Assembly: GCA_041659205.1 (NCBI GenBank)
Contig: JBAZYS010000004.1
Coordinates: 587 to 64,586 of the forward strand
Source of the DNA: Minisyncoccota bacterium
Lineage (GTDB): Bacteria > Patescibacteriota > Minisyncoccia > Phycocordibacterales > UBA9973
Direction of reading: 5' to 3'
DNA: 64,000 nucleotides
Numbering within the stretch: position 1 is the stretch's first letter; every line of letters starts with the position of its first letter. The notes below the pieces were generated by a model. That model made no database searches and was not told the DNA's origin. It worked only from the letters and a program-made list of their open reading frames with translations. A program made the position numbers and the translations under genes. Positions 1 to 64,000 of this stretch are shown one piece after another.

Positions 1-215
1 AAGGTCCACATTTGCATATTCATTTATACGGAAGAGCAAAAAGTGCAAAGATTCAAAAATGGGGAGATGCTTGTTATTTTCCACAAATAGATACAGGTTT
101 TTATGATTCCTTTGAACCACTTAATGATAATGATATTGAAGAGATTAAAAAAGAAATTGAGTTAATTTTAAAAAAAGAGAAATATCAGGATCAATATTGG
201 CATTTATAAATTTTT

Positions 216-485
216 ATGGAAGAAAGAATTCAAAAATTAGAAAAAGAAGTTGAACTTATTAAAGAGAGAAATTTAAGGGTGGAAGCTGATAAAGCCTGGG
301 AGACAAGTTATTTTCGCGTGTTACTTATTTCAGTAATTATTTATTTAATTGCGGTAAAAGTTTTATATTTTATTGGAACAGGAAATTATTTTTTGAATGC
401 CCTTGTTCCACCAATAGGATATTTTATTTCTGTTCAATCTTTGCCTTTTATTAAAAAGTGGTGGATTAAAAATTTTACTAAGTAA
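216..485 (+). CDS. hypothetical small protein with N-terminal coiled-coil and C-terminal transmembrane helices
   Basis: ORF track. KE-rich N-terminus followed by two hydrophobic segments. No recognised family. Confidence 0.35.
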   Translation: MEERIQKLEKEVELIKERNLRVEADKAWETSYFRVLLISVIIYLIAVKVLYFIGTGNYFLNALVPPIGYFISVQSLPFIKKWWIKNFTK

Positions 486-512
486 AAAAACAACCCCAGC
501 TTTTTGCCGGGG
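484..512 (-). terminator. Rho-independent terminator for the 537..1025 gene (also directly downstream of the + strand ORF 216..485)
   Basis: On the minus strand: CCCCGGC-aaaaa-GCTGGGG stem-loop (7 bp with one G-U pair) followed by TTGTTTTTTT. Confidence 0.6.
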
Positions 513-536
513 CGTGGGTGGGTGATTGATGATGGG

Positions 537-1025
537 CTAGTTGTGGTTCTTGAAGAGATCAGAGATATCGACAAAATGAATCGAAAGGCTGATGCCTTCT
601 CCCGGGTGACCATCCCTGGTGCCCATGCAGATGGGGTCGGCGTAGTGGATCGCCCAATCCTTGCATACGCTGAAATTGTGGTTATTCTGGAGGTTGAGCT
701 CGCTACACGTAGCGAGCCAGAAAAAATCGTACAGATTCCGAATCTCTTGGATGGAAGATTGAATTTCATCGTCGAGAGCAGCGTTTTTCTCCTTTGTATT
801 TTTGCTGAGCATCTCCAGGTCAATTTTGTTGATCCTCTCCTCGAGGTTTTTCTGGGTGCGAGAAATGTAGGCCCAGAGCCATCTGAGCGGCTCGGGAAGA
901 ATCCCAACAAATTTTCCACCATTTTGAGTAGGAGGCTTCAATCTTGCCGCTTCCTGGCTGAGCTCCTTACGGGTAACAGATGAGGTATAAACCTCAAGGT
1001 TTTGGATAAATTTCAAATCGCGCAT
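537..1025 (-). CDS. hypothetical protein in a GC-rich (~50% GC) patch
   Basis: Strong RBS (AGGAGAatacATG) immediately upstream of the ATG at 1025. Terminator hairpin downstream. The overlapping opposite-strand ORFs (434..922, 504..983) lack such signals. No recognisable family. Confidence 0.5.
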   Translation of the reverse strand: MRDLKFIQNLEVYTSSVTRKELSQEAARLKPPTQNGGKFVGILPEPLRWLWAYISRTQKNLEERINKIDLEMLSKNTKEKNAALDDEIQSSIQEIRNLYDFFWLATCSELNLQNNHNFSVCKDWAIHYADPICMGTRDGHPGEGISLSIHFVDISDLFKNHN

Positions 1026-1257
1026 GTATTCTCCTGTGTTGTGGAATCTCGTCCACGATCAAAGCTACAGGGTTTTTTGATGGTAGCACAATACGAACCT
1101 AGAAATGCAAGATTCACATTGTGCCGCCATCAAAATATTTTTTTCCCAATTATTAAAGAACCATAATTAGTAAACACAGTAGCATTCAAAATGTCACATG
1201 TCAATAAGTATAATATCAATGTTATTTCATAACATTTTTTTATGCTAGAATATAAAA

Positions 1258-2910
1258 GTGAAAAATATAGCCAAAAATATGACTAAAAATACAGCTGAAG
1301 TTTTTGTGAAATGCCTTGAAATAGAGGGAATTTCCTATATTTTTGGTGTTCCGGGTGAAGAAAATTTAACCTTTCTAGAAGCCGTTAGAAATTCAAAAAT
1401 TAAATTTATTACCACTCGCCATGAACAAGCTGCTGTCTTTATGGCTGCAACGGTAGGCAGACTTACGGGTAAAGTTGGCGTAGCCCTTTCTACGCTTGGT
1501 CCCGGGGCAACGAATCTTTTTACTGGTGTCGCTCATGCACAGCTTGCGGGGATTCCACTTCTAGTTATCACAGGACAGAAGCCAATTAAAAAAAGTAAGC
1601 AAGGGCAATTTCAAATTATTGATATTGTAAAGATGATGACTCCGGTTACTAAGTATTCTGCTACGATTGTTTCTGGTGAGAGGATGCCGAGCATGGTTCG
1701 AGAAGCAATGAAGCTTGCCTTAGCAGAGCGTCCTGGGGCTGTTCACTTAGAATTACCTGAAGATATTGCACTTGAGGTTTGTGAAATTCCACCTCTTGTC
1801 CCATACATCATCCGTCGTCCAAATGCAGATACGAAAGCAATTTCTGAAGCTTTGAAGTGTATCGAAGAATCAAAACATCCAATTATTATTTTAGCTGCAG
1901 GAGGGAATAGAAAACTTGTTCGTAAACAATTAAAAGTATTTTTAGATAAAACTGGGATACCATTTGTCTCAACTCAAATGGGTAAGGGTGTTGAAGATGA
2001 AAGTTCCTCTTTGTATATTGGTACCACCGCTCTTTCTGCTGGAGATTATGTGCACAAAGCCTTAACTTATGCAGACCTAGTTGTCATGATTGGGCATGAC
2101 ATAAGTGAAAAGCCCCCAATTACTTTAAATGGAGAAAATTGTAAAGTCATTCATATAAATTTCAGCCCTGCAGAAGTTGATGATGTTTATATTCCGACGC
2201 ATGAAGTTGTCGGTGATATTTCCCACACCCTCTGGTCATTTACTGAAGACATAAATATTAATCCTTCTTGGGACTTTAAATATTTCTTTAAAATGAGAGA
2301 TATTTTAAAAAAGGACATTATGCAGTTTGCTAATTCAACAGAATTTCCACTTCGACCTGAACATGTTGTTTCTGACATTGGTAAAGTAATGCCAAGTGAC
2401 GGTATACTCGCTCTAGACAATGGAATGTATAAAATTTGGATTGCTAGGAATTATGTATGCAAAGAGCAAAATAGTATCCTGTTAGATAATGCACTTGCGA
2501 CCATGGGTGCAGGTTTACCTTCGGGAATTGCGGCGAAGATGATTTATCCTAATAAAAAGGTTTTAATCGTCTCTGGTGATGGTGGAATAATGATGAGTAT
2601 CGCTGAGATAGAAACAGCAGTGAGACTGAAGATTGATTTAGTAATTCTAATTTTGAACGATTCTGGTTTTGGAATGATTCGCTGGAAACAAAAAGACATG
2701 AAATTACCTCATTTCGGTCTTTCTTTTAATAATCCAGATTTTGTAATGTTAGCAAAAAGTTTCGGTGCAATTGGACATAAAGTTAAAAGTGCAAAAGATT
2801 TAGCTCTTGTGCTGAAGAAAGCATTAAATTCAAAAGGAGTGCACGTAATTGATTGTCCTGTTAGTTACGATGCAGCCAATAAGTCATTAGGTCTTATTAA
2901 AAATAAATAA
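1258..2910 (+). CDS. thiamine-pyrophosphate-dependent enzyme, acetolactate synthase large-subunit/2-ketoacid decarboxylase family. The true start is possibly the ATG at 1278.
   Basis: The N-terminal TPP-enzyme pyrimidine-binding region (GISYIFGVPGEENL) and the C-terminal GDG(G/A)xxM TPP-binding motif (SGDGGIMMS) are visible in the translation. Length ~550 aa. Confidence 0.8.
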   Translation: MKNIAKNMTKNTAEVFVKCLEIEGISYIFGVPGEENLTFLEAVRNSKIKFITTRHEQAAVFMAATVGRLTGKVGVALSTLGPGATNLFTGVAHAQLAGIPLLVITGQKPIKKSKQGQFQIIDIVKMMTPVTKYSATIVSGERMPSMVREAMKLALAERPGAVHLELPEDIALEVCEIPPLVPYIIRRPNADTKAISEALKCIEESKHPIIILAAGGNRKLVRKQLKVFLDKTGIPFVSTQMGKGVEDESSSLYIGTTALSAGDYVHKALTYADLVVMIGHDISEKPPITLNGENCKVIHINFSPAEVDDVYIPTHEVVGDISHTLWSFTEDININPSWDFKYFFKMRDILKKDIMQFANSTEFPLRPEHVVSDIGKVMPSDGILALDNGMYKIWIARNYVCKEQNSILLDNALATMGAGLPSGIAAKMIYPNKKVLIVSGDGGIMMSIAEIETAVRLKIDLVILILNDSGFGMIRWKQKDMKLPHFGLSFNNPDFVMLAKSFGAIGHKVKSAKDLALVLKKALNSKGVHVIDCPVSYDAANKSLGLIKNK

Positions 2911-2922
2911 AATAATTAAGTT

Positions 2923-4290
2923 ATGGCAATTCAATCAAAAAATCCTGCAACACTTGAGGTCACAAAGAGTTTTGATGAACTAAGTGATACTGCTTTAGAA
3001 CAGAAAATTTCTAATGCATATAATTTTTTTCATAGCTGGAAAAATACTTCTTTTAATGAACGTGCAAAATTATTGCATGCCCATGCTAAATATCTTCGAG
3101 CACATGCAGAGGATATGGCCATACTAGCTAGTATCGAAATGGGTAAGACAAAAAAAGCTGGAATTACTGAAGTTGAAAAATGTGCTTTGGTTTGTGATTA
3201 TTATGCAGACAATGCAGAGAGCATGCTTGCAAATCAAAAAATTGAATCAAATGCCAAAGAGAACTATGTATCTTTCGAACCCCTTGGTGTCGTGCTCGCT
3301 GTAATGCCTTGGAATTTCCCATATTGGCAAGTATATCGTTTTATCGCGCCAGCCTTGATGGCAGGGAATGTGGGGCTCTTGAAGCATGCTTCGAACGTAC
3401 CCCAATGTGCGGAAGCTATAGAAAAGGCATTTTTAGAATCAGGTTTTCCAAAAGAAGCTTTTCAAAATTTATTCATTAGTTCAGCTAGAGTTGAGAAAGT
3501 AATCCGTGACCCTCGTGTTATGGCTGTCACTCTAACTGGCAGTGAAAATGCAGGGAAAAGTGTAGCATCCATTGCTGGTAGTGAGATAAAGAAAACAGTC
3601 CTTGAGCTTGGTGGTAGTGATCCATTTATTGTATTAGAAGATGCAGATATAGAATCTGCTGCAGAAAATGCAATGATAGGAAGAATGCAAAACAATGTGG
3701 GGCAGAGCTGTATCGCTGCAAAAAGATTTATTGTTTTAGAATCCGTTGCAGAAAAATTTACAAAGGCACTTCTAAATTATTTTTCAAAACTAGTTATTGG
3801 TGACCCACTTTCACTAGAGACCAATGTCGGTCCACTTGCGACTGAACAAGGTCTCCTAGAGGTAGAGAGACAAGTTAATGAATCAGTAAAGAAGGGAGCA
3901 AAGATATTATATGGTGGGAAAAGAATAGGAGATAAGGGATATTTCTTTGAGCCGACAATTTTAAGTAATATATCAAAAGGAATGCCTGTCTACGACGAAG
4001 AGACATTTGGGCCGATAGCACCTATCATTGTCGTTTCGAGCATTGATGAAGCTATAAACGTCGCCAATGATACTTCATTCGGGCTAGGAGCGACCATATT
4101 TTCTAAAGATATAGAGAATGCAAAGAAGTTAGCTACAAAGATTGAAGCAGGGAATGTATTCATCAATGGCTCCGTGCGGTCTGATCCACGTGTACCATTC
4201 GGTGGAATAAAACATTCGGGTTATGGACGGGAACTTTCGGATTATGGTATAAAAGAATTCGTTAATATTAAAAATGTTTATATCGTTTAG
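2923..4290 (+). CDS. NAD(P)-dependent aldehyde dehydrogenase (succinate-semialdehyde dehydrogenase-like family)
   Basis: ALDH-family motifs are present: ELGGSDP (catalytic Glu region), CIAAKR (catalytic Cys region), FGPIAPI and PFGGIKHSGYGRE. Length 455 aa. Confidence 0.85.
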   Translation: MAIQSKNPATLEVTKSFDELSDTALEQKISNAYNFFHSWKNTSFNERAKLLHAHAKYLRAHAEDMAILASIEMGKTKKAGITEVEKCALVCDYYADNAESMLANQKIESNAKENYVSFEPLGVVLAVMPWNFPYWQVYRFIAPALMAGNVGLLKHASNVPQCAEAIEKAFLESGFPKEAFQNLFISSARVEKVIRDPRVMAVTLTGSENAGKSVASIAGSEIKKTVLELGGSDPFIVLEDADIESAAENAMIGRMQNNVGQSCIAAKRFIVLESVAEKFTKALLNYFSKLVIGDPLSLETNVGPLATEQGLLEVERQVNESVKKGAKILYGGKRIGDKGYFFEPTILSNISKGMPVYDEETFGPIAPIIVVSSIDEAINVANDTSFGLGATIFSKDIENAKKLATKIEAGNVFINGSVRSDPRVPFGGIKHSGYGRELSDYGIKEFVNIKNVYIV

Positions 4291-4300
4291 AAAATAATAT

Positions 4301-4972
4301 ATGGAAAAAAATTATAAATACTTAGGTGCAATTAGTGTCTTTTTTGTTTCGGTTTTACTTATTTCAAATGTTGCCTCGACCAAGATTGTTGATTTAAAAT
4401 ATTTTATTTTCGATGGGGGAACTTTACTTTTCCCTCTTTCATATATTTTTGGAGACATTCTAACTGAGGTTTATGGTTACAAGAGGTCTCGAGGTATTAT
4501 CTGGCTCGGTTTTTTTATGGCTCTACTTATGTCTATTATATTTATCGTAGTAGGTAAGTTGCCTGCGGCAATAGGCTGGGATAACCAGGCGGCTTATGAT
4601 GCAATACTTGGATTAACTCCTAGAATAGTGGCAGCGAGTTTGATTGCATATTTCTTTGGTGAATTTTCAAATTCTTTTATTCTCGCAAAGATGAAAATCT
4701 TAACTAAGGGTAAATGGCTCTGGACTAGAACTATCGGCTCGACTGTCGTCGGAGAATTAGTAGATAGTGCACTTTTTATTGTGATTGCATTCCTTGGAAT
4801 TTTACCAAATTCTCTACTTATAACTTTGATAGTCTCTAATTACTTATTTAAAACTGGTATCGAAATATTATTTACACCTATAACTTATAGGGTAGTAAAG
4901 TTTTTGAAGAAAAGAGAAAATGAGGATTATTATGATAATAATACCAACTTTAATCCATTTGTAGCAGAATAG
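4301..4972 (+). CDS. queuosine-precursor transporter (YhhQ/VUT family) membrane protein
   Basis: Six-TM protein of 223 aa with the conserved FPLSYIFGDILTEVYGY segment typical of YhhQ/DUF165. Confidence 0.75.
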   Translation: MEKNYKYLGAISVFFVSVLLISNVASTKIVDLKYFIFDGGTLLFPLSYIFGDILTEVYGYKRSRGIIWLGFFMALLMSIIFIVVGKLPAAIGWDNQAAYDAILGLTPRIVAASLIAYFFGEFSNSFILAKMKILTKGKWLWTRTIGSTVVGELVDSALFIVIAFLGILPNSLLITLIVSNYLFKTGIEILFTPITYRVVKFLKKRENEDYYDNNTNFNPFVAE

Positions 4973-4976
4973 TATT

Positions 4977-5318
4977 TTATTCTTCTTTTTCAAACATTTG
5001 TAAGACCCAGTTTACAATTCCGAGTACAATACCGAACAAGAATGCCCACCAAAAACTTTTTACTGTAAATCCTGGTACGATATAACTTGCGAGCATAACC
5101 AGAAAACCATTAATAAATAATACTGAAAGACCGAGGCTCAATACTGTTAAGGGTAACGTTAGAAAAACAAGTATTGGACGTAAAATTGCATTAATGGCAC
5201 CGAGAACCACTGCCAAAACAAGTGCGGCTACTATCCCTGTTACATGTACTCCTGGTAATATATATGCTGTAACTAATATAGCGAGAGCAGAAACAATAAA
5301 ATGTATTAATGTTTTCAT
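4977..5318 (-). CDS. 4-TM membrane protein of the phage-holin-4_2 / DUF360 superfamily
   Basis: 113 aa. Four hydrophobic helices. Gly/Leu-rich pattern typical of the DUF360 family. Confidence 0.55.
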   Translation of the reverse strand: MKTLIHFIVSALAILVTAYILPGVHVTGIVAALVLAVVLGAINAILRPILVFLTLPLTVLSLGLSVLFINGFLVMLASYIVPGFTVKSFWWAFLFGIVLGIVNWVLQMFEKEE

Positions 5319-6154
5319 AATTTATTAATTATACCACTTAAGTTTTTGGATGCATCTAACCATTTAATTTCTCTATCTCTTTTAAACCAGGTCATCTGCC
5401 TTTTTGCATATTTGAGTGTTTCAGTTACAACTTTTTCATAAGTTGGTTCATTGTATTCAAAGCCGAATTCCTTAAGTCTTTTGTCCGAAATACCCTTATT
5501 TTTAAGGCTTTTTATCTCTTTAAGTAATCCGGCTTTAAACATAGCTTTAACTCTTTTCTTAATTTTCTTTTTTAATTTTTCCTCTGGTAAATATAATCCA
5601 ATTTTTACAAATTTATACATAGGTTTAATCTCTGTCATTTCAGGAACTTTACCTAGTGCTTTTGCTATTTCTATTGCTCTCATAAGTCTTACTTTATTTT
5701 TAACATCAATATTTTTAGCACGCCTTTGATCAAGTTTTCTTAATATTTTCAAGAGTTCCATTTCAGTTTTTTTCTCTAGAATCTTACGTAGTTTTATGTT
5801 TGGAGGAACTTCAGGGAAAACTATACCTTTCACAATTGCATCAATATAAAATCCCGTTCCTCCACAAATGATTGGAGTCTTGCCTCGAGCTAAAATTTCA
5901 CTTATCTTTTCCTCCGCAAGTTTTTTATATTCTGTGACTGTAAATTTATGTTTGAGGTTTGCCACGTTCAGCAAGTAATGGGGAATACCTTTCATTTCTT
6001 TTTTGGATATTTTACCTGTTCCAATATCTAGGTTTTTATAAACTTGTCTAGAATCTGCAGAAATAATCTCTCCACTAACCTTCTTGGCAATTTTAACAGC
6101 CAGAGAACTCTTCCCTGTAGCTGTCTGTCCTAATATCACAATAACTTTTTTCAT
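5315..6154 (-). CDS. miaA: tRNA dimethylallyltransferase
   Basis: N-terminal P-loop GQTATGKS, then ADSRQVYKNLDIGTGK typical of MiaA. Overlaps the next gene by 4 nt. Confidence 0.9.
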   Translation of the reverse strand: MKKVIVILGQTATGKSSLAVKIAKKVSGEIISADSRQVYKNLDIGTGKISKKEMKGIPHYLLNVANLKHKFTVTEYKKLAEEKISEILARGKTPIICGGTGFYIDAIVKGIVFPEVPPNIKLRKILEKKTEMELLKILRKLDQRRAKNIDVKNKVRLMRAIEIAKALGKVPEMTEIKPMYKFVKIGLYLPEEKLKKKIKKRVKAMFKAGLLKEIKSLKNKGISDKRLKEFGFEYNEPTYEKVVTETLKYAKRQMTWFKRDREIKWLDASKNLSGIINKL

Positions 6155-6161
6155 ATTATTA

Positions 6162-6268
6162 AATTATGACATAACTTTTCGTAGGGGTTTTGCGAGTGAC
6201 GACGAGCAAACTTCAGGATTCTTTAAGCTTCAAAGAATCCGTACCGTAGAAGAGTTGATGTCATAATT
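6162..6268. repeat. copy 1 of a ~95-nt structured intergenic element (candidate ncRNA) with a closing inverted repeat
   Basis: Core 6175-6258 is ~85% identical to 17028-17111. It is flanked by the 11-bp inverted repeat AATTATGACAT / ATGTCATAATT (6162-6172 / 6258-6268). Internal 9-bp hairpin GGATTCTTT-aagcttc-AAAGAATCC (6216-6240). Confidence 0.6.
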
Positions 6269-6273
6269 GCTTA

Positions 6274-7605
6274 TTATTTTAAAATTTTAATATCTGCACC
6301 GATTGAGTTTAGACGTTTTGCTATTTCTTCATAGCCACGATTTATCATATAGACATTTCGGAGAATTGATGTTCCAGGAGCTCCAAGCATGGAAATAAGG
6401 ATAACCATCGATGGACGAAGGGCTGGAGGACATACCACCTGAGTTGCTTTAAGCGGTGTCCCACCTTGAATATAAAGACGATGTGCATCTGTTAGGCTTA
6501 CATTTGCTCCAAGTCGATTTAGTTCCGTCATATATATCATACGAACCTCATAGAACCAATCATGAATCATTGTCTGACCCTTTGCTTTTATTGCAATAGG
6601 TACAAAAAATGGCAGGTTGTCGATATTTATTCCAGGATAAATATTCGCATGTATTTTGTCTTGCAATGCTATCAATTTACTTGGGAATATTTCTATGTCT
6701 GCGAGTTTTGTACGGCCGTTGTAAGAATAATATCTCTTTAAAACTTTAAATTTCAAATGCATCCTGCGTAATTTTTCAAGCTCTAAAGAAAGGAAATCAA
6801 TTGGGCATCTGGTGATGGTAAGCCTTGAGTCTGTAACAATGCAGGCTGAGATAAACATCATGGATTCAATAGGGTCTTCGCTATTCCAGTATTCAACATT
6901 TTTATTTATTTCACTAACTCCATGAACAATTAAAGTGGAAGTTCCCACTCCGTCAATCTTTACTCCAAGGGTCTCAAGAAAGAAACAAACTTCTTGAACC
7001 ATATAATTATTACTCATGAAGCTTATTGTGGTATCTCCTTTGATTAAGGCTGCAGCAAATAAAGTATTTTCGCACGCAGTTTCTCCAGTTTCATACATAA
7101 CTATTTCTGCGGGTTTTAATTTTTTTGCAGTAATTTCATAGCTTTCACTAGTCGTTTTAATTTTTATGCCAAGTTCTTCTAGTGCATAAATATGAGCGGC
7201 AATTGTGCGTTTACCTAGATTACAACCTTGAGCGTGGGGCAATGAAAAGGATGGAATATGGTGTACCAATGATCCTATCAACATTACAACAGAACGAGTC
7301 CTAATAGATGACTCTACATTAATGTTTTTTAAATTAAATTTTTTCGGTGGAGTTATTTTAACAGTATTTTTATCCTTCCACTCAACACTTACTCCAATGC
7401 TTTCTAAAATTTCAATTACTCTATTTACTTCTTCGATTCTTGCAATACCATGAAGGGTAGTTGTGCCCTTATTTAAAAGTGAAGCACAGAGAAGGCCCAC
7501 AGATCCGTTTTTAGAAAAGTTCGTTTTAATACTTCCGCTCAATTTTTTTCCTCCATTTACTTCGAAATCAATTGAACTGCTTAATTGTATTTTTTTATTT
7601 TTCAT
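6274..7605 (-). CDS. murA: UDP-N-acetylglucosamine 1-carboxyvinyltransferase
   Basis: 443 aa EPSP-synthase-fold enzyme. N-terminal and central regions are typical of MurA (catalytic Cys region GCNLGKR). Confidence 0.9.
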   Translation of the reverse strand: MKNKKIQLSSSIDFEVNGGKKLSGSIKTNFSKNGSVGLLCASLLNKGTTTLHGIARIEEVNRVIEILESIGVSVEWKDKNTVKITPPKKFNLKNINVESSIRTRSVVMLIGSLVHHIPSFSLPHAQGCNLGKRTIAAHIYALEELGIKIKTTSESYEITAKKLKPAEIVMYETGETACENTLFAAALIKGDTTISFMSNNYMVQEVCFFLETLGVKIDGVGTSTLIVHGVSEINKNVEYWNSEDPIESMMFISACIVTDSRLTITRCPIDFLSLELEKLRRMHLKFKVLKRYYSYNGRTKLADIEIFPSKLIALQDKIHANIYPGINIDNLPFFVPIAIKAKGQTMIHDWFYEVRMIYMTELNRLGANVSLTDAHRLYIQGGTPLKATQVVCPPALRPSMVILISMLGAPGTSILRNVYMINRGYEEIAKRLNSIGADIKILK

Positions 7606-7624
7606 GGCTTTAAACTTTCAGCTT

Positions 7625-7644
7625 TGTGCCCGGGGAGAGAATCG
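7625..7644. repeat. 20-nt direct repeat of the tRNA-Leu 3' end (T-arm plus acceptor 3' strand)
   Basis: tgtgcccggggagagaatcg is identical at 7625-7644 and 7738-7757 (inside the tRNA-Leu gene). Confidence 0.8.
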
Positions 7645-7739
7645 GCTATTACATAGCCAGGTGATTTTCGGCTTCATATTATTCAGCAACGAAAATCCTT
7701 TCGATTCTCCCACGTAAACAAATAAATTTGTTTACTCTG

Positions 7740-7823
7740 TGCCCGGGGAGAGAATCGAACTCTCATGTTGTTGCCAACAATAGATTTTGAGTCTATCGCG
7801 TCTACCAATTCCGCCACCCGGGC
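7740..7823 (-). tRNA. tRNA-Leu (anticodon CAA), long variable arm, no encoded CCA
   Basis: Reverse complement reads GCCCGGGTGGCGGAATTGGTAGACGCGATAGACTCAAAATCTAT...GAGAGTTCGATTCTCTCCCCGGGCA. Cloverleaf has a 7-bp acceptor stem, anticodon loop CTCAAAA, a 15-nt variable arm and T-loop TTCGATT. Confidence 0.85.
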
Positions 7824-7897
7824 AATTCACACATTCTACACAAAATATGCAGTAAAATCAATTGTTAAAAACGAGGTCTATATGCTAAAATAGTTTT

Positions 7898-8920
7898 ATG
7901 TCTAATTTATATTCCAATTCAATTTTCTGGATTGATACTGATAAAATTAAACCAAATCCTTATCAACCAAGGCGTGATTTCGACGAAGCCAGACTTCAGG
8001 ATTTGGCTGATTCTATCAAGCAATACGGTGTCCTTCAGCCCCTCATTGTGTCTAGGGTTGAACTAGAAAAAGAAGGTGGTGGGCTCGTTACTGAATATGA
8101 ATTAATAGCAGGAGAACGTAGACTTCGTGCTGCAAAACTTGCTCAAGTGTCTCAGGTGCCTGCGGTCATCCGTCAAGGAGATACGAGCATAATGAAGCTT
8201 GAGCTCGCAATTATTGAGAATTTACAAAGAGAAGATCTGAATTCTGTTGATCGTGCACGAGCCTTTTTTCGTTTAGTAAGTGAGTTTAAGTTCACACATG
8301 CAGAAATTGCAAAAAAGATGGGCCGAAGTAGGGAATACGTATCTAACTCTTTACGCATCTTAACCTTGCCTGAAGAAATTTTAAATGCTTTATCAGAAGG
8401 CAAGATTACTGAAGGCCACACCAGACCAATTTTAATGCTCGTAGATCATCCAGAAGAGCAGTTAGTCTTGTTTAAGGAAATTTTATATAAGAAAATAACT
8501 GTTCGTGAAGCAGAGAGGTTAGCTCGAAAAATTGCTTATGATCGCGTACGTAAGAAAGAATTCATGCCTGACCCAGAGATTAGTGAACTTGAGGAAGAGT
8601 TTCAGGAAAAGCTTGGCACTCGTGTTCACATTGATAGACGTGAGCTTGGTGGGCAAATTAAAATTGACTTTTTCTCTACAGAAGATCTACGTACTATCTT
8701 AGATTTAATTCACAAGGGTGCAATTGAAAAAAGACCTGGTGAAATGTTAGAAAATTACATTGCCCAAAATACTGTTAATGAGACAGTTCCGTCAGGTGCC
8801 GCACATCCTATAGAGGGAGAGGTCGCTATAGCAGAAGAGAATCCAATCGACGATAGAACTAAAGATGAAACAGAAAAAGACGATACTGACCTGTACAATA
8901 TTTCTAAATTTAGTGTTTAA
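7898..8920 (+). CDS. parB: chromosome partitioning protein ParB/Spo0J
   Basis: ParB N-terminal box GERRLRAA and an HTH region. 340 aa. Confidence 0.85.
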   Translation: MSNLYSNSIFWIDTDKIKPNPYQPRRDFDEARLQDLADSIKQYGVLQPLIVSRVELEKEGGGLVTEYELIAGERRLRAAKLAQVSQVPAVIRQGDTSIMKLELAIIENLQREDLNSVDRARAFFRLVSEFKFTHAEIAKKMGRSREYVSNSLRILTLPEEILNALSEGKITEGHTRPILMLVDHPEEQLVLFKEILYKKITVREAERLARKIAYDRVRKKEFMPDPEISELEEEFQEKLGTRVHIDRRELGGQIKIDFFSTEDLRTILDLIHKGAIEKRPGEMLENYIAQNTVNETVPSGAAHPIEGEVAIAEENPIDDRTKDETEKDDTDLYNISKFSV

Positions 8921-10386
8921 GACTTACCAAAAGACATAAGCTTTGAAAGCAGACTGTTTTTTTCTAGGTAAGACTTTATGTGCTTTCGAGCGACAGTTGT
9001 TTTAACATATTCAAGCCATTTGCCAGATGGTTTGGAATCTTTTCGTGTTGAAATTTCGACGATGTCGCCATTTTTTAATTTTGTAAAAATTTGAGACATT
9101 TTATTATTAATTTTAGCTGCAAAGATATGATCTCCGATATCTGTATGTATCGAATAAGCAAAATCAATTGGAGTTGAGTCCTCTGGGAGGTCTACAACGT
9201 CTCCTTCAGGTGTAAAAACGAAGATACGGTCATTAAAGAAATCCATTTTGAGGTGCTCTATGAAGTTTTTTGGGTCATTTGGATTATAATTTAGCTCTTT
9301 TAACTCTTCGATCCATTTGAATTTATCCTTATCTCCTCTGACTTTTTTTACACCTTGCTCTTTGTAGGCAAAATGTGCGGCAATACCATAAGCTGCTTCT
9401 ACGTGCATGTCTTTTGTTCGTATTTGGATTTCTGCAATTCCACCGAGCCCAGTAAAAATAGTTGTGTGGATAGAGCGGTAACCGTTTGGCTTTGGGACGG
9501 CAATGTAATCTTTAATCCTACCGGGGAGTGGGTTCCAGATTGAGTGAACTAATCCTAAAACGTGATAACAATCTTCAACAGAATCGACGACTACTCGAAG
9601 AGCGACGATATCATTTATTTTGTCTAAATCAAAATTATATTTTAAAAGTTTTTTATAAAGGCTGTATTTATGTTTAACTCGGTAATCTATTTCAATAAAT
9701 TTTACTTTATTCTTTTTTAACATTTTTTCAAGCTCCGTACGAACTTCATCAAGATTTTTTTCATATAAATCTTTATTCTCTTTTATGATTTCTTCAACTT
9801 GAGAGTATTCATTTGGATAAGCATAAGGAAAAGCCGCATCTTCAATCTCACCTTTAAGTTTTCCCATGCCGAGTCTGTTTGCAAGCGGAGCATATACTTC
9901 AATTGACTCGACTGCGATTCTTTGTCTTTTGTCTTCACGTACAAATTCTAACGTTTTCAAGTTATGGAGCCTGTCAGCAAATTTTATTATGACTACCCGT
10001 AGATCATTTGCCATCGCAACGAAAAATTTACGCAAGGATTCTACGTGTCTTTCGTGTCCTCGATATTTTAAGGTTCCAAGCTTTGTTACTCCTTTAATTA
10101 AAAATAATATATCGTCGCCGAATTCTTTTCGGATTACTTCCTCTGGTGTTGGTGTATCTTCTAATACATCATGGAGTAGTCCTGCGGCAATTGTCTGAGT
10201 ATCCATTCCAAGTTTTGCTAATGTCTTTGCCGTTTCGAAAACGTGAGTGAAATAAGGTTCACCACTTAACCTCTTTTGTTCTGCGTGAGCTTTCTCAGCA
10301 AAAAGATAAGCCTTATTTATGAGTTCTTCCTCCTTTTTGTTTATATTACCTTCGATAATATCTATTATTTCCTTCACATCTGTCAT
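8917..10386 (-). CDS. RelA/SpoT-family bifunctional (p)ppGpp synthetase/hydrolase (short form, HD + synthetase + TGS)
   Basis: HD hydrolase motif (HDVLEDT). Synthetase-domain motifs (GRIKDYIAVPKPNGYRSIH). C-terminal TGS-like region (RIFVFTPEGDVVDLP). Confidence 0.85.
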   Translation of the reverse strand: MTDVKEIIDIIEGNINKKEEELINKAYLFAEKAHAEQKRLSGEPYFTHVFETAKTLAKLGMDTQTIAAGLLHDVLEDTPTPEEVIRKEFGDDILFLIKGVTKLGTLKYRGHERHVESLRKFFVAMANDLRVVIIKFADRLHNLKTLEFVREDKRQRIAVESIEVYAPLANRLGMGKLKGEIEDAAFPYAYPNEYSQVEEIIKENKDLYEKNLDEVRTELEKMLKKNKVKFIEIDYRVKHKYSLYKKLLKYNFDLDKINDIVALRVVVDSVEDCYHVLGLVHSIWNPLPGRIKDYIAVPKPNGYRSIHTTIFTGLGGIAEIQIRTKDMHVEAAYGIAAHFAYKEQGVKKVRGDKDKFKWIEELKELNYNPNDPKNFIEHLKMDFFNDRIFVFTPEGDVVDLPEDSTPIDFAYSIHTDIGDHIFAAKINNKMSQIFTKLKNGDIVEISTRKDSKPSGKWLEYVKTTVARKHIKSYLEKNSLLSKLMSFGKS

Positions 10387-10429
10387 GTGAAGATTATAGC
10401 ACGTGCAAAAAGCTTACAAAAATTGTATC

Positions 10430-12667
10430 CTAGGCCTCAATTTTAGGGATTTTGTGAGGGTTATGCATTTTGCAAGCTTTGTTTGAGCAACGTTCAGGAA
10501 TGGTTTTCGTTCCTTCCATCATTAAACTGCCGCATTCTTTACAGATATTTCCCGTTGGTTTTGCTTTAATAGCAAATTTACAATCAGGATAGTTTGAACA
10601 TGAATAAAATATTCCGAATCTTCCACGTCTTTCTGTGATATCACCAACCTTACAAGTCGGGCACATTATGCCAGTGCGTTTTCTTGCTTCCTCTGCTTCA
10701 TCTTTTTTAATAAATTTACATTTTGGATAACGTGAACAAGAAATAAATGTACCTGTACCATCACGTCTTTCTTTGATGACGAGCTTGCCTCCACCAGATT
10801 TACCTTTTTTCTCGCCACACAAAGGACAGAGTTCGCCAGTTTCTTCTGGACCTTTTAATTCTGTGCCATCAAGCATGAGTGCTCCATCACAATCTGGATA
10901 TTTTGAACAAGAATAAAATTTACCACCACGAGAGAGTTTGATTATCATTGCACTTCCACACTTCGGACATTTAATATTTTCCGGTGCATCACCTAGGTTC
11001 GTAGCTTTTTCTAATTTTTCTTTAATTTTTATTTCTTTGAGAAACGGTATATAGAAATCCTTCAATGTTTTTTCGTATTCACGCTCACCACGAGATATTT
11101 CGTCAAGCTCATCTTCCATTTCAGCGGTAAATGTATCTGAAATATAATTTGCGAAATGTGCCTCTAAAAAATCTGACACGACTTCGCCGACATCGGTAGG
11201 GAAGAGAGTTTTTCCTTCTTTCTTAACATACCCTCGGTCCTCTATGGTTCTCATGATGGATGCATAAGTTGAAGGTCGTCCAATGCCTCTTGCCTCGAGT
11301 TCTTTAATGAGTCCTGCTTCAGAATATCTTCCTAGCGGTTCAGTAAATTTTTCTTCTCCACTTAAGCCGAGTAATTTTAATTTCTCTCCTTCTTTACATA
11401 GAGGAAGTTCTACGTCCTCGCCCCGAGCACCCGTATCTACAGCGAGCCATCCAGGGAAAAGTAAACGAGACCCAACTGCACCGAATTCTGGGATGTCATC
11501 ATGACCTTCAACTATTGCAGTTATTTTTGTCTTAAGCAATTTCGCTTCTGTCATTTGGGAAGATATAGCACGCTCCCAGATGAGTCTGTATAGTTTACTT
11601 TGATCATCGGTACCAGCTTGTAACTTTTCAATATGGGTTGGTCGGATAGCTTCATGAGCTTCTTGAGCATTTTTCGATTTAGTTTTATATATTCTAGCTT
11701 CAGCATATTTATCACTATATTCTTTTTTCACGAACGCTAAAATTTGAGACACTGCGACAGCTGATAAATTTGTACTGTCTGTTCTCATATATGTAATATG
11801 CCCAGCTTCGTAGAGTTTCTGAGCTATTTGCATCGTACGTGAAGGAGAATATCCGAGTCGTGAAGAAGCTGTTTGCTGAAGTGTAGAGGTAGTAAAGGGT
11901 GCCCGAGGAGACCTCTTTTGTTCGGACTCTTTAACTCCTTTAACTATCCAGGAACCCTTTTTCCCCTCGGTCATTATTTTCTCAAATAACTTTTCGTCGC
12001 GAGGCTCTTCAGAACAAGTAAGAGTAATTTTATCCTTCTTTGATGTTTCAAATAATCCTAATATTTTCCAATATTTTTCAGGAATGAAAGCACGAATTTC
12101 TCTCTCACGTTCCATTATTATGCGAAGTGCCGGGGATTGAACTCGTCCTGCTGAAAGTCCGTATCGAACCTTCTTCCAGATGAGTCCACTTAAGTCATAT
12201 CCTACAAGTCTATCGAGCACTCTGCGTGCTTCTTGAGCCTTACGTAAATCAGTATCAATTTTTCGTGGGGCTTTTATTGCTTCCTCGACTGCTTCTTTTG
12301 TAATTTCGTGAAATGTTACTCTAGATATAGGTGCTTTTACTTTCTTGTCTTCTTTGAGCAATGTCTCTATGTGCCAAGCGATAGCTTCTCCTTCACGGTC
12401 AGGGTCTGTCGCGAGTAATACTTCTGTTGCTTTTTCAGCAAGTCCCTGAAGTTCGTGGACGATCTTTTCTTTGCCTTTTGAAATTTCATAATGAGGAATA
12501 AATCCACCTTCTATGTCGATGGCTTGTTTATTTGATTTTGGTAAATCACGAATATGTCCGACAGATGCACGCACAGTAAATTTATCCGCCGGAGAGGAGG
12601 AAGCACCCTCGAGGTATTTCTCAATGGTTTTCGCTTTCGATGGTGATTCTACGATTAATAATTTCAT
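10430..12667 (-). CDS. topA: DNA topoisomerase I with C-terminal zinc-ribbon repeats
   Basis: TOPRIM start MKLLIVESPSKAKTI. Active-site region ITYMRTDS. Multiple C-terminal CxxC...CxxC ribbons. Confidence 0.9.
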   Translation of the reverse strand: MKLLIVESPSKAKTIEKYLEGASSSPADKFTVRASVGHIRDLPKSNKQAIDIEGGFIPHYEISKGKEKIVHELQGLAEKATEVLLATDPDREGEAIAWHIETLLKEDKKVKAPISRVTFHEITKEAVEEAIKAPRKIDTDLRKAQEARRVLDRLVGYDLSGLIWKKVRYGLSAGRVQSPALRIIMEREREIRAFIPEKYWKILGLFETSKKDKITLTCSEEPRDEKLFEKIMTEGKKGSWIVKGVKESEQKRSPRAPFTTSTLQQTASSRLGYSPSRTMQIAQKLYEAGHITYMRTDSTNLSAVAVSQILAFVKKEYSDKYAEARIYKTKSKNAQEAHEAIRPTHIEKLQAGTDDQSKLYRLIWERAISSQMTEAKLLKTKITAIVEGHDDIPEFGAVGSRLLFPGWLAVDTGARGEDVELPLCKEGEKLKLLGLSGEEKFTEPLGRYSEAGLIKELEARGIGRPSTYASIMRTIEDRGYVKKEGKTLFPTDVGEVVSDFLEAHFANYISDTFTAEMEDELDEISRGEREYEKTLKDFYIPFLKEIKIKEKLEKATNLGDAPENIKCPKCGSAMIIKLSRGGKFYSCSKYPDCDGALMLDGTELKGPEETGELCPLCGEKKGKSGGGKLVIKERRDGTGTFISCSRYPKCKFIKKDEAEEARKRTGIMCPTCKVGDITERRGRFGIFYSCSNYPDCKFAIKAKPTGNICKECGSLMMEGTKTIPERCSNKACKMHNPHKIPKIEA

Positions 12668-12721
12668 AGTTTAGCAAGTATTACACGAAAATGTTTTTTT
12701 TTGCAAATTTTCTAAAAAATA

Positions 12722-13612
12722 TTAACTAAAACTTGCATGAATCTCTCCGAGCTCTTCTTTAATTAATCCTTTAATTTCCATAACAGACAAAAGTGCATTA
12801 GCTGTTGGGGTGGGCATTTTCATCGCCCGAATTAATTCATCACGTGGGGCTGGTTCACGAAGTAAATTTACGACTAATTTTTCTTCTGGTAATAAATCTA
12901 AAAATAGCTTTGCTTGTTTTTCTTTATTTTTTGGAAGCTCAAAACCGAGAGCTTCCAAAACTTCTTCACTGCAAGTAACGGGCGTCGCCCCCTGATGTAA
13001 TAATTTATTCACCCCTTTTGAATTAGGAGAAAATATTGAACCAGGCACGACCAATACATCTCTATTGTATTCTGTTGCAAGTCTAGCCGTTATTAGTGTA
13101 CCAGACCTTTCTTCGGCCTCTATTATAAGTGTCGCTCTTGATATTCCCGCCATTAGACGATTTCTTCGGCCGAAGCTCCATAACGTTGCCTTAAAATCAG
13201 GTTCAAATTCTGACAAGAAGCATCCACCATTTGCGAAAATTTCTTCAGCCAATTTTACATTTGTTTTGGGGTACATCGCTTCAGGCGATAATCCTGAACC
13301 AGGAAAAACTAGAGCCCTTAATCCTACAGACAATGCTTTCTTATGAGCGATAGCATCTATACCCATAGCAAGGCCAGAAACAATTACTATCGGATAGCCC
13401 TTGAGTCCTCCAATTATCTTTTCGCAAGCTTCACGCCCGTATGAAGTAAATTTTCTAGAACCAACGACACAAAGGTAAATTAATTCCTCTGGTGGCAGTT
13501 CGCCCATAACCCAGAGGTCTTTCGGTGGTTGAGGAATTTCCAATAATGCTTTTGGAAAATCACTTTTAGGTAATTTTTTTATTTTCATACGAATGCAAAT
13601 AAAAAGTAGCAA
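12722..13612 (-). CDS. dprA: DNA processing protein DprA (Smf)
   Basis: Rossmann-like DprA core (VVSGLAMGIDAIAHKKAL ... GSGTLITA) and C-terminal wHTH. 296 aa. Confidence 0.85.
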   Translation of the reverse strand: MLLFICIRMKIKKLPKSDFPKALLEIPQPPKDLWVMGELPPEELIYLCVVGSRKFTSYGREACEKIIGGLKGYPIVIVSGLAMGIDAIAHKKALSVGLRALVFPGSGLSPEAMYPKTNVKLAEEIFANGGCFLSEFEPDFKATLWSFGRRNRLMAGISRATLIIEAEERSGTLITARLATEYNRDVLVVPGSIFSPNSKGVNKLLHQGATPVTCSEEVLEALGFELPKNKEKQAKLFLDLLPEEKLVVNLLREPAPRDELIRAMKMPTPTANALLSVMEIKGLIKEELGEIHASFS

Positions 13613-13773
13613 ATATCTTTTAAAAACCGCACATAATTTTTTACTAAAAATTTGCTAAGCTCTGCTCGTCAGCCTCTGCAATGCTTTTTAAAAGTTATTT
13701 ACTACTTTTTAGTACGTTAATAATATTATGTATTCTTCTTTTCAATATGCAAAATATATTATATACTCTCTAT

Positions 13774-15039
13774 ATGTTAGATATCAAATTTATTCGTGAA
13801 AACAAAGACATTGTGCAAGCAGGTGCGAAGAAAAAGCATGTAGATATAGACATCGAACATTTGCTTTCTCTCGATGATGCACGCTTAAAAGAGCTTAAGG
13901 AAGTGGAAGAACTTCGTAGTGAAGTAAATAGAGTTTCAAATGACATTGCTCGCAATCAAGATTCCGCACTCAAGGTTCAGCTCATAGAGGAGATGCGTGT
14001 CGTGAAGGATGACATCAAGGCAAAAGAAGAAAAACTAAAAACAATTACTGAGGAATGGCAGAAGATGATGGTTCATGTGCCAAATATTCCTGATATGTCT
14101 GTACCTGATGGAGAAAGTGATGAAGACAATGTTGAAATTCGTGCCTGGGGAGAAAAACCAGTATTTAATTTCACTCCGAAGAGTCATGTGGAATTGATGG
14201 AGAATTTAGACATGGTTGATTTTGAACGCGGAGTAAAAGTTTCTGGCTTCCGTGGATATTTTATGAAGAACGACGGGGCAACTTTATTTTTTGCTTTGTG
14301 GCAATATTTTTTAAATTATTTTATTGAACAGGGTTATACCCCAATGATTGTGCCTTCACTTGTACGTAAGGAATCATTAATAGGTACTGGTATGCTTCCT
14401 CAGTCAGAAGAAGATTTATATAAAGTTGGGGAGAATGAATACCTCGCTGGGACAGCGGAAGTCGCTACGATGGGTTACTATATGAATGAAGTTTTAGATA
14501 AAAAAGATTTACCTAAAAAGTTTATTAGCTTTTCTCCTTGTTTCCGCGCGGAAGCAGGCAAACATGGTAAAGATGTAAAAGGTATCATCCGCGTACATGA
14601 ATTTTTCAAAATTGAGCAAGTCATCCTCACTGAGGCATCTCATGAAGAGTCAGTAAAATGGCATGAAGAGATAACAGCCCATGTAGAGCACTTGATGCAG
14701 ACATTAAAATTACCATATCGAGTAGTTGTAAACTGCGGTGGAGACCTAGGACTCGGGCAAGTTAAAAAGTATGACATTGAAGCTTGGATGCCTTCTCAGG
14801 CTAAATATAGAGAAACTCATTCATCTTCTTACTTTCATGATTTTCAAACTCGTCGTTTAGGAATCAAATACAGAGATGATGATGGTAAATTACGTTTTGT
14901 GCACTCATTAAACAATACTGCTTGTGCAACTTCACGATTACCTGCATCACTTGTAGAAAACTATCAACAAGAAGACGGAAGCGTTATAATTCCTGAAGTT
15001 TTACGTAAATACATGGGAGGAAAAGAAGTTATAAAATAA
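13774..15039 (+). CDS. serS: serine--tRNA ligase. The annotated ORF start at 13681 probably over-extends, and the ATG at 13774 (MLDIKFIREN) matches the canonical SerS N-terminus.
   Basis: N-terminal coiled-coil arm. Class II motifs (FRAEAGKHGKDVKGIIRVHEF, GLGQVKKYDIEAW). Confidence 0.9.
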   Translation: MLDIKFIRENKDIVQAGAKKKHVDIDIEHLLSLDDARLKELKEVEELRSEVNRVSNDIARNQDSALKVQLIEEMRVVKDDIKAKEEKLKTITEEWQKMMVHVPNIPDMSVPDGESDEDNVEIRAWGEKPVFNFTPKSHVELMENLDMVDFERGVKVSGFRGYFMKNDGATLFFALWQYFLNYFIEQGYTPMIVPSLVRKESLIGTGMLPQSEEDLYKVGENEYLAGTAEVATMGYYMNEVLDKKDLPKKFISFSPCFRAEAGKHGKDVKGIIRVHEFFKIEQVILTEASHEESVKWHEEITAHVEHLMQTLKLPYRVVVNCGGDLGLGQVKKYDIEAWMPSQAKYRETHSSSYFHDFQTRRLGIKYRDDDGKLRFVHSLNNTACATSRLPASLVENYQQEDGSVIIPEVLRKYMGGKEVIK

Positions 15040-15932
15040 TGCAAAAAAGAAATGTTTTAAATTCTCCGCGCCTTTTAGAATTAAAAAAAGAAAGGCGAAG
15101 AGCTGTTTTAAATAAAATATTAGTCTCTTTGTTAGGTTTTTTTATTGTATTCTTTTTGCTTGCTTATCTTTCAAATTTGAAAAGTTTAAATGTCACTAGT
15201 GTAGAGATATATGGAAATAATGTAGTCGACACAGCAATACTTAAAGATAATGTAACTGAACAAATAAAAGGTAAATACTTGTGGCTTTTCCCTAAGACCA
15301 ATGTATTTTTATATCCAAACAATTCCATCAAAAGAGGACTGTGGGATAAATTTAAGAGATTAAAGGACATAAGTGTTTCAACTAAAGATAATAAAATTTT
15401 AGTAGTAAATCTTACTGAGCGAGTAGCGAAATATACTTGGTGCGGAAATAGTTTAATAACTACAGAGGATCAAAAATGCTATTTCCTAGATGATGATGGT
15501 TATGTTATCGACGAAGCGCCGTATTTTTCTGGAGAAGTCTATTTTAAATTTTATGGCCTGACTGCGCAGGCAGGCTTAACTTCTGCTGCAGAACCTCTCG
15601 GTTCATATTTTTCAAAAGATAAATTTAAACAGCTAGTTTTATTCAAAGATGTCTTAATTAGTATTAATTTAAAACCTGTGGCTCTTTATGTCACAAATAA
15701 CAAAGAGGTGGAGATATATTTATCAAAGGGAAATACAATACCAACGGGTGGGCCTAAAATAATTTTTAAAATTGATGCGGATTTTCAGAATGTAGCAGAA
15801 AATTTAGAAGCTGCCCTGAATGCTGAACCACTGAAAACAAAGTTTAAGACAAAATATACATCACTGGAGTACCTTGATTTACGTTTTGGTAATAAAGTAT
15901 ATGATAGGTTTTCGACCACTCTAGTAAAATAA
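15039..15932 (+). CDS. FtsQ/DivIB-like cell-division protein (N-terminal TM anchor plus POTRA-like domain)
   Basis: Basic N-terminus, single TM, then VTSVEIYGNNVVDTAILKDNV...ILVVNLTERVAKYTW, resembling the FtsQ POTRA region. Start overlaps the serS stop. Confidence 0.5.
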   Translation: MQKRNVLNSPRLLELKKERRRAVLNKILVSLLGFFIVFFLLAYLSNLKSLNVTSVEIYGNNVVDTAILKDNVTEQIKGKYLWLFPKTNVFLYPNNSIKRGLWDKFKRLKDISVSTKDNKILVVNLTERVAKYTWCGNSLITTEDQKCYFLDDDGYVIDEAPYFSGEVYFKFYGLTAQAGLTSAAEPLGSYFSKDKFKQLVLFKDVLISINLKPVALYVTNNKEVEIYLSKGNTIPTGGPKIIFKIDADFQNVAENLEAALNAEPLKTKFKTKYTSLEYLDLRFGNKVYDRFSTTLVK

Positions 15933-15933
15933 T

Positions 15934-16980
15934 ATGAAAAACTTTTGGAAAAAACTCAAGAAACCCATTTTCGTCTTGGCTCCCATGGCTGATGTCACGG
16001 ACTGTGCTTTCAGGCAAATTATCGCTAAATATGGCTCTCCAGACGTCTTTTGGACAGAGTTTGTATCAGCAGATGGCCTTGCACATCTGAAAGCGAGAGA
16101 GAAACTCCTAATTGATTTAAAATTTTCCAGAAATGAACATCCTATCGTCGCACAAATATTCGGTTCAAAGCCTGAGAATATAAAGACTGCTGCAGCATTA
16201 TGTAAAAAGCTTGGCTTCGATGGTGTAGATATAAATATGGGTTGCCCAAATAAATCAATTGAGAAGCAGAATTCCGGCGCCGCGATGATGAAAAATGCAG
16301 ACCTAGCTGGAGAGATTATCAAAGCTGCGAAAGAGGGGGCAAATGGTTTACCTATCTCAGTGAAAACTCGTATTGGTTACAATAAAAATGAAATTGAAAA
16401 TTGGATACCATTTTTACTTAAACAAAATTTAGCAGTGCTCACTGTTCATTTAAGAACTCGGAAAGAAATGTCTGATGTTCCTGCTCATTGGGACTTGATG
16501 AAAAGAATAGTAGAGATTAGAGACGAACTCGGAGTAGAAACTTTAATAATAGGGAATGGGGATGTCACAGATTTAGAAGATGCGAAAAAGAAAGTAAAAG
16601 AGACGGGTTGCGATGGGGTGATGCTTGGCAGAGCAATCTTTGGTAATCCGTGGTTATTTACTCCTTTGCGCTTGGAACATATTTCAAAAAGCAATCTATC
16701 TGGTGTTGCTACACCAGCGAACTTCTCGGCTCGTCAGCCTGCGAAAGGCTTTTCTCAATATGTTCCTTCGCTCCAAGAAAAACTTAAAGCCATGATAGAG
16801 CATACGAAACTTTTTGAGAAAATGCTCGTTCCGCATAAAAACTTCGCTGTAATGAAGAAGCATTTCAAAGCATATGTGAATGGTTTTGATGGTGCCAAGG
16901 AGCTTCGAGTAAAATTAATGGAAACCGAAAACGCTAAACAAGTTGCAGATATTGTAAAGGATTTCTTGAAAACTCGTTGA
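15934..16980 (+). CDS. tRNA-dihydrouridine synthase (DusB-like)
   Basis: The Dus-family N-terminal motif (VLAPMADVTDCAFRQI) and the TIM-barrel FMN-site residues are visible in the translation. Confidence 0.85.
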   Translation: MKNFWKKLKKPIFVLAPMADVTDCAFRQIIAKYGSPDVFWTEFVSADGLAHLKAREKLLIDLKFSRNEHPIVAQIFGSKPENIKTAAALCKKLGFDGVDINMGCPNKSIEKQNSGAAMMKNADLAGEIIKAAKEGANGLPISVKTRIGYNKNEIENWIPFLLKQNLAVLTVHLRTRKEMSDVPAHWDLMKRIVEIRDELGVETLIIGNGDVTDLEDAKKKVKETGCDGVMLGRAIFGNPWLFTPLRLEHISKSNLSGVATPANFSARQPAKGFSQYVPSLQEKLKAMIEHTKLFEKMLVPHKNFAVMKKHFKAYVNGFDGAKELRVKLMETENAKQVADIVKDFLKTR

Positions 16981-17016
16981 GGTATTTCTTTCTAGGGGGT
17001 TTTGAGCAGAAAATTT

Positions 17017-17116
17017 TTGGAATAATACTTTTCGCAGGGGTTTTGCAAGCGACGGCGAGCAAACTTCAGGACTCTTTAAGCTTCAAAGAGTCCGTACCAA
17101 AGAAAAGTGATTATTC
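17017..17116. repeat. copy 2 of the ~95-nt structured intergenic element (candidate ncRNA)
   Basis: Core 17028-17111 matches 6175-6258. Hairpin GGACTCTTT-aagcttc-AAAGAGTCC carries a compensatory T>C / A>G change relative to copy 1. A different closing inverted repeat GGAATAAT / ATTATTCC (17017-17024 / 17109-17116). A degenerate partial third copy lies at 16993-17016. Confidence 0.6.
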
Positions 17117-17130
17117 CAAAAATTATATAA

Positions 17131-18189
17131 ATGTACTATAATGATTCCATGCATGACTTAGCTTTATATCGTAAATACAGGCCACAGAAGTGGGATCAAG
17201 TCTTCGGGCAAGAACACATCACCGATGTATTAGAGAGCTCTGTAGGGTCAAATAAAGTCTCTCATGCATACCTTTTCGTAGGATCTAGAGGCACAGGCAA
17301 GACGACCGTAGCCCGTATTTTTGCGAAAGAGATAGGCGTATCTGTAAACGACCTCTATGAGATAGATGCCGCCTCAAACAGAGGAATAGAAGATATAAAA
17401 GAACTCCGCGACGGCGTGCGAGTGTTGCCATTCGATTCGAAATACAAAGTTTACATCATAGATGAAGTACACATGCTCTCCAAGGACGCCTGGGGTGCAC
17501 TCTTGAAGACTCTCGAAGAGCCACCAAAGCATGTCATTTTTATTCTTGCTACGACCGAGCTTCATAAAGTCCCTGAGACTATTGTTTCTCGTTGCCAGGT
17601 TTTCACTTTCAAAAAGGCTTCCGAGCTTATGTTGAAGAACATAATTTTATACGTTGCGAAGGAAGAAGGCTATGATTTAGAAAAGGGTGCAGCCGAGCTC
17701 CTTGCTATTTTAGCTGATGGTTCATATCGTGATGGCCTGGGTGAACTTCAGAAAGTTTTAAATTTCTCTAAGGGCAAGAAAATCAAAAGAGAAGACGTGG
17801 AGAAAATAACCGGTGCGCCGAAGACGACCCTCGTGAATGATTTTATAAGTGCGATAGCAGAGAAAGATTTAGAGAAAGGAATAACTGCTGTGCGAACTGC
17901 ATCAGAATCAAATTTAGATATGAAATTATATTTCAAGCTCATCATTCAGAAATTCCGCATGGCAATTATCTTGCGTTATGCTCCGAAATTAGAAAAAGAT
18001 ATGACAGGGGACTTAGGTGAGGAAGATTTAGTATTTCTAAAAGCATTAATAAAGGAAGATAAAAACAGTATGCTCCGTTCAGGAGCCTTAGCTACCTTAC
18101 TTTCTGCTTACCAAGACATAGATAATACGTTTGTCGCTGAGCTTCCGCTCGAGCTTGCTCTTGTAAAAATAATCTCTGAAGAAAAATAA
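17131..18189 (+). CDS. dnaX: DNA polymerase III gamma/tau subunit, short form (AAA+ domains only)
   Basis: YRPQKWDQVFGQEHI signature, Walker A GSRGTGKTT, Walker B/DEVH region IIDEVHML. Only 352 aa. Confidence 0.75.
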   Translation: MYYNDSMHDLALYRKYRPQKWDQVFGQEHITDVLESSVGSNKVSHAYLFVGSRGTGKTTVARIFAKEIGVSVNDLYEIDAASNRGIEDIKELRDGVRVLPFDSKYKVYIIDEVHMLSKDAWGALLKTLEEPPKHVIFILATTELHKVPETIVSRCQVFTFKKASELMLKNIILYVAKEEGYDLEKGAAELLAILADGSYRDGLGELQKVLNFSKGKKIKREDVEKITGAPKTTLVNDFISAIAEKDLEKGITAVRTASESNLDMKLYFKLIIQKFRMAIILRYAPKLEKDMTGDLGEEDLVFLKALIKEDKNSMLRSGALATLLSAYQDIDNTFVAELPLELALVKIISEEK

Positions 18190-18190
18190 T

Positions 18191-18367
18191 ATGAGCGAAT
18201 TTAAAATCGGAAAAGTTCCACCTATATTTCCTGGCAATTTAAAGAAAGAAAAAGATCCCAGTGGAACAAAAGATAAAAAGAAAAAGTCTGATAAGGAGGA
18301 TGCAGTAGAATTCTCAGAAGAATTACAGGAATTATTAAAGAGAGCAAAGGAAAATGAATCCCGTTAG
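18191..18367 (+). CDS. small Lys-rich hypothetical protein (58 aa), not in the supplied ORF track
   Basis: ATG 2 nt after the dnaX stop. Uninterrupted frame MSEFKIGKVPPIFPGNLKKEKD...KENESR. No homology recognised. Confidence 0.25.
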   Translation: MSEFKIGKVPPIFPGNLKKEKDPSGTKDKKKKSDKEDAVEFSEELQELLKRAKENESR

Positions 18368-18444
18368 ATGCCGCTATCGCAATTAAGTACATAAATATTT
18401 ATGAAATTAAATACTGCAAAAATTAATAACTCTAAATATCAGGT

Positions 18445-18648
18445 ATGCGAATTGACCGCGATCTGCTTCTAAACGGGATGAATAAATACCAGTGTTCAGA
18501 TTGCGGGTGGATATATGATGAGGCTATAGGATATCCCGAGCGGGGCATAGCTCCTGGAACCAAATGGGAAGATGTTCCTGATGACTTTAAATGTGCGAAC
18601 TGCAGTAACAGAAAAAACACCCATAAGTGGAAGAAGTTGAGAGAATAA
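18445..18648 (+). CDS. rubredoxin (likely true start at the internal ATG 18478, [10 protein letters not shown])
   Basis: [12 protein letters not shown]...PDDFKCANC gives the two CxxC pairs and aromatic core of rubredoxin. Confidence 0.8.
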
Positions 18649-18661
18649 TTACTAAATAAGT

Positions 18662-18698
18662 ATAAAAAAAACGCCCCGAAGTCGAGGCGATTTTGAGA
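18662..18698. terminator. bidirectional Rho-independent terminator between rubredoxin (+) and the 18712..19386 gene (-)
   Basis: A8 run, GC hairpin CGCCCCGAAGTCGAGGCG, then TTTT. Confidence 0.5.
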
Positions 18699-18711
18699 TG
18701 GATAGCGATGT

Positions 18712-19386
18712 CTACATCTTGATCTTCATTCCGAAGGCGATGTGCGTCTTTTTGTCTGTCATGTTGATTGGTAATGATACTTGAACCACGGGAGAGAACA
18801 CCACGCTGCGGTGTTTGAATTCGACACTCGCTTCGTAACGAAACGTGAATCCGCGCTCTTCCTTGAAGATGCCGGAGTCGCGCATGATCCAGATGTTCTG
18901 GACGAACTCCGTGTTCTCGTGGAATGCCCAGTTGTCGCTGAGCCCCGCACGAAGGAACGTCCCCGAATCACCAGTTGAATTTGTCGGCAGTATTGCGCTA
19001 CCCGCCACATACAACTCCAGAGAATGGTTTCCTTTCTTGAAGGGGTAAGTACATCGAAGGTCAACCTGCACGAGATTGGAGGAGCTGCCGCCAGCATGAG
19101 CGTAATATCCCACGTCCATGCTGAAGTTCTTGCTCTCCCAGCCGACGAGGTAATCAAGCTCTCGTCCTCCTTCAGTACCTGTTGACCCCCAGAGGCCGAT
19201 ATGGAAACCAAGGGGAAGACTCCTCCTCACCGACGTATACACAATCGGTTTGTCGTATGGCTGGTCTCCGTTTTCCACGACATACGAGGAAAAGCTTCCA
19301 AGCGTCACTGTCGTCTGCGCTCCAAGTGGAAGCGACGCCAGAACTGCAAGTAGTGCGATGAGCATTGCGTGAGTGATCATCCTCAT
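18712..19386 (-). CDS. secreted beta-strand-rich protein (putative outer-membrane beta-barrel-like) in a GC-rich (~50%) patch
   Basis: Signal peptide MRMITHAMLIALLAVLASLPLGA. Alternating hydrophobic pattern. C-terminal aromatic residue. Many overlapping shadow ORFs because of the high GC. Confidence 0.45.
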   Translation of the reverse strand: MRMITHAMLIALLAVLASLPLGAQTTVTLGSFSSYVVENGDQPYDKPIVYTSVRRSLPLGFHIGLWGSTGTEGGRELDYLVGWESKNFSMDVGYYAHAGGSSSNLVQVDLRCTYPFKKGNHSLELYVAGSAILPTNSTGDSGTFLRAGLSDNWAFHENTEFVQNIWIMRDSGIFKEERGFTFRYEASVEFKHRSVVFSPVVQVSLPINMTDKKTHIAFGMKIKM

Positions 19387-19523
19387 TTCGTGCCTTCCTT
19401 TCTGTTGGGTGGAATTGTGGTTGGAAAAACTTCAAAGTGAGCTAGGATCTTTTTGTTACAAGTATTTAAGGTGCTTAATCCTCTTTAGCAATAACATATT
19501 TATACAAAAAAGTCAATATCAAG

Positions 19524-19552
19524 TTGATAAATAATGTTTTTTAAGGTATTCT
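19524..19552 (+). promoter_or_regulatory. candidate sigma70-type promoter for tRNA-Gln
   Basis: TTGATA, 17-nt spacer, TATTCT, about 20 nt upstream of the tRNA 5' end. Confidence 0.3.
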
Positions 19553-19571
19553 GTAGAAGTTTTAAGAATAT

Positions 19572-19645
19572 TGGGAGATCGTCTAACGGTAGGACAGAGG
19601 CCTTTGAAGCCTTTAATCTAGGTTCGATTCCTAGTCTCCCAGCCA
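19572..19645 (+). tRNA. tRNA-Gln (anticodon UUG) with encoded CCA
   Basis: TGGGAGATCGTCTAACGGTAGGACAGAGGCCTTTGAAGCCTTTAATCTAGGTTCGATTCCTAGTCTCCCAGCCA. Anticodon loop CTTTGAA. T-loop TTCGATT. Confidence 0.85.
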
Positions 19646-19735
19646 AGTCGTGATAGGTTATCTCGCACGAGATGCGTAGAAACCAAACGATGCACTATTC
19701 AGTCAAAGCATACCTGCTGAGAGCAGTATTCAGAA

Positions 19736-19764
19736 CAAAAAAACACCCTAATCGGTGTTTTTTT
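19736..19764 (+). terminator. Rho-independent terminator downstream of tRNA-Gln
   Basis: A-run, ACACC-ctaatc-GGTGT hairpin, T6 run. Confidence 0.55.
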
Positions 19765-21853
19765 GTTTGGTCTGATTTATCTTTCGGAGAAACTCTGTAT
19801 ATGCTATATTAGATTTAATATGGATGAATTTTTGGCTAACCTTTTACCTGGAAATTATTGGATAACAAAATCCATGGAATTTTCAAAGACCAATACCAGT
19901 GGCACTCTATGGTATCTTAAAAAATGGTTTGTTTACTATTACTATATTTTCTTTAAAAAAACGATACACGAGAATGATTATTTAGAAATAATAGAAATTT
20001 TTGATAAATTTATAATATCGCTAGATTCACGTGTCCAGGATAAAGCCAGGGGATTTTTTTATGAAATAGATATAAGGGCAAATTTTACAAGAATGAATGC
20101 TTTTTGTGACACCAGCGGAACTGTCTTCCCATCAGCTCGAGAAGAAGCCCAATCCATGGTTGAAGCTAAAAAGTTTTATTTTATGTATGTTATGGGCATA
20201 GGAGGACAAAGTGGTTATAAAAAAGAAATATTAGAACTTATCCAAGCTGGCACCTCATACACTGAGATAAAAAAAGTTATGGTAGAAAAAATGGAAAGTG
20301 ATGGAATACAATCGAACGATATAAAAATTCAATTTTCAGATTTTCCCGCCGCTATTCGCAATGAGAGACAAATATTTTTTTACTATGGGTTATTTCATGG
20401 TAGCGACAAGAAAGATTTGTCTGGTTTCTATACTATGACTCGACTAGGTAGATCAATAATATCTGCAACATTCTATGAATTAATAATTATATGGGAACAT
20501 CAAAAATTAAAGATGATATCCCAAAATCCAGATACGAAAATTGATTTAGGTAGCCATACCGTTAATACAAATTTGAATTATCCTGCTTTTGGTATCCATT
20601 ACCATCCATATGTAGCACTGTTAAAGACTCTAACAAACTTACAAACAACCAGTAAAGAAATCTATCAATTTTATATTGCTAGACTAAAAAATTCTCACGA
20701 TTTGAATGTTCTTTCGGAAAAAGTTAAGACCACACCTGCAGCGATAGAAGATATAAAAACAAAAATTGCATCTTTTAACAGAAAGGGAGATTTAGCAACG
20801 GAAGATTTTCATAAAGAATTTAAAAAATATGTCTTGGGGATTAGTAGTCTACCTTTAGATAATAATACTAATTTGTTCTCTTTTCTTTCTGAAGATGGAC
20901 TTGAGGTTGAGGATAATCCAAAAATTAGTTTTGTAATTAAATGCTACGACATAATTGCTAAATACTTAGATTTAAAAAATTCAGATAACTATAAAAACTT
21001 TGAAGGTAGTTTAAGACAATATTATCTTGCGCAAGTTAATAAAACTCCTTTCGAATATGACCCAGAAATAACATATGAATGGCATAAATATATAATATCT
21101 CCCGAGACTGCAATTATTTTAAGTGTTATCTACATATACTGCGCGCTAAAAAATAATAAATATGGTTTTGATTTAAGTGAAGCAGAAATTAAAGCCAACT
21201 ATAAGGAATTCAAAAACCTTTTGGAAATCACGGGTATTGGTAAGCAAAGTGATTTTATAGAAAACATACAACGAATTCAATCAGAACTCTCAGAAGGATC
21301 ATTGATGATGGCTTACGATACAGAGGAAGAGGAAATTCCTACTGTGTTTGATGAACTGGTTGATGAAAGCAAACTTGCTGAAATTTCAAAACGTACTAGT
21401 GCATTTAATGTTACCAGAAAAAGAAGTTCTGAAGTCATAAATGCTGTCAGAAGTTATTATCGAAAAAACTTTGAGCTTCCACCGGATAATCTTATTAAGT
21501 GTGATGCTTGTAGTGAGAAAACTTTTATGACAAAAGGTCAGTATGCTTATCTGGAATTTCATCATTTCATTCCTTTCTCTACTGATAATGGTCCGGATCA
21601 TTATCTAAATTTAGTTGGAATCTGTCCAATTTGTCACCGAAAATTCCATCATGCCACTAAAGATGTTAGGAAGGCTCTTTATGAAAACCTGTCAACAAAC
21701 AATAATATGAGAAAAACTCTAGATTTTCGTGTAAATAAATTATACGAGGAACGTGTACTCGAGCCATTAAATATTGAATTTCTCAGAAAGGAAAATATCA
21801 TCTCAAGGGAGAAATACGAAACTTACATGAATCAAGAAATTGTTGTTAGTTAA
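19763..21853 (+). CDS. large protein with a C-terminal HNH endonuclease domain (probable restriction endonuclease of the adjacent R-M module; likely true start is ATG 19820)
   Basis: C-terminal CDACSEK...EFHHFIPFS...NLVGICPICHRKFHH is the CxxC...HH...CxxC-H HNH/beta-beta-alpha-Me motif. Converges on and overlaps the MTase operon by 8 nt. Confidence 0.65.
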   Translation: MFGLIYLSEKLCICYIRFNMDEFLANLLPGNYWITKSMEFSKTNTSGTLWYLKKWFVYYYYIFFKKTIHENDYLEIIEIFDKFIISLDSRVQDKARGFFYEIDIRANFTRMNAFCDTSGTVFPSAREEAQSMVEAKKFYFMYVMGIGGQSGYKKEILELIQAGTSYTEIKKVMVEKMESDGIQSNDIKIQFSDFPAAIRNERQIFFYYGLFHGSDKKDLSGFYTMTRLGRSIISATFYELIIIWEHQKLKMISQNPDTKIDLGSHTVNTNLNYPAFGIHYHPYVALLKTLTNLQTTSKEIYQFYIARLKNSHDLNVLSEKVKTTPAAIEDIKTKIASFNRKGDLATEDFHKEFKKYVLGISSLPLDNNTNLFSFLSEDGLEVEDNPKISFVIKCYDIIAKYLDLKNSDNYKNFEGSLRQYYLAQVNKTPFEYDPEITYEWHKYIISPETAIILSVIYIYCALKNNKYGFDLSEAEIKANYKEFKNLLEITGIGKQSDFIENIQRIQSELSEGSLMMAYDTEEEEIPTVFDELVDESKLAEISKRTSAFNVTRKRSSEVINAVRSYYRKNFELPPDNLIKCDACSEKTFMTKGQYAYLEFHHFIPFSTDNGPDHYLNLVGICPICHRKFHHATKDVRKALYENLSTNNNMRKTLDFRVNKLYEERVLEPLNIEFLRKENIISREKYETYMNQEIVVS

Positions 21854-22589
21854 CTATTTTTATTTTTAAGTCTTTTGGCTTTGTTTCTATTGTAGTTTTT
21901 ATATAGGCTGGATTTATTTCATACCCTATGCAATTTCTTCCAGTTTTATAAGATGCAAAAAGAGTAGACCCTGATCCTAAAAATGGATCTAAAACCATGT
22001 CACCTTTTTTAGTAAAAAGATTGATACCTCGTTCGGCTAATGCAACAGGATAAAAAGCAGGATGAGGATGTTTTGATAAAATTGATCCGGCATTTTTTAC
22101 TATATGCCAAGAATTTATATCTTTTAACTGATCATTTTTGTAGTCATTATAGGTGTAATCTTTATTTAGTATAAGTTTTCCTTTTGAGGCAATAATAATA
22201 TATTCAAAACGATCTGTGAGTTTACTTTTTTGAGTTGGAACACCACTAGATTTATGCCAAATATTCATTTTGAAATTTTTAAACCCAATTTTTTTAAGTT
22301 GTTCGTAAAAATCAATATGTATAGGGTAATAATGATTCTGCACCGTTCTAGAGTTTATATTTATTGCAATAACTCCGTCTTTCTCTAAGACTCTAAAACA
22401 TTCTTTCCAAACCTTATTTAAATCATCAAGATATTTATTATAGGTTTGTTTATACCCAATTTGATCTTTAATTTCATAATCTTTTAAATCCCAATATGGA
22501 GGCGAAGTGAACACCAATTTAACAGAATGGTCCTTTAAATTAGACATTTTTAAACAAGATTTATTATATATGGTGTAGTTCTCCTTCAT
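21846..22589 (-). CDS. DNA methyltransferase, beta-class (N6-adenine or N4-cytosine)
   Basis: Motif IV TSPPYW near the N-terminus and motif I DPFLGSGST near the C-terminus. Confidence 0.85.
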   Translation of the reverse strand: MKENYTIYNKSCLKMSNLKDHSVKLVFTSPPYWDLKDYEIKDQIGYKQTYNKYLDDLNKVWKECFRVLEKDGVIAININSRTVQNHYYPIHIDFYEQLKKIGFKNFKMNIWHKSSGVPTQKSKLTDRFEYIIIASKGKLILNKDYTYNDYKNDQLKDINSWHIVKNAGSILSKHPHPAFYPVALAERGINLFTKKGDMVLDPFLGSGSTLFASYKTGRNCIGYEINPAYIKTTIETKPKDLKIKIVN

Positions 22590-23142
22590 CGATTTTTTTA
22601 AAATTATTACTGATACAAAGTAGTGTGTATTTTTTGTTTTTTATAGATGACAATTTAATTCTTTTTAATAATTCTTCTGGTGTTAAAATCTCATGCCCTA
22701 TAGTATTAGCTTTCCCATCATCAATTATTTTGATCCAAACAGTTCCTGGGTCCTTGCCTAATATGTTGTAATTCTTTGCTCGTTTACCCCATTCTACATC
22801 TTTCCATATATGTTTTTCTCTTATAGGATCCTTATTGAAAAAGTAATTTTCACCTAAATAAGCTCCAATTATAATATATATCTCTTTTGTTGGGGTTTTC
22901 TTATCTAACGTAAACGGATATATCCACGAAATTCTAAAGGCATGTTTAAAATATTTATTTATGAACGGCTCGAAAGTGAAGATATCTGAAGATTTCATAA
23001 TAAACCAAAATAAAGAATCTGGTGAAAAATTATAGTCCAGTTCTTTTGGATTTATGAATTTTTTTGAATTAGTTAAATCAATAACAGCAGATCCTATTAT
23101 TTTTTTATTTTCTTTTATCTTTTTCATCTTTGACATCATCAA
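22564..23142 (-). CDS. hypothetical protein sandwiched between two methyltransferases (possible R-M specificity/control or nuclease component)
   Basis: Translationally coupled (overlaps both flanking MTase genes). No recognised motifs. Confidence 0.35.
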   Translation of the reverse strand: MMMSKMKKIKENKKIIGSAVIDLTNSKKFINPKELDYNFSPDSLFWFIMKSSDIFTFEPFINKYFKHAFRISWIYPFTLDKKTPTKEIYIIIGAYLGENYFFNKDPIREKHIWKDVEWGKRAKNYNILGKDPGTVWIKIIDDGKANTIGHEILTPEELLKRIKLSSIKNKKYTLLCISNNFKKIDEGELHHI

Positions 23143-23998
23143 TTCTTTTCTGAGACACCTTACAATAATCTAAGTCAAGATCTATACCAATGAAATTTCT
23201 TTTTAATTCTCTACTAACTTTTGCAGTTGTTCCACTGCCTAAGAAGATATCTACCACCATATCTCCCTTATTTGATGAAGCTTTAATTATTCTCTCGATT
23301 AATTTTTCTGGGAATTGGCATGGGTGAATAGTTTTTTCGTTGCTAACATTAACAACTCTATCAATATACAAGAAATTATCACTTAGATCAGACTGACTTC
23401 TTTCATTGTCTTTTTTAACTTGTTCAATAAAATATTTTATTTCTTCTGGTTTTAAATCTTTACTTTTAAATTCCCAAACATCTGTTGGGTTTTTACCTTT
23501 TGGATTTACTCTTGGATCATTTTGCCACTTTGCTGGAATACGAATATCATCTAAATTAAATTTGTAATTGTCTTTATCTTTTACAAACCAAAGTATGTTT
23601 TCATATCTACCTGATAATCTGTTTTTGGTATTAATTCCACCTTCAAAATGCCAAATTATCCAATTTTTTAAATAAAATCCTGCATCTTTAAAAATCTTGT
23701 AATAAATTGCTCCTAATGGAATTATTTCATTATCAAGTGGTGTTTGTGCGACATTCCAAAAGACTGAGCCGTTTGATGCCAATTTATCATAGAGTAAATT
23801 TACTGTTTTCGTATGATATTCAAGATAGTCTGCAAAAGATTTATCTATTTCGTATTTTTTACCTACGAAGTACCCAGGACTTGTAACCATTAAATCAATA
23901 GAATTATCATTAAAATCAGCAAGGGCTAAATTTGTATCACTATTAATTATATAATCTTTTTTACCTTTTATATATTTTTTTGTTATTGAAGTTTTCAT
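23105..23998 (-). CDS. DNA methyltransferase, beta-class (second MTase of the module)
   Basis: Motif IV-like TSPGYF near the N-terminus and motif I DIFLGSGTT near the C-terminus. Confidence 0.8.
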   Translation of the reverse strand: MKTSITKKYIKGKKDYIINSDTNLALADFNDNSIDLMVTSPGYFVGKKYEIDKSFADYLEYHTKTVNLLYDKLASNGSVFWNVAQTPLDNEIIPLGAIYYKIFKDAGFYLKNWIIWHFEGGINTKNRLSGRYENILWFVKDKDNYKFNLDDIRIPAKWQNDPRVNPKGKNPTDVWEFKSKDLKPEEIKYFIEQVKKDNERSQSDLSDNFLYIDRVVNVSNEKTIHPCQFPEKLIERIIKASSNKGDMVVDIFLGSGTTAKVSRELKRNFIGIDLDLDYCKVSQKRIDDVKDEKDKRK

Positions 23999-24095
23999 CT
24001 GTTGCCTGTTAGTATATATAATACATTAATTTACTAGCATTTCCTATCTTTACAAAACTGTCTTTTTGTATGAAATAATACATAATGTCATTTTT

Positions 24096-25415
24096 CTATA
24101 ATAATCCAATCTCCTTATCTTTTAATACTATTTTACTCTTTAGACATCCTAGCAATTCACGTTTTTCAACACCTTGCCCCTCTTTCAATATGTACTTTGC
24201 ATAATTTCGTATATCGATATCTTTAACCTCAATTTTATCTTTGATTCCAAGAACTGATCTTTGAAACTTTTTTATCCTTTCAACTTCTGTTTTAATTTTT
24301 TCTTTTATACCTATTTCATTAATATCTATTTTTTCTATCAATTCTTCAAACTGCTTAACTAGATCAATTTCATTAATATAGCCACATTTGCAATCTCTAT
24401 CTTTAGATTTGTTGCAACCATAATAAACATGTCGGTGTACATTACCATTCTTTTGTTTCTTAAACTTTTCATCTGGGGTTATGCCTGATCCACATAGTCC
24501 ACAAGTCATTAACTTGGTGAAAGCAAATTCCTTACCCTCTGACCTAACAAACTGACTTTTGATTTGTGCTTGTACTTCATTAAACAATTCCTTAGTTATG
24601 ATTGGTTCATGTTTTCCTGTGTACCAGTTACCACTTTTAACTGGATACTCAAATACTCCATAATAGAAGTGGTTTTGAAGAATCATATAAATATTACCTA
24701 AACTTAGATTTTTGTTTCCACTAGCAGTTTTGAAATTTAGATCAAACTTAAGCCATTGATATATCTTTCTTCCACTCCATTTTTCATAAGCAACTTTTTC
24801 AAACATCTTTTTAATAATAGGTGCTCTATCAGGATCAATAATAGCCTGACACTTTCTATCAACTCTTTTTTCTTTTAAATAGCCGGTAGGAGCAGGTCCA
24901 GGCCATAATCCCATCTCCACTCTTGTTCTTAGACCTCGTTTAACATTGATACTTTTATTATCGTTTTCTAATTTTGCTTGAGAACATAAAATCATTAAAA
25001 GAAATTTTTCACTTGGTGTGTTTGTGAATGATTGTCCGAAAGTTCTTATCTCAACTAATAATTTCTGATCCATTAGATCAACTATTGATCCTAAATCACC
25101 AGCATTTCTTGAAAGACGATCAGGATGCCACACAAGTATTCCATTAAATCTTTCTCTTTTTATATCTTCCAATATCTCTTTATATACTGGTCGCTGTCCT
25201 GAATCTTTAGCTGAATGTGCCTCTCTTCTAACATCTACGATGTTAAGATTTTCTCTATCTGCTATAGCCAACATTTCTTTAACCTGAGAATCAATTGAAA
25301 GAGCTTGTTTCTCATCTGATTCAGTTGACTTTCTAGCATATAAAACATAATTAATTTTTACTGTCGGAATAATAGCTCTTGTGCCAATTAGTCCAAAATT
25401 TGTTTGTGTCTCCAT
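24096..25415 (-). CDS. large serine recombinase (resolvase/invertase catalytic domain plus recombinase and zinc-ribbon domains)
   Basis: N-terminal YARKSTESDEKQALSIDSQ (catalytic Ser region), then ...HPDRLSRN. C-terminal Cys cluster (CGLCGSG...CNKSKDRDCKC). Confidence 0.85.
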   Translation of the reverse strand: METQTNFGLIGTRAIIPTVKINYVLYARKSTESDEKQALSIDSQVKEMLAIADRENLNIVDVRREAHSAKDSGQRPVYKEILEDIKRERFNGILVWHPDRLSRNAGDLGSIVDLMDQKLLVEIRTFGQSFTNTPSEKFLLMILCSQAKLENDNKSINVKRGLRTRVEMGLWPGPAPTGYLKEKRVDRKCQAIIDPDRAPIIKKMFEKVAYEKWSGRKIYQWLKFDLNFKTASGNKNLSLGNIYMILQNHFYYGVFEYPVKSGNWYTGKHEPIITKELFNEVQAQIKSQFVRSEGKEFAFTKLMTCGLCGSGITPDEKFKKQKNGNVHRHVYYGCNKSKDRDCKCGYINEIDLVKQFEELIEKIDINEIGIKEKIKTEVERIKKFQRSVLGIKDKIEVKDIDIRNYAKYILKEGQGVEKRELLGCLKSKIVLKDKEIGLL

Positions 25416-25419
25416 ACCT

Positions 25420-25750
25420 CATGATGTCAGAGAAAGGGTCTTTTGCTAAGACTCGCTTGTTGGCAACTTGTTGGTAACTTTCCTCTGTGATTTAAAGGTT
25501 CTGCGATAGGATGGGCTTGGAATAATAGGGTCGAAAGTGGTATTATTCATTTACAAGTAAATAAGTAGTAGCCTAAACCTTTGGAAACAAAGGCATGGCG
25601 AAGAAGTCGATCAAGCGTAAAGAACCTATCATATAGGGTCGCTTGATCGCCATATTGGGAAACCAGTATGAGTACCGCAAGGTACTACCTATGTGGTAGG
25701 CTTTTTGCGTCTTACCCTAGGATTTTATAAATAAAACGCAACAAAAAAAT
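25420..25750. other. GC-rich structured non-coding region upstream of the serine recombinase gene (candidate recombination site or regulatory RNA)
   Basis: No ORF. Several perfect hairpins (TCGATCAAGCG/CGCTTGATCG 10 bp, GTACCgcaaGGTAC, GGTCTTttgctaAGACT). Confidence 0.3.
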
Positions 25751-25753
25751 ACC

Positions 25754-26233
25754 ATGAGCGATCAAGCTGGTAAAAAATTGTGTCCGCATTGCAAGCAGGA
25801 AGTAGATATAAAAGCGAGTCGATGTCCACATTGTCAGGGGAAGATATATGTTTGGACATGGAGTAAAAAGTTAATAGCAGGATTTATTGTCTTTATATTC
25901 TTAAGTGTCATTTTCTCTAGCGGATCAAGTAGATCAAGTACCCCTGTTACTACTCAACAAGGTCCTAGTAATGTAGAAGTATGTGTTGAATCAGAACATA
26001 TCCTTGAAGGATTTTTGAAATCACCATCAACTGCAAAATATCCAACATGTAATAGCATTACTATCGAAAGATTAGCCAATGATCAATTCAATGTCAGATC
26101 ATATGTTGACTCTCAAAATGGATTCGGGGCTATGGTGAGAAGTAACTGGTCAGTTAAGTATCATTACACAGACAGTGGAACACGAACACAATTAGATTCA
26201 GTTGTAATTGATGGGAAAGAAATGTATAAGTAA
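25754..26233 (+). CDS. zinc-ribbon/TM-anchored hypothetical protein
   Basis: CPHCKQ...CPHCQG ribbon, one TM, Ser-rich linker. Confidence 0.4.
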   Translation: MSDQAGKKLCPHCKQEVDIKASRCPHCQGKIYVWTWSKKLIAGFIVFIFLSVIFSSGSSRSSTPVTTQQGPSNVEVCVESEHILEGFLKSPSTAKYPTCNSITIERLANDQFNVRSYVDSQNGFGAMVRSNWSVKYHYTDSGTRTQLDSVVIDGKEMYK

Positions 26234-26235
26234 AT

Positions 26236-26676
26236 TTATTTCTTTTTCTTTTTGGTTGGTTTAACATCTTTCTGTTTTTCTTCATTGGCAGGTTTCTTAA
26301 ACCATTTATCTTGGAATTTTTTTAGCCTTTCTGCTCCAAGTTTTACCTTACGATCATATTCTTCTTTTGTCTCGCGTTCATTATGTATATGAATATGAGG
26401 TCTTCTAAATTCAGGATGCCTACAGGCTAACCAAAACTTGGTATAACCAGGATCCTTATTTTGGATTCCACCAAGCACATTACTCTCCGCAAAATCATTG
26501 ACTAAACGGATACCCATTCCCATGGCTTCTTCAACAAGCCCCCTAAATTCAAAGTCTTCATTCATCCAACGATAGAAAGTATTTCTAGATATACCAACCT
26601 TTTCGCATACGACAGAAATTATTGGAGTCTTCTCTAATTCCTCTATGAATTTTTTCTTTACACTAGCGTTCTTCAT
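26236..26676 (-). CDS. HTH protein resembling a phage terminase small subunit
   Basis: N-terminal HTH (VCEKVGISRNTFYRWMNED), FWLACRHPEF motif, Lys-rich tail. Confidence 0.45.
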   Translation of the reverse strand: MKNASVKKKFIEELEKTPIISVVCEKVGISRNTFYRWMNEDFEFRGLVEEAMGMGIRLVNDFAESNVLGGIQNKDPGYTKFWLACRHPEFRRPHIHIHNERETKEEYDRKVKLGAERLKKFQDKWFKKPANEEKQKDVKPTKKKKK

Positions 26677-27931
26677 AGTGTTCTATGATCGCTTTGCGAC
26701 CTGTTAGTTTCTCGTATCTGTGGATGATTAAGTCGCAAAATTGTGGTTCTAGTTCACATCCATATACTCTTCGACTAAGAGCTTCTCCTGCGATAATAGT
26801 GCTACCTGATCCCAAGAAACTATCTAAGATTATGTCATCAACCTTGGTGCATCTTTTGATAGCTTTTTCGTAAAGTTGTGGAGGCTTGCTGGTCGCATGT
26901 GTATATTCTTTGGCTGGGAGTCGCTTAACTGCCCATATGTCCGATATTTGCTCAAGTAGATTATTCCCCGTACCCATTTCTTTGTTCATCACTTCGTTTA
27001 GATTTGTAACTGTTTCGGCTAAGTATGGTTTACCACGAATACCATACACTGCCGGTTCGTAATTTTTATTGAACGCTACAGAAGGTACGGGATTTTGCGA
27101 ATTTTTTAGCCAAATTGCCACTCGCTTATTGTTAATGCCGAGCGAACGATAAATGTCTTGGACTACACCGATATAAATTTGATCGCAAAAATAAAACACG
27201 TGAGTGTCGCTATGTGATACTGCAAGTGCACATTCAAGACTATCCTTTAAGAATTTTTTATATTCCTCAAACGTACGATGATCATTTACTTGACCACCAT
27301 ATGATTGATTTCCACCCAAACCACTATCATAATTTACATCCAGATTATACACGGAGTCGCTAAAAATCATTGATGCTTTTTCTTGTCCAAGTAATCGTTT
27401 TAGATTTTCTTGTTTTGTGGAATCTCCACACAATAACCTATGCTTGCCCAAAACTATAATATCGCCAAGCTTTGTTATTGGTTTCTTAATTTTCTTTAAT
27501 TCTTTTTCGATTTCAAAATTATCATCAATGACTTCTTTTTCCTTATCCCAAATTTTTGTGAGATTGATTTCATCAAACCCAGAATCAATGAGAACATCAA
27601 ACTTAAATGATTTTAGGGACTGGAAATCCCATTCGCCATCATTCAAGTTGCTTTCTAGAGCTATTTTTGTTCTTTCATCTTTTGTGAGGCTACGACTTGG
27701 CACTAAAACATTTACTTTTTTTACTCCAAGTTGCTGAAGAACAACTTTTCGCTGATTTCCAGAGAGTATCGTATTATCTGTATCAATCACGATTACATCA
27801 TGAAAACCACGTTGTATTATTCTTTCTTTCAACTTTTCTAAACCCAACTTTGTTATCTTTCTTGGATTGTCTTTCCAGACTAATAAATTTTCGACATCCC
27901 TCACTTCTGTAAACCATTGTAATTTTTGCAT
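26663..27931 (-). CDS. ParB-like nuclease domain fused to a DNA methyltransferase (phage-type orphan MTase)
   Basis: N-terminal ParB/Sulfiredoxin-like region (VWKDNPRKI...ILSGNQRK). C-terminal MTase motif I ILDSFLGSGSTIIAGE. Confidence 0.8.
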   Translation of the reverse strand: MQKLQWFTEVRDVENLLVWKDNPRKITKLGLEKLKERIIQRGFHDVIVIDTDNTILSGNQRKVVLQQLGVKKVNVLVPSRSLTKDERTKIALESNLNDGEWDFQSLKSFKFDVLIDSGFDEINLTKIWDKEKEVIDDNFEIEKELKKIKKPITKLGDIIVLGKHRLLCGDSTKQENLKRLLGQEKASMIFSDSVYNLDVNYDSGLGGNQSYGGQVNDHRTFEEYKKFLKDSLECALAVSHSDTHVFYFCDQIYIGVVQDIYRSLGINNKRVAIWLKNSQNPVPSVAFNKNYEPAVYGIRGKPYLAETVTNLNEVMNKEMGTGNNLLEQISDIWAVKRLPAKEYTHATSKPPQLYEKAIKRCTKVDDIILDSFLGSGSTIIAGEALSRRVYGCELEPQFCDLIIHRYEKLTGRKAIIEHYEER

Positions 27932-28243
27932 AGATTTTTTCTATAAAAAGTTACTTAATAATTTTCCATAATTTTTAAGATTCTCTCGACAGAAAATCTA
28001 TGCTTGTTACCAGGGATTTATCTAGTTACCCGCTAAAACTTTATCAAATAAGTGCACAACTATGTGTTGTCTATGAATAGAAAAAAGAAGATCTCCGTAA
28101 AAACCCTTATATTAATAAGGGTAAATTTGTAATATAGAAAAATATTTTAAATTTATATTTTTTAGAAAGGCTGGCAGTGAGGGTATGCCAAAAATAGTGG
28201 ATACAATTTACTGGTCCGCTTTATAAAAATATTATTAGTTAGG

Positions 28244-28744
28244 TTAACAAGTAAACAAATTAAGATTTATTAAACGAAAAGTCATAGCTTTTTCACTAAC
28301 TTTATACATATCACATAGTGTCTTTATTTCTTTTTCTGAAATACCATGAGAGTTAAGTTTTTTTACATCTTCTTCTAAGAATTTTTTGGGCATTAAAAGA
28401 GCGGCAGCAAATTGATCTGCTTCAGTTTCTTTAAAATTTTTAATATCATTTTCTTTTAATTCCTTTCTGTAATCGACAAAAGTGTCGTCTTGTTGATGAA
28501 GGAAAAAATGTCCCAATTCATGAGCAATGCTAAATCTTTGTCTAACAGGTGCCTCATTATTGTTTATTCCAATTAGTGCATGTCCATCCTTTCTGATAAG
28601 CATTCCAGAGAATTCCTTACTTGGAGCACGGCTAATTTTAATCTTTTGAGCAATTGCAATTTCTTCTATTGGGACAGGTCTACTTTTAATATTTAAAGTA
28701 TCTAAAATCTCTTGTGTTTTTATTTCAATTTTCTGTGTGATCAT
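28244..28744 (-). CDS. ImmA/IrrE-family metallopeptidase (CapP-like)
   Basis: HEXXH motif HELGHFFLH. Directly downstream of, and co-directional with, the XRE gene. Confidence 0.8.
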   Translation of the reverse strand: MITQKIEIKTQEILDTLNIKSRPVPIEEIAIAQKIKISRAPSKEFSGMLIRKDGHALIGINNNEAPVRQRFSIAHELGHFFLHQQDDTFVDYRKELKENDIKNFKETEADQFAAALLMPKKFLEEDVKKLNSHGISEKEIKTLCDMYKVSEKAMTFRLINLNLFTC

Positions 28745-28750
28745 GATATA

Positions 28751-29107
28751 TTACTTTTTATTTTTAAACAGTCGCTCTGCCCATGCGGCAGCTTTTTCTC
28801 CTTTCTCCTGAGCAACTTTACGAATATCGACTTTAGTAATGGCGTATCCGTCTGGTAAGACGGGAAAAAAATCTTCAACTTCACAATTAAACAAAGTAGC
28901 CAATTTCCAAAGTGATACAGCTGAAACGTTATTCCTACCATTCTCTATATGTGTAACCGCTTCACGAGATATTTTTAAATGATCGGCAACTGTTTGAGCA
29001 CTAAGTCCAAGTGACCCTCGCAATTGCTTTATTGTCTTGCCAATTTCTTTTTTAATTTCATTGTCTGCGGCATCTCTATCGTCTATTGTAACTTTTTTCT
29101 TTTTCAC
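28751..29107 (-). CDS. XRE-family helix-turn-helix transcriptional regulator (CapH-like)
   Basis: HTH_XRE core LGLSAQTVADHLKISREAVTHIENGRNNVSAVSLWKLATLF. Confidence 0.8.
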   Translation of the reverse strand: MKKKKVTIDDRDAADNEIKKEIGKTIKQLRGSLGLSAQTVADHLKISREAVTHIENGRNNVSAVSLWKLATLFNCEVEDFFPVLPDGYAITKVDIRKVAQEKGEKAAAWAERLFKNKK

Positions 29108-29142
29108 ATGAAATAGGTAATGTTGATAATGCGGTCCAAGAT

Positions 29143-29187
29143 ATACCGACTGGTATTCTTTGTACCAAGGCTGGTACTATAAATACC
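29143..29187. promoter_or_regulatory. cluster of short palindromes (operator-like sites) in the divergent promoter region between the XRE regulator and the Ubl operon
   Basis: ATACCgactGGTAT (29143-29156), GTACCaaggctGGTAC (29162-29177), GGTActataaaTACC (29173-29187). Further GGTAT half-sites at 29215-29219. Confidence 0.5.
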
Positions 29188-29250
29188 AATTGATACATCT
29201 AGTAACCTTGCTATGGTATCAGGTTTGGGTGTAATATTCAAGTACGGTCA

Positions 29251-29547
29251 GTGGGCGCCGTATTTATTATAAAAGCCGACAGAATTAAATTTATGGTAGA
29301 CAATAATAAAAAAGAAAAGGATAGTGTCGTGGTTCACATTGATAAATCAGAATATCGTTCTCCTAATCCCACTACTGGTGTGGCGCTTTACGCTTTGGGA
29401 AACATCAATTCGGCCGAATATGATTTATATCAAGAGGTACCTGGTCACGGAGATGATAAACTAATACCTGCTGACACAACAGAGATTAAACTTAAAAATG
29501 GAGAACATTTTTACAGTGTTCAGAAAAAAATTAACCCAGGAGCATAA
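29251..29547 (+). CDS. ubiquitin-like beta-grasp protein of the multiubiquitin family (single domain; GTG start at 29251 or ATG at 29293)
   Basis: Pattern VHIDKSEYRSP...TGVALYALG...YDLYQEV...DDKLIPADTTEIKLKNGEHFYSV matches my recollection of multiubiquitin-domain proteins. C-terminus ...INPGA. First gene of a tightly spaced 4-gene operon with E2/E1/JAB. Confidence 0.55.
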   Translation: MGAVFIIKADRIKFMVDNNKKEKDSVVVHIDKSEYRSPNPTTGVALYALGNINSAEYDLYQEVPGHGDDKLIPADTTEIKLKNGEHFYSVQKKINPGA

Positions 29548-29550
29548 GCA

Positions 29551-29937
29551 ATGGCAGCAATAGAGTTACAAAAAGAGGACGCTTCGTACTTAGCTGAGAA
29601 AAGTTATCAGTATGAATTGTTCCCCGAGAATAACGAGTTGCATGTGATTATAAAGGAATTTCCGTTTCCAACTAGTTTATATTCGCCAAGTACAGCAGAG
29701 TTGTTGATTAAAATTCCACCAGGATATCCCAATACTCAATTGGATATGTTTTGGACTAATCCAGAAATCAAGAAAGTTGATGGTCAGGCTCCTGCAGCAT
29801 CTGAAACTCGTGAACAACATCACGGGCGTAGCTGGCAACGTTGGTCTAGACATTACGCGTCGGGGTGGCGACCTGGGATCGACGGACTAAGAAGTTTTAT
29901 TCAATCTATTAATGCCGAGCTACTAACGGGCAGATAA
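29551..29937 (+). CDS. E2/UBC-like protein (prokaryotic E2 family) with no cysteine in the predicted product
   Basis: 128 aa. Position in the operon (3 nt after the Ubl stop). IKIPPGYPNTQLDMFWTNPEI resembles the E2 HPN-loop region. Zero Cys residues in the translation. Confidence 0.45.
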   Translation: MAAIELQKEDASYLAEKSYQYELFPENNELHVIIKEFPFPTSLYSPSTAELLIKIPPGYPNTQLDMFWTNPEIKKVDGQAPAASETREQHHGRSWQRWSRHYASGWRPGIDGLRSFIQSINAELLTGR

Positions 29938-29941
29938 CAAC

Positions 29942-31327
29942 ATGGAATACAGCATATCTTTTAAAGAGGAAGACTATCAACGCCTCGTAGAGCATTTATT
30001 CTCTAATCGTACTACGGAATGCGCAGCATATCTTTTATGCGGTGTATCTAGGAGCGACACTGAGATACGCTTGCTTGTTCGTTCAGTTATTCCTGTAGAG
30101 GATGCGGATATTGAAGAATCTTCTCCTGTGCATATGAAAATAAGGTCGCTGTCGTATGTTCGCGCAATTAAACAGGCACGCAAGGCAGGTGAAGGATTTA
30201 TTTTTGTGCATTCGCACCCTAAAGAAAGCCCTCAGCATTCTAAGCAAGATGATATAGAGGAGGAAAAACTTTTCAAAACTGTTTATCAAAGAATTCCCGA
30301 TATGATACATGCTAGTTTGGTCTTATCGGAGCCATCACGATTTTCTGCACGTGTGTGGTTGGATGATGGGTCTAACATTCCAGTCAGTGTAGTTAGGTCA
30401 ATTGGGCATAGATTCCGTTTTTTTAGCAACCACGAAGACAAAAACCCTCATCCAGAATTTTTTGATCGGCAAATTAAAGCTTTCGGCAAAGACATACAAT
30501 CAACTCTTAACAAACTAAAGATTGGTATAGTGGGTCTTGGTGGAACTGGTTCAGCGGTGGCTGAGCAGCTTATTAGACTTGGAGTTGGTACCTTATATCT
30601 TTTTGATGATGATACCTTTGATTCTACAAATATAAATAGAGTTTACGGTTCACGTCTATCTGATACAAAAAAACTAAAGGTTGAGATAATACAACGCCTG
30701 GCTACGGAGATAGGGTTAGGGACTATCGTTAAAATTTTCAACAAAAAAATAACCTATCAGAGTGTTTTGCAAGATTTAAAAAAATGCGATATTGTTTTTG
30801 GTTGTACTGATGACAATTGGGGTAGGTCAATTTTATCTCGCCTCGCTGTCTATTATTTAATCCCAGTCATTGATATGGGCGTAAAAATAAACTCTAAAAA
30901 TAACGAGATAGTTTCTATCCATGGACGCGTGACTGTACTCTTACCAGACCATGCGTGTTTATTTTGCAGAGATCGCATTGATTCAGGTATAATGAGTACA
31001 GAAATTGCGGAAGCAACTAACCCTAGCGATGCGGCAACACGGAAGAAAGAAGGTTACATTCCGGAATTACCAGACAGTGCACCAGCGGTCATACCATTTA
31101 CCACAATAGTTGCAGCTACTTCAGTCAGTGAACTTCTGCATCGCCTCACAGGTTTTCTTGGTGAAGATCGAAAAACCAACGAAGTGATACATCTCTTTGA
31201 CCAGGAAAGAATCGGTAAGAATGCTCGTGCTTCTGAAAATGGATGTGTTTGTGGCGATAAAAATCATATTGCTCGTGGAGATGTCGATCCACATGCACTT
31301 GGATTAACATGGAGAAATGAAGATTAA
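29942..31327 (+). CDS. JAB/JAMM deubiquitinase-like peptidase fused to an E1-like (ThiF/MoeB) adenylyltransferase
   Basis: JAMM motif FVHSHPKESPQHSKQD (HxHx7Sx2D). E1 Rossmann IGIVGLGGTGS, DDDTFDSTNINR, FGCTDDNWGRS. Zinc motifs CLFC and CVCGDKNH. Confidence 0.85.
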   Translation: MEYSISFKEEDYQRLVEHLFSNRTTECAAYLLCGVSRSDTEIRLLVRSVIPVEDADIEESSPVHMKIRSLSYVRAIKQARKAGEGFIFVHSHPKESPQHSKQDDIEEEKLFKTVYQRIPDMIHASLVLSEPSRFSARVWLDDGSNIPVSVVRSIGHRFRFFSNHEDKNPHPEFFDRQIKAFGKDIQSTLNKLKIGIVGLGGTGSAVAEQLIRLGVGTLYLFDDDTFDSTNINRVYGSRLSDTKKLKVEIIQRLATEIGLGTIVKIFNKKITYQSVLQDLKKCDIVFGCTDDNWGRSILSRLAVYYLIPVIDMGVKINSKNNEIVSIHGRVTVLLPDHACLFCRDRIDSGIMSTEIAEATNPSDAATRKKEGYIPELPDSAPAVIPFTTIVAATSVSELLHRLTGFLGEDRKTNEVIHLFDQERIGKNARASENGCVCGDKNHIARGDVDPHALGLTWRNED

Positions 31328-31661
31328 AAAACTTTTTTACAATTGGTGGAATTCAGCTCGTTCTTTTAAATACAAGAAGGTTTATTTTGTTTCCTCTATA
31401 AATAAAATACCTGAAGGTAAATTAGAGAAACATATTTATATTGTATCTAAAGAAGGAAAAAATCTATGGGTGGTTATGGATTGTCCAAAAGGACATGACA
31501 GACGCATAGAGGTAAATTTAATGAAAAGCATTAAACCTTTCTGGGAAATACAACTTCAGAACGGTAAGCTTACATTATATCCATCCATAGTTGTTTCAGG
31601 AAAATCCTGTAATTGCCATTTTTGGCTAAGAGATAATAAAGTATACGATGCACACTGGTAG
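31317..31661 (+). CDS. small Cys/His-rich protein, probably DUF6527-like, the usual partner of multiubiquitin/E1/E2 operons
   Basis: Overlaps the E1 gene stop by 11 nt. CPKGHDRR...SCNCHF putative metal ligands. DUF6527 assignment is from memory. Confidence 0.45.
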   Translation: MKIKKLFYNWWNSARSFKYKKVYFVSSINKIPEGKLEKHIYIVSKEGKNLWVVMDCPKGHDRRIEVNLMKSIKPFWEIQLQNGKLTLYPSIVVSGKSCNCHFWLRDNKVYDAHW

Positions 31662-31704
31662 TTTTTGGAAATTAATATAAATTACAAGCAAAAAAACAAG
31701 AATA

Positions 31705-32076
31705 ATGAGTCCTGATTTTACAAAACAAATGGTAGATATGCTTTTAGGTTCCATACCAAAAGGAACAATTTGGGCTTTGCAATTTGTCTGGGATATCATT
31801 AAAACTTTCTTGTCGAATAACTTAATGGCTGTAACTATTATTCTTATTATTATCCTCATCTATGCAGTCCTTAGGGCTCTTATGGGAGATTGGTGGGTAT
31901 TAGGGAAAGTACTACATAAGTATTTATATTGGGGATCAGGGCTACTTATCGCCTTTATATGGGGTCCTGAAGTGTTTGCAGGCACTTATGTAGACATATG
32001 GTTATATATTCTATCTATAACTTGTTTTATCGTGGTTGGAGTAATTTTGAACAAAACAGGACTAAAAAGAATTTAA
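31705..32076 (+). CDS. membrane protein (3-4 TM) immediately downstream of the Ubl operon
   Basis: Hydrophobic helices. No known family. Confidence 0.4.
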   Translation: MSPDFTKQMVDMLLGSIPKGTIWALQFVWDIIKTFLSNNLMAVTIILIIILIYAVLRALMGDWWVLGKVLHKYLYWGSGLLIAFIWGPEVFAGTYVDIWLYILSITCFIVVGVILNKTGLKRI

Positions 32077-32119
32077 TTTCTCTTTTGGTTTTATTTTAAA
32101 TTTAATATAATTAATTGGT

Positions 32120-33472
32120 ATGAGTGAGAAATATTTAAAATCTCATCAATACTATATTGATCTTTACGATCGTGGTACCGTAGAGGTTTGTCGTAGGCTA
32201 GATAAGCCATCTCCTGAACCTGATAAAGAAGAACTTAAAGAAAAAAAGATAACTAGAAGACAAGCAAAAGTTTTAGATAAAGGTGTTCGAGATTGGATTA
32301 TTCATTTTCAAGCTGGTGAAAGATATCTTAAAAAAGACTCAACAATTCGTGAGTGGATGGATAGAGATCAAAAGAGAGATGAGTTATATGAAAATGCAGA
32401 AGCTCCTGAAGATATTCGCTGTCTTACTTGTCGTAACAAAATGAAACCGACATTTAAAGAACTCTGGTTAGAATCCGATAAACCAGATCGTGTTTTATTT
32501 ATGTACGATTGTCCTAATAAATGTTTACCGAGACGATCATTCTTTCATGATGGTGAAGAGTGGAGAACAAAACCACATCTTTGTATCCGTTGTAATTCTC
32601 CAGTCACCCAAACTTCAGAAGATGATGGTGTAAAAATGATTACTACTTCTACTTGTAAGAAATGTGGGCATATTGAGAAAGAAGAATATACATGGAGTGT
32701 TAAAAAAGAGGAAGATGGTCTCGATGAGAATTTTGCAGTTGATAGAGATCGTTTCTGTTTAAGCGATGAGGACGGTAAAAAGTTTCAGGATGAAAAATGG
32801 AACATGGAAAGTGCTGGTAAGTTCATGGAAGAGTGGAAAGAAAAAGAGAAAGCAAAAGAAGAAAAATTAAAACAAAATCCAAAGGGCTTTCATCTTGAGG
32901 GTGCAGGTTACACTTGTTTTATCTGTGGTGATAGTACTCCTGAGGGTGATAATTGGTACGACAAGTGGGGTATAAAATGTTTAGTCTGCCAAAAAGCAAT
33001 CGATGAGGGTGAAATACCACCTGCTTTGGCTAAATATCAAGACACTTGGTATACGAAGCATGACTTTGAATATTACTTTAATGTTAATCGTTTTGGTTTA
33101 CAAAAGTGGATTAAAAACGGAATATTAAGACCTAGGACAATCAGTCATTATGGTAAAGGCGAACATACACAAATCTTTCTTATGAAAGATAACAAAGGAC
33201 TATTGCCACCTAAAAAATTACTTAAAGGTCATTCAGTAAAAACAGTAGAAAAAGACGGCAAAGAATATACTCATATGGAAAAGTGGTATAGATTTGTTGA
33301 TCCTTTTAAATATCTTAAGAAATACAGAATTATGAGATATTTAAGAGTTGTTCCACCCGAAGAGGTAAAAGCAAAAGAAGAGGCAGAAAAGAAAAAACAG
33401 GAAGAAAAACAGGCACGTCGAGAACAGAGGAGACTTTTAAAACAAAAAATTAATCGTAAAAAGATAAATTAA
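32120..33472 (+). CDS. Lys/Glu-rich protein with six CxxC pairs (multi zinc-ribbon), hypothetical
   Basis: CLTCRN, CPNKC, CIRCNS, CKKCGH, CFICGD, CLVCQK. Strongly charged KE-rich N- and C-termini. Confidence 0.45.
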   Translation: MSEKYLKSHQYYIDLYDRGTVEVCRRLDKPSPEPDKEELKEKKITRRQAKVLDKGVRDWIIHFQAGERYLKKDSTIREWMDRDQKRDELYENAEAPEDIRCLTCRNKMKPTFKELWLESDKPDRVLFMYDCPNKCLPRRSFFHDGEEWRTKPHLCIRCNSPVTQTSEDDGVKMITTSTCKKCGHIEKEEYTWSVKKEEDGLDENFAVDRDRFCLSDEDGKKFQDEKWNMESAGKFMEEWKEKEKAKEEKLKQNPKGFHLEGAGYTCFICGDSTPEGDNWYDKWGIKCLVCQKAIDEGEIPPALAKYQDTWYTKHDFEYYFNVNRFGLQKWIKNGILRPRTISHYGKGEHTQIFLMKDNKGLLPPKKLLKGHSVKTVEKDGKEYTHMEKWYRFVDPFKYLKKYRIMRYLRVVPPEEVKAKEEAEKKKQEEKQARREQRRLLKQKINRKKIN

Positions 33473-33482
33473 ATAATCCACT

Positions 33483-33801
33483 GAAATGCTGGCAATAGTT
33501 TCGAAGTACTATTTAAATACTACTTCTTGGAACGTTGAGAGAGAGCGCTTGCCGCAGCCGATTTCTCGTCTTTGGTAGCTCTCGGATCTTTCAACACCTT
33601 AGCTGCTTCAGAAGCAACTTTAGCACTGGTTCTTCTAGACATAAATTATATCTGTTAGTTGTTTTGATAATTAGGAAGCTCGACCTTTGTTCACTTCCCC
33701 GAACAATCGCCTTATTGGAAAGCAACTGTTCAGGAAGGACAAAGGTGAGTAGAACCTAACCAATACAAAACCCGGGGCACCATTTTTATTGCCAGCATTT
33801 C
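33483..33801. repeat. GC-rich ~320-bp module flanked by perfect 15-bp inverted repeats, at the right edge of the island
   Basis: GAAATGCTGGCAATA (33483-33497) / TATTGCCAGCATTTC (33787-33801). Contains a 40-codon minus-strand ORF and a long imperfect hairpin (CCTTTGTTCACTTCC ... GGAAGGACAAAGG). Confidence 0.5.
33520..33642 (-). CDS. small basic hypothetical protein (40 aa), not in the ORF track
   Basis: ATG at 33642 to TAG at 33520, MSRRTSAKVASEAAKVLKDPRATKDEKSAAASALSQRSKK. High GC relative to surroundings. No clear RBS. Confidence 0.25.
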   Translation of the reverse strand: MSRRTSAKVASEAAKVLKDPRATKDEKSAAASALSQRSKK

Positions 33802-33977
33802 AAAGGACTAATTGATACAATATATCATAACTTACAAGTTTTACCCTTAGCCTTAGGGACTGTCACTTTTGTCACTTTTTGAGGTGCTCGAGATGCGTCG
33901 TTTTGGTATAATAAAAGGGTTAAAAATAACATTACAGGGTAAGGAACTGATTGGTTCTAACTCGAGTCTCCCAGCTT

Positions 33978-35348
33978 ATGTCAATAGAAGGAATAAAAAA
34001 ATTTTACGCTGTCCCAGATGAATCAAGGATTCCTAAAGAACAAAAGGATCAAGTAATGGCGCAGGTAAAAAAACTCGAAGAAACATTAGAACGGTTGTTT
34101 CCAGTACCATGCTCCTATGGTAAATGTGAAGTCGGTCAGTATTCTGGCCTAACAATTGTAGATCGCTTAATTGATACAGATGAAACTACAATAGGTGTCC
34201 CTCAGGGAGAAGCAAAAAATCGACTTACAAAAGAAGCAGATTTGGCCATAAAAGAAAATTGTCCATTGGTATTGGTTGGTATATATGGAACACCTAGACA
34301 TTTAGACAAACCAGAAATGAATAAAGCTCAACTTTCTGACATGTCTGCAATCATGATGGTGCAAGCAGCTATGGATAGGGTATATTCAGCTCATCTGCCT
34401 GGAGCAAAATATCGTGCTATTGATGAGGACTTAACTGCTCTTTGGTTGGACATTGCGCAACACCCTTCAGGAGAGAGGGGGGCAGAAAATTTTAAAACAA
34501 TATATAAAAAATACTTTGATGATAGGGAACGTTTAATTTGTACTCTTGAAAAAGAGGGCCTTCTTAATACTGGTAATACTAAAATTGAGTTACTATCTGA
34601 AGCAGATTTATACGGACAAGTATGGAAAAAGAAAGGCTCACTTTATTTACCACCGCAAGAAGATTTTTTGACGAAATGTGAAACAATTAGACCTCATATT
34701 TTAAACTATTTAATTTCAAACACTGAAATTTTACAGAAATTTTATGGAGAAAATGATAAACAATGGATAAAATCAGAAGAAGATCCAGATCTATGGAAAA
34801 AATGCCAAGAGACGATAAAGGGAACAGATGAATATAATAAAGCACTTACAGTGGCTGGATGGCAGGGCTTCATTCCACCTGAAATGATGAAATATTATCT
34901 AGAAAAGTTTAGATGCATCCTCGGCAATGCTACATTTAAGGCCAATGATCCGAAATTACTTTTTCATATAGCAACCTACCTTTCATCTACATTGGCAAAA
35001 CGTCACGCTGGAACACTAACTGAAGGAGTTCCAGCAGGTAGCCCAATTATACGTGTACCACTTGTACGTCCTCCTACGGGAACGCCTCCTTCATTTCAAT
35101 CCCTGGTTCCTTTACGTACATTACCTAAACCTAAAGGCAATATGGACAAGAGGCTAAGCAGTACAAATAGAGCAGCATGGCTTAGTGTTGCTGTACAAAA
35201 TGCTAACAAACTTAGATTGGTCGATACATCAAAAGTTACGGACTTGCCAGAAGAATCAGTAATTCCTGTGCAAATTTATGTAGTAGGACCAGACAATGGT
35301 CTAGGTTCTTATTTAGTAGACACAGCGATAGTTTTGTCAGACTTGTAA
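33978..35348 (+). CDS. hypothetical protein (the track start at 33951 lies inside the tRNA-like repeat; the ATG at 33978 is more plausible)
   Basis: Long ORF with no recognised motifs. Begins right after the attR-like repeat. Confidence 0.45.
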   Translation: MSIEGIKKFYAVPDESRIPKEQKDQVMAQVKKLEETLERLFPVPCSYGKCEVGQYSGLTIVDRLIDTDETTIGVPQGEAKNRLTKEADLAIKENCPLVLVGIYGTPRHLDKPEMNKAQLSDMSAIMMVQAAMDRVYSAHLPGAKYRAIDEDLTALWLDIAQHPSGERGAENFKTIYKKYFDDRERLICTLEKEGLLNTGNTKIELLSEADLYGQVWKKKGSLYLPPQEDFLTKCETIRPHILNYLISNTEILQKFYGENDKQWIKSEEDPDLWKKCQETIKGTDEYNKALTVAGWQGFIPPEMMKYYLEKFRCILGNATFKANDPKLLFHIATYLSSTLAKRHAGTLTEGVPAGSPIIRVPLVRPPTGTPPSFQSLVPLRTLPKPKGNMDKRLSSTNRAAWLSVAVQNANKLRLVDTSKVTDLPEESVIPVQIYVVGPDNGLGSYLVDTAIVLSDL

Positions 35349-35363
35349 TAAGTTTCAAAATAT

Positions 35364-35723
35364 ATGACACAAGAAGAGCAATATTTGCCAGAAGATCAAG
35401 AATTACTTGATGAGCTAGAAGCCATTAATCCACTTTCCACAGGACAGGCACTGGAGGAGCAGAAGAAACGAATTCAAGTTATTGAAATTAAAGCATTATT
35501 AAAGAGTAGAAAAAGTGCTGATACTTTTAGTAAAACAACAACAAGATTTTCTATAATAATTGCGGTATTTACGCTAATCCAAATAGTAATTGCTTCTATG
35601 CAATTTACTGTAAGCATTTTAAGTGTTGAAAATAAATTATTAGGAATTTTTTTAGCAATTTCTTTTATTGTAATAATACTTTGGATTATACAAAAATCCA
35701 ATGAACTTTTAAAAGATAAATAG
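35364..35723 (+). CDS. hypothetical protein, acidic coiled-coil N-terminus plus 2 TM
   Basis: ORF track. Hydrophobic C-terminal half. Confidence 0.35.
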   Translation: MTQEEQYLPEDQELLDELEAINPLSTGQALEEQKKRIQVIEIKALLKSRKSADTFSKTTTRFSIIIAVFTLIQIVIASMQFTVSILSVENKLLGIFLAISFIVIILWIIQKSNELLKDK

Positions 35724-35740
35724 TTTATATAATAAAAACA

Positions 35741-35986
35741 ATGAAGAAAATATTTAAAATAATATTACCCATAATTCTTCTAGCGATAATTTTATTGCCG
35801 TTTTCTACATTTGCTAAAAGTCTATATTATAAAAATATTTTTGGTTCGAAAATTCATGTTCCAGTTCAGGCACAAATTATACCAAAAGGGGCATCTGCAC
35901 AATGCAGAAACGGAAAGTATAGTTTCAGTGTGACAAGACGTGGTACTTGTTCAGGTAACGGAGGAGTAAAAATATGGTATAAATAA
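35741..35986 (+). CDS. small secreted DUF3761-like protein
   Basis: Signal peptide. C-terminal ASAQCRNGKYSFSVTRRGTCSGNGGVKIWY matches the DUF3761 pattern (C..G.YS.S..R.G.CS.HGGV..W). Confidence 0.55.
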   Translation: MKKIFKIILPIILLAIILLPFSTFAKSLYYKNIFGSKIHVPVQAQIIPKGASAQCRNGKYSFSVTRRGTCSGNGGVKIWYK

Positions 35987-35997
35987 ATTTAAACATT

Positions 35998-36873
35998 ATG
36001 ACAACTGATGATTTAGTAAAACAATTTAATTTACCATTTGCAAATTTTTCTGAACCAATTAAGTGGCAAGGTGATGTTGGTTTTAGTACAACTCAAAGCT
36101 ATGGAGACGGATACGGATCATTGTACAAATTTGGGATTCACAGCCAAAAATCAGAAGAGAATTTAAGAAATCTATCAGTCAGTGTAAGTTATGGAAAGGA
36201 AACTGAAGGTGGTATTAGTTTAGGGACAGGTAAAAGGGGTATTTTTAATCCACTAGATTTAAATTTTAGTGATGAATTTTCTTACAGTGAAAGTCAAGGA
36301 AAGTTTTTTCATTATGGAGAAGTAATTAATGCAAAAGACATACTTCTATATATAGAAAAAATGCATAAAAAACCTACAAATTTAAGAAAAGGCTTTTTCC
36401 TTATAACCAAGCTCTGGTTTTGGCGTGAGGCACTTCCTGCATTTATTAAATTCATAGATATAATCTTAATATACATTTTATTGTTAATTTCAGGAGAAAA
36501 AATTATAAATAATGATATTATAAAGAGATATTTTTCAAAAAGATTTGACGAAAAGAATAATCAAAAAACAGATACGGAATTTGAGTTTTTGGACGGTGGA
36601 ACTATGACTTTTTTTGGCTATACAGCAAAACGTTGGTCAGTTGTTTTTTACTGTTCTCTTCATTTGGTTATTTATGTTTTTTTCTTCTATCTACAAAATA
36701 ATCATTATATTCTTATTAGCAGAATAGGCAAAAATAGCTTTTTGATTATTTGTTATGTGGTTATTTCTTTTGTAATTACAGAGTCAGTAATTCCAAAAGG
36801 AATTAAGGCTGTTATTGCAAAAACTCCTAGGATTTTCACGGAGGTCGCTTTTAAGAGTATAAAGGTTTCATAG
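35998..36873 (+). CDS. hypothetical protein with C-terminal TM helices
   Basis: ORF track. No family recognised. Confidence 0.35.
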   Translation: MTTDDLVKQFNLPFANFSEPIKWQGDVGFSTTQSYGDGYGSLYKFGIHSQKSEENLRNLSVSVSYGKETEGGISLGTGKRGIFNPLDLNFSDEFSYSESQGKFFHYGEVINAKDILLYIEKMHKKPTNLRKGFFLITKLWFWREALPAFIKFIDIILIYILLLISGEKIINNDIIKRYFSKRFDEKNNQKTDTEFEFLDGGTMTFFGYTAKRWSVVFYCSLHLVIYVFFFYLQNNHYILISRIGKNSFLIICYVVISFVITESVIPKGIKAVIAKTPRIFTEVAFKSIKVS

Positions 36874-36898
36874 TCTAATCATGTTATAATATTTTCAT

Positions 36899-37291
36899 AT
36901 GAATAAAGTTACACATTTTGAATTTCCTTGGGATGACAAGGAGCGAGCAAAGTCATTTTATCAGAACGTTTTTGATTGGAAGCCCTTTGAGTGGGAGCAA
37001 ATGGGTTATACAAGCTGGCAGACTGGTCCAATAGATGAGAAAATGCAACCCACAGAAACTGGTTTTATAAATGGGGGCTCTAGTAAGCGTGATCCTAGCA
37101 TGCCATATCCGATGTTTTATGTTGATGTCCCAGATATGGACTTGGCATTGAGTAAAATTGTCGAAAATGGCGGCTCTGTCGTAAAAGGTAAAACTCCATT
37201 AGGGGAAAATGGCTCTATGGGCTTCCTCGCTTGGTTTAAGGATTCAGAAGGGAACATCCTTGGCCTATCTCAATACAACAAGCCTGTATAA
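36899..37291 (+). CDS. VOC/glyoxalase-bleomycin-resistance family protein
   Basis: ~130 aa, paired beta-alpha-beta-beta-beta module pattern, HFEFPWDD...YQNVFDW start typical of small VOC proteins. Confidence 0.6.
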   Translation: MNKVTHFEFPWDDKERAKSFYQNVFDWKPFEWEQMGYTSWQTGPIDEKMQPTETGFINGGSSKRDPSMPYPMFYVDVPDMDLALSKIVENGGSVVKGKTPLGENGSMGFLAWFKDSEGNILGLSQYNKPV

Positions 37292-37321
37292 AAATATGAA
37301 AGCCCCGGCGAGAGTCGGGGC
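37291..37321 (-). terminator. Rho-independent terminator of the 37375..37755 minus-strand gene
   Basis: GCCCCG-acucucgc-CGGGGC hairpin followed on the minus strand by TTTCATATTTTT. Confidence 0.6.
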
Positions 37322-37374
37322 TTGGGGCTGATGAAAAACAGATCTAAGAACAAGAAGGCGGCGGCGAAGTTAGC

Positions 37375-37755
37375 TCAGCGAGAAAGTTCAGCCCGAGCTT
37401 TTGATCCGTACCCCTCGACGAAGATTTTGTCTGCGCTCCCACGAAGGATGGAAGAAATCGACCTGTGGGAATAGCGATTGCGAAGCATCTTGTCGGCGTC
37501 GAGGCAATCCTTTTCTTTCTCGTGCTCTGGGCCACAAATGAGCATGACCGTCCTATTCTTTCCCTTACTGAACCTGGAGAGCTTTTTTCGCGCCCAGGAG
37601 AGAAGGTTCTTCTTTGCTTCTGCGATGTCCTTTGCCTCGAACTTCACGTCGTTAAAAGAGAAGATGGGGATCCTTTCTACGCCCCGGCTTCGTCTGTACG
37701 TTGTGACGCTAAGGCTGGCATGCCAGATTGTTTTTGTCATGGGTACTCCTTTCAA
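37375..37755 (-). CDS. hypothetical protein in a GC-rich patch (probable true start at the second ATG, 37740, which has an AAAGGAG RBS)
   Basis: RBS AAAGGAGtaccc before ATG 37740. Terminator downstream. Opposite-strand ORFs 37465..37758 and 37478..37813 are shadow frames. Confidence 0.5.
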   Translation of the reverse strand: MKGVPMTKTIWHASLSVTTYRRSRGVERIPIFSFNDVKFEAKDIAEAKKNLLSWARKKLSRFSKGKNRTVMLICGPEHEKEKDCLDADKMLRNRYSHRSISSILRGSADKIFVEGYGSKARAELSR

Positions 37756-37825
37756 TAACCAGAGTATACCCGCTACATATAGCTGTCAACTCGTAAATTT
37801 TTATTATATTTAGTATGATAAAGCT

Positions 37826-38560
37826 ATGAAATTAATCTCTTTAAACACTTGGTGCGGGAAGATATATGAACCATTAAAAAAATTCATAGAAGATAATGCA
37901 AATGAAACTGATATTTTTTGCTTTCAGGAAATACGCAATGGAAAATATTTAGACAGATGGGAAGCAGAAGACGAAGTCGAAGACCTTTTTGAGAAAATAG
38001 AAAATATCCTACCAAATTTTAAGGGTTACTTTACAGAGATGACACCTGGTCTTGGACTCGCAACTTATATTAAAAATACCCTAGAAGTAGAAAAATTTTA
38101 TTCATCAACAGTACTTTCTTCAGAAGAATTAGAAGACATAGAAAAATTTGAAAACAGAACAACAAAACCACGCGTGATACAAGTCATAACATTAAAAAAT
38201 AAATTATCTATTTTAAATTTTCACGGTATTTATGGTGGTTATAAAAAAGATACAAAAGAACGGGAATTACAAACAAAGAGAATACAAGAAATATTGATTA
38301 AATTAGATGAACCCAAAATTCTAATTGGGGATTTTAATCTAAATCCAGATACGAATGCTGTTGCTGAATTAGAAAAACTAATGAGAAATTTGATAAAAGA
38401 GAATAATATTAATGCTACCAGAAGTGACCTTTATGAAGAAAAAGAAATTATGCCTTTTGCAGACTATGCTTTTGTTTCAAAAGATATAAATATAAAAGAT
38501 TTCAGGGTTCTTCAAGATGAAGTTTCTGACCATTTACCGTTATTTTTAGAAATTAAATAA
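37826..38560 (+). CDS. endonuclease/exonuclease/phosphatase (EEP) family protein
   Basis: LISLNTWCG...IFCFQE N-terminus. C-terminal SDHLPL motif typical of the EEP fold. Confidence 0.7.
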   Translation: MKLISLNTWCGKIYEPLKKFIEDNANETDIFCFQEIRNGKYLDRWEAEDEVEDLFEKIENILPNFKGYFTEMTPGLGLATYIKNTLEVEKFYSSTVLSSEELEDIEKFENRTTKPRVIQVITLKNKLSILNFHGIYGGYKKDTKERELQTKRIQEILIKLDEPKILIGDFNLNPDTNAVAELEKLMRNLIKENNINATRSDLYEEKEIMPFADYAFVSKDINIKDFRVLQDEVSDHLPLFLEIK

Positions 38561-38574
38561 GTTATTATATCGTA

Positions 38575-39255
38575 GTGAACGAAAAAATATTAAAATTAAA
38601 ATCTGAATTAAAAAATCGTGGGATTGTAGGATTAGCTCTTGATATTGATGAGACCTTATCCCATACAAATCATCATTGGTGGGAACATATGATTAATTTT
38701 CATAAACCAGAAGAGCTGAGTAAGGAAGAAATGATTGAAAAATACAAATTTATTGATGAGGTACCAGAATGGCAGACAGAGGAAGCCAATAAATTCAAGG
38801 AACAAACCTTACACTCAAATGAGTTCAACGAAACAGTACCGCTCATTCATGATGCTAATAAAATTGTCCAAGAGATAAATAAAATTATTCCAATTGTAGC
38901 TTATATAACTGCTAGGCCTATAACTGTTGTCGATGGAACTCTCAAATGGCTCAAGAAACACAATTTCCCTGAAGCTGAATTAATAACAAGACCGAAAGAT
39001 ATAAGCTTAGAGGATTTCAATTTAAATAAAAATAAATGGAAAGCTGAAGTATTAAATACTCTTTTCCCTGAAGTTATAGGTATAGTTGATGATAATTCCG
39101 TATTAATACATCAGTTAGAAGCTTTAAATTACCCAGGAATGCTATATTTTTACGGAGAAGAAACTAATCAGTTCAAGGATGATGAACATGTTATAATTTG
39201 TCCTACCTGGAATAATGTATTAGATAAAATCAAAGAAAAAGTGCATTTGATATAA
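38575..39255 (+). CDS. HAD-superfamily hydrolase-like protein
   Basis: Motif I LDIDETL (DxDxT). Late GIVDDN resembling motif IV. Confidence 0.5.
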   Translation: MNEKILKLKSELKNRGIVGLALDIDETLSHTNHHWWEHMINFHKPEELSKEEMIEKYKFIDEVPEWQTEEANKFKEQTLHSNEFNETVPLIHDANKIVQEINKIIPIVAYITARPITVVDGTLKWLKKHNFPEAELITRPKDISLEDFNLNKNKWKAEVLNTLFPEVIGIVDDNSVLIHQLEALNYPGMLYFYGEETNQFKDDEHVIICPTWNNVLDKIKEKVHLI

Positions 39256-39262
39256 AATATAT

Positions 39263-39709
39263 ATGAAAAATAACATAAATAATAACCTAGTTATTGAATT
39301 ACACGTCCCAGATTTTAATAAAGTTAAGAAATTTTATGCATGCTTAGGTTTTACTGAAATCATATTCGAACATGTTCCGGCAGAACAACCAGGATATTTG
39401 GTTTTAAGAAGGAAAAGTGATCTTGGAGATACTCTTTTACATTTTTATGGCGGAGATGAGAGAGTTTATAATCAGTCATTCTTTAAACAATTCCCAAAAG
39501 ATACTCGTCGCGGATATGCAACAGAAATTACAATTCCAGTTAACGATATAGATTCAGTATATGAAAAAGTAAAAAATTTAGTGCCCGATGCTATCGTTCG
39601 AGAATTAAAAGACCTCGTTGATATAGATATCAAATGGAAAGATTTTCGTATGGTAGACCCTTTCGGTTATTATATTCGCATGACAGAGCTTATAAACTGG
39701 GGTCAATAA
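39263..39709 (+). CDS. VOC-like small protein, hypothetical
   Basis: Size and beta-alpha-beta pattern only. Weak. Confidence 0.4.
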   Translation: MKNNINNNLVIELHVPDFNKVKKFYACLGFTEIIFEHVPAEQPGYLVLRRKSDLGDTLLHFYGGDERVYNQSFFKQFPKDTRRGYATEITIPVNDIDSVYEKVKNLVPDAIVRELKDLVDIDIKWKDFRMVDPFGYYIRMTELINWGQ

Positions 39710-39713
39710 TTAT

Positions 39714-40328
39714 ATGAAAATAATTAAACCAATTAAGGGCATTGTAGTAAAAAGGGCCTTTGTTGTTTCTGATTTTATTAGTGCAAAAAATAACAGAAGA
39801 AAATATCTTACTTTGGTGCCTGAAAATATTTTTCTTAAAAAACTTAAAACTGCAAAGAAAAATGCACTTAAATTAAAAGAATCTCAGCTTGATAGAATCA
39901 TAATGAATGAATACAAGAAGAGGCTTACCGCCTACGATAATAGTACTTGGTATTTAGGAGAAGTAAAAACTAGTGAGGTGGGAGTTTGGAAAAAAGCTGG
40001 AGGACTTCCTTTGTCCTGGACTAATGGTTCGCTTGCCGAAACTGCAAAAAAAGTAAAACATGCATTAGCTAATAACCCCAAACTTATTAAAAAAAGAGCT
40101 AGGTACAGTATTCCTAATATGCTGAAAACAAATATCCACCTTCTTCAGCAGGAAAAATATTTATTACCAATTATTTTTAAGGGTGGCACAGGAACAAAAG
40201 GACGAAAAAGATTAAAAAAACATATGAAAGGGGATATTGATGATGGGTGCATGAGATCTATTGCATTAGCAATAAAAGGAAAAAGGACACTTAAGGCCTA
40301 CATCGGTTTTCCGAAGAATTTGGTATAA
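39714..40328 (+). CDS. hypothetical basic protein
   Basis: ORF track. Lys-rich. No motifs. Confidence 0.35.
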   Translation: MKIIKPIKGIVVKRAFVVSDFISAKNNRRKYLTLVPENIFLKKLKTAKKNALKLKESQLDRIIMNEYKKRLTAYDNSTWYLGEVKTSEVGVWKKAGGLPLSWTNGSLAETAKKVKHALANNPKLIKKRARYSIPNMLKTNIHLLQQEKYLLPIIFKGGTGTKGRKRLKKHMKGDIDDGCMRSIALAIKGKRTLKAYIGFPKNLV

Positions 40329-40358
40329 TAGAATTATTATTAATCTTAATTTAAAATT

Positions 40359-40766
40359 ATGGAAACACTTTCAACAAGTTCAGTGCAAACAAATAAAGGA
40401 AAGATTTTTTTGAATACTGTTTTGTGGGGTTTTGCACTTTGGCTTTTTGGTTATGCTTTAGGATTTGTATTCTTTGCTTTTGTACCTCAAGATTCGATCG
40501 GATGGTACATTATGCCTTTTGGTGTCCTTGCTACCCTCTTGGTATTACTTAAGAAAATCAAAAGGGAAGAGTTTAAATGTTATATCGGACTCGGGGTAAT
40601 TTGGACTATTCTGGCAGTTGTTTTAGATTATTTTTTCTTGGTTAAAATGCTTTCCGCAGTAAATTATTACAAACTTGATGTATATATTTATTACGCCCTA
40701 ACCCTTATTTTGCCAATTGTTGTCGGATGGTATAAGTTCAAAACAATTAACAATACTAATCAATAA
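40359..40766 (+). CDS. membrane protein (4 TM)
   Basis: Hydrophobicity pattern. Confidence 0.4.
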   Translation: METLSTSSVQTNKGKIFLNTVLWGFALWLFGYALGFVFFAFVPQDSIGWYIMPFGVLATLLVLLKKIKREEFKCYIGLGVIWTILAVVLDYFFLVKMLSAVNYYKLDVYIYYALTLILPIVVGWYKFKTINNTNQ

Positions 40767-40768
40767 AT

Positions 40769-41083
40769 ATGAGAAAACCATTCGTACATGCATTAGCCGC
40801 TGCTTTATATATCATTATCCTGGTTCTATCTATAAATGCCACGAGCGGCGTTATCCCGGAGGATAGTATAAATTTACTGATACCAATGGTAATGCTCTGT
40901 CTTTTAGTATTGTCAGTTTTAGTTATGGGGTATTTATTTCTATTCGAGCCTTTGCGTCTCTATATGGAAAATCAAAAAGGCGAGGCTGTGGCTTTCTTTG
41001 GTAAAACTGTTGGATTCTTTGCTTGCTTCATCCTCATTTTCTTGATTATTCTTTTCTTGAAACAATTTATTTTTCACGCATGA
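40769..41083 (+). CDS. membrane protein (3 TM)
   Basis: Hydrophobicity pattern. 2 nt after the previous gene. Confidence 0.4.
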   Translation: MRKPFVHALAAALYIIILVLSINATSGVIPEDSINLLIPMVMLCLLVLSVLVMGYLFLFEPLRLYMENQKGEAVAFFGKTVGFFACFILIFLIILFLKQFIFHA

Positions 41084-41225
41084 TATAATACTTATATGCA
41101 AAAAACTTTACGAATTTTTCTTTTAGTTCTCATTATTATAGGTATTGGATTAATAGCCACTCAAAAGTTTTGGGTTCCTAAATTAGTTGAAAAAATGCTT
41201 TCAAGCGAAGTTGCCGCACAATTAA

Positions 41226-41795
41226 ATGAAATTAGAAACTAAAAGATTAATCTTAAGAGAGCCTAAAAAGAGTGACTGGAAAGACCTCGTGGAAGGGGTC
41301 GGGGAATGTGATGTGGCAAAGATGCTTTCAACTATAGTCCATCCATATACAAAAAAGGATGCAATAGAATATATACAAAAGGTAAATAAACGTTGGAAAC
41401 AAAAAATCAAAGATGACTATTCATTTTTTATCGAATTAAAATCTGAGAAAAAAATGATCGGGGCCATCGGCATTCACAAAATAGATATTTATTCCGGAAA
41501 TGGCACGACGGGGTCCTGGATTAATAAAAAGTATTGGAGAAATGGCTATATGACTGAAGCAAAAGTGGCTTTAAATGATTTTGCATTTAATAAACTAAAA
41601 TTTATTAGATTAAATTCTTCTGTTGCTACAAATAACGTAGCTTCGAATGCTACTCAATTGAAAATGGGATATAAGCTAGAAGGAATGCAGAGAAAAATTA
41701 AGAGATGTAGGGCATCTGGCAAACTTTCTGACCAAAATATGTATGGCTTACTAAAAGAGGATTGGAAAAAGACAAAAGCTAAAATAAAGTGTTAA
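41226..41795 (+). CDS. GNAT-family N-acetyltransferase (RimJ/RimL-like)
   Basis: TKRLILREPKKSDWKDL start. GAIGIHKID...WINKKYWRNGYMTEA acetyl-CoA-binding region. Confidence 0.75.
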   Translation: MKLETKRLILREPKKSDWKDLVEGVGECDVAKMLSTIVHPYTKKDAIEYIQKVNKRWKQKIKDDYSFFIELKSEKKMIGAIGIHKIDIYSGNGTTGSWINKKYWRNGYMTEAKVALNDFAFNKLKFIRLNSSVATNNVASNATQLKMGYKLEGMQRKIKRCRASGKLSDQNMYGLLKEDWKKTKAKIKC

Positions 41796-41808
41796 TATAT
41801 ATCCCTAT

Positions 41809-42744
41809 ATGGAAAGCATAAACCCAGGAAACAATACAAATGAGGCAAGGGGACTCAAGCCCGAAAAGCGTGAACATATTCCGACTGCTGAGAAACTAAA
41901 AATTGTAATGGTGCGTATTGCAAGTGAAGTAAATAAGGAAACTGAGGAAAAATACGGACTTAAGAGTTTAGTTGACGCATCTTTACATATTAATCCTACT
42001 TTTTTTACTAAGGAAAAAGGTGGCATATATAATTCAGATGAGGTTTTTAATGATGAAGGAGAAGTTTATGCGCTTGATAGAATGAATTCAGGAGCAGATA
42101 GTGAGGGTGTACAGAAGCATTACAAGGCTGAATTTGGCGTAGAAGGCCAAGAAGGAATTATTGCAAAATACCGAGAGAATAAAGATATAAGCAAAAGTAA
42201 TCAGGCCGAAATAGTAATCACTGCGCTCCTGCACAAAGTACTTAAAGAGAAATTTCTCGTGGTACGTTCTGCTGTATTTGACGACTACAAGCACGGTATT
42301 GATAATTTAATTCTAGATAAAGAAACAGGAATGGTCATCAGTGCATTCGATGAAGTCATTGAAAACCTAGGTGATAAAGACAAGGGTCCTTCAAAAAAGA
42401 TTGAAAAAATTAAAAAGATCGCCCTAAAAGGTGGCACCGAGGCAAAATATGGTATTGCACTTAAAGACAACCAGCTCACAAGAGCACACACTCGAAATAT
42501 TCCTGTATTTTACTTAACCCTAGAAGGTAAAAATCTTACAGAACTTGCAGATTCTCTCTTTAAAGACAGTGATAATAATGCGGATGTTGAAGTTAAGCTT
42601 TTCTCCCATCTTGTACAATCTATCAGAGAGCAAAAGCAAATGTTAGAAAAATTGAATCTTCCTCCTGTTGTAAGGAAAAATTTAGAAGGTTTTGAAAGAT
42701 CTCTCATTACTATGGAAAATTTTTCTGTACAAACAAAAATATGA
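41809..42744 (+). CDS. hypothetical protein
   Basis: ORF track only. Confidence 0.35.
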   Translation: MESINPGNNTNEARGLKPEKREHIPTAEKLKIVMVRIASEVNKETEEKYGLKSLVDASLHINPTFFTKEKGGIYNSDEVFNDEGEVYALDRMNSGADSEGVQKHYKAEFGVEGQEGIIAKYRENKDISKSNQAEIVITALLHKVLKEKFLVVRSAVFDDYKHGIDNLILDKETGMVISAFDEVIENLGDKDKGPSKKIEKIKKIALKGGTEAKYGIALKDNQLTRAHTRNIPVFYLTLEGKNLTELADSLFKDSDNNADVEVKLFSHLVQSIREQKQMLEKLNLPPVVRKNLEGFERSLITMENFSVQTKI

Positions 42745-43355
42745 AAAAGAAAATACAAATAGTCATAATTCATGGCGGAATGACTTTTAAAAAAAGAAAG
42801 GATTATTTAGACTATTTAAAAAATCGTGAAGTTAAAATTGAAAAGAAAATAAGGTGGACTGATGATTATTTAGATAAAGAATTAGGGAAAAAATTTGAGA
42901 TTATCAGACCACAGATGCCCTTATCAGAAGATGCAAAATACGCGGATTGGAAAATATATTTTAAAAGACACATTCCTCATTTAAGAAATAATGTAATTTT
43001 AATAGGGAATTCACTTGGTGGGATATTCCTCGCTAAATATTTATCAGAAAATAAATTCCCAAAAAGAATCCTATCGACATATTTAGTCTGCCCACCTTTC
43101 GACAATACTCTTTCTGCTGAAGACTTAGTCGGCGGATTTAAACTCAAGGCTGACCTATCGCTCATTGAGAAGAATTCAAAAAACCTATATTTATTGTTTT
43201 CAGAAGATGACGACGTCGTTCCACTCTCTCATGCTAAAAAATATAAAAATAAGCTGAAGAATGCAAAAATCTTTATTTATAAGGGTAAAAACGGGCATTT
43301 CCGAATACCTAAATTCCCCGAGATAGTTAAAATGATAAAGAATGACATTTCTTAA
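42741..43355 (+). CDS. alpha/beta-hydrolase (serine hydrolase, YdeN/RBBP9-like)
   Basis: IVIIHGG start, nucleophile elbow GNSLGG, Asp/His later (DDDV...GHF). Confidence 0.6.
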   Translation: MKKKIQIVIIHGGMTFKKRKDYLDYLKNREVKIEKKIRWTDDYLDKELGKKFEIIRPQMPLSEDAKYADWKIYFKRHIPHLRNNVILIGNSLGGIFLAKYLSENKFPKRILSTYLVCPPFDNTLSAEDLVGGFKLKADLSLIEKNSKNLYLLFSEDDDVVPLSHAKKYKNKLKNAKIFIYKGKNGHFRIPKFPEIVKMIKNDIS

Positions 43356-43758
43356 TAAATTAATATATAATGAAAATATGAATATAGAAGATAATTTTCC
43401 ACCAAGACAATTTAAAATAGATAGTGATCTAGACCCCGAAGAGGCACTAACAGAAGCAAGGGAACAGGAAGAAAAATTAAGGTCCGAGCAAGAAGGAAGA
43501 GATTTAGTTCACAGCCAAATAGAAATAGAAAGACTAAGCCGCCCACAAAATATAATAATAAAACTAACTCAATTAAACATTCTGAAAAAGAATGGTGAAG
43601 TTGAATTGGATGGAATAGATTTTCGTGGCAGAGATATCAAACAAGGTGAAAAAGTTATTTTATTCGGCAGAAATGAAAAGATAGAGGCAAAATTTGATGG
43701 AATTGTAAAGAAAAACAAAGATGGAACTATGACTATTAAAGTTAGTTCATTAAATTAA
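43342..43758 (+). CDS. hypothetical protein
   Basis: ORF track only. Confidence 0.3.
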   Translation: MTFLNKLIYNENMNIEDNFPPRQFKIDSDLDPEEALTEAREQEEKLRSEQEGRDLVHSQIEIERLSRPQNIIIKLTQLNILKKNGEVELDGIDFRGRDIKQGEKVILFGRNEKIEAKFDGIVKKNKDGTMTIKVSSLN

Positions 43759-43782
43759 CCTAAAACAATAAATAGTTTTTTA

Positions 43783-44991
43783 TTGTACAATGGTTTGATG
43801 AGTGACAAAAAGGACAACCTATTTCTGCATGCAGACGGAGACTCATTTTTCGTAGCTTGTGAGCTTACATTGCGTCCAGAGCTCAAGGGCAAGCCCGTAA
43901 TCGTCGGTGAAGATAGGGGAATAGCAGTAGCAATGAGCGCTGAGGCGAAGAAGCTCGGAGTCACGAGAGGAATGCCAACTTTTCAAATCAAAAAACTATT
44001 TCCTGAAGTGGTCATCCTTCCGCACCATTTCGACCTTTATAATGATATTTCGAATGGCATGTATCAAATATTGCAATCATACTGCCAGACAATTGAGGTA
44101 TATAGTATCGACGAATGTTTCGCTGTCATTTGTCCTCACGATGTTAAATATTTCGGTGGAGAAAGGGAACTTCTTTCTGAATTAAAAAATGAAATAGAAA
44201 AAACTCTTGGAGTGACCTATTCATTCGGCCTCGCTCGTACTAAAGCTCTCGCCAAGCAAGCCTCAAAACTAGAAAAACCAAATGGAATGGTGATGTTACT
44301 TTCAAAAGACGATGAAATTCGAGCCCTTAAGGCAACCTCAATAGACGATATTTGGGGTATCGGTAGACAGACAGTTCCACGCCTAAAAGACCTTGGAATT
44401 AAAAATGCTTTTGATTTTGTTAATTATTCTAAAACAGAAATAGAGAAATATTTTTCAGAGCCTGTGTTTAATTTACAAAAAGAACTAAGTGGTGAAATAC
44501 TTTTTGAAGTAGAAGGCAATAGTGACCCTCGTGACCAGAAGTCTATTCAATCCACCTCCACTTTTCGTCCATCATCTGCTGATACGAAAATCATTTGGCA
44601 AGAAATTGCAAAAAATGCTGAACATGCCTGCGAGAATGCTCGCGAGCTTCATCTAGTAAGTAATAAGGTATCATTTTTCGTTAAAACAAGTGAATTTAAA
44701 TATCACACAGATGAAGTTAAGTTAAATTTATATACAGCAGACCCAGGGGTTATTCTTAATGCCATAGAAAACAAGCTTCTGAAACTTCTAAAAAAGAATG
44801 AGAAAATTCGTTCCACGGGTGTAATCTTGCACAATCTTATCCGTGAAGAAAATGTGCCCCGAGATTTATTTGGGAAACAGGACAAAGAGCTCAAAAGCTT
44901 GATAGTAGAAGAAGTCGCTGATAAAATCAGACAAAAATATGGTAACAATATGATAAAACGGGTTGCTTCGTTAAAAAGAAATAAAAGTTAG
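43783..44991 (+). CDS. dinB: DNA polymerase IV (Y-family)
   Basis: FLHADGDSFFVACE catalytic start, SIDECF motif, HhH region IWGIGRQT. Confidence 0.85.
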   Translation: MYNGLMSDKKDNLFLHADGDSFFVACELTLRPELKGKPVIVGEDRGIAVAMSAEAKKLGVTRGMPTFQIKKLFPEVVILPHHFDLYNDISNGMYQILQSYCQTIEVYSIDECFAVICPHDVKYFGGERELLSELKNEIEKTLGVTYSFGLARTKALAKQASKLEKPNGMVMLLSKDDEIRALKATSIDDIWGIGRQTVPRLKDLGIKNAFDFVNYSKTEIEKYFSEPVFNLQKELSGEILFEVEGNSDPRDQKSIQSTSTFRPSSADTKIIWQEIAKNAEHACENARELHLVSNKVSFFVKTSEFKYHTDEVKLNLYTADPGVILNAIENKLLKLLKKNEKIRSTGVILHNLIREENVPRDLFGKQDKELKSLIVEEVADKIRQKYGNNMIKRVASLKRNKS

Positions 44992-45022
44992 ATAAGAATA
45001 TTAAATCTGTTATAATCAAACT

Positions 45023-45841
45023 ATGAATTTAGAAGGAAAAATCGACAATAAGACAATATTACTAAAATCAGAACTGCGACAACACCTCGCAAAAGGGGTA
45101 AAACCAATCATCACAGGAATAGGTTCTTATGAGGATTTTGGTTTTACAAAACCACTAGAAAAGCCTGGAGAAAAACCAGAAGCTATAAATATTACAGATG
45201 TGGAGAAAAGTTTGGGATTAATTAATTTAAAAAATTTAGACCAAGATGCGGGTACTTATGACGGAGAAGAAGGTGCGCTATCTAATGGCCCTGCTACTTA
45301 TGTCATATCATCAATTGATGAATCAAATAAATTCTCAGAAAATTTTAGCAGATGTTTGGGATTAGTTATAGTTGGAGTAGATAAAATTACTGGAAAAAAT
45401 ATCTCTTGTTTGGGCCATTTTGACCCTATTAAAATGGAAGCTGAGGGAGGTGCCTTAAGAATGGATTTAGAACAAAGGTTAATGGAAATGAAAGTTAAAT
45501 GTAAAGAAAATACCGTTGATGCAGTGATAATGGGAGGTAGGTATTACAATGATTATGAAATAGATTTTCATCAGATGGAACAGCTTTACGATGATTCTAT
45601 AAAATTACTCGGAGGAGAAGTAGAAGAAATGTTTGGTTTTAAACCACAAGTAATTAATGGTCCGAAAACTTATAAAGGTCAAGACAGTATTTTTGTTGAT
45701 AATGAAAATAGAAGGGCATATCTTATGAGGCCGAAGGTGAGTCAGGTTACTGGAGATTTTCCTTATGATGAAATGGATGCAAAGAGTAAAGCCTTGGCAG
45801 ATGATTTTATACAAATAAAACCTAATTCACAAAAAAAATAA
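45023..45841 (+). CDS. hypothetical protein
   Basis: ORF track only. Confidence 0.35.
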   Translation: MNLEGKIDNKTILLKSELRQHLAKGVKPIITGIGSYEDFGFTKPLEKPGEKPEAINITDVEKSLGLINLKNLDQDAGTYDGEEGALSNGPATYVISSIDESNKFSENFSRCLGLVIVGVDKITGKNISCLGHFDPIKMEAEGGALRMDLEQRLMEMKVKCKENTVDAVIMGGRYYNDYEIDFHQMEQLYDDSIKLLGGEVEEMFGFKPQVINGPKTYKGQDSIFVDNENRRAYLMRPKVSQVTGDFPYDEMDAKSKALADDFIQIKPNSQKK

Positions 45842-45842
45842 T

Positions 45843-46184
45843 ATGAGATTCTTATTAAGATCAAAAATTCACCGAGCAAGAGTTACTGAAGCAAATCTTG
45901 ATTATGTTGGCAGTGTAACAATAGACAAGGATCTAGTCGAAAAAGTAGGCTTAATGGGAGGGGAAAAAGTTTTAATTACAAGCATTGATTCTGGCGCAAG
46001 ACTTGAGACATATGTGATAGTTGGTGAGGCAGGCTCTGGTGTAATCTGCATGAATGGTCCTACTGCTCATTTAATTAAAAAGGATGAAATAGTAGTGATT
46101 ATGGGTTTTGAGCTAACTGATCAGCGAATAAAACCAAAAGTGATAATAGTTGATGAACATAATAATTTTGTAGAATATATCTAA
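45843..46184 (+). CDS. panD: aspartate 1-decarboxylase
   Basis: MRFLLRSKIHRARVTEANLDYVGSVTIDKDL contains the Gly-Ser self-cleavage site and canonical PanD N-terminus. Confidence 0.85.
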   Translation: MRFLLRSKIHRARVTEANLDYVGSVTIDKDLVEKVGLMGGEKVLITSIDSGARLETYVIVGEAGSGVICMNGPTAHLIKKDEIVVIMGFELTDQRIKPKVIIVDEHNNFVEYI

Positions 46185-46215
46185 ATCGTAAAAATATAAA
46201 TGTTATACTTGAATT

Positions 46216-47304
46216 ATGTCTTTTTTAAATCCTGTCAGAAATTTTTATAGTCGCTATGAGCGCCCCATCTCATCTTTTTCGCTTGTTCTTGGATTCGTTT
46301 TTGATGCAGTAACTCTTAAGCGAGTGGATACACTTTGGGAAAATATATGGATTTTAGCTCACCTTATAGTTATTGGTGTTTTTATTACTCTTATTCATTT
46401 GAAGGAAAACGATGAAGGCGGAGAAAATAATCCTGAAAAAGCTCATTTTTGGTATGTGAATATATTACAGTTTTTCTTCGGAGGAATCATATCCACCTAT
46501 TTAGTTTTTTATTTTAGAAGTTCAGATTTTTTTTCAACTTGGCCATTCCTCATTTTGCTTACAATAGCGTTTATTGCCAATGAATCATTCAAAAGGCATT
46601 ACATTAAATTAAGTTTCCAAATTAGTTTATTCTTTTTATCTATTTACTCATTTGCAATTTTTCTAGTCCCAGTGTTGATGCATGACATAGGTGTCAGCAC
46701 ATTTCTTATTTCCGGATTTGCTAGTTTAATTTTTATAGCATTATTTCTCTTGATTTTATTTTATTTCATCAAGGACAAGTTTACAGAAAGCAAAAAATTA
46801 ATCATATCTTTAATTCTCGGTATTTTTGCTTTAGTGAATTTTTTGTATTTTACGAATTTAATCCCTCCGATACCTCTTTCGTTAAAAGATGGAGGAATAT
46901 ATCATTCAGTCCAAAAAAATTCTGATGGAAATTATGATGTTACCTACGAAAATTATGGCTGGAGAGGATATTTGAAATTATATCAAAGTTTTAATATGAC
47001 GGCTGGAGAGCCAGTTTATGCTTTCAGCGCAATTTTTTCACCAAAAAATCTCAACCTCACAATACTTCATGAATGGCAACACTACGACGAAATGCAGAAC
47101 AAATGGACAAATGAAAGAATAATAAATTTACCAGTAGTCGGAGGAAGGGATGGTGGCTTTAGAACATACTCAATGCGTTCAAATATTGCACCCGGAAAAT
47201 GGCGCGTAAATATCAAAACCACACAAGGCCAAACTATTGGTCAACTAAGATTTAATATTAGACTTGCCGATACATATCCATTGCTAAGTGACATGGTAAA
47301 ATAA
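46216..47304 (+). CDS. polytopic membrane protein with C-terminal extracellular domain, hypothetical
   Basis: 6-7 TM then soluble C-terminal domain. Confidence 0.4.
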   Translation: MSFLNPVRNFYSRYERPISSFSLVLGFVFDAVTLKRVDTLWENIWILAHLIVIGVFITLIHLKENDEGGENNPEKAHFWYVNILQFFFGGIISTYLVFYFRSSDFFSTWPFLILLTIAFIANESFKRHYIKLSFQISLFFLSIYSFAIFLVPVLMHDIGVSTFLISGFASLIFIALFLLILFYFIKDKFTESKKLIISLILGIFALVNFLYFTNLIPPIPLSLKDGGIYHSVQKNSDGNYDVTYENYGWRGYLKLYQSFNMTAGEPVYAFSAIFSPKNLNLTILHEWQHYDEMQNKWTNERIINLPVVGGRDGGFRTYSMRSNIAPGKWRVNIKTTQGQTIGQLRFNIRLADTYPLLSDMVK

Positions 47305-47315
47305 TTTAATACAAT

Positions 47316-49172
47316 ATGTTTATTAAATCTGTTTTAAAAGAAAAAAGTCTGACCCTTGTGATAACTCTCGTGAGTATTTTATCTATAGTTTTATATATTT
47401 TTTTATATTTAAATGGGAAAGATGAATTAGGAAAAGAAATATTAAAATGGGTGCTTTTCCTCGGCTCAATACCAATATGGTTTAACTTAATTAAAGAAAT
47501 AATTAAAAAAAATCTAGGAGTCGATCTGATCGCGAGTGTCGCATTGTTTGCTACATTCTTTTTCGGTCAATATTTAGCTGGACTCATAATTCTTCTTATG
47601 CTCTCAGGGGGAGAAGCACTTGAGAGCTATGCATTCTTTCGTGCACGCCGAGACTTATCTCTATTGCTTTCTAGAGCACCAAACAAAGCTCATTTAACTG
47701 ATGGAAAAACTATTACAGATGTTCCAATAGAAGAAGTACAAATAGGACAAAAAGTAATAGTTAAACCCGGAGAAGTAATCCCCATCGATGGAATAGTCGA
47801 AGAAGGAAATACTTATGTCGACGAATCAACTCTATCTGGAGAGAGCAATCCTGTACAAAAAAGTGAAGGATCATTCGTATACTCTGGAACAGTAAATCAA
47901 AACAGTACAATGACGCTCCTGGTCACGAAGCTCGCTAGTGAGAGCTCTTATGCACACATAGTAAAACTGGTACAAGAAGCAGAACAAAGTCGTGCACCAA
48001 TGATAAGACTCGCAGACCGTTATAGTATTTATTTTACTATTACTACATTTATATTCGCTGCTGGTACATGGTTTCTGACACATGACATTGTTCGGATGCT
48101 CGCCGTGCTCGTGGTAGCCACACCCTGCCCACTCATATTGGCTACTCCTATCGCAATAATTTCAGGCATGAGCAAGATAACAAAACATGGAATAATAGTG
48201 AAGAATGGTGGAGCATTAGAAAAGCTCGCCGAAGCGCGAAGTTTCGTTTTTGATAAAACAGGAACAGTGACAATAGGCACACCACAGATAGATAGAGTTT
48301 TCTCTTATGAAGGGGATGAGGACAAGCTCGTACGCATCGCTGGGTCACTCGACCAGCTCTCAGCCCACGTACTCGCAGAAGCCATGGTAACTGAAGCAGA
48401 AAAAAGAAAATTAAAACTTTCATTTCCTACAGATTTTAAAGAAGAATTCGGTGGTGGAGTCGAAGGAAACGTGGATGGTGTAAAATATATCTTTGGAAAA
48501 TTATCTTATGTAAAGAAATTTATACCCGAGCTTCCAGGAGATATTGAAAAGACTTTAGAAGAATTTAAAAATGAGGGAAAATCTGTCGTCTTCTTAGCGC
48601 ATGAAAAAAGTGTGATGGGTTATATCGTCCTCGATGACAAACTTCGCAGTGATTCACATGAACTTTTCGATGAATTACGCAAGGACGGCATTCAGAGAAT
48701 TATTTTACTCTCTGGCGACAAGCAAAGTGTCGCAGATAGAATAGGGACGGCACTTAATATAAAAGAAGTTTATTCGGAGTGTTTACCGGAAGACAAATTG
48801 CGAATAATAAAAGAAATACCAGCTACAGACAGGCCTTGTGTCATGGTGGGTGATGGTATCAATGATGCTCCGGCACTGGCTCAAGCCGAAGTAGGCATTG
48901 CTTTAGGCTCAAAAGGAAAGACAGCATCAAGCGAGAGCGCCGATATGGTGATATTAGGCGAAGGCATAAATCGTATTCATGATGTTTATCATATAGCTCA
49001 AAAGACCATCAATGTAGCCAAACAAGGTATCTTTATCGGTATTGGATTAAGCGTAGGCGCAATGATATTAGGAAGTGTAGGAATCATCTCACCACTTGCA
49101 GGAGCCTTGATCCAAGAGGTGATAGACCTGATAGTCATCATAAACGCACTGCGCGTGTCACAAATAGTCTAA
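47316..49172 (+). CDS. P1B-type heavy-metal-translocating ATPase with a TPCP transmembrane motif (P1B-5-like), no N-terminal metal-binding domain
   Basis: DKTGTVT phosphorylation site, GDGINDAPAL hinge, TM6 motif VATPCPLILATP, 618 aa, no HMA domain. Confidence 0.8.
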   Translation: MFIKSVLKEKSLTLVITLVSILSIVLYIFLYLNGKDELGKEILKWVLFLGSIPIWFNLIKEIIKKNLGVDLIASVALFATFFFGQYLAGLIILLMLSGGEALESYAFFRARRDLSLLLSRAPNKAHLTDGKTITDVPIEEVQIGQKVIVKPGEVIPIDGIVEEGNTYVDESTLSGESNPVQKSEGSFVYSGTVNQNSTMTLLVTKLASESSYAHIVKLVQEAEQSRAPMIRLADRYSIYFTITTFIFAAGTWFLTHDIVRMLAVLVVATPCPLILATPIAIISGMSKITKHGIIVKNGGALEKLAEARSFVFDKTGTVTIGTPQIDRVFSYEGDEDKLVRIAGSLDQLSAHVLAEAMVTEAEKRKLKLSFPTDFKEEFGGGVEGNVDGVKYIFGKLSYVKKFIPELPGDIEKTLEEFKNEGKSVVFLAHEKSVMGYIVLDDKLRSDSHELFDELRKDGIQRIILLSGDKQSVADRIGTALNIKEVYSECLPEDKLRIIKEIPATDRPCVMVGDGINDAPALAQAEVGIALGSKGKTASSESADMVILGEGINRIHDVYHIAQKTINVAKQGIFIGIGLSVGAMILGSVGIISPLAGALIQEVIDLIVIINALRVSQIV

Positions 49173-49174
49173 AA

Positions 49175-49741
49175 TTACGAGCTAAATTCTTCCATTAATT
49201 TTTCTGCACTTTGCCCTGTGTAGAGTATGGTTTTTAAGTTGGGGCATTTTTTGAAATCAAGATCTTCAAAAAACATGGTTCTATTGTCTACAAAAAATAC
49301 TTTTTCATTTTTATTGTCATCACAAATTTCTTCAATTGTTTCTTTTTTAGAACCTGGGACTATATAAATTTTCTTAAATAAATTTCCAATACCACTATAT
49401 TTTATTTTATCTTGATTAAATTCATGTTCACCGTTTGTTATTATATAGCAATTATCTTTTCCAAATTTTTCTACTAATCTAATAAGCGGAACATTCATAA
49501 ATTTTGAACACTCTGTCATTATTGTTTCATAAGTTTCATCTGCATCTAATTTTACATTGCAACGATTAAAAAGAGTTTTTATAAAATCTCTCAAAGAAAA
49601 TTCTTTTACACGAACTTCCAAATAATATTCCCTAGCTTTATCTTCTGGCACCCCAGCTTCAGAAATAGCCTTAAATATACGTGCTTTGAGTTGCACTGTA
49701 TTATTAAACAAAACATCATCAAAATCAAAAATGTACTTCAT
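49175..49741 (-). CDS. HAD-family hydrolase
   Basis: Motif I IFDFDDVL. Motif IV-like VFFVDNR. Confidence 0.55.
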   Translation of the reverse strand: MKYIFDFDDVLFNNTVQLKARIFKAISEAGVPEDKAREYYLEVRVKEFSLRDFIKTLFNRCNVKLDADETYETIMTECSKFMNVPLIRLVEKFGKDNCYIITNGEHEFNQDKIKYSGIGNLFKKIYIVPGSKKETIEEICDDNKNEKVFFVDNRTMFFEDLDFKKCPNLKTILYTGQSAEKLMEEFSS

Positions 49742-50721
49742 TTGTTTATTATTTCTTTTATGCAGTTAGCTAATTTTTCAGAATCGTGACGGATGAACCC
49801 TTTAGTGCTGGGTATAACATCAGCAGCCGCTCTTTCGAAAAATACATGTGAGAGCAGGGGAGCTCTGACGACTCTGTCGTCCTTGAAATCATCTTCGATG
49901 AGCACTCCATCACCTTCTTCTAATTTATAACGTTCTACTTGCTCAAGGGATGGCTCTTCATTGTTAACTAAAATTACATCGACTAATTTACCGAGATATT
50001 TCTCTACATCATTTACATAATTACTTACTTTAAAGCTCGTAGTATGACCTAATTTATTTGTGAGGTTAATAGGCAGAATAATTTTTGCTTTACTTTCTAT
50101 GATAGCCTCCTTGAAACCACTCACGATCAAATTCGGAACAAGAGAACAGTAATAATTCCCGGGGCCGAGAATAACATAATCAGCTTTTAATAGAGCCTCT
50201 TTCGCATGTTCGTTTAATTCTACGTTGTCTTTATAAAAAATCTTATCAATGCCAACATCTTGCAGATTTGAATGATTAATTTCATTTTCTCCTTCAATTA
50301 ATTTTCCATTGGAAAGTAATATAGATAATTCTGCTTTATTGCTCGTTATGGGTATCACGACACCATTTACTTTCAGAATTCCTGATGCTACCTCAACCCC
50401 CTCAATAAAATTTCCAGTTACTTTCTCCAGAGCAGCGAGGAAAATATTACCAAAGTTATGCCCTTTTAAAGTACCTTCACTAAACCTATAATTCATAAGC
50501 TTACGTACTATGTCAGTATGTTCACTTAGGGCTACTAAACACTGCCGGACATCTCCAGGCGGGAGAACACCGAGTTCATCTCGAAGTACTCCAGTAGATC
50601 CGCCATCATCAGCCATCGAAACAAGTGCCGACAAAGAAACATCGGGGATGTGTTTGAGCCCTGAGAGAACAGTGTAGCTACCCGTACCCCCGCCAATTGT
50701 TACAATATTTTTCACTATCAC
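49738..50721 (-). CDS. gluconeogenesis factor YvcK / CofD-like (UPF0052) family protein
   Basis: IVTIGGGTGSYTVLSGLK N-terminus. PGNYYCSLVPNL-type central motif. Confidence 0.8.
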   Translation of the reverse strand: MIVKNIVTIGGGTGSYTVLSGLKHIPDVSLSALVSMADDGGSTGVLRDELGVLPPGDVRQCLVALSEHTDIVRKLMNYRFSEGTLKGHNFGNIFLAALEKVTGNFIEGVEVASGILKVNGVVIPITSNKAELSILLSNGKLIEGENEINHSNLQDVGIDKIFYKDNVELNEHAKEALLKADYVILGPGNYYCSLVPNLIVSGFKEAIIESKAKIILPINLTNKLGHTTSFKVSNYVNDVEKYLGKLVDVILVNNEEPSLEQVERYKLEEGDGVLIEDDFKDDRVVRAPLLSHVFFERAAADVIPSTKGFIRHDSEKLANCIKEIINK

Positions 50722-50751
50722 AGTATAACAAAAATAGTGTATACTTTAAAT

Positions 50752-51822
50752 ATGAGAATCATAGATGATATAAAATTAGATTATCAAGATGTATTACTTC
50801 GGCCCAAAAGGAGCACACTAAAATCCAGGAAAGATGTGATCCTAGAGAGGACTTTTTCTTTTTATCATTCTCCGAAGAAGTGGACTGGCATTCCCATAAT
50901 GACTGCGAACATGGCCACATGCGGAACTTTCGAAATGGCTAAAATACTTTCCAAGTATAAAATGATTACAACTTTTCATAAATATTATTCTGTTAAGGAT
51001 TATGAGAAATTTTTTAAAACTTTTAATGACCCAGACTTTATTGCATACACCTCTGGAATACGTGAACAAGATATCAAACAATTAAAACTTATGAAAGACA
51101 AAGGACTGCTTGAAAAGTTCTCTTTCATTTGCCTTGATGTACCAAATGGCTATTTACAGCATTTTCTCGAGACAATAAAAAATGTTAGGAAGATGTGTCC
51201 GAAACATATCATCATCGCCGGGAATGTGGCAACCAATGAAATTACTGAGGAAATCATTTTAGCAGGTGCAGATATTGTAAAGATTGGCATAGGCCCAGGC
51301 TCTGCATGCACCACGAGGAAAATGACAGGCGTAGGATACCCACAACTCTCTGCCGTCATAGAATGCGCAGACTCTGCTCACGGCATAGCAAATGGTATGA
51401 GCGTAGGCAGGATAATAGCCGATGGGGGACAACAATATCCTTCAGACATTGCGAAGGCTTTCTGCGGAGGTGCAGATTTTAATTTATTCGGATCAATGTT
51501 TTCAGGTTTTGAGCAAAGTGGAGGAAAAACTATTACAAAAAATGGTCAAAAATTTAAGGAATACTTCGGCTCCTCATCAAACAAAGCCATGGAGGATTTT
51601 TATGGTAAAAAGGATGCTCACAGAGCGAGCGAAGGCAGATATACCCTTATTCCTCACAAAGGAGACATACATGTTTTCATTCAGGACATGCTGGGCTCAC
51701 TAAGAAGCACAGCCACCTATATAGGAGCAAGACAGTTAAAAGAATTTCCCCAAAGAGCTACTTTTATAAAAGTAAGTAGACAGCTAACTTCTTACCTTGA
51801 GAAATATGATATGGGAAAATAA
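50752..51822 (+). CDS. guaC: GMP reductase (IMPDH/GMPR family). The track starts at GTG 50737, and ATG 50752 (MRIIDD) matches GuaC N-termini.
   Basis: MRIIDDIKLDYQDVLLRPKRSTLKSRKDV...PIMTANMATCGTFEMA closely parallels enterobacterial GuaC. Catalytic Cys in IGPGSACTTR. Confidence 0.8.
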   Translation: MRIIDDIKLDYQDVLLRPKRSTLKSRKDVILERTFSFYHSPKKWTGIPIMTANMATCGTFEMAKILSKYKMITTFHKYYSVKDYEKFFKTFNDPDFIAYTSGIREQDIKQLKLMKDKGLLEKFSFICLDVPNGYLQHFLETIKNVRKMCPKHIIIAGNVATNEITEEIILAGADIVKIGIGPGSACTTRKMTGVGYPQLSAVIECADSAHGIANGMSVGRIIADGGQQYPSDIAKAFCGGADFNLFGSMFSGFEQSGGKTITKNGQKFKEYFGSSSNKAMEDFYGKKDAHRASEGRYTLIPHKGDIHVFIQDMLGSLRSTATYIGARQLKEFPQRATFIKVSRQLTSYLEKYDMGK

Positions 51823-52681
51823 TCTTATGACTAAAAGAAATATTGGAATAATATTGTTATTATTATTTTTTCTATTACCATTTAATTTAGTAAATGCGCA
51901 GAGTTCCAATGCTGGTTTTGTCCCAGGAAATATTTGGTATTCTAAAGACCCATTTGAAGAAGGGGATAAAGTACAAATATATACAGTCGTTTTTAACCCT
52001 GAAAAAAGAGAACTCTCAGGTACGATAGTTTTCTTTGATAATAACGTTTTTCTAGGGAAAAAGGACTTCGTAGCTGAAGCAAAAGGTGTTAAAGATATCT
52101 ATATTGACTGGACTGTAAATGTCGGGAATCATAGCATTTTCGCTAAAATTGAAAACGCCAAATTTCTAGTTTCAAAAGGGAAGTATGAAGAAGTATTCTT
52201 AGCAGAAAATGAGACAAGCAAAAGCTCACGTACGGTTAGTAAAAAAATAACTACCGGGATCGACGATGCCGGGTCAAAAATTAATTCTGTTGTAGATACT
52301 GTCGGCACCCTTAGCTCTGAGTCAGTGGGTAATATAAAAAAAATTATAGGAGAAAATACGCCAAATTTTATTTCTGAGCCTGTAGTCTCAACTACAAACA
52401 TTGTAGAAAAATTTCGCACTGATGTTGGTCTAAGCTCGGAAAATAAAAAAGTTGAAATTAACAATCAAATAAAATCACTAGATACAAGCAAGAGTGATGC
52501 CTCAAATACTTCTCCGACAAAAACAGCTGAACCTAATGTATTATTAAAACCATTCAAATATGCTGAACTTTTCTTCTTCACCCTCCTCGCATTTATTGTA
52601 AATAATCCATTTATCTTTTATGGATTTATCATTGCAATTATATTTTATATTTTACGCATGATTTGGCGTTTAATTTTCTAA
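51797..52681 (+). CDS. secreted, C-terminally membrane-anchored hypothetical protein
   Basis: Signal peptide, Ser/Thr-rich middle, C-terminal TM. Confidence 0.4.
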   Translation: MRNMIWENNLMTKRNIGIILLLLFFLLPFNLVNAQSSNAGFVPGNIWYSKDPFEEGDKVQIYTVVFNPEKRELSGTIVFFDNNVFLGKKDFVAEAKGVKDIYIDWTVNVGNHSIFAKIENAKFLVSKGKYEEVFLAENETSKSSRTVSKKITTGIDDAGSKINSVVDTVGTLSSESVGNIKKIIGENTPNFISEPVVSTTNIVEKFRTDVGLSSENKKVEINNQIKSLDTSKSDASNTSPTKTAEPNVLLKPFKYAELFFFTLLAFIVNNPFIFYGFIIAIIFYILRMIWRLIF

Positions 52682-52724
52682 ATAATGAATTTGTATTTTG
52701 ACCCAAAGCGTGTAATATAAGAAT

Positions 52725-52988
52725 ATGTTACCTAGAATACTTGCATCTATCGTCTTACTATTTTCAGTATTATTTATGCCTTTTTGGGTGTCAGTCATTT
52801 TCGCCCTCTGTGCAATGTTGTATTTTTCTCTATTCTGGGAGGCAGTTGTAATATTTCTATTATCTGACTTACTTTATGGAATAAAGGAAACAAAAAGTTT
52901 CCATGCAATCTTTATTTCATTCACTGTCACATTAATATTTTTAATATTAATTGAAATAATAAAGAAAAAAGTAAAGTTCTACAATTAA
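52725..52988 (+). CDS. small membrane protein (3 TM)
   Basis: Hydrophobicity. Confidence 0.35.
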   Translation: MLPRILASIVLLFSVLFMPFWVSVIFALCAMLYFSLFWEAVVIFLLSDLLYGIKETKSFHAIFISFTVTLIFLILIEIIKKKVKFYN

Positions 52989-54682
52989 TGATAAAAAAAT
53001 TATTAAAAAAAAATAACTTGAAACTCAAAAATTCGTTTGTCGAGCCTGACGAGATTTTTCTAGATTCAAAAAATTTGCAAAACTTTGACCGTCAACAATT
53101 TGAGGGACGAATAGAAAAACCAATCCCGAAGAAAACGATAATACTTTTGGGTATGTTATTTTTATTTTTTTCTACTATCTTTGGCTCTCGCCTTGTTTAC
53201 CTTCAGATACACAATGGTGCTACTTATTACAAAAGAAGCCAAAACAATGTCCTAGAGAAAGCGATCATCTTTACTGATAGGGGAATTATTTATGACCGCA
53301 ATAAAGTAGAAATGACCTGGAATAAAAAAACGGAAGAGGCTCCTTTGCCCACTCGAGCATACTTATCTCCTGGATTTTCTCATATTTTAGGATACGTGAG
53401 TTACCCTTCAGTTGATAGTTCTGGAAATTATTGGCAAGGAGAATTTATTGGCAAGGATGGCCTCGAAAAGCAATACAATAATGAATTAAAAGGAGAAAAT
53501 GGAGCAAAAATAATAGAAACTGATGCTCTCGGCAAGGTATATTCTGAAAATATCGTAAATACCCCCAAGCAGGGTACTGATCTTTATACAAGCATAGATT
53601 CAAAAGTGCAGAAACAATTATTCATTTTAATTAGAGATTTATCCGAAAGCAAAACCTTTACCGGCGGAGCGGGGATAATAATGGACATCAAGAATGGTGA
53701 ACTATTAACTTCTACAAGTTATCCTGAATATAATTCAGAAGTTCTTTCTTTTGGAAAAGATTCTGTGCAAATTAATAAATACTTAACTGATAAAAGAAAA
53801 GTTTTCTTGGACAGAGACATTTCTGGACTCTATACTCCAGGGTCAATCGTTAAACCATTTTTTGCTCTAGGGGCACTTACTGAAGGTGTGATTGATCCAT
53901 TTAAAAAAATACTTTCAACTGGCTCAATCTCAATTCCAAACCCATATTTTCCTGACCAAAAAACTGTTTTCAAAGACTGGCGAGTAAATGGTTGGACAAA
54001 TATGATGGAAGCACTTGCCGTCTCATCCGATGTTTATTTTTATGAAGTTGGAGGGGGATTTGAGGGCCAGAAGGGACTCGGAATAGCGAACATTGAAAAA
54101 TATGCCAACTTATTTGGCTTCGGCGAAAAAACGGGAATTGATTTACCTGATGAGAAAAAGGGAACTATTCCTAGTCCAGAATGGAAATTAAAAAACTTTA
54201 AAAATGATCCTTGGCGCATTGGAGACACTTATCATACGGCAATTGGTCAATATGGTTTTCAGGTAACTCCAATGGAAATGGTTCGCGCAGCAGGAGCTAT
54301 AGCAAATAATGGAAAATTATTAACCCCTCATTTAATTTTAGGAGATACGGAAAAAGAAAATCAATTTACAACAGTTGATTTAAAAAATGAATATTTTAAT
54401 ACTGTACATAAGGGTATGCGACTCGCAGTAACTATGGGAACAGCTGCATCACTCAATGTGCCTTATGTAGAAGTCGCTGCGAAAACTGGTACAGCTCAGC
54501 TTGGTGTCGCTAAAAACAAGGTGAACTCTTGGATCATTGGATTTTTCCCTTATGAAAATCCTCGATACTCTTTTGCAATAATGATGGAAGCTGGACCAAA
54601 TACGAACAGCGTCGGTGCTTCATCTATTGCTCGTGGTTTATTTGACTGGATGTCCATAAATACACCTGAATATTTCAAGTAA
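52988..54682 (+). CDS. penicillin-binding protein 2-type peptidoglycan D,D-transpeptidase
   Basis: N-terminal TM. SxxK (GSIVKPF), SxN (SSD), KTG (KTGTAQ). Confidence 0.85.
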   Translation: MIKKLLKKNNLKLKNSFVEPDEIFLDSKNLQNFDRQQFEGRIEKPIPKKTIILLGMLFLFFSTIFGSRLVYLQIHNGATYYKRSQNNVLEKAIIFTDRGIIYDRNKVEMTWNKKTEEAPLPTRAYLSPGFSHILGYVSYPSVDSSGNYWQGEFIGKDGLEKQYNNELKGENGAKIIETDALGKVYSENIVNTPKQGTDLYTSIDSKVQKQLFILIRDLSESKTFTGGAGIIMDIKNGELLTSTSYPEYNSEVLSFGKDSVQINKYLTDKRKVFLDRDISGLYTPGSIVKPFFALGALTEGVIDPFKKILSTGSISIPNPYFPDQKTVFKDWRVNGWTNMMEALAVSSDVYFYEVGGGFEGQKGLGIANIEKYANLFGFGEKTGIDLPDEKKGTIPSPEWKLKNFKNDPWRIGDTYHTAIGQYGFQVTPMEMVRAAGAIANNGKLLTPHLILGDTEKENQFTTVDLKNEYFNTVHKGMRLAVTMGTAASLNVPYVEVAAKTGTAQLGVAKNKVNSWIIGFFPYENPRYSFAIMMEAGPNTNSVGASSIARGLFDWMSINTPEYFK

Positions 54683-54732
54683 AAACGCAAATTAAGGGGT
54701 AAAATACTATCCACCCGTTATGCACTTTTTTT

Positions 54733-54761
54733 TTGACAAAATTTCTACTATGTTGTAGTAT
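54733..54761 (+). promoter_or_regulatory. candidate sigma70 promoter for the 54838 gene
   Basis: TTGACA, 17 nt, TAGTAT. Confidence 0.35.
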
Positions 54762-54837
54762 TAATGAATATAAAATAATTTTAGACAAACCGGTCCTTTG
54801 CCTTAAAAAAGTAAATTAACATAAATCTTTTATAGTT

Positions 54838-57072
54838 ATGAATAAACTGTCTTTTAAGAAAATTCTCGTATTATTAACAACCCCGCTATTTTTAGTTGGT
54901 GGTTTTTTTGTAGCGAATGTGTTTGCAGGTGTAGCACAAGTCATCACTAGCCCTGCTACTTCTATAACTACAAATGATGCAGCACTTAATGGTATTAATG
55001 GACCTAGTGATGCTACCGGGCATTCGTTTTGGGTTTCTCTAGCAACTTTTGATACCTCAAGCCCAACAATTCCAGCTGGCGTGTATTCTACACCTGACCT
55101 GGGAGCGATCTCTGCAGATACTTCTTTCTCTGCCACTCTTTCATCTATTACAACTTCTGGTGTCCCTGGAAATCTTCCTGCGATAACACCAAATACAACA
55201 TATTATTTCGTGGCATGGTCTCTTGTTGGGGGAACATGGTATCCTGGCGCAATATTATCTTTCAACACAGACCCAATTCCAACACCAGACTGCAATGGGA
55301 GTAGTTTTGATAGTTTTACTTTGGGCTCAGTAAATGGTCAAGGTGGATGGGGAGTAACTGGTTCATACGATCAAGCTGTTGTTGCTAACACTTTTAGTTA
55401 TCCAACCTTCGGTTGCCAAACCCTTAGAATATCAGACTCTGTAACCAGTGGTTCATTCGGTGACCAAATTTTTGCTAATCCTGAAGTTAATGGTGCAGGG
55501 GAAACAGACTCTACTGCAGCTGGTTTTTCAATAGGAACACTTCAAAATCATTTCGAAGCTCAGTTTGATATTGCGTCTACGGTGCAAAGTTATCAACCTG
55601 GTATGCATATGTCAATTTCTCCAGATCGTGGAGATGGATCACGAATGAGTTACCTAAGATTAGAAGATTCTACTGATGGTATAAATGTTTTCTTTGATGA
55701 TGTTCAAAGTGAAAATGCTGGTTTTCAGGCAGCTAACTTTGTCGAAACTCAAGTTGCAAGTAACCTAAATCGTTCAGTACCTCATACTTTTAAATTTGTT
55801 ATGGATTTTCATGATGGTTCTTCCAACGATATAGTGAAGGTCTACATAGATGGCTCTCTTGTCCACACTGGTACAAGTTGGGAAAATTATTATCGTTTTG
55901 ACACTGAAGCATCAGCTGAACAGACCCCTAGAATCGTAAAGACAGTATTGTTCCGCGAAAGTGGAGCAAACACTCCAGCAGATGCTGGTAACGGATTTTT
56001 AATTGATAATTATTCTATTTCTTCTTCAATCCTTAATCCAAATCCTACTACATTAGCTGCTACTGATGATCACGTAGATGATGCAACGATAAACGGAACA
56101 AATGGTGGATATGATGCAGCGGGGCATTCATTCTGGGTTTCATTGGCTCCATTTTCTACAGTAAGCCCAACAATTCCAGCTGATGTTTATTCTACACCTG
56201 ATCTTGGTGCTATTTCTGCTGGAGCTCCTTTCTCTGCCACACTTTCATCTGTTACAACTACAGGTGTTCCAACGAATCTTCCTCCAATAACTTCAAGCAC
56301 AAGATATTATTTCGTTGCTTGGTCTCTAGTAAATGGTACATGGTATCCAGGAGAAATGTTAAGTGTAGATACAGTCACACCTTTTGAAAATCCTCCTGCG
56401 CCAGTAGTTCATATTTCAGCCTTACCTTTGACTCTCACAGAAGGTGGCACAACAGTTATCACATACACAACAGAAAATATTGACGGTTGTACTAAAGCAG
56501 GAGACTGGTCTGGATCAACTGAAGGCTCTGGTTCTGACACAGTAGGTCCACTTTCTGCTGGTACTTATACTTATACACTTAACTGTAATGGTATTCCTGG
56601 CACGCACAGAGGTGCAAGTGGAAGTGTTACGGTCACTGTCACTTCTATTCCTCGCGGAGGCGGAGGATCAAATACTTATGGTACACCTCCATCCACTCCG
56701 CCTGTAGTTGGCGAAGTGCTAGGTGCTTCAACAGGACCAGACCAAAGAGAAATAGGAGGATGTGACATGAGAACAACTGGATTTAGTATAACTACTGGAG
56801 AGTCATGCATAAATAATATTCCGCATAGCGATGGAAAAGTTCTAGGTGCGGAAACATTCCAATTTTATAGAACACTAAAATATGGTATGACAGGGGATGA
56901 TGTATTAGAGCTTCATAAAAAACTCACAGTCTTAGGATATTATAAAGGTCCTATTGATGATGGATTTGGTTATATTCTAGAAGCAGCAATAAAAGCATTT
57001 CAAAAGGCAAATCCTCCATTAAAAATGGATGGAATTGTAGGTCCGGAAACTAGAGAAATACTTAATAAATAA
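54838..57072 (+). CDS. large secreted protein with two ~100-aa internal repeats and a C-terminal peptidoglycan-binding (PG_binding_1-like) domain
   Basis: Signal peptide. Repeated ...GHSFWVSLA.F.T.SPTIPA.VYSTPDLGAISA...YYFVAWSLV.GTWYPG... C-terminal LELHKKLTVLGYYKGPIDDGFG...DGIVGPETR. Confidence 0.7.
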   Translation: MNKLSFKKILVLLTTPLFLVGGFFVANVFAGVAQVITSPATSITTNDAALNGINGPSDATGHSFWVSLATFDTSSPTIPAGVYSTPDLGAISADTSFSATLSSITTSGVPGNLPAITPNTTYYFVAWSLVGGTWYPGAILSFNTDPIPTPDCNGSSFDSFTLGSVNGQGGWGVTGSYDQAVVANTFSYPTFGCQTLRISDSVTSGSFGDQIFANPEVNGAGETDSTAAGFSIGTLQNHFEAQFDIASTVQSYQPGMHMSISPDRGDGSRMSYLRLEDSTDGINVFFDDVQSENAGFQAANFVETQVASNLNRSVPHTFKFVMDFHDGSSNDIVKVYIDGSLVHTGTSWENYYRFDTEASAEQTPRIVKTVLFRESGANTPADAGNGFLIDNYSISSSILNPNPTTLAATDDHVDDATINGTNGGYDAAGHSFWVSLAPFSTVSPTIPADVYSTPDLGAISAGAPFSATLSSVTTTGVPTNLPPITSSTRYYFVAWSLVNGTWYPGEMLSVDTVTPFENPPAPVVHISALPLTLTEGGTTVITYTTENIDGCTKAGDWSGSTEGSGSDTVGPLSAGTYTYTLNCNGIPGTHRGASGSVTVTVTSIPRGGGGSNTYGTPPSTPPVVGEVLGASTGPDQREIGGCDMRTTGFSITTGESCINNIPHSDGKVLGAETFQFYRTLKYGMTGDDVLELHKKLTVLGYYKGPIDDGFGYILEAAIKAFQKANPPLKMDGIVGPETREILNK

Positions 57073-57090
57073 TTTTTTAAAAACAAATTC

Positions 57091-57118
57091 CCCACTAAAT
57101 ATGTGGGTTTTGTTTTAA
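57091..57118 (+). terminator. Rho-independent terminator
   Basis: CCCAC-taaatat-GTGGG then TTTTGTTTT. Confidence 0.6.
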
Positions 57119-57245
57119 CTGGTTGCATATTTAGTTATATACACATTATGCACTTATTACCTTGACACCTTCTTTTTTTTATTATAAAAATAAGATTAAG
57201 TTTTAAAATTATTAACAATAATATTAGTAATATAAATAGAAATAT

Positions 57246-58637
57246 ATGAAAAAATATCTATCTATCGGTTTTATGTCTGTGTTGGTTTTTGGAGGATTAG
57301 TGGTCGCAAATAAAGCAAACGCAACAGTAGCGCCTGGTCCAACAGTGGGTACTATTTTAATAACCCCCTCTGTGGTTAAGGATGAAGTACTTTATATTGG
57401 TAAATTAACAAGTATTTCAGCACCAATAGAAGATACAACTGGTTTTGGAATTGATCCAACTTCATGCGTATATGTCATTGATGGTGGTAGTACAAGTGGT
57501 ACACCTGTGCCAGATGCATACGTTGATTCAAATTGTGTTTTTACGGATCTAGATACTTCTGCTGCTCACGGTAGTTTAAATGTCAAAGTAAGGGATCTTG
57601 AAGGGGGAACTGGTTTGGGCAGATGGACTGTTTTTACCTTAGATATTACTCCTCCAGAAATTGCACCTCATGATAAAATTACAGTTGAAACAGTGGCCAC
57701 TTCCGCAAACATAAGTACAGGAGTAGCTGTTGACTACACTGCACCTGATGCTACTGATAACGTAGATGCAACAGCACCAGCTACCTGTCTTCCTGCTTCG
57801 GGCTCTATTTTTCCATTTGGTATAACTAATGTTAAGTGTAACAAAACAGACACATTAGGAAATGTTGCGACAGAAACAAATTTTGATATCAAAGTTCAAG
57901 ATACAATCGACCCAATAATTGTTCAAGCTGATGGAGCTTATTCAATCAAAAAAACTGGCCCGAATACAATAGAAGTTCTTTTTGATGGTGAATTACAAAA
58001 TAATCCAAGTGGACATCACCCAAGTGCTAGTGATTTCTACGCTTACAACGACCTAGATAGTTCTGAAGACTTTAGTGGAGGAGATGTATCATATGGAATT
58101 ATTGATGACGCTGTAAGCTATTCAAACAGTACACATACTGTATTCATAAATTTAACGAATTCAATAAATGCTGGAGACAAACCAAGATTATTAGTTGCTG
58201 ATACTCGAGCATCCCTTGTTGATTTTGCTAATAATTATTTTAACGATGGAAATTGGTTTGACCAGCCTGTGATAGACCCAACACCAAGAGGCGGTGGAGC
58301 ACTTATGTCTTACCCTGAGCAAACTCCTCCTCCTGTAGCACCTGTAGACCAAACACCTCCTCCAGTCACAGAACAACCAGCTCTTCCACCTACTTCTGGA
58401 GAAGTTCTCGGTGCAGAGACATATCAATTCACTCGAACACTAAGGCGTGGAATGAAAGGGGATGATGTGTTAGAACTTCATAAAAAACTTACAGAATTAG
58501 GATTCTACAAAGGTGTTATAGATGATATCTTTGGTAGAGAATTAGAAAAAGCTGTAAAAGAATATCAAAAGGCAAATCCTCCATTAAAAATTGATGGAAT
58601 CGTAGGTCCGAAAACAAGAGCAGTACTTAATAAATAA
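57246..58637 (+). CDS. secreted paralog with the same C-terminal peptidoglycan-binding domain
   Basis: Signal peptide. C-terminal LELHKKLTELGFYKGVIDDIFG...DGIVGPKTR nearly identical to the previous gene's C-terminus. Pro-rich linker. Confidence 0.7.
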   Translation: MKKYLSIGFMSVLVFGGLVVANKANATVAPGPTVGTILITPSVVKDEVLYIGKLTSISAPIEDTTGFGIDPTSCVYVIDGGSTSGTPVPDAYVDSNCVFTDLDTSAAHGSLNVKVRDLEGGTGLGRWTVFTLDITPPEIAPHDKITVETVATSANISTGVAVDYTAPDATDNVDATAPATCLPASGSIFPFGITNVKCNKTDTLGNVATETNFDIKVQDTIDPIIVQADGAYSIKKTGPNTIEVLFDGELQNNPSGHHPSASDFYAYNDLDSSEDFSGGDVSYGIIDDAVSYSNSTHTVFINLTNSINAGDKPRLLVADTRASLVDFANNYFNDGNWFDQPVIDPTPRGGGALMSYPEQTPPPVAPVDQTPPPVTEQPALPPTSGEVLGAETYQFTRTLRRGMKGDDVLELHKKLTELGFYKGVIDDIFGRELEKAVKEYQKANPPLKIDGIVGPKTRAVLNK

Positions 58638-58653
58638 ATTTTATTAACAAAAA

Positions 58654-58682
58654 CCCCACTCACAAGTGGGTTTTTTGTTTTT
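58654..58682 (+). terminator. Rho-independent terminator (duplicated along with the paralog)
   Basis: CCCACT-caca-AGTGGG then TTTTTTGTTTTTT. Confidence 0.6.
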
Positions 58683-58726
58683 TAAAACAGTTGCATATTA
58701 TTACCTTTTTAAGATATAATGCATCC

Positions 58727-58948
58727 ATGAGAAAAGCACGCATACTTTTAATTTTAGGTATTTGTATGGCAGTATTGCCATATTTAGGTTTCCCTTATTC
58801 ATGGAAGGATACTCTGTTTACTATCCTTGGATTTGTCCTTATGTTTTTCAGCTATCTCTTGTTTACTGATTATAAAAAACAAGAAGTGGAAAAGAAACCT
58901 TTTGACAATTTTAGAGAAAATACTAATTTTAACGAAACAGAAATATAA
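58727..58948 (+). CDS. small membrane protein (2 TM; the track start at TTG 58691 overlaps a promoter-like TTGCAT...TATAAT)
   Basis: ATG 58727, MRKARILLILGICMAVLPYLGFPYSW... Confidence 0.35.
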   Translation: MRKARILLILGICMAVLPYLGFPYSWKDTLFTILGFVLMFFSYLLFTDYKKQEVEKKPFDNFRENTNFNETEI

Positions 58949-58965
58949 AATAAAATAAATATTGC

Positions 58966-60186
58966 ATGAAAGAATTTATTCAAACAAAACGAGTCACCGT
59001 TACGGCTACAATACTTTTAGTAGCTGTCTTTTTTGTTTCTGGTATATACATTGGCCGCAATGATTATAAAGAAATTGATAAAGTTACAAGTATCTCTGGA
59101 AAGGAACCCCAAGTCACGACTCAAGCCGACTTTAGTCCATTCTGGAAAGTCTGGAACACTATTAATGAAAAATACCCCTCTGCGAGTAAAATAACCGACC
59201 AAGAAAGAGTTTACGGGGCTATTGCTGGCCTCACAAGCTCTCTAAAAGACCCATATAGCATCTTTTTCGCCCCAGATGAGGCAAAGTCATTTGAAGAGGA
59301 AATAGCAGGGAATTTTGATGGTATCGGCATGGAAGTAGGTATGAAAGATAAAATCCTTACAGTTATCGCTCCGCTCAAGGATACCCCAGCATATAGGGCA
59401 GATATAAAATCAGGTGACAAAATTCTCAAAATTGATAAAACTGTAACTACTGATTTAAGTGTTGAAAAAGCCATCAAATTAATCCGTGGACCAAAAGGGA
59501 CACCGGTTATGCTTACAATCTTCCGTGAAGGATTAAAACAACCAAAAGAAATTACTATCATAAGAGATACTATCAACATACCCACTCTCGACACTGAAAT
59601 TCGTCCAGATGGAATTTTTGTTATTAAACTTTATAGCTTCTCTGCAAACTCTGCGAACCTTTTCCGTAATGCCATGCAACAATTCGCTGAATCAGGAAAA
59701 GACAAACTATTACTAGATTTACGGGGAAATCCTGGTGGATATTTAGATGCGGCAGTTGATATATCGAGCTGGTTTCTAAAGGAGGGAAAAACTGTTGTCA
59801 CCGAAGACTATGGCAACAATCGTGAACCAGAAATATTCCGAAGTAAAGGTTATGATATTTTTACTGACAAATTAAAATTTGTAATTTTAATAGATAATGG
59901 ATCTGCTTCTGCTTCTGAAATTCTCGCTGGTGCAATGAGAGACAACGGAAAAGCAAAACTTGTCGGAAGCCAAAGCTTCGGTAAAGGTTCTGTACAAGAA
60001 GTCGTAAAGATTACAGCTGATACAATACTTAAAATTACGGTCGCTAAGTGGCTCACTCCAAACGGAATTTCTATCTCAGAAAAAGGATTGACTCCGGACT
60101 ATGTAGTAGAAAATACTCAAAAAGATTACGAAGCCAAGCGTGACCCGCAAATGGAAAAAGCTGTTGAATTATTATTATTAAAATAA
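58966..60186 (+). CDS. S41-family carboxyl-terminal processing protease
   Basis: PDZ region, LLLDLRGNPGGYL, catalytic Ser/Lys region (DNGSASASEILAGA ... KGSVQ). Confidence 0.85.
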   Translation: MKEFIQTKRVTVTATILLVAVFFVSGIYIGRNDYKEIDKVTSISGKEPQVTTQADFSPFWKVWNTINEKYPSASKITDQERVYGAIAGLTSSLKDPYSIFFAPDEAKSFEEEIAGNFDGIGMEVGMKDKILTVIAPLKDTPAYRADIKSGDKILKIDKTVTTDLSVEKAIKLIRGPKGTPVMLTIFREGLKQPKEITIIRDTINIPTLDTEIRPDGIFVIKLYSFSANSANLFRNAMQQFAESGKDKLLLDLRGNPGGYLDAAVDISSWFLKEGKTVVTEDYGNNREPEIFRSKGYDIFTDKLKFVILIDNGSASASEILAGAMRDNGKAKLVGSQSFGKGSVQEVVKITADTILKITVAKWLTPNGISISEKGLTPDYVVENTQKDYEAKRDPQMEKAVELLLLK

Positions 60187-60300
60187 TGAATGTAGTGAAT
60201 ATATTTTAATAACCCTGTTAAATGATTTTTGTAAAACAAAAATCAAAATCCAAAAGATTTTATTTAACAGGGTAAAGATTTTAAAATCGTTTCACTCATT
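60186..60300. other. nested inverted-repeat structure in the ctp-rplI intergenic region
   Basis: TAACCCTGTTAAAT (60210-60223) / ATTTAACAGGGTAA (60262-60275) 13/14 bp. Outer AATGAATGTAGTGAA / TTCACTCATT partial pairing. Confidence 0.35.
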
Positions 60301-60311
60301 TAAAATCATTT

Positions 60312-60755
60312 ATGAAAGTTATTTTTTTACAAGATGTACCAAAAGTCGGAAGAAGATATGATGTAAAGGAAGTAAATGATGGCTATGCGATGAATTTCTT
60401 ATTCCCAAGAAAATTGGCTGAAATTGCCACACCTAATGCTGTCATTCAATTAGAAAAACATAAAAAAGAAATCATTGTCGAGAGAGCCGTCCAAGAAGAC
60501 CTATTAATAAAGAATCTGGAAGAAATAAAAAGCAAGATCATTGTAATCAAAGGCAAAGCTAATGATAAGGGTCATTTATTTTCAGCAATTCATACAAAAG
60601 AAATAATTGAAGAAATGAAACGACAGCATCACGCTGATTTGAGTATAGAATGCATTGCCTTAGAAAAACCAATTAAAGAAGTAGGGGAGTTTGAAATCCC
60701 AGTTGAAATGAAAGGAAAAGTTTCTTCCTTTAAGCTAATAGTAGAGAAAATTTAG
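60312..60755 (+). CDS. rplI: 50S ribosomal protein L9
   Basis: [32 protein letters not shown] canonical L9 N-domain. Confidence 0.9.
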
Positions 60756-61027
60756 ATTACTACGTTTACAACTTTTTTAACTGCAGTTTTGCCGTTAAAA
60801 GAGGTTTTTCGTTTTGAGCCGAATTTAACTATGCCGTCCTTAAGGGCGAATAGGGTATGATCTTTACCAACAGATACATTTGTACCAGCCATAATAGCAG
60901 TACCACGTTGACGTACGATAATGGAGCCTGATTGAGCCCTCTCCCCATCAGTAAGCTTTATACCAAGGTATTGTGGATTTGAATCTCTTAAATTTTTCGC
61001 GGTTCCGCCGGCTTTTCTATGTGCCAT
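60752..61027 (-). CDS. rpmA: 50S ribosomal protein L27
   Basis: MAHRKAGG...[10 protein letters not shown]...G.DHTLFA signature of L27. Confidence 0.85.
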
Positions 61028-61096
61028 ATATTTATTCTTGTGCTGTTATATTATTTAATGCTAAAATTTACTTACTGAAGAAGTATAAACAATTAT

Positions 61097-61471
61097 ATGG
61101 AAAAAATCAAGCAATTTATAGAAAGTGATACTGGGAAAGACATAATGATAGTTATTATCGTTATTTTGGTTGGCTTGGGGTCATTTGAGCTAGGTAGACT
61201 ATCTAAGGGAACGAACTCCGAGGGTCTCAAGGTCATATATCCAGCTGTGGGGGACAAACAAGCTGCAAATGTAATCGAAGCAGTTCCCAATAAAGAAATA
61301 CCTGCTTCAAATAATTCTGGTAAAACTTTTTTCGCATCAAGCAGAGGAACAAAATACTACACGACAAGCTGTTCTGCGGGTAAAACAATCAAACAAGAAA
61401 ATAGAGTCTACTTTACAACAGGGGAAGAAGCAGTGCAGGCAGGTTATGTCCTTTCCAGCGCATGTAATTAG
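61097..61471 (+). CDS. secreted small protein with Ada-type metal-binding-like C-terminal domain
   Basis: N-terminal TM/signal. C-terminal FFASSRGTKYYTTSCSAGKTIKQENRVYFTTGEEAVQAGYVLSSAC resembles Ada_Zn_binding (F..S...YH...C......NR..F.S..EA...GY..C). Confidence 0.5.
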   Translation: MEKIKQFIESDTGKDIMIVIIVILVGLGSFELGRLSKGTNSEGLKVIYPAVGDKQAANVIEAVPNKEIPASNNSGKTFFASSRGTKYYTTSCSAGKTIKQENRVYFTTGEEAVQAGYVLSSACN

Positions 61472-61508
61472 AATATATACGTGTCGCACAATATATGTTT
61501 GAGACCCT

Positions 61509-61590
61509 ATACTATATTATATATGAGTCTCAAACATGGCGCAGATTGTACGACATTATTAATGTACGCACAATCTGCTTTTAAGGCCAC
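61509..61590. terminator. two tandem hairpins between convergent genes (bidirectional terminators)
   Basis: TGTTTGAGAC-(21 nt)-GTCTCAAACA perfect 10-bp stem. GCAGATTGTACG...CGCACAATCTGC followed by TTTT. Confidence 0.5.
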
Positions 61591-61606
61591 TGGTACTCCT
61601 AATAAA

Positions 61607-61930
61607 TTACGGCTGAAGCTTTAGATTATTCCCCGCATTTTCAAAATCAGTAGGCTTTCCATCACGGATACGTTCCATATTAGAAATAAAACTTTTCCAA
61701 AAAATATTTATCCAAATATCATTCCATAGATATGCTGCAGGCTCGGCAAAATACGCTGTCCATAAGTTCTTGGTACCTCCAGCTACATAATTTACGTTTT
61801 CCTGGCCTGTAGGGCTTTCTACGACTGATTTGATACTTACTTTAAAGTAACTAAGCACTAAAACAATAATAACGCCTAGAATGATGATTCCTAGGATACT
61901 TAGACCACGTTGTGTATTAAAATATTTCAT
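61607..61930 (-). CDS. membrane-anchored hypothetical protein
   Basis: N-terminal TM, ORF track. Confidence 0.4.
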   Translation of the reverse strand: MKYFNTQRGLSILGIIILGVIIVLVLSYFKVSIKSVVESPTGQENVNYVAGGTKNLWTAYFAEPAAYLWNDIWINIFWKSFISNMERIRDGKPTDFENAGNNLKLQP

Positions 61931-61940
61931 TTTATTTATT

Positions 61941-62078
61941 TTATCTCAAGACACCACTGAAAAATGAAGTAAACCAATTAATAACTCCAGAAATAGTAAT
62001 TCCAAAATATTTCATTATTAGCAAAGCAACAATTATAAAAATTATTATTTGAATAAACCCTCCTTGTTTATTTTTCAT
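61941..62078 (-). CDS. small single-pass membrane peptide (45 aa), not in the ORF track
   Basis: MKNKQGGFIQIIIFIIVALLIMKYFGITISGVINWFTSFFSGVLR. No clear RBS. Confidence 0.25.
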   Translation of the reverse strand: MKNKQGGFIQIIIFIIVALLIMKYFGITISGVINWFTSFFSGVLR

Positions 62079-62114
62079 AATTATATTTTAGCATAGAATA
62101 AAAATTTTGAACAA

Positions 62115-63449
62115 TTACTTTTTTAATGCATATGAGGCTGGTAAGAAATACAATGGATCAAGATAAGCATTTATTGGTGACACGGGTTGGGTTAAAACCT
62201 TTCCTTTGCATGTATTACTGGGTATGCTTTTAATTTCAGCGGCATTGGGAGCATACACTGAAACATGTAAATGTGGAGCTGTAGAATGGCCCGTATTGCC
62301 ACTATAAGCAACCATTTGCCCTCTTTCAACCTTTTCCCCAATACTTACTTTTATCAAGGAAAGATGACCATAAACGCTTGATAAACCGTTATCGTATGTA
62401 ATAAACACATAACGCCCAAATGAAGCACCCGGGCACTGTAAATCAATATCTCCGACTCCCGTTACTACCCCTTTTGCCATCGCCTTCACTGGAGTACCGA
62501 CAGAAGCTCTAAAATCGACTCCACTATGTGTACCATTTGCATAGAGACGCTTCCCTGCTTCTGTTTTTCCAAAAACTTGAGTAACTAATATATTATCAAG
62601 TGGCCAAGAAAATATCCCAGCGTCTGGAAGCTTTGACGGGTCTAGGATATATTTTAACTGGGATTCATAGTCACGAAGCTCTTTCTCTAGTGCATCTTTT
62701 TGTACTAATCTAGCCTTTAAAATTTTCTGATAATTGGATTCACTATTTTTTGTTTGCGCTAAAAGTTTCTTTTTCTCTAAAGCGTTCTGCTCCACAATTT
62801 TCTTCTGATCTGCTAATTCGGATTTTAACGCAAGCAATTCATTTTTTGCATTTATTGCTTCTTTTCTTGTATCTTCGAGTTCCCCTTTAATCTGCCTTAA
62901 TTCTTTTATCCTATCTCTAGTTTTTTCTCTTATACTAATAATATTATCTACGTCATTCCAGACGGAAGAAAAATTGTTATATGAGAGTAAATTTTCTACT
63001 ATACTTCCAGATTCAAATTCACTAATTTGTTTCAAACCAAGATTAATTGAATTAATATTATTAGCAATATGACGCTCCTTGGTATTTATATCTTTTCCTA
63101 AGTTCTCTATTTTTAATGTTGTTCTATCAATTTTTTTCTGAGTAACAGAAATATCTGCACCCAGCTTTTTTTTAGTTAAATCAAGTTCCTTCAAGGTTTT
63201 ACTTAAAGAATTTTTTTGCTGTCCCAAGCTATCAAGCTGCACTTGAAATGTTGCTATCTCAGCCTCTAACTTCTGAATATCAGAATCTTTTTGAGATATT
63301 TTATTTTGAATATCTAATGCAGTTTGAGCGTTAACATAAAGTCCTTCGGCAAATAAAAAAAACCCAAATAAAAGTGCAAGAAAAACTGCAGGCAATAATT
63401 TAAAAAAATATTTATTCAATTGCTTTTTGTAATCTAGATAATGTTTCAT
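62115..63449 (-). CDS. M23-family peptidoglycan DD-metalloendopeptidase with N-terminal coiled-coil (EnvC/NlpD-like)
   Basis: Signal/TM, long coiled-coil, LytM motifs HSGVDF (HxxxD) and HLHVSV (HxH). Confidence 0.85.
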   Translation of the reverse strand: MKHYLDYKKQLNKYFFKLLPAVFLALLFGFFLFAEGLYVNAQTALDIQNKISQKDSDIQKLEAEIATFQVQLDSLGQQKNSLSKTLKELDLTKKKLGADISVTQKKIDRTTLKIENLGKDINTKERHIANNINSINLGLKQISEFESGSIVENLLSYNNFSSVWNDVDNIISIREKTRDRIKELRQIKGELEDTRKEAINAKNELLALKSELADQKKIVEQNALEKKKLLAQTKNSESNYQKILKARLVQKDALEKELRDYESQLKYILDPSKLPDAGIFSWPLDNILVTQVFGKTEAGKRLYANGTHSGVDFRASVGTPVKAMAKGVVTGVGDIDLQCPGASFGRYVFITYDNGLSSVYGHLSLIKVSIGEKVERGQMVAYSGNTGHSTAPHLHVSVYAPNAAEIKSIPSNTCKGKVLTQPVSPINAYLDPLYFLPASYALKK

Positions 63450-64000
63450 TTTTACCGACTATGTAAGCAATAGTAAACGGATCTGGGGATTTATCGAGAC
63501 CTGATAAAGCAAAACGTATAGGATGAAGGAGCTCTCCCCTACTTTCAAGGCCATCAGCGATTTTCATTAATGCGACCTTGATATTATCAACAGTAAAATT
63601 GTCTTCTTTTAATTCTTTCAATGCTTCTATAGCTTGGCTTAAATTCTCAGTTGTTTTTTCAGGTAAAGTGTTTTTAAAAATTAATTTATTTTTTTCATAC
63701 TCTGGTGCCTTGTAGAAGAAATCGAGCTCCCCTTTTGTAAGCATTTCTTTAATATCTCCCCATTTAGAAATTCTCTCCACAATTAAAGGAATAATTTTGG
63801 GTACGATAACATCATCTTGCATTTCCTTCGGTAAATATTGTAAAACATATTTTTTTACTTCATCTGAAGGAAGTAACTTGATGTGTTCTTTGTTCATCCA
63901 ATTTAATTTTTCATCGCTCCATTGAGCTCCTTTGTGCTGGATCTTGCTTAAATCAAAAACATCAATCAATTCTTCTCTGGTAAATATTTCTTTCTCACCA
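63412..64000 (-). CDS. gltX: glutamate--tRNA ligase, C-terminal part (gene continues beyond the window end)
   Basis: Anticodon-binding-domain pattern ...LHPIRFALSGLDKSPDPFTIAYIVGKNETLSRLQKAI. The first Met in the track (63969) is internal. Confidence 0.7.
   Translation of the reverse strand, partial: GEKEIFTREELIDVFDLSKIQHKGAQWSDEKLNWMNKEHIKLLPSDEVKKYVLQYLPKEMQDDVIVPKIIPLIVERISKWGDIKEMLTKGELDFFYKAPEYEKNKLIFKNTLPEKTTENLSQAIEALKELKEDNFTVDNIKVALMKIADGLESRGELLHPIRFALSGLDKSPDPFTIAYIVGKNETLSRLQKAIE

Follow-up and report, generated by a model that had tools for sequence, protein, structure and literature searches.

Genomic location and anatomy of the repeat

The window, which is the whole 64-kb stretch of DNA analysed here, carries two copies of a structured repeat on its + strand, one between murA and miaA and the other between dus and dnaX. 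Their conserved cores, delimited by a repeat finder, are 82 nt long and 89% identical (Table 1), so that the repeat of about 85% identity reported in the first-pass annotation (6175-6258 and 17028-17111) is real. A 35-nt degenerate pattern of the core has two exact matches in the window, while none is expected from 100 shuffles, and a covariance-model search brings the total to three family members per 64 kb.

Copy 1 takes up 107 of the 119 nt between the start of miaA (6154) and the stop of murA (6274), and its structured strand is antisense to both genes, which lie on the - strand. Copy 2 is located between the dus stop (16980) and the dnaX start (about 17131-17150) and is sense to these two + strand genes; both gene contexts had been annotated correctly. 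Orthologues of copy 2 exist in L018 and L069. The third member, which is diverged ('W-type'), occupies a site orthologous to the clear copies L045:10052-10171 and L088:6683-6804, and a member of the same type is found there in L018.

Table 1. Hairpin repeats of the window and their structural parts
Feature	Position	Strand	Remarks
Copy 1, entire hairpin element	6162-6268	+	128.9 bits, E=7.9e-32; 126 bits with the other model
Copy 1, closing stem P1, outer 5' arm	6162-6172	+	AATTATGACAT; partner 6258-6268
Copy 1, closing stem P1, outer 3' arm	6258-6268	+	ATGTCATAATT; partner 6162-6172
Copy 1, bulged nucleotide G6257	6257	+	single; immediately inside the outer 3' arm
Copy 1, conserved core	6174-6255	+	inner P1, internal loop, GG:CC, three-way junction
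Copy 1, inner P1	6174-6180 / 6249-6255	+	includes U.G at 6177:6252
Copy 1, 3x3 internal loop	6181-6183 / 6246-6248	+	purine-rich, GUA/GUA
Copy 1, GG:CC pairs	6184-6185 / 6244-6245	+	
Copy 1, hairpin P2	6186-6212	+	GG-UUU(U)GC-GA-GU-GACG-AC-GA-GC-AAA-CU
Copy 1, hairpin P3	6216-6240	+	GGAUUCUUU-AAGCUUC-AAAGAAUCC
Copy 1, conserved GUACC	6241-6245	+	right after P3
Copy 2, entire hairpin element	17012-17124	+	128.3 bits (covariance model)
Copy 2, closing arms	17012-17026 / 17110-17124	+	AATTTTTGGAATAAT/ATTATTCCAAAAATT; 15 nt, 100% complementary
Copy 2, bulged G	17109	+	
Copy 2, conserved core	17027-17108	+	
Third, diverged ('W-type') member	13592-13711	-	between dprA start and serS start (divergent genes)
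Third member, arms	13600-13626 / 13685-13711	-	27 nt, 93% complementary

The first-pass annotation rested its case for a structured element in part on a compensatory pair in a 9-bp hairpin, which is indeed present in P3: GGATTCTTT/AAAGAATCC (6216-6224 / 6232-6240) in copy 1 corresponds to GGACTCTTT/AAAGAGTCC in copy 2, a change from U:A to C:G. The TTTGC-N12-GCAAA hairpin was likewise found in both copies. Its 12-nt 'loop' is itself structured (GA-GY-GACG-RC-GA), and a further compensatory change occurs within it, from U24:A29 in copy 1 to C:G in copy 2; in P2 of copy 1 a symmetric tandem G.A internal loop is combined with a G-N-C-G loop. The G.U pair at 6177:6252 of copy 1 is A-U in copy 2. 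The closing inverted repeats do differ in sequence between the copies, as had been claimed, but that of copy 2 had been given too short, and the two are diverged and still paired versions of a weak arm consensus rather than unrelated sequences. No clean T-run follows either copy, although the outer 3' arm of the family is itself T-rich. In the third member the loop of P2 is GACG, P3 is A/U-rich, and GUGC replaces GUACC; its score is 18.5 bits, or 26.8 bits (E=3.8e-4) when it is left out of model building.

In both copies the + strand is predicted to fold more stably than the - strand: the energies for copies 1 and 2 are -37.9 and -40.4 kcal/mol versus -29.6 and -38.7 kcal/mol, with z-scores of -6.3 and -7.2 for the + strand.

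Family size, host range and novelty

A scan of genomes with an exact 22-nt pattern, which selects family-consensus cores, identified 35 true copies, all in Patescibacteria MAGs and several per genome; the highest count of exact matches for one MAG was five (JAPLXU01). At least 120 stretches were obtained in a metagenome scan, and cmsearch added 99 copies, giving at least 131 distinct copies altogether. The hosts are Paceibacteria/Nomurabacteria genomes and metagenomes of the Candidate Phyla Radiation (CPR). The unit is about 107-135 bp long, non-coding and present in dispersed copies.

At the gathering threshold, Rfam 15 recognises only LOOT and two tRNAs in the window, all away from the copies. 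Searched at E<=10, the two copies gave only chance matches of 8-17 bits against cut-offs of 40-180 bits, so that known RNA families, including self-cleaving ribozymes, Y RNA-like, SRP, 6S and repeat-associated motifs, were rejected. A phage or plasmid origin was rejected as well, with zero matches in IMG/VR, the INPHARED phages and the PLSDB plasmids. No description of the hairpin family was found in the literature on CPR/Patescibacteria repeats, MITEs and structured RNA, and a 2017 survey of 224 RNA motifs does not mention the CPR/Patescibacteria phyla. The family is large and apparently undescribed so far.

Conservation of the fold on one strand

All copies have a long closing stem, with a median of 22 bp, whose sequence varies while pairing is kept. 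The A/U-rich stem of 15-28 bp encloses a branched insert of about 70 nt, and its cap is a conserved three-way junction with two hairpins and tandem G.A pairs. The tip segments GGGG, CUUCAGG and GUACC are invariant, and sequence conservation reaches 94-100% at positions outside the search pattern.

Co-variation of the helices, proposed originally from two copies, is borne out by 90 independent metagenomic copies that were not used for model building. In these, 93.7% of cells are paired versus 78.7% in shuffles, and 24 of the 34 pairs show changes on both sides. The covariation score of 0.389 compares with 0.116 for shuffles and with no more than 0.086 for slid controls; none of 500 shuffles reaches the observed values. 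The P3 helix (helix 4) is 99.1% paired, with both-side changes in five of its nine pairs. P2 occurs among the copies in the variants GC/GC, CC/GG, AC/GU, GCC/GGC, GCGC/GCGC and GGCU/AGCC, and the lengths of the G-run and C-run are coupled (4G with 2C in 86 copies, 5G with 3C in 36, two exceptions).

The fold is kept on one particular strand. In P1, G.U outnumbers A.C by 59 to 14 (26 to 2 in an MFE-based count), and by 53 to 4 in the copies antisense to their neighbours. Bulges such as G6257 of copy 1 are typical of the 3' arm family-wide, being found there in at least 50 copies and in the 5' arm in four. The fold under selection may be that of RNA or of single-stranded DNA.

The outer arms share a weak common consensus in which the 5' arm is A-rich and the 3' arm T-rich, and the inner arm ends read AAC-YYYY...RRRR-GTT. 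Long copies have ends in common, TGAATTACRAAACTC...GAGTTTYGTAATTCA, whose spacing is constant (119 nt for six of nine pairs), and these ends occur also with diverged core types. Many copies, including both main copies of the window, retain only the inner part of the long-copy arm consensus.

Gene neighbourhood and orientation

No conserved neighbour gene was identified: the largest cluster of neighbour proteins comprises 7 of 245 and is due to orthologous loci. A cis-element of one gene family, or a dependence on an adjacent transposase, was rejected on this ground. Convergent junctions are enriched (26% vs 13%) and divergent ones depleted (10% vs 15%; p=0.002); ten copies lie between divergent genes, among them the third member of the window. 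The copies are mostly positioned just past stop codons, with the stop codons at the stem base.

In tandem-gene contexts the structured strand is antisense to the neighbours in 45 cases and sense in 21; in the 45 antisense contexts it serves the neighbouring genes as template strand. At convergent junctions the orientation of the copies is unbiased relative to the locally dominant gene strand. With the coding effect removed, the GC skew of the flanks on the element strand is -0.027 and negative at 61% of loci (p=4e-4); this weak signal is noted as an observation, and replication direction was rejected as the mechanism that sets orientation. No promoter-like motif is conserved in the aligned 5' flanks, where the variable stem arm lies.

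The + strand has one open frame, and an in-frame '...GFASDGEQTSGIFKLKKFRT...' is present in the MiaA homologues P0017, P0048, P0109 and P0117. A coding element was nevertheless rejected: covariation changes the encoded peptide freely, so that selection is not on protein. The in-frame MiaA cases may be annotation artefacts at the N-terminus.

In about 1.2 Mb of loci (8-14-kb pieces around copies) no transposase or other partner enzyme was found, nor any pair of long-copy ends at IS-like spacing that could mark an autonomous element; the sole pair, 4.1 kb apart, belongs to two separate small elements.

Gain, loss and inversion at orthologous sites

The unit is gained, lost, duplicated together with its arms, and inverted at gene junctions. 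In four relatives (MiaA identity 77-81%) the murA-miaA gap is 0-6 nt and contains neither element nor hairpin. Many more filled/empty orthologous pairs were found, empties being common; all these comparisons are between species-level relatives (flank identity 70-87%), not strains. Partial remnants remain in L044 and L049. L048 contains a pair of copies, separated by 1.2 kb, that have 98% identity along about 118 nt including the arms, and their flanks are unrelated. Neither a direct repeat indicative of target-site duplication nor a target motif was detected around nine long copies or the two L048 copies. Both orientations occur within 6 of the 18 orthologous groups; the independence of orientation from the neighbouring genes, inferred previously from the two window copies, holds and extends to orthologous loci, where flipped cores occur. 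The synteny between L018 and the window breaks off right at the edge of the core.

Many species have copies at the same junctions. At orthologous sites the identity is 78% in the core, 76% in the mostly coding flanks and 56% in the arms, yet the arms are 92% paired, and compensatory changes separate orthologous copies (e.g. window copy 1 and that of L099). With a core as conserved as the flanks, arms that stay paired and compensatory changes between orthologues, the resident copies are unlike decaying junk, which suggests either that each of them is under selection or that the same sites are re-seeded often. Concerted evolution of the cores within a genome was rejected, since identity at variable positions is about the same within and between contigs, with no sign of homogenisation; the five identical cores of MAG JAPLXU01 reflect ascertainment, because the exact 22-nt pattern scan selects the consensus.

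Origin and possible function of the repeat

With about even confidence, the copies are interpreted as a non-autonomous mobile palindromic repeat of the MITE/REP-like kind, about 110-135 bp long and specific to Paceibacteria (Nomurabacteria and relatives). Each copy is one long hairpin, the arms of which are terminal inverted repeats that drift in sequence and stay complementary. A small MITE-like element was the last-listed candidate of the first-pass annotation and is the best fit to the DNA-level evidence, namely presence/absence, a duplicate with its arms, and shared terminal inverted repeats.

The fold may serve as a single-stranded substrate, either DNA or an RNA copy, for a putative trans-acting enzyme, and its recognition would lead to the element being copied or maintained. 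Recombination between the two arms, or template switching from one to the other, could account for the inversions. Copies would persist where a hairpin is least harmful, at gene 3' ends, and those that survive may preferentially place the weaker-folding strand in the host mRNA. On the other side, the apparent lack of target-site duplications and of a target motif, and that of a partner enzyme in the loci around copies, count against a MITE/REP-like repeat, as do resident copies unlike decaying junk and the lack of homogenisation within genomes. A three-way junction combined with tandem G.A pairs and purine-rich internal loops is also met more typically in functional RNAs than at transposon ends. 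The branched head on a stem of arbitrary sequence is possibly, if doubtfully, a functional single-stranded module that the host maintains at dozens of junctions and that spreads by a hairpin-dependent route leaving no target-site duplication. Such a module could provide, for example, a protein-binding RNA or ssDNA platform for transcript 3'-end formation, for replication/repair priming, or for the handling of taken-up DNA.

An unlikely variant of host maintenance is a cis-acting module at gene 3' ends, in which the A-tract/hairpin/U-tract would terminate transcription bidirectionally, protect mRNA 3' ends or be processed by RNase III, and the cap would bind a Paceibacteria-specific protein. 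The stop codons adjoining the stem base, the twofold enrichment at convergent junctions with depletion at divergent ones, and the T-rich outer 3' arm would fit a terminator, and the A-tract/T-tract arms resemble plain bidirectional terminators present in the window at 19734-19767 and 58639-58686. Filling of the same junctions in many species, core conservation matching that of coding flanks, and arms paired despite turnover are also consistent with such a role. However, copy 1 and its orthologues split murA-miaA, tightly coupled in the relatives with a gap of 0-6 nt, and a terminator at this site would cut off miaA. Any single site is dispensable, the two window copies have no separate clean U-run after the stem, and ten copies lie at divergent junctions. 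Intrinsic terminators have a short G+C-rich hairpin with a U-run directly behind it, whereas the stem here is A/U-rich, 15-28 bp long and interrupted by the branched insert of about 70 nt. Furthermore, the strand that carries the G.U and G.A pairs and the bulge is more often antisense than sense in tandem contexts, and the G.U excess is strongest in the antisense copies, which implies that the conserved fold is usually not that in the mRNA.

Small structured RNA genes of about 100-130 nt, each transcribed on its own and acting in trans or as a ribonucleoprotein with the stems as processing stalks or guide-like segments, are improbable. The 'candidate novel ncRNA' of the first-pass annotation stands insofar as the element is structured, covarying and outside known families; as an ncRNA gene it fares worse, with no conserved promoter evident and a structured strand that in tandem-gene contexts is antisense twice as often as sense. 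Functional RNAs are usually marked by strand-specific covariation, G.U tolerance, sheared-type tandem G.A pairs, purine-rich internal loops and an invariant junction sequence, all present here, and both the orientation independent of neighbours and the conservation outside the search pattern agree with them. Against this, the 5' flank, being a variable arm, has no conserved promoter-like motif, and the element takes up nearly all of the intergenic space, so that for copy 1 a promoter would have to sit inside miaA. Tens of diverged copies per small genome with site-wise presence/absence are unexpected for a trans-acting RNA, and duplication takes in the entire unit, together with its arms and conserved terminal inverted repeats, as it would for DNA.

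Very improbable, and largely refuted, is the insertion of the core into loops of pre-existing hairpins, or its making of arms by inverted duplication of the flanks, so that the stems would be target-derived: the L012 stem AAAAAAACACC/GGTGTTTTTTT does resemble an ordinary terminator (window 19734-19767), five copies in one MAG combine identical cores with different arms, and a solo hairpin AAAACTCGTTGAAGAGTTTT stands in L049 where other genomes have a filled site, but the identical cores are the family consensus picked by the exact-match scan, the weak arm consensus is family-wide with conserved ends in long copies, the L048 duplicate carries its own arms, invasion of a pre-existing terminator is ruled out at the murA-miaA site by the hairpin-free empty junctions, and the few anecdotal resemblances to flanks failed in a comparison of 99 copies, in which arms were as similar to other flanks as to their own.

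A repeat every 20 kb or so, whose branched fold is preserved on a single strand in over 130 copies, needs explaining, because the genomes of Paceibacteria and other CPR bacteria are very small and streamlined. Almost no experimental genetics exists for these organisms. If the repeat is selfish DNA, it implies that mobilisation can proceed by a hairpin-dependent route without target duplication and that the enzyme responsible awaits discovery; if it is maintained by the host, it would represent a new class of structured RNA or ssDNA, comprising over 130 covarying members, from a phylum that has hardly been studied. The family yields a ready covariance model for annotating Paceibacteria MAGs. 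It would explain spurious N-terminal extensions, such as MiaA of 310-322 aa instead of the usual 279-290 aa, and marks likely assembly break points and rearrangement sites, for instance where the L018/window synteny ends.

Comparison with known systems

Single-hairpin bacterial MITEs include the Correia/NEMIS elements of Neisseria, ERIC/IRU, RUP and bcr1 repeats; Correia elements duplicate TA at the target. Like these, which are about 100-160 bp long, the Paceibacteria repeat is below 300 bp, non-coding, mobile and dispersed in many copies with terminal inverted repeats; it lies between genes near their ends in either orientation, shows insertion polymorphism between relatives, and its transcript could form a long stem-loop. 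Unlike them, it has no visible target-site duplication and no related IS or transposase in the loci examined, its ends vary while the centre is most conserved, it contains a strand-specific covarying three-way junction in that centre, and its host range is Paceibacteria. A three-way junction with strand-specific covariation is not known from the Correia, ERIC, RUP or bcr1 families.

REP/BIME elements (Di Nocera et al. 2013; PMC3733652) and their RAYT (Y1/HUH) transposases offer another parallel: they too are palindromic, lie just downstream of genes, cause no target duplication and depend on stem structure more than on sequence, with single-stranded hairpin recognition proposed for mobilisation and side-effects proposed on termination and mRNA stability. 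REPs are simple hairpins of 20-40 nt with a terminal GTAG or CGTC, whereas the Paceibacteria unit has about 107-135 nt and a branched tip. Its ends are A/T-rich without GTAG/CGTC, and no RAYT gene was noticed in an unsystematic look through the 1.2 Mb or so of loci around copies.

Rickettsia palindromic elements (RPE) are palindromic repeats of a reduced genome, located between genes and in frame within proteins. The Paceibacteria repeat shares the reduced genome, the intergenic location and the in-frame read-through in annotated proteins, here MiaA homologues, but the two have no sequence relation and the covariation of the Paceibacteria repeat alters the peptide freely. Repetitive hairpin-forming elements (RHE) of sponge mitochondria (PMC2800124) and the double-hairpin elements of fungal mitochondria are likewise small mobile hairpins that repeatedly invade intergenic regions of compact genomes and form families defined by fold. 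These organelle elements differ in their hosts, have no homology to the Paceibacteria repeat, and are shorter and without a conserved branched core.

Two further resemblances are structural analogies only. Integron attC sites have conserved ends (RYYYAAC/GTTRRRY) and a variable centre, form one-directional cassette arrays and need an integrase. They are folded ssDNA and share with the repeat a strand-specific fold, extrahelical bases, selection of structure over sequence and a position at gene 3' ends. The repeat does not qualify as an attC site: it has a conserved centre and variable ends, its inner ends AAC...GTT are in reverse order, and its copies have housekeeping-gene neighbours and both orientations, with no sign of cassette arrays or of an integrase. 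Parvovirus terminal repeats are T-shaped, with a long stem and two small hairpins, and exist in 'flip/flop' configurations. Although they form the ends of linear genomes and the Paceibacteria copies are internal chromosomal repeats, both have a three-way junction on a long stem and two inverted configurations. Finally, as in structured ncRNAs, the structure of the repeat is supported by covariation on a single strand.

Copies of the element in the window

Two intergenic segments of the window, both read on the plus strand, share 89% identity over 82 nt, which confirms the repeat recognised in the first-pass annotation, and a 35-nt degenerate core pattern matches the window exactly twice, with zero matches expected. 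Folding gives each copy as one long hairpin with a three-way junction, with plus-strand z-scores of -6.3 (copy 1) and -7.2 (copy 2); the minus strand is less stable in both. The structural details that had been proposed hold: a compensatory U:A to C:G change distinguishes the P3 hairpin of copy 1 from that of copy 2, the closing inverted repeat differs in sequence between the copies, and the TTTGC-N12-GCAAA hairpin is found in the window copies. The present analysis adds that the closing repeat measures 11 nt in copy 1 but 15 nt in copy 2, and that the 'loop' of the TTTGC-N12-GCAAA hairpin is itself structured and contains a second compensatory pair. The neighbours identified by Pfam are also those first described, namely murA and miaA, both on the minus strand, for copy 1, and dus and dnaX, both on the plus strand, for copy 2. 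The P3 loop of both copies contains a conserved self-complementary hexamer, AAGCUU (a HindIII site), that could in principle mediate loop-loop pairing between copies; the non-palindromic variants AAACUU and AACCUU occur in a few copies.

A third, diverged copy, an inverted repeat enclosing a diverged core, is located between dprA and serS and scores 26.8 bits (E about 4e-4) with a model built without it. Its site is orthologous to those of clear copies in two loci recovered by the scans (L045 and L088), while another such locus, L018, contains the same variant at the dprA-serS site, with a P3 that is different yet still paired. Scanning the window with the covariance model found no copies beyond these three, the next matches (E>=0.46) being ordinary terminator hairpins.

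The window also contains two plain A-tract/hairpin/T-tract palindromes lacking the core, one of them AACAAAAAAACACC/GGTGTTTTTTTGTT after a tRNA gene and the other of 22 nt, which, in contrast to the element, are the ordinary bidirectional terminators of the genome. Three pairs of direct repeats (139-300 nt, 74-78% identical, spaced by 1.1-1.6 kb) probably represent paralogous genes in tandem. The LOOT RNA motif (RF03000) is matched over its full length (85 bits, gathering score 46.4, E=1.3e-14), which places this sRNA candidate in a Paceibacteria genome.

Coordinates of the features in the window and of diverged core types in other loci
Feature	Position	Strand
Copy 1	6162-6268	+
Segment of copy 1 shared with copy 2	6174-6255	+
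P3-loop hexamer, copy 1	6225-6230	
Copy 2	17012-17124	+
Segment of copy 2 shared with copy 1	17027-17108	+
P3-loop hexamer, copy 2	17078-17083	
Segment orthologous to L018:123-244	17013-17134	
Third, diverged copy	13592-13711	-
Arms of the third copy	13600-13626 / 13685-13711	
Palindrome without core	19734-19767	
Palindrome without core	58639-58686	
LOOT RNA motif (RF03000)	25570-25686	+
Direct-repeat pairs	54974-58681	
Diverged core type	L030:7242-7362	
Diverged core type	L089:4840-4958	
Diverged core type	L050:8193-8311	
Diverged core type	L049, about 6540-6680	-
Diverged core type	L018, about 3690-3812	

Architecture and covariation of the fold

The closing stem P1 is present in all copies (median 22 bp, interquartile range 15-25) and tends to have an A-rich 5' arm and a T-rich 3' arm. 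At least 50 copies have a single bulged nucleotide in the 3' arm, at a distance of 5-10 bp from the junction down the stem, and only four have one in the 5' arm. Between P1 and the three-way junction lie first a symmetric, purine-rich internal loop (GNA/GNA) and then a GG:CC step. Two hairpins emerge from the junction: P2, whose internal loop consists of tandem G.A and whose apical loop is G-N-C-G, and P3 (GGAUUUUUU-AAGCUUC-AAAAAAUCC, followed by GUACC). The length of the G-run tracks that of the C-run after GUA (4G/2C in 86 copies, 5G/3C in 36, with two exceptions), and the diverged copy of L030 has GAG...CUC at the same places; therefore, the first G's pair with those C's. GGGG:CUUC, both sides of which are invariant, is a possible alternative pairing of the G-run. 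In the diverged core types GAGAC...GUGCUC replaces GGGG...GUACC and the P3 sequences differ, while the G-A-C-G loop is the same and the architecture is common with the canonical type; in the L049 element the outer terminal repeat, too, is the same. There is one orthologous site at which the canonical type is replaced by a diverged one.

Structural covariation, initially noted for the two window copies, extends well beyond them: among 90 metagenomic copies, none of which was used in building the model, 24 of 34 pairs are changed on both sides and standard pairs occupy 93.7% of cells compared with 78.7% after shuffling, in an alignment that is fitted to the model and in which many sequences share ancestry. 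The observed covariation score of 0.389 compares with 0.116 in shuffles, 0 of 500 of which reach the observed value, and with at most 0.086 if the partners are slid by 1-3 columns as a control. All 14 pairs of P1 covary, and P2 is found as GC/GC, CC/GG, AC/GU, GCC/GGC, GGC/GCC, GCGC/GCGC, GGCU/AGCC and GCCC/GGGC. Outside the search pattern, conservation reaches 94-100% at the GGGG, at the G and the C-G in the P2 loop, and at the G in the G.A tandem.

The model alignment has 59 G.U/U.G pairs in P1 compared with 14 A.C/C.A, and an MFE-based tally of the genome set gives 26 versus 2. As the first pair of P3, the genome-scan set has 20 copies with G-C, 15 with G.U and none with A.C, and the tandem G.A pairs become U.C/C.U on the opposite strand. 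Together with the one-arm bulge, these asymmetries show that the fold is selected on the '+' strand of the window. The selected fold could be that of an RNA or of single-stranded DNA, both of which tolerate G.T and sheared G.A pairs.

Family size and host range

A scan of one genome per prokaryotic species with the pattern GGGGTTTTGC-N6-20-GCAAACTTCAGG returned 39 loci. True copies account for 35, all in Patescibacteria MAGs (up to five per MAG) labelled Paceibacterota, Nomurabacteria or 'Saccharibacteria', and the other four are chance matches with different spacing. A metagenome scan anchored on the other half of the element yielded at least 120 stretches, and covariance models built from both sets retrieved additional, more diverged copies. 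The search for further copies suggested by the first-pass annotation thus brings the family to at least 131 distinct sequences. No copy was found in the viral, phage and plasmid collections searched. The Rfam scan likewise proposed gave no match for the element in Rfam 15, even at E<=10, and a full-text search of the literature on CPR/Patescibacteria repeats, MITEs and structured RNAs found no description of the family. The element is new to Rfam 15 and to the literature searched, and is best placed among structured palindromic repeats.

The 'uncultured Candidatus Saccharibacteria' loci (e.g. L002, L008, L016 and L018) bear labels of third-party-annotated MAGs, and all carry the Paceibacteria element. 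The label is doubtful because the L018 contig is syntenic with the window (aligned over 5.8 kb), which itself belongs to a 'Candidatus Paceibacterota' MAG, and these assignments are probably wrong.

Genomic position

According to crude ORF calls for 131 distinct copies, the flanking genes relative to the structured strand are arranged as '--' in 45 cases, '+-' in 27, '++' in 21 and '-+' in 10, and nine copies overlap an ORF. The element is overrepresented at convergent junctions (26% versus 13% among the remaining gene junctions of these loci) and underrepresented at divergent ones (10% versus 15%; p=0.002). Stop codons are located at the base of the stem, and in some annotated MiaA proteins the reading frame continues through the element. 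When the neighbour proteins were clustered, families recurred at orthologous loci only.

Among copies with tandem neighbours, those whose structured strand is antisense to the genes are twice as numerous as those in the sense arrangement. G.U pairs are commoner in the antisense tandem copies (53 in 48 copies versus 9 in 22 sense copies), where a G.U on the structured strand is an A.C mismatch in the mRNA strand. There is also a weak residual signal in GC skew, by which the structured strand would correspond more often to the lagging-strand sequence; copies in convergent contexts showed no bias relative to the dominant gene strand.

Gain, loss and inversion

In four relatives (MiaA 77-81% identical) the murA stop and the miaA start are separated by 0-6 nt. 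The element and hairpin are both absent from this junction in three of them, and in the fourth (L044) miaA is fused in frame to what is left of the element, its 5' arm and its first 12 nt, as the scar of an 84-nt deletion. Filled and empty orthologous pairs were found at many further sites, and one site, in L049, has the outer arms alone. At the murA-miaA junction of L009 the element is opposite in orientation to that in the window, the bulge being flipped together with the core, and both orientations occur in 6 of 18 orthologous groups. In L048, two copies separated by 1.2 kb share 98% identity over about 118 nt, including the arms, in unrelated flanks; no target duplication was found at either.

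The arms of the copies have a weak common consensus that reaches about 27-30 nt on each side of the core, and are not arbitrary sequence. Some of the long copies have the ends TGAATTACRAAACTC / GAGTTTYGTAATTCA, which lie at a fixed distance of about 119 nt, and elements with diverged cores bear the same ends. The L018 copy downstream of dus, orthologous to copy 2, has lost its 3' arm, and synteny with the window stops exactly at the 3' edge of the core, suggesting that the elements are rearrangement break points.

The MiaA homologues P0032, P0062, P0112 and P0037, P0058 have N-terminal extensions ('NTPHPSPLLVKEREKF...' and '...PRSEFWQSAKHADKKSAL...') that look like read-through translations of two other repeat families at the murA-miaA junction of other Paceibacteria. 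If so, this junction is a hot spot for small insertions.

Conservation at resident sites and interpretation

Comparison of orthologous filled sites gives an identity of 76% for the flanks, which are mostly coding, 78% for the core and 56% for the arms, and the arms are still paired despite this divergence. Compensatory changes in all of P1, P2 and P3 distinguish orthologous copies from one another (e.g. window copy 1 from those of L099, L109 and L079). This in-place conservation may be read either as purifying selection for the fold on each resident copy or as repeated re-seeding of the sites, one and the same site ('site A') being able to hold different core types. At variable positions, copies from one contig are no more alike than copies from different contigs. 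The in-place conservation also counts for two other explanations that are kept alive, namely, that the element is a cis-acting 3'-end module maintained by the host, or that it may represent a true ncRNA family. There is a modest but real chance that the core by itself constitutes a functional module of RNA or single-stranded DNA.

The DNA-level evidence is best read as that of a mobile, non-autonomous palindromic repeat of the MITE/REP kind. In the most economical mechanism, a putative enzyme would recognise the single-stranded fold, and inversion would be mediated by the two arms. Selection would restrict the surviving copies to gene 3' ends and may favour the orientation that weakens the hairpin in the host mRNA. 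Within the MITE/REP kind, the element is distinguished by the lack of a target duplication, by frequent inversion and by its branched core, which is better conserved than any other part and whose covariation is that of one strand.

Follow-up and report, generated by a model that had tools for sequence, protein, structure and literature searches.

What occupies the spacer in front of dnaX? In the 64,000-nucleotide stretch analysed here (the window), 150 nt separate dus (15934-16980, Pfam Dus) from the dnaX start given in the open reading frame list (17131; the conserved start is the ATG at 17149), and they hold a structured repeat that a preliminary description had recognised as the second of two copies. 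The position directly upstream of dnaX, the hairpin-shaped fold of about 100 nt and the paired 5′ and 3′ ends all recall SRP RNA. However, the element has a branched cap where SRP RNA has a domain IV helix with a GNRA loop and AGCA/GGA loops. A genome carries many copies of it, close relatives lack it in this spacer, and in locus L001 it is inverted (collected loci carry L numbers). When the 351 nt of 16900-17250 were scanned with cmscan against all 4227 families of Rfam 15 at E ≤ 10, the only hit was a 12-nt chance match to DUF805b (9.6 bits); no SRP model matched, and no Rfam family covers copy 2. The homologous regions of L012 and L001 gave sub-threshold matches only, mostly to miRNA and snoRNA hairpin models, which we attribute to the long AU-rich stems, and at Rfam gathering thresholds the whole window returned a LOOT RNA and two tRNAs and nothing else. 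SRP RNA is expected as one essential gene per genome that relatives keep, whereas the window has two intact copies and a relic, and the spacer is empty in L002 and L086-L088. We therefore rejected ffs on the missing covariance-model match and the many copies per genome, in agreement with the preliminary description, which had not considered the element an obvious 4.5S RNA.

Copy 2 is a capped hairpin made of an outer stem, a U/A inner stem and a conserved three-way-junction cap (Table 1). Its outer arms form a perfect 15-nt inverted repeat (100% complementary) and enclose an 82-nt core (17027-17108) with 89% identity to 6174-6255 in copy 1. The minimum free energy of -39.6 kcal/mol corresponds to a z of -6.1 against shuffled sequence; copy 1 reaches -5.1 with the same fold shape. 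The structured repeat stands where it had been placed. A 28-nt core pattern with at most 3 mismatches matched only these two copies in the window, where shuffles expect 0. In both window copies the P2 strands are GGGGUUUUGC and GAGCAAAC around a GACG loop, and the P3 consensus is GGAYUCUUU-AAGCUUC-AAAGARUCC. The CC of the junction in copy 2 probably pairs with G17037-G17038, as modelled by folding; the GUACC was fixed by our search pattern and hence lies outside the covariation support described below. The inner P1 is taken from folds of single copies, and a U-run and an A-run are kept at its position across the family alignment.

Nine differences separate the two cores, and two of them are compensatory pairs: C17050-G17055 at the P2 tip and C17072-G17090 in P3 of copy 2 are both U-A in copy 1. 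A template/variable repeat pair of a diversity-generating retroelement (DGR) was rejected on these differences, which are compensatory transitions and not adenine-specific. The two copies have outer arms of unrelated sequence, and those of copy 2 are peculiar to this dus-dnaX locus and the orthologous one in L001. Both neighbours of copy 2 share its orientation, unlike those of copy 1, which has positional orthologues in L174, L141/L166 and L197.

Table 1. Positions of the repeat elements and their parts. Positions are those of the window unless a locus is named; R1 is the covariance model of the family.
Feature	Position	Strand	Details
Copy 1, same family as copy 2	6159-6270	+	R1 106.4 bits; between murA(-) and miaA(-), antisense to both
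Member of sister family, type 2	13601-13710	-	R1 23 bits, E about 1e-3; dprA-serS spacer
Relic, truncated 5′ half of an older copy of the "framed" subfamily	16969-17007	+	nhmmer 28.4 bits, E 6.6e-8
Copy 2, complete capped hairpin	17012-17124	+	113 nt; R1 106.2 bits, E 4e-31 (17012-17123)
5′ outer arm of copy 2, AATTTTTGGAATAAT	17012-17026	+	pairs with 17110-17124
Inner P1 of copy 2, 5′ strand CUUUUC	17028-17033	+	pairs with GAAAAG 17103-17108
GGGG, then hairpin P2, copy 2	17037-17066	+	tandem G.A internal loop, 2-4 bp tip, GACG loop 17051-17054
Hairpin P3, copy 2	17069-17093	+	GGACUCUUU, loop AAGCUUC (17078-17084), AAAGAGUCC
Junction GUACC, copy 2	17094-17098	+	pairing predicted in most single-sequence folds
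3′ outer arm of copy 2, ATTATTCCAAAAATT	17110-17124	+	inverted-repeat partner of 17012-17026
Family B copies	L001 2885-2992; L085 55-162; L012 9892-10003, 8622-8746
Family B copies	L092 13489-13600; L182 5259-5363, 5487-5587

The two copies first noticed turned out to belong to a family of more than 120 retrieved members, with several subfamilies and at least two sister families. Scanning metagenomes with the pattern CAGG-N7-AAGCTTC-N7-CCGTACC returned at least 120 stretches, and these hold more than 120 further copies on Paceibacterota (CPR) contigs; extraction by regular expression from all collected sequences gave 133 matches, only one of which (L187) looks random. We aligned 116 distinct copies (alignment A2). 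The common plan is a nearly perfect outer stem of about 10-30 bp whose sequence differs by locus, an inner stem of a U-run and an A-run, and a three-way-junction cap with the near-invariant junction bases GGGGUUU, AAYUUCAGG and CCGUACC, from which rise P2 (tandem G.A, 4-bp tip, GNCG loop) and the AU-rich P3 (loop AAGCUUC). The median hairpin length is 139 nt and the range about 115-170 nt. Part of the cap invariance stems from the search pattern, which imposed CAGG, AAGCUUC and CCGUACC, so that the constancy of the P3 loop and of the GG/CC base is uninformative; among the bases that the pattern left free, GGGGUUU, three positions of the GNCG loop (G, C and G) and the AA preceding YUU are near-invariant over the 116 copies.

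The fold is supported by covariation. In the 116-copy alignment 90.3% of the cells are paired and 15 pairs are changed on both sides, in 245 cells; none of 500 shuffles reached any of the covariation measures, and pairing dropped to 30-56% in controls with slid partners. Nine of the 11 pairs of P2 and six of the 9 of P3 are changed on both sides, with 99% of the P3 cells paired, and the tandem G.A motif of P2 alternates between two neighbouring positions. RNAalifold found P2 and P3 independently, with compensatory changes in 12 of 18 pairs. Four type-1 copies (type 1 being the family of copies 1 and 2) carry extra GC-rich hairpins of 19-35 nt in P2 or between helices, with the junction sequence kept (L111 117-251, L147 1652-1789, L165 5109-5239 and L167 4278-4391); judging from these, the cap appears to tolerate expansion segments.

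The model R1 had 121 matches in the 0.65 Mb of retrieved loci. In 1.27 Mb of control loci, which came from a DnaX-based scan of contigs, belong mostly to distant phyla and served as negative controls, it matched only L001, L012 and, weakly, L005. In these searches the family is confined to one lineage of Candidatus Paceibacterota (Parcubacteria, CPR). Nine contigs terminate within the element, as expected of a repeat. Neither GGGGTTTTGC-N12-GCAAACTTCAGG nor CAGG-N7-AAGCTTC-N7-CCGTACC had a match in viral contigs, and thus there is no sign of phage carriage. The literature that we searched holds no description of a capped-hairpin element in CPR bacteria, nor anything on CPR non-coding or repetitive DNA of this kind. 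The family is many-copy, previously uncatalogued and new relative to Rfam 15.

Only one strand takes this fold. The G.U pairs at the base of P2 are invariant in the 116 copies, and the pair next to them is G-C in 76 copies and G.U in 38. In the outer stems, with about 32 aligned positions per copy, there are 127 G.U against 52 A.C combinations (p 2e-8), and the excess is the same in every gene-orientation class, whether the flanking genes are co-oriented or opposed. Since G.U pairs would be A.C mismatches on the opposite strand, the folding strand is the window + strand, for which the fold is specific. We considered mutation bias as a source of the excess and rejected it by reasoning, as the bias of a negative-skew strand would make A.C pairs and not G.U.

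The spacer itself has been occupied before. Immediately upstream of copy 2, the preliminary description had seen a degenerate third copy at 16993-17016. A partial third copy is indeed there, with different limits: it starts 24 nt further upstream (Table 1), as we found with a profile of 59 columns that represents the 5′ halves of "framed" copies; its positions 2-41 were matched. Nor is it a truncated tandem duplicate of the GGGGTTTTGC..GAGCAAA core, as had been thought; instead it is the 5′ half of a "framed" copy, with the outer frame AAAACTCGTTGA, the stem and GGGGGTTTTGAGC, the frame of that subfamily being AAAACTCGTTGA...GAGAAAGAGTTT. The relic provides the final codons of dus (KTR and the stop), and a shorter remnant of it, AAAACTCGTT, is retained at the same place in L001. 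The relic is what is left of an older copy, from another subfamily than copy 2, which displaced it. Because it lies beside copy 2, the dus-dnaX spacer must have been occupied at least twice, or three times with the different subfamily of L012 included, and the suspicion of repeated element activity at this site proved correct.

DnaX homologues place the window among Candidatus Paceibacterota/Nomurabacteria-like CPR bacteria, and its relatives vary at this spacer. L001, whose DnaX is 88% identical, has an element in opposite orientation with similar arms, and L012 (DnaX 73%) has one in the window orientation with a different 24-bp stem. In L085 (DnaX 95%) the spacer has a bare hairpin only, tttttgaaataGCAttatttcaaaaa, and in L002 and L086-L088 (DnaX 83-86%) it is 9-12 nt long and lacks the element. 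The bare hairpin raised the idea that the core is inserted into the loop of a pre-existing hairpin. We rejected this as a general rule, as the outer stem is also missing at empty orthologous sites; the L085 hairpin is better read as an internally deleted copy. Downstream of copy 2, a perfect TATAAT (within 17137-17151) lies 6 nt upstream of the conserved dnaX start (ATG 17149, MHDL...), which suggests that the dnaX mRNA is leaderless. Another gene pair shows the same layout, tgcTATAATaatattATG, where its orthologous spacers are empty (L114 and others).

Pairs of orthologous sites, found among the collected loci by flank-anchored BLAST, show which unit is gained or lost. Between recA and efp, L137 is filled and L167 empty; L183 is filled against six empty relatives, L097 against L172 and L099, and L150 against L202. 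In all four comparisons the indel is the whole hairpin, and as it includes the outer stem, the arms belong to the element and not to a pre-existing target hairpin. No clear direct repeat that would mark a target-site duplication was seen in the four comparisons, where the flanks are diverged and AT-rich. In 34 pairs of positional orthologues from diverged genomes, identity was 76% in the flanks, 89% in the cap and 65-68% in the arms, and the element was flipped relative to its flanks in 8 of them. The arms therefore change faster than the flanking genes at orthologous sites and yet retain their pairing; the genes adjoining paired copies are housekeeping genes. Across the family, arm sequences are common only within subfamilies and decay outward, and every copy has long inverted arms. 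It is thus the whole hairpin that related genomes have gained, lost, truncated or inverted. Insertion polymorphism is what would point to mobility, and it is the single line of evidence that does so.

Two relatives of the family also form capped hairpins. Type 2 has the architecture and the P2 module of type 1 and differs from it in the P3 loop (CAGCAG) and the junction. Its members are the window copy and copies in L005, L096, L099, L146, L151, L160 and L186. The window copy has 27-nt arms (93% complementary), a z of -4.5, a P3 loop UAGUAA (CAGCAG in most relatives) and a ...UGUGCGG junction. A positional orthologue lies in the dprA-serS spacer of L005 (6536-6644), where DnaX is 77% identical to that of the window, and the same spacer holds type-1 copies in L092, L112 and L155. 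The serS start of the open reading frame list (13681) overlaps the type-2 copy; it is probably over-extended, the conserved start, MLDIKF, being near 13774 as in L092. The third family of capped hairpins, B, has a long AU stem and a GC-rich cap with AGGGAMCCCA, and no Rfam match. It lies directly upstream of dnaX in L001, L085, L090, L012 and L092 and occurs in a dozen other loci, often beside type-1 copies; it is absent from the window. In three loci a type-1 and a type-2 copy stand back to back on opposite strands of one spacer (L151 4417-4641, L160 4733-4948 and L146 1046-1275), an arrangement that resembles the mosaic clustering of repeat types in BIMEs.

How do these copies come to be where they are, and what keeps them? 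The reading that we prefer, with somewhat better than even confidence, is that copy 2 is a member of a new family of MITE/REP/ERIC-like palindromic repeats, the single-stranded fold of which, most likely as RNA, is under selection. The element would spread non-autonomously, in the manner of the palindromic MITE, REP, ERIC, Correia and RPE repeats, and the sense-strand form, most likely RNA, would be the one selected. The invariant cap may serve as a recognition module for a host factor, copies being kept by selection, and the long stem may act in cis on neighbouring transcripts, either as an RNase III-type processing site, as a 3′-end barrier or as a block to antisense read-through.

In several respects the family behaves as such repeats do. 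MITEs are shorter than 300 bp, non-coding, multiple and polymorphic in insertion; here the median length is well within that limit, the copies are non-coding (0 of 132 lie inside open reading frames, all being intergenic) and occur in at least 120 stretches, and four filled sites (L183, L137, L097 and L150) face empty ones in relatives. ERIC (IRU), the Correia/NEMIS elements of Neisseria, the RPE of Rickettsia and the MITE-like repeats of Coxiella and others are long intergenic hairpins of 100-170 nt in many copies, with terminal inverted repeats common to all copies and an unconstrained centre. The capped hairpin resembles ERIC, Correia and RPE in length, in its long hairpin, in lying in either orientation to genes, in presence or absence at orthologous sites and in being non-coding, and it shares with the Rickettsia RPE a reduced host genome and the lack of a known transposase. 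In contrast to them, its centre is conserved and covarying, and its arms are subfamily- or locus-specific and fast-evolving, though still paired. REPs are simple hairpins of 20-40 nt with a GTAG-type tetranucleotide, and REP/BIME elements go with RAYT transposases. Like these, our elements are extragenic palindromes, and type 1, type 2 and family B stand adjacent to each other in L001, L012, L182, L151 and L160; unlike REPs, the capped hairpin is 115-170 nt long and has a branched cap, and the alignment shows no GTAG-type motif.

For the high conservation of the cap at orthologous sites, an RNA gene useful to the host is at least as good an explanation as a selfish repeat. The copies could form a multigene family of trans-acting small RNAs, in which the stem is cut, for example by RNase III, and a cap RNA of about 90 nt binds a protein or an RNA through the invariant junction, in loose analogy to Y RNAs or other RNAs that serve as protein scaffolds. 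This we consider unlikely, although it merits more weight than any of the readings that follow. Conservation of the cap exceeds that of the flanking coding DNA at orthologous sites, the pairing of the stem is kept while its sequence is not, and the fold is strand-specific whatever the orientation of the neighbouring genes; junctions of several stems that keep about 20 unpaired bases nearly invariant are characteristic of RNAs that have a specific partner, and the type-2 copy is retained in the dprA-serS spacer of both the window and L005. However, tens of copies per streamlined genome of about 1 Mb would be unusual for a trans-acting RNA, and truncated or decayed copies, presence and absence at orthologous sites and flips of orientation are typical of repeats.

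The surroundings of the copies also speak against small-RNA genes. No -10-like signal was found at a fixed distance upstream of the sense strand, and a dedicated promoter was rejected on that account; there is no consistent terminator either, and no convincing promoter or terminator goes with copy 1 or copy 2 in the window. A conserved partner gene is likewise missing from the vicinity, the neighbours being as diverse as topA, dprA, serS, dus, recA, efp, ftsZ, map, adk, xerC and xth. With respect to the strand of the element, its flanking genes (upstream/downstream) are opposite/opposite in 37 cases, same/opposite in 21, same/same in 14 and opposite/same in 11, so that all four classes are present with a bias of the element towards antisense to local genes. 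As the folding strand is mostly antisense to genes and has no promoter of its own, a role as RNA, in the preferred reading too, would need antisense or read-through transcription. A related possibility, which we regard as rather unlikely, is that the cap is more than a piece of a repeat and represents a new, functional RNA fold that has a specific biochemical task, either a CPR-specific protein docking module or a new small ribozyme, deployed genome-wide opposite most genes, its copies arising by duplication of the whole unit and being fixed by selection. It might, for example, serve to end or process antisense transcripts that start at AT-rich promoters of the leaderless type in these very compact genomes.

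Strand specificity and flips could also be the mark of a DNA site. A single-stranded or cruciform form of the element may be the substrate of a recombinase or HUH-type enzyme (attC-, REP/RAYT-, IS200/IS605- or Xer-like), and insertions, flips and cassettes flanked by direct copies would then be products of that recombination. The strand-specific fold tolerates G.T, 8 of 34 orthologous sites have the element flipped while similar arms stay in place, and copies on one contig are mostly co-oriented. In L095, two near-identical type-1 copies (1185-1296 and 2408-2519), alike in their outer stems too and in direct orientation, flank a 329-aa accessory open reading frame inserted between trxB and ftsZ, which looks, from this arrangement, as if it had been integrated by recombination at the element. 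The orientation is also biased with respect to GC skew, the sense strand being on the negative-skew strand in 49 of 68 copies (49:19, p 4e-4), a bias that is confounded with gene strand (r 0.76). However, a sense strand on the negative-skew side is mostly the leading-strand template, the strand that is not exposed at replication forks and the opposite of what IS608-type elements use, and the 127:52 G.U bias of the arms argues that flips are rare.

The comparison with integron attC sites points the same way. Folding of one strand, structure more conserved than sequence in part of the hairpin, a top that can branch and, in L095, one gene flanked by direct copies are common to both, yet attC has conserved boxes at the stem base and a variable top, and the capped hairpin is the reverse. 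It has no R and L boxes, arrays or nearby intI: the R″/R′ (RYYYAAC/GTTRRRY) and L boxes are absent from the variable stem bases, neither they nor the GTAG REP motif are visible in the alignment, and copies are dispersed among housekeeping genes. No integrase, transposase, invertase or intI adjoins the copies examined, and the XerC-like genes beside copies in three loci look like housekeeping genes. An invertible promoter switch (inverton) would be a segment between inverted repeats that occurs in both orientations, carries a promoter and has an invertase; here both orientations occur at one site in different genomes (8 of 34 pairs), no promoter-like site is found inside the core of either window copy, and no invertase is adjacent. 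We consider a DNA site distinctly improbable.

A three-way junction with many invariant unpaired nucleotides on a variable closing helix might instead be a catalytic or ligand-binding RNA, that is, a new self-cleaving ribozyme or an aptamer-like module, dispersed in a manner analogous to hammerhead or twister ribozymes. The many dispersed intergenic copies in either orientation would suit this, as would P2, which tolerates large insertions in L111, L147 and L165 with the junction kept. Against it, no ribozyme or riboswitch family of Rfam matched at E ≤ 10 in the copy 2 region, L012 or L001, the copies have no consistent 5′ UTR position such as a riboswitch would have, and hammerhead-type core motifs are absent on inspection; both strands were checked by eye, and the CUGACGA stretch in the P2 loop is unconserved in other copies. 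Of all the readings this seems to us the least probable. Characteristic genes or terminators accompany the orphan multi-stem RNA motifs known from comparative genomics, such as DUF3800, drum and skipping-rope (Weinberg et al. 2017, PMC5737381). The capped hairpin shares with these motifs, and with dispersed small ribozymes, a multi-stem junction, many invariant nucleotides, a variable closing helix and a location outside 5′ UTRs; it differs from the orphan motifs in having no fixed neighbour, a much longer closing stem and the behaviour of a repeat.

Finally, the copies could be intrinsic terminators or insulators of an elaborate, bidirectional form that arose in place, between one transcription unit and the next. 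Of the copies, 87% have a gene 3′ end on at least one side, the stems end in A-rich sequence 5′ and in T-rich sequence 3′, and a U-tract (at least 6 T in 8) follows the stem about twice as often as in background sequence, on either strand (28% of copies against 13%). Where orthologous spacers are empty, they measure only about 10-30 nt, and the -10 box of the next gene comes directly after the stop codon. Nevertheless, neither window copy was called a terminator, for which a G+C-rich hairpin immediately followed by a U-tract would be expected, and 13% of the copies lie between divergent genes. Evolution in place would explain neither a cap about 90% identical at more than 100 unrelated loci nor insertions of the whole unit, and we judge it very improbable; a general terminator role is weak, because only 28% of copies have the U-tract.

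CPR bacteria have tiny, streamlined genomes, and the hosts of this element are a group of ultra-small groundwater bacteria in which it is scattered between housekeeping genes. The family fills spacers that are otherwise only 10-30 nt long, at more than 100 loci, with a cap conserved above the neighbouring housekeeping genes. If it is selfish, hairpin repeats can invade minimal genomes and persist there without a recognisable transposase, as in Rickettsia and in organelles, and contig breaks in CPR assemblies would also be explained. Should it benefit the host instead, it is an abundant and unexplained RNA of a major uncultured lineage. In either case, a ready-made covariance model is now at hand that Rfam lacks.

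The window has other features of note, outside the families studied. Long hairpins at 1075-1135 and 60212-60273, the second of them branched, have z values of about -4.5 each. A 696-aa open reading frame (19763-21853, +), whose sole Pfam hit is an HNH nuclease domain at residues 580-630, lies directly downstream of a tRNA-Gln (19572-19645) and a terminator-like hairpin (19734-19767). The LOOT RNA (RF03000) at 25570-25686 on the + strand scores 85 bits against a gathering threshold of 46.4 and is the only curated RNA other than tRNA in the window.

Follow-up and report, generated by a model that had tools for sequence, protein, structure and literature searches.

What occupies the DNA behind the tRNA-Gln gene of this uncultured CPR bacterium, and which enzyme brought it there? 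In the analysed stretch of 64,000 nucleotides (contig JBAZYS010000004.1, assembly GCA_041659205.1; hereafter the window), an earlier note had proposed that the ~14.3 kb from the 3′ end of tRNA-Gln to about position 33975 form an integrative island. The island and its ends were compared with about 90 related loci, and the proposed extent held, both ends being conserved features of a family. A 14.3-kb mobile island with candidate anti-phage genes occupies the tRNA-Gln 3′ end. With a probability of roughly 70%, the region from ~19642 to 33973 represents one integrated copy of a mobile-island family widespread in CPR (Patescibacteria), inserted by its own serine recombinase.

This large family, apparently new to description, combines one highly conserved serine recombinase with the orphan LOOT RNA and two conserved ends. 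Its backbone is ordered as P′ arm, recombinase, divergent LOOT RNA, TerS-like HTH protein, ParB-N/MTase and right end, with variable cargo bays interspersed among these parts. In a nucleotide comparison, the related locus L117 is collinear with the window across 19657–25707 (81% identity), with 70% for the ParB-MTase gene and 85% for the right end, and differs in its cargo at 27.9–33.8 kb.

The tRNA-Gln gene and its unoccupied counterparts

The intact tRNA-Gln(UUG) gene (19572–19645, + strand; ARAGORN; Rfam tRNA, 64.8 bits) is in all likelihood the insertion target and provides the B arm. It belongs to the chromosome, as the order tRNA-Leu, ParB, RelA, TopA, DprA, SerRS, Dus, DnaX, tRNA-Gln is common to the window and the related loci L001 and L008. 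The earlier note had suggested looking for an empty site in relatives, and such sites were found in two forms. In L001 and L008, the tRNA-Gln gene following DnaX has the same 3′ end, AGTCTCCCAGC, and is followed by A-rich DNA and no island. In L168 and L169, tRNA-Gln(UUG) is followed within ~75 nt by a 68% homologue of ORF 33978–35348, again island-free. In the window, this ORF (+ strand, 456 aa) flanks the island on the outside and represents the B′ side. The B′ side varies between genomes, which is unusual for an attB of a serine integrase and counts against integration by the serine recombinase.

The encoded CCA of the window tRNA-Gln probably stems from the element. The unoccupied tRNA-Gln of L001 and L008 ends with ...AGTCTCCCAGC|aaaa and lacks CCA, as does the tRNA-Leu of the window. 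Among the listed recombinase loci adjoining a tRNA, 22 of 26 encode CCA, compared to none of five unoccupied tRNA-Gln sites.

Conserved ends of the island

The observation that had drawn attention to this locus was a partial repeat of the tRNA 3′ end. GGTTCGATTCCTAGTCTCCCAGCCA (19621–19645) and GGTTCTAACTCGAGTCTCCCAGCTT (33953–33977) are identical at 18 of 25 positions, and the exact 11-mer AGTCTCCCAGC occurs in the window at 19633 and 33965 only. This is the top same-strand match in the 64 kb (runner-up 16/25), and matches of at least 18 arose in 2.8% of 1000 composition-preserving permutations (p ~0.03). The 11-mer alone, which had been regarded as unlikely by chance, is at chance level, as the tRNA extended by 20 nt shows 11-mer matches to three other places in the window. 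Thus, the evidence within the window is only suggestive, and it is the sequence comparison of the ~90 loci which makes the repeat real.

In this comparison, the repeat segment 33953–33975 turned out to be the 3′ tip of a conserved right end of 115 nt (33861–33975, + strand; alignment of 17 copies). An nhmmer profile built from 16 related loci matched this motif at one place in the window (E = 3e-27). The motif consists, in this order, of two GTCACTTTT repeats, GCTCGAGATGCGTCG, TAAAAT, CTTACAGGG and the tRNA-like P arm GGTTCTAACTCGAGTCTCCCAGC, and has neither a stable fold nor an Rfam match. It is present in more than 20 loci, always oriented like the tRNA and separated from it by the recombinase gene. 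Conservation ends after ..CAGC. Between the loci L112 and L113, identity is 100% across the 12.1 kb which end with ...CAGCC of the motif, and the sequences beyond are unrelated. Homologues of the core genes at window positions 5315–7605 are located 0.4–0.9 kb beyond the motif in L127 and L124, with no recognisable element-derived sequence in between.

The left end (19642–19680, + strand; GCCAAGTCGTGATAGGTTATCTCGCACGAGATGCGTAG), designated P′ arm, is equally conserved as a sequence class. Of the 26 listed recombinase loci with a tRNA gene (Gln, Trp, Asn or Ser), 24 have it directly behind this gene, the exceptions being L088 and L120, and in tandem arrays it also comes after the pseudo-tRNA motif. 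It contains a small hairpin (z = −2.9). Just inside, a consensus scan detected a terminator-like hairpin (19733–19768, + strand) whose sequence is kept in L117 and L085.

It is therefore hardly credible that a chance repeat lies in a variable stretch of chromosome without any defined mobile unit. The weak statistics within the window (p ~0.03, 11-mer at chance level) and the variability of the adjacent 34–51.8 kb would suit this explanation, but the right-end profile match, the conserved left end, the exact L112/L113 breakpoint and the empty sites stand against it. The region 34–51.8 kb is non-syntenic with L008, the closest long relative, which indicates that other rearrangements have occurred at this locus. 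For this reason, the statement that ordinary chromosomal genes resume outside the repeat is only loosely true.

The repeat is best described as a conserved, element-borne arm resembling tRNA 3′ ends and not as a simple duplication. The likeness of the arm to tRNA 3′ ends holds in all family members, including the elements at tRNA-Trp, and a partial tRNA repeat is visible because the P arm imitates the tRNA. This bears on the proposal in the earlier note that an older tyrosine-integrase island left the repeat behind as a scar, the serine recombinase belonging to a later, unrelated insertion in a composite element. Tyrosine-integrase islands are classically recognised by direct repeats of tRNA 3′ ends, and an identity of 11 nt exceeds the need of a serine recombinase. 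However, no tyrosine recombinase was found among the proteins scanned or precomputed for the window and the related loci examined, more than 20 loci have the 115-nt motif travelling with the constant serine recombinase, the left end is equally linked to it, and in tRNA-Trp elements the final bases of the motif switch to match that tRNA. We consider such a scar very improbable.

The 11 identical bases shared by attL and attR count against a serine recombinase, as large serine recombinases are not known to need more than 2 bp of identity. Nine of the 11 are already present in the family consensus AGTCGGCCAGC, so that the excess identity amounts to only two bases.

Recombinase, LOOT RNA and proposed integration

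The gene at 24096–25415 (− strand) encodes a large serine recombinase of 439 aa, which is presumed to be the integrase of the island. Its Resolvase, Recombinase and Zn_ribbon_recom domains and its catalytic motif YARKST are those of this enzyme class, and it matches a PHROG integrase (5e-64). At least 8000 recombinase candidates were scored, all with E ≤ 1e-20, and the best 120 of them are 77–100% identical. In all 26 listed loci with a tRNA detected downstream, the tRNA is convergent with the recombinase gene (15 Gln, 5 Trp, 2 Asn and 4 Ser).

The region upstream of the recombinase gene, noticed before as structured and GC-rich, is the LOOT RNA (Rfam RF03000; 25570–25686, + strand), which is divergent from the recombinase gene and scored 85 bits in cmscan against a gathering score of 46.4. 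LOOT is found at the same position in L087, L127, L117 and L082, and a sequence profile detected it in at least 40 of 73 loci, at a distance of 127–232 nt upstream of the recombinase.

We infer that this recombinase joined attP to attB, the latter being the 3′ end of the chromosomal tRNA-Gln. Thereby, the P arm of attP, which mimics the T-arm and the acceptor 3′ strand of a tRNA, would have become the right end (33861–33973) and the P′ arm the left end (19642–19680). The crossover is predicted to lie at CA, a non-palindromic dinucleotide corresponding to tRNA bases 71–72, with putative positions 19640–19641 in attL and, in shared register, 33972–33973 in attR (both + strand). The tRNA would be kept intact, with G73 and the encoded CCA donated by the element, and the former G73-C together with the downstream DNA would end up after the P arm, from 33974. 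In the motifs, the predicted dinucleotide tracks the tRNA type, being CA for Gln and CT or CC for Trp. Dyad symmetry of 12 P–P′ junctions has its maximum between bases 71 and 72 (7.75 of 20; background ~4.7), a modest signal relative to the next-best value of 6.33, which counts against the preferred explanation. It also counts against it that no recombination product was seen and that neither a circular nor a free attP junction turned up in IMG/VR.

In several relatives, the motif is present in two or three copies or the elements are arranged in tandem, for which the simple one-step attP × attB model does not itself account. Alternatively, recombinase, LOOT and motifs could form a fixed, integron-like platform beside the tRNA which shuffles small motif-bounded cassettes, the 14.3 kb in the window being platform plus captured cargo. 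This would agree with the unusual conservation of the recombinase (70–100% identity across classes of CPR bacteria), with the cargo between backbone parts changing from locus to locus, and with the arrays: in L085, three motif copies are spaced 0.5–1.3 kb from one another and one or two small genes of the same orientation come after each copy, L082 as well as L108 carries two copies, and motif plus P′ junction is repeated within arrays. However, the window contains only one motif copy, the whole unit is absent from L001 and L008 at the same tRNA, and the tRNA and the chromosomal surroundings of the same backbone differ between loci. Moreover, the tandem in L142/L146, with two different recombinase genes (84% nucleotide identity), looks like stacked whole elements. 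We regard the platform as quite improbable and prefer integration of a whole element by the serine recombinase.

Backbone and cargo genes

The gene content listed in the earlier note was correct throughout, from the HNH protein, two MTases, recombinase, TerS-like and ParB-N/MTase proteins to the XRE/ImmA pair, the Ubl/E2/JAB-E1/DUF6527 genes and the Lys/Glu-rich multi-CxxC protein. Two backbone genes lie between LOOT and the right end: a small HTH protein with a terminase-small-subunit-like N-terminus (26236–26676, − strand; phrog_4102, 2.3e-9), found in 43 loci on the upstream side of the recombinase, and ParB-N fused to an N6/N4 DNA methyltransferase (26663–27931, − strand; Pfam; PADLOC MTase_II, 1.7e-52; phrog_498, 8e-78, plus ParB-like PHROGs), also present in 43 loci.

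Given these two proteins, the island might be a PICI-like phage satellite, integrated by the serine recombinase and packaged in helper capsids via the TerS-like and ParB-N/MTase proteins. This reading is compatible with the preferred explanation and would supply a transfer route. An XRE/ImmA pair in the island and six relatives in IMG/VR fit it as well, and tycheposons are known tRNA islands carrying cargo and terS. Nevertheless, we hold it to be unlikely: genes for replication, capsid or large terminase were not recognised in the window, L171 or L084, the TerS similarity is confined to the N-terminal HTH of ~50 residues, and XRE/ImmA is more simply read as regulating the adjacent Bub operon. 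The description as a degraded prophage finds no support because the island lacks structural genes.

Cargo bay 1 comprises an HNH-domain protein (19820–21853, + strand; Pfam HNH, 2.9e-7; weak PADLOC REase_II and mREase_IV matches), a candidate restriction endonuclease whose ORF is open from TTG 19763 with ATG 19820 as the likely start. It is followed on the − strand by an N6/N4 DNA methyltransferase (21846–22589; Pfam N6_N4_Mtase, 3.9e-47), a 192-aa protein without a match in Pfam, PADLOC or PHROG (22564–23142) and a second N6/N4 DNA methyltransferase (23105–23998; Pfam, 3.4e-54). In L117, these four proteins are 82%, 93%, 88% and 92% identical, respectively. The HNH protein and the two MTases suggest a restriction-modification module as candidate defence cargo. 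Cargo bay 2 contains a 159-aa protein (25754–26233, + strand; weak zinc-ribbon Pfam matches; phrog_13160, 3e-15), which was read as a zinc-ribbon membrane protein from its N-terminal zinc ribbon and hydrophobic segment.

At the right-hand end of the cargo, all on the + strand, are a 123-aa protein with homologues in four related elements and no family match in Pfam, PADLOC or PHROG (31705–32076), a 450-aa protein rich in Lys and Glu that has several CxxC pairs, homologues in nine related elements and no family match (32120–33472), and a 74-aa ORF, uncertain as a real gene, with no match in Pfam or PHROG (33535–33759).

The remaining cargo appears to be a second candidate defence module, so that the stacked defence modules assumed earlier are present as candidates, one restriction-modification and one ubiquitin-like. 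An XRE-type HTH repressor (28751–29107, − strand; Pfam HTH_3, 1.5e-11) and its regulator partner, an ImmA/IrrE (M78) metallopeptidase (28244–28744, − strand; Pfam Peptidase_M78, 6e-20), are divergent from an operon on the + strand and probably control it. Its first ORF (29251–29547), separate from the E2 gene, encodes a small protein ending in ...NPGA, which has no family match in Pfam, PADLOC or PHROG and is presumed from position and translation to be a ubiquitin-like protein. It is followed by a Prok-E2_E protein (29551–29937; Pfam, 2e-38), a JAB peptidase fused to a ThiF-type E1 (29942–31327; Pfam Prok-JAB and ThiF; PADLOC E1-E2 models) and a DUF6527 protein (31317–31661; Pfam, 3.4e-16), a family described as serine protease (PMC11601596). 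Compared with the Bub system, BubB-, BubCD- and BubE-like genes and a presumed BubA-like gene are present in the window, which points to a type I Bub-like ubiquitin-like conjugation operon.

The tRNA-Gln site and its chromosomal frame

The tRNA-Gln(UUG) gene at 19572-19645 (plus strand), on which ARAGORN and Rfam agree, is one of two tRNA genes called by ARAGORN in the window. Alignment of its last 25 nt (19621-19645) with 33953-33977 gave 18/25 identical positions in direct orientation, including the exact 11-mer AGTCTCCCAGC, which occurs at positions 19633 and 33965 only within the window, thereby confirming the recurrence of the tRNA 3′ part described in the earlier note. The same note had held the 11-mer to be unlikely by chance, and this did not stand: there are three exact 11-mer matches between the tRNA plus 20 nt and other parts of the window, about as many as expected by chance. 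A same-strand match of at least 18/25 was obtained in 2.8% of 1000 permutations, and a weaker match at 19120 (16/25 to the end of the tRNA) was treated as chance. Taken alone, the repeat within the window is weak evidence. The island (~14.3 kb, ~19642-33973) and its boundaries are supported.

The left flank consists of core genes (ParB, RelA/SpoT, TopA, DprA, SerRS, Dus, and DnaX), and a genome scan with DnaX grouped the window with Candidatus Nomurabacteria/Paceibacterota of the candidate phyla radiation (CPR). An exact look-up of the DnaX protein gave no match on record, and no sister strain by that route. The closest related loci from other genomes by DnaX, L001 (77% identity) and L008 (73%), have the gene order from tRNA-Leu to DnaX in common with the window, immediately followed by a tRNA-Gln gene which ends in ...AGTCTCCCAGC and runs into A-rich DNA, with neither an encoded CCA nor island genes. 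On the other side, the flanking gene for a 456-aa protein (33978-35348) starts three bases after the right-end motif of the island and has 22 homologues only; in L168/L169, a 68% homologue is located <=~75 nt downstream of tRNA-Gln(UUG) with nothing between. Thus, both halves of the unoccupied site are seen, the left one in L001/L008 and the right one in L168/L169, and the empty tRNA-Gln site which the earlier note had suggested looking for in relatives was found, these relatives being other species and not sister strains.

In L008, the next genes in common with the window are those from 51797 onwards, so the whole 18.2-51.8 kb is non-syntenic with this locus and not the 14.3 kb alone. For the stretch 33978-51800, nothing corresponding was found in the 21 kb read from L008. 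It resembles a second variable region outside the island, with genes for small accessory-type enzymes (glyoxalase, EEP nuclease/phosphatase, GNAT, hydrolase, DinB-type polymerase, PanD, P-type ATPase, and CofD), several of which are present in another locus, L165, in different order. Between DnaX and tRNA-Gln, the window (18191-19571) contains a rubredoxin gene (18445-18648) and a 224-aa ORF (18712-19386, minus strand); in L001 and L008 the tRNA lies directly after DnaX, and in L001 it is also inverted. Further downstream, 54838-58637 encodes two large proteins that have PG_binding_1 domains at the C-terminus and, in one of them, an HYR domain as well; they lie between the PBP2 and S41-protease genes, which adjoin each other in L008. 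Also, near a homologue of the 456-aa protein, L166 (664-4583) carries a diversity-generating-retroelement-like pair of a reverse transcriptase and a bAvd accessory gene.

The recombinase family and its LOOT RNA

The large serine recombinase of the island (439 aa; 24096-25415, minus strand) has Resolvase, Recombinase, and zinc-ribbon domains (Pfam), a PHROG assignment, and the catalytic-serine motif YARKST at residues 27-32. All 8000 candidate homologues scored at E <= 1e-20; the best 120 of these 8000 are 77-100% identical and the closest ~200 are 70-100% identical, and they come from many CPR lineages. In total, 84 loci were gathered around recombinase homologues, plus six from IMG/VR. In all 26 listed loci in which a downstream tRNA was detected, this tRNA is convergent with the upstream recombinase gene. 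The listed target tRNAs (Gln in 15 loci, Trp in 5, Asn in 2, and Ser in 4) all end in G73-C. The gap between recombinase and tRNA ranges from ~95 bp (L161, L154) to ~9 kb and contains differing restriction-modification systems where examined. On the other side, 43 loci have a ParB-N/methyltransferase gene and a small TerS-like gene that precede the recombinase gene and share its strand.

The GC-rich region upstream of the recombinase gene was rightly called structured in the earlier note, and could now be identified as a full-length LOOT RNA (RF03000) at 25570-25686 on the plus strand (85 bits at a gathering score of 46.4; model positions 1-121 of 121). In L087 (8839-8961), L127 (9731-9849), L117 (9719-9835), and L082 (9718-9841), LOOT likewise closely precedes the recombinase gene and is encoded on the strand opposite to it, and a sequence-profile search, which makes the count a lower bound, placed it 127-232 nt from the recombinase start codon in at least 40 of the 73 loci with enough upstream sequence. 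In L085, LOOT and the recombinase gene are separated by 7 kb, where an ABC-type ATPase gene and a group of small genes have been inserted. A SAM riboswitch (62 bits) adjoins the ParB-N/methyltransferase gene of a related element (L087 5923-6029, minus strand). The LOOT motif goes back to Weinberg et al. 2017, with the alignment collection cited in PMC7779021; neither a function nor a gene association was found in the main texts of the literature searched. Compared to the motif as described, LOOT is here tied to one recombinase family at fixed distance and orientation, and for an orphan structured RNA this fixed place beside one recombinase gene is a direct lead to its function.

Element ends and predicted crossover

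On the 3′ side of the tRNA, 24 of the 26 listed loci share a left-end sequence of the class a(g/c)tcgtgatag(g...)cacgaga.gcgt, termed P′ arm and located at 19642-19680 in the window; L088 and L120 have no left-end sequence at the tRNA. In most linked tRNAs, CCA is encoded just before this sequence. Since CCA is encoded in 22/26 recombinase-linked tRNAs vs. 0/5 unoccupied tRNA-Gln genes, it appears to be supplied by the element; the tRNA-Leu gene of the window also has no encoded CCA.

At the other end, the repeat described in the earlier note is the tip of a conserved 115-nt right-end motif (33861-33975, plus strand) consisting, in this order, of two GTCACTTTT repeats, GCTCGAGATGCGTCG, TAAAAT, CTTACAGGG, and GGTTCTARCTCGAG-N5-CAGC. 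A profile of the motif has one match in the window (E = 3e-27) and was also found in >20 loci, where every copy is in the orientation of the tRNA and beyond the recombinase gene. Conservation ceases after ...CAGC. In L127 and L124, homologues of the core genes at 5315-7605 follow 0.4-0.9 kb beyond the motif with nothing recognisably element-derived between, and L112 and L113, which are from two samples, share 12.1 kb of 100% identical DNA that ends at the last bases of the motif, and are unrelated beyond. A function of the right end as RNA was rejected, as Rfam gave nothing at E <= 1 and folding gave no stable structure (z = -0.1), and we read the motif as a predicted protein-binding DNA site. 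For an outward promoter, a sigma-70 scan gave no call at the conserved TAAAAT box, and no claim is made.

Throughout the family, the motif ends in 25 nt that resemble a tRNA 3′ end (family consensus of the tip GGTTCTAGCTCGAGTCGGCCAGC, compared to GGTTCGAnTCCnAGTCnnnCAGC in tRNA-Gln), and the bases before the motif end track the resident tRNA, being CAGC at Gln, and CTGC or CCGC at Trp. Tandem arrays, in which the motif is joined directly to P′ (L085, L088, L108, L116, L135, L139, L142, and others), made attP-like junctions, i.e., likenesses of the predicted element site, available for analysis. Over 12 such junctions, dyad symmetry has its maximum between tRNA bases 71/72 (7.75/20, with a background of ~4.7 and 6.33 at the next-best position); it is clear in L142, whose half-sites, TCTAACACGAC and GTCGTGATAGC, form a near-perfect inverted repeat with a spacing of 12 bp, and less pronounced in the window. 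Sites of serine integrases consist of inverted half-sites around a non-palindromic central dinucleotide, which has to be identical in both partners. As read from alignments, the predicted central dinucleotide is the same in attP and attB (the empty tRNA site) and follows the resident tRNA: it is CA in elements at tRNA-Gln, and CT or CC in those at tRNA-Trp. Because the 71/72 symmetry fits this site design, exchange is predicted to occur at the CA of 19640-19641 and 33972-33973 (tRNA bases 71-72), from which the junctions would be ...CCTAGTCTCCCAGCTTATGTCAATAGAAGG for attB and ...GGTTCTAACTCGAGTCTCCCAGCCAAGTCGTGATAGGTTATC for attP. Both the crossover position and integration by this recombinase are inferred from these patterns.

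The earlier note had suggested that the repeat may be the scar of a tyrosine integrase acting before the present recombinase. The 11-nt identity in the window exceeds the family consensus (AGTCGGCCAGC) by two bases only, and a homology-dependent tyrosine integrase is not required for it. We rejected the scar in favor of a putative attP arm of the serine recombinase which mimics the tRNA. For a free attP junction, a degenerate 36-nt pattern gave 0 matches in IMG/VR; the 15-mer GCCAASTCGTGATAG gave 76 matches there, none of which runs on into the P′ consensus, and these are thus taken as chance.

Backbone, cargo and reuse of the ends

The gene content reported in the earlier note was accurate. 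Compared with the window, the related element L117 is collinear over 19657-25707 (81% nucleotide identity), comprising the P′ arm, the HNH protein gene, both methyltransferase genes, the recombinase gene, and LOOT, and also over the ParB-N/methyltransferase gene (70%) and the right end (85%), whereas all of 27.9-33.8 kb is different. Therefore, the island can be described as a conserved backbone with cargo bays. Besides the recombinase gene and LOOT, the backbone comprises the genes of the ParB-N/methyltransferase fusion (26663-27931, minus strand) and the TerS-like HTH protein (26236-26676, minus strand). Bay 1 contains the genes of the HNH protein (19820-21853, plus strand) and two N6/N4 methyltransferases (21846-22589 and 23105-23998, both minus strand), a candidate type II restriction-modification module that L117 retains as one unit. 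Pfam support is strong for the methyltransferases, and the HNH protein matches restriction endonuclease models weakly (3e-8 and 6e-7).

In bay 3, the ImmA (28244-28744, minus strand) and XRE (28751-29107, minus strand) genes are divergent from those of a Ubl-like ORF, a Prok-E2_E protein, a JAB-E1 fusion (Prok-JAB and ThiF), and a DUF6527 protein, the last three spanning 29551-31661 on the plus strand; a Lys/Glu-rich multi-CxxC protein is encoded at 32120-33472 (plus strand). JAB-E1 fusion, E2, and DUF6527 proteins in one operon (Pfam) are the gene set of type I Bub (6E.1/DUF6527) operons as defined in PMC11601596. Such operons were shown to conjugate Ubl via oxyester intermediates and are often flanked by repressors of the HTH/metallopeptidase type, their biological role being still open (PMC11601596). 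The adjacent HTH and metallopeptidase pair is likewise found here. In contrast to the Ubl-E2 fusion (BubAB) of these operons, the presumed Ubl, a 98-aa ORF (29251-29940 region) ending in ...NPGA, is separated from the E2 by a stop codon. PADLOC recognised neither the Ubl, E2, and DUF6527 proteins nor the 123-aa and 450-aa proteins; the E1 domain alone matched CBASS-type E1-E2 models, so that a defence role of the Bub operon rests on the literature.

The earlier note had proposed a degraded prophage or integrative element. Among the island proteins, Pfam and PHROGs revealed no capsid, portal, tail, large terminase, or lysis genes, and none of 50,697 phage records matched 19572-44000 in a megablast search. 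Without a recognised capsid, tail, large terminase, or replication gene, the term prophage is unsupported. In L171 and L084, the TerS-like gene is followed by genes of 483/491 aa, which were considered as large terminases and had no Pfam support. Of a PICI-like gene set, an integrase, an XRE/ImmA pair, and a TerS-like HTH protein are present, and no replication gene was recognised; the TerS-like and ParB-N/methyltransferase backbone genes would allow a satellite-like transfer route.

Several loci carry more than one copy of the ends. In L085 (5452-7430), L082 (1865-2997), and L108 (942-1729), two or three right-end motif copies are spaced 0.5-1.3 kb apart, with one or two small genes of the same orientation after each copy, a cassette-array-like arrangement. 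The DNA of L142 (1-3486) and L146 (1907-5392) is 99.97% identical and joined to two different recombinase genes (84% nucleotide identity), which indicates two family members stacked in tandem in one genome. L112 (~18100-18290) has a footprint-like succession of tRNA-Gln, P′, a 22-nt 3′ fragment of tRNA-Trp, and P′ again, and in L082 (~20120-20230) the last 15 nt of tRNA-Gln(CUG) are duplicated in tandem with CCA on the second copy only. Multiple motif copies, stacked elements, and footprints show that tRNA-like ends have served repeatedly as docking sites, and they keep an integron-like reading alive at low probability. As in integrons, short cassettes are split by a repeated site-like motif beside a conserved recombinase in L085, L082, and L108; unlike in integrons, there is no tyrosine recombinase (IntI) and there are no attC hairpins, the motif being unfolded, and the window has a single copy of the motif and one of each end. 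According to this reading, a CPR-specific serine-recombinase counterpart of the integron would consist of a resident, strongly conserved recombinase with LOOT as cofactor or regulator, and tRNA ends and mimic motifs would serve as reusable docks for stacking and exchanging defence cassettes. We regard this as rather improbable. If true, the present island would represent a single state of a platform that shuffles cassettes, and with LOOT a structured RNA would for the first time be linked to site choice or directionality of a serine recombinase.

Comparison with known systems

Integrative islands in tRNA genes are commonplace and a hallmark of tyrosine integrases. The preferred reading, based on sequence, is that the island works in the manner of classical tRNA islands while using a serine recombinase. 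Classical tRNA islands and prophages of tyrosine integrases (P4-like) share the insertion into the tRNA 3′ end, the tRNA kept intact by element sequence, the tRNA-like repeat at the far end, and accessory and defence cargo. In contrast to these, a large serine recombinase is present here, the far-end repeat is a conserved element arm imitating the tRNA (18/25) and not a copy, and exchange is predicted at a dinucleotide and not within a long identity block. The family would thereby do a job of the tyrosine-integrase type using a tRNA-mimicking arm.

Bxb1, phiC31, A118, and SCCmec with CcrAB are large serine recombinase elements. They have the same three-domain recombinase with its gene within the element, and an attP-type dyad around a non-palindromic central dinucleotide to which the modest symmetry found here (7.75/20) may correspond, whereas the elements analyzed here have tRNA genes as targets, a short and unusually conserved protein (439 aa; 70-100%), LOOT as fixed neighbour, and tandem arrays in some cases. 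Candidates for attP and attB could be defined from sequence alone, with G73 tRNA ends, found in almost any bacterium, as the predicted target, and may interest those mining serine integrases as genome-engineering tools.

In CPR bacteria, whose genomes are tiny, restriction-modification genes and other candidates for defence also appear to be carried to a major extent by this family. A survey of Patescibacteria noted genomic islands with restriction-modification systems without any mechanism, and reported nothing on recombinases or tRNAs (PMC12455944). In the literature searched, no description of the family, its att sites, or the link between LOOT and the recombinase was found, which is not proof of novelty. 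Tycheposons of Prochlorococcus mostly have tyrosine recombinases, often with replication genes, and 27 of 937 carry a large serine recombinase (bioRxiv 10.1101/2020.12.28.424599). Like the present island, they are small, target tRNA genes, and combine a modular backbone with variable cargo, and some carry terS, but they belong to another host phylum, and replication genes were not found in the island; the comparison is one of organisation and gene content. This minority of tycheposons with a large serine recombinase is the nearest described parallel found.
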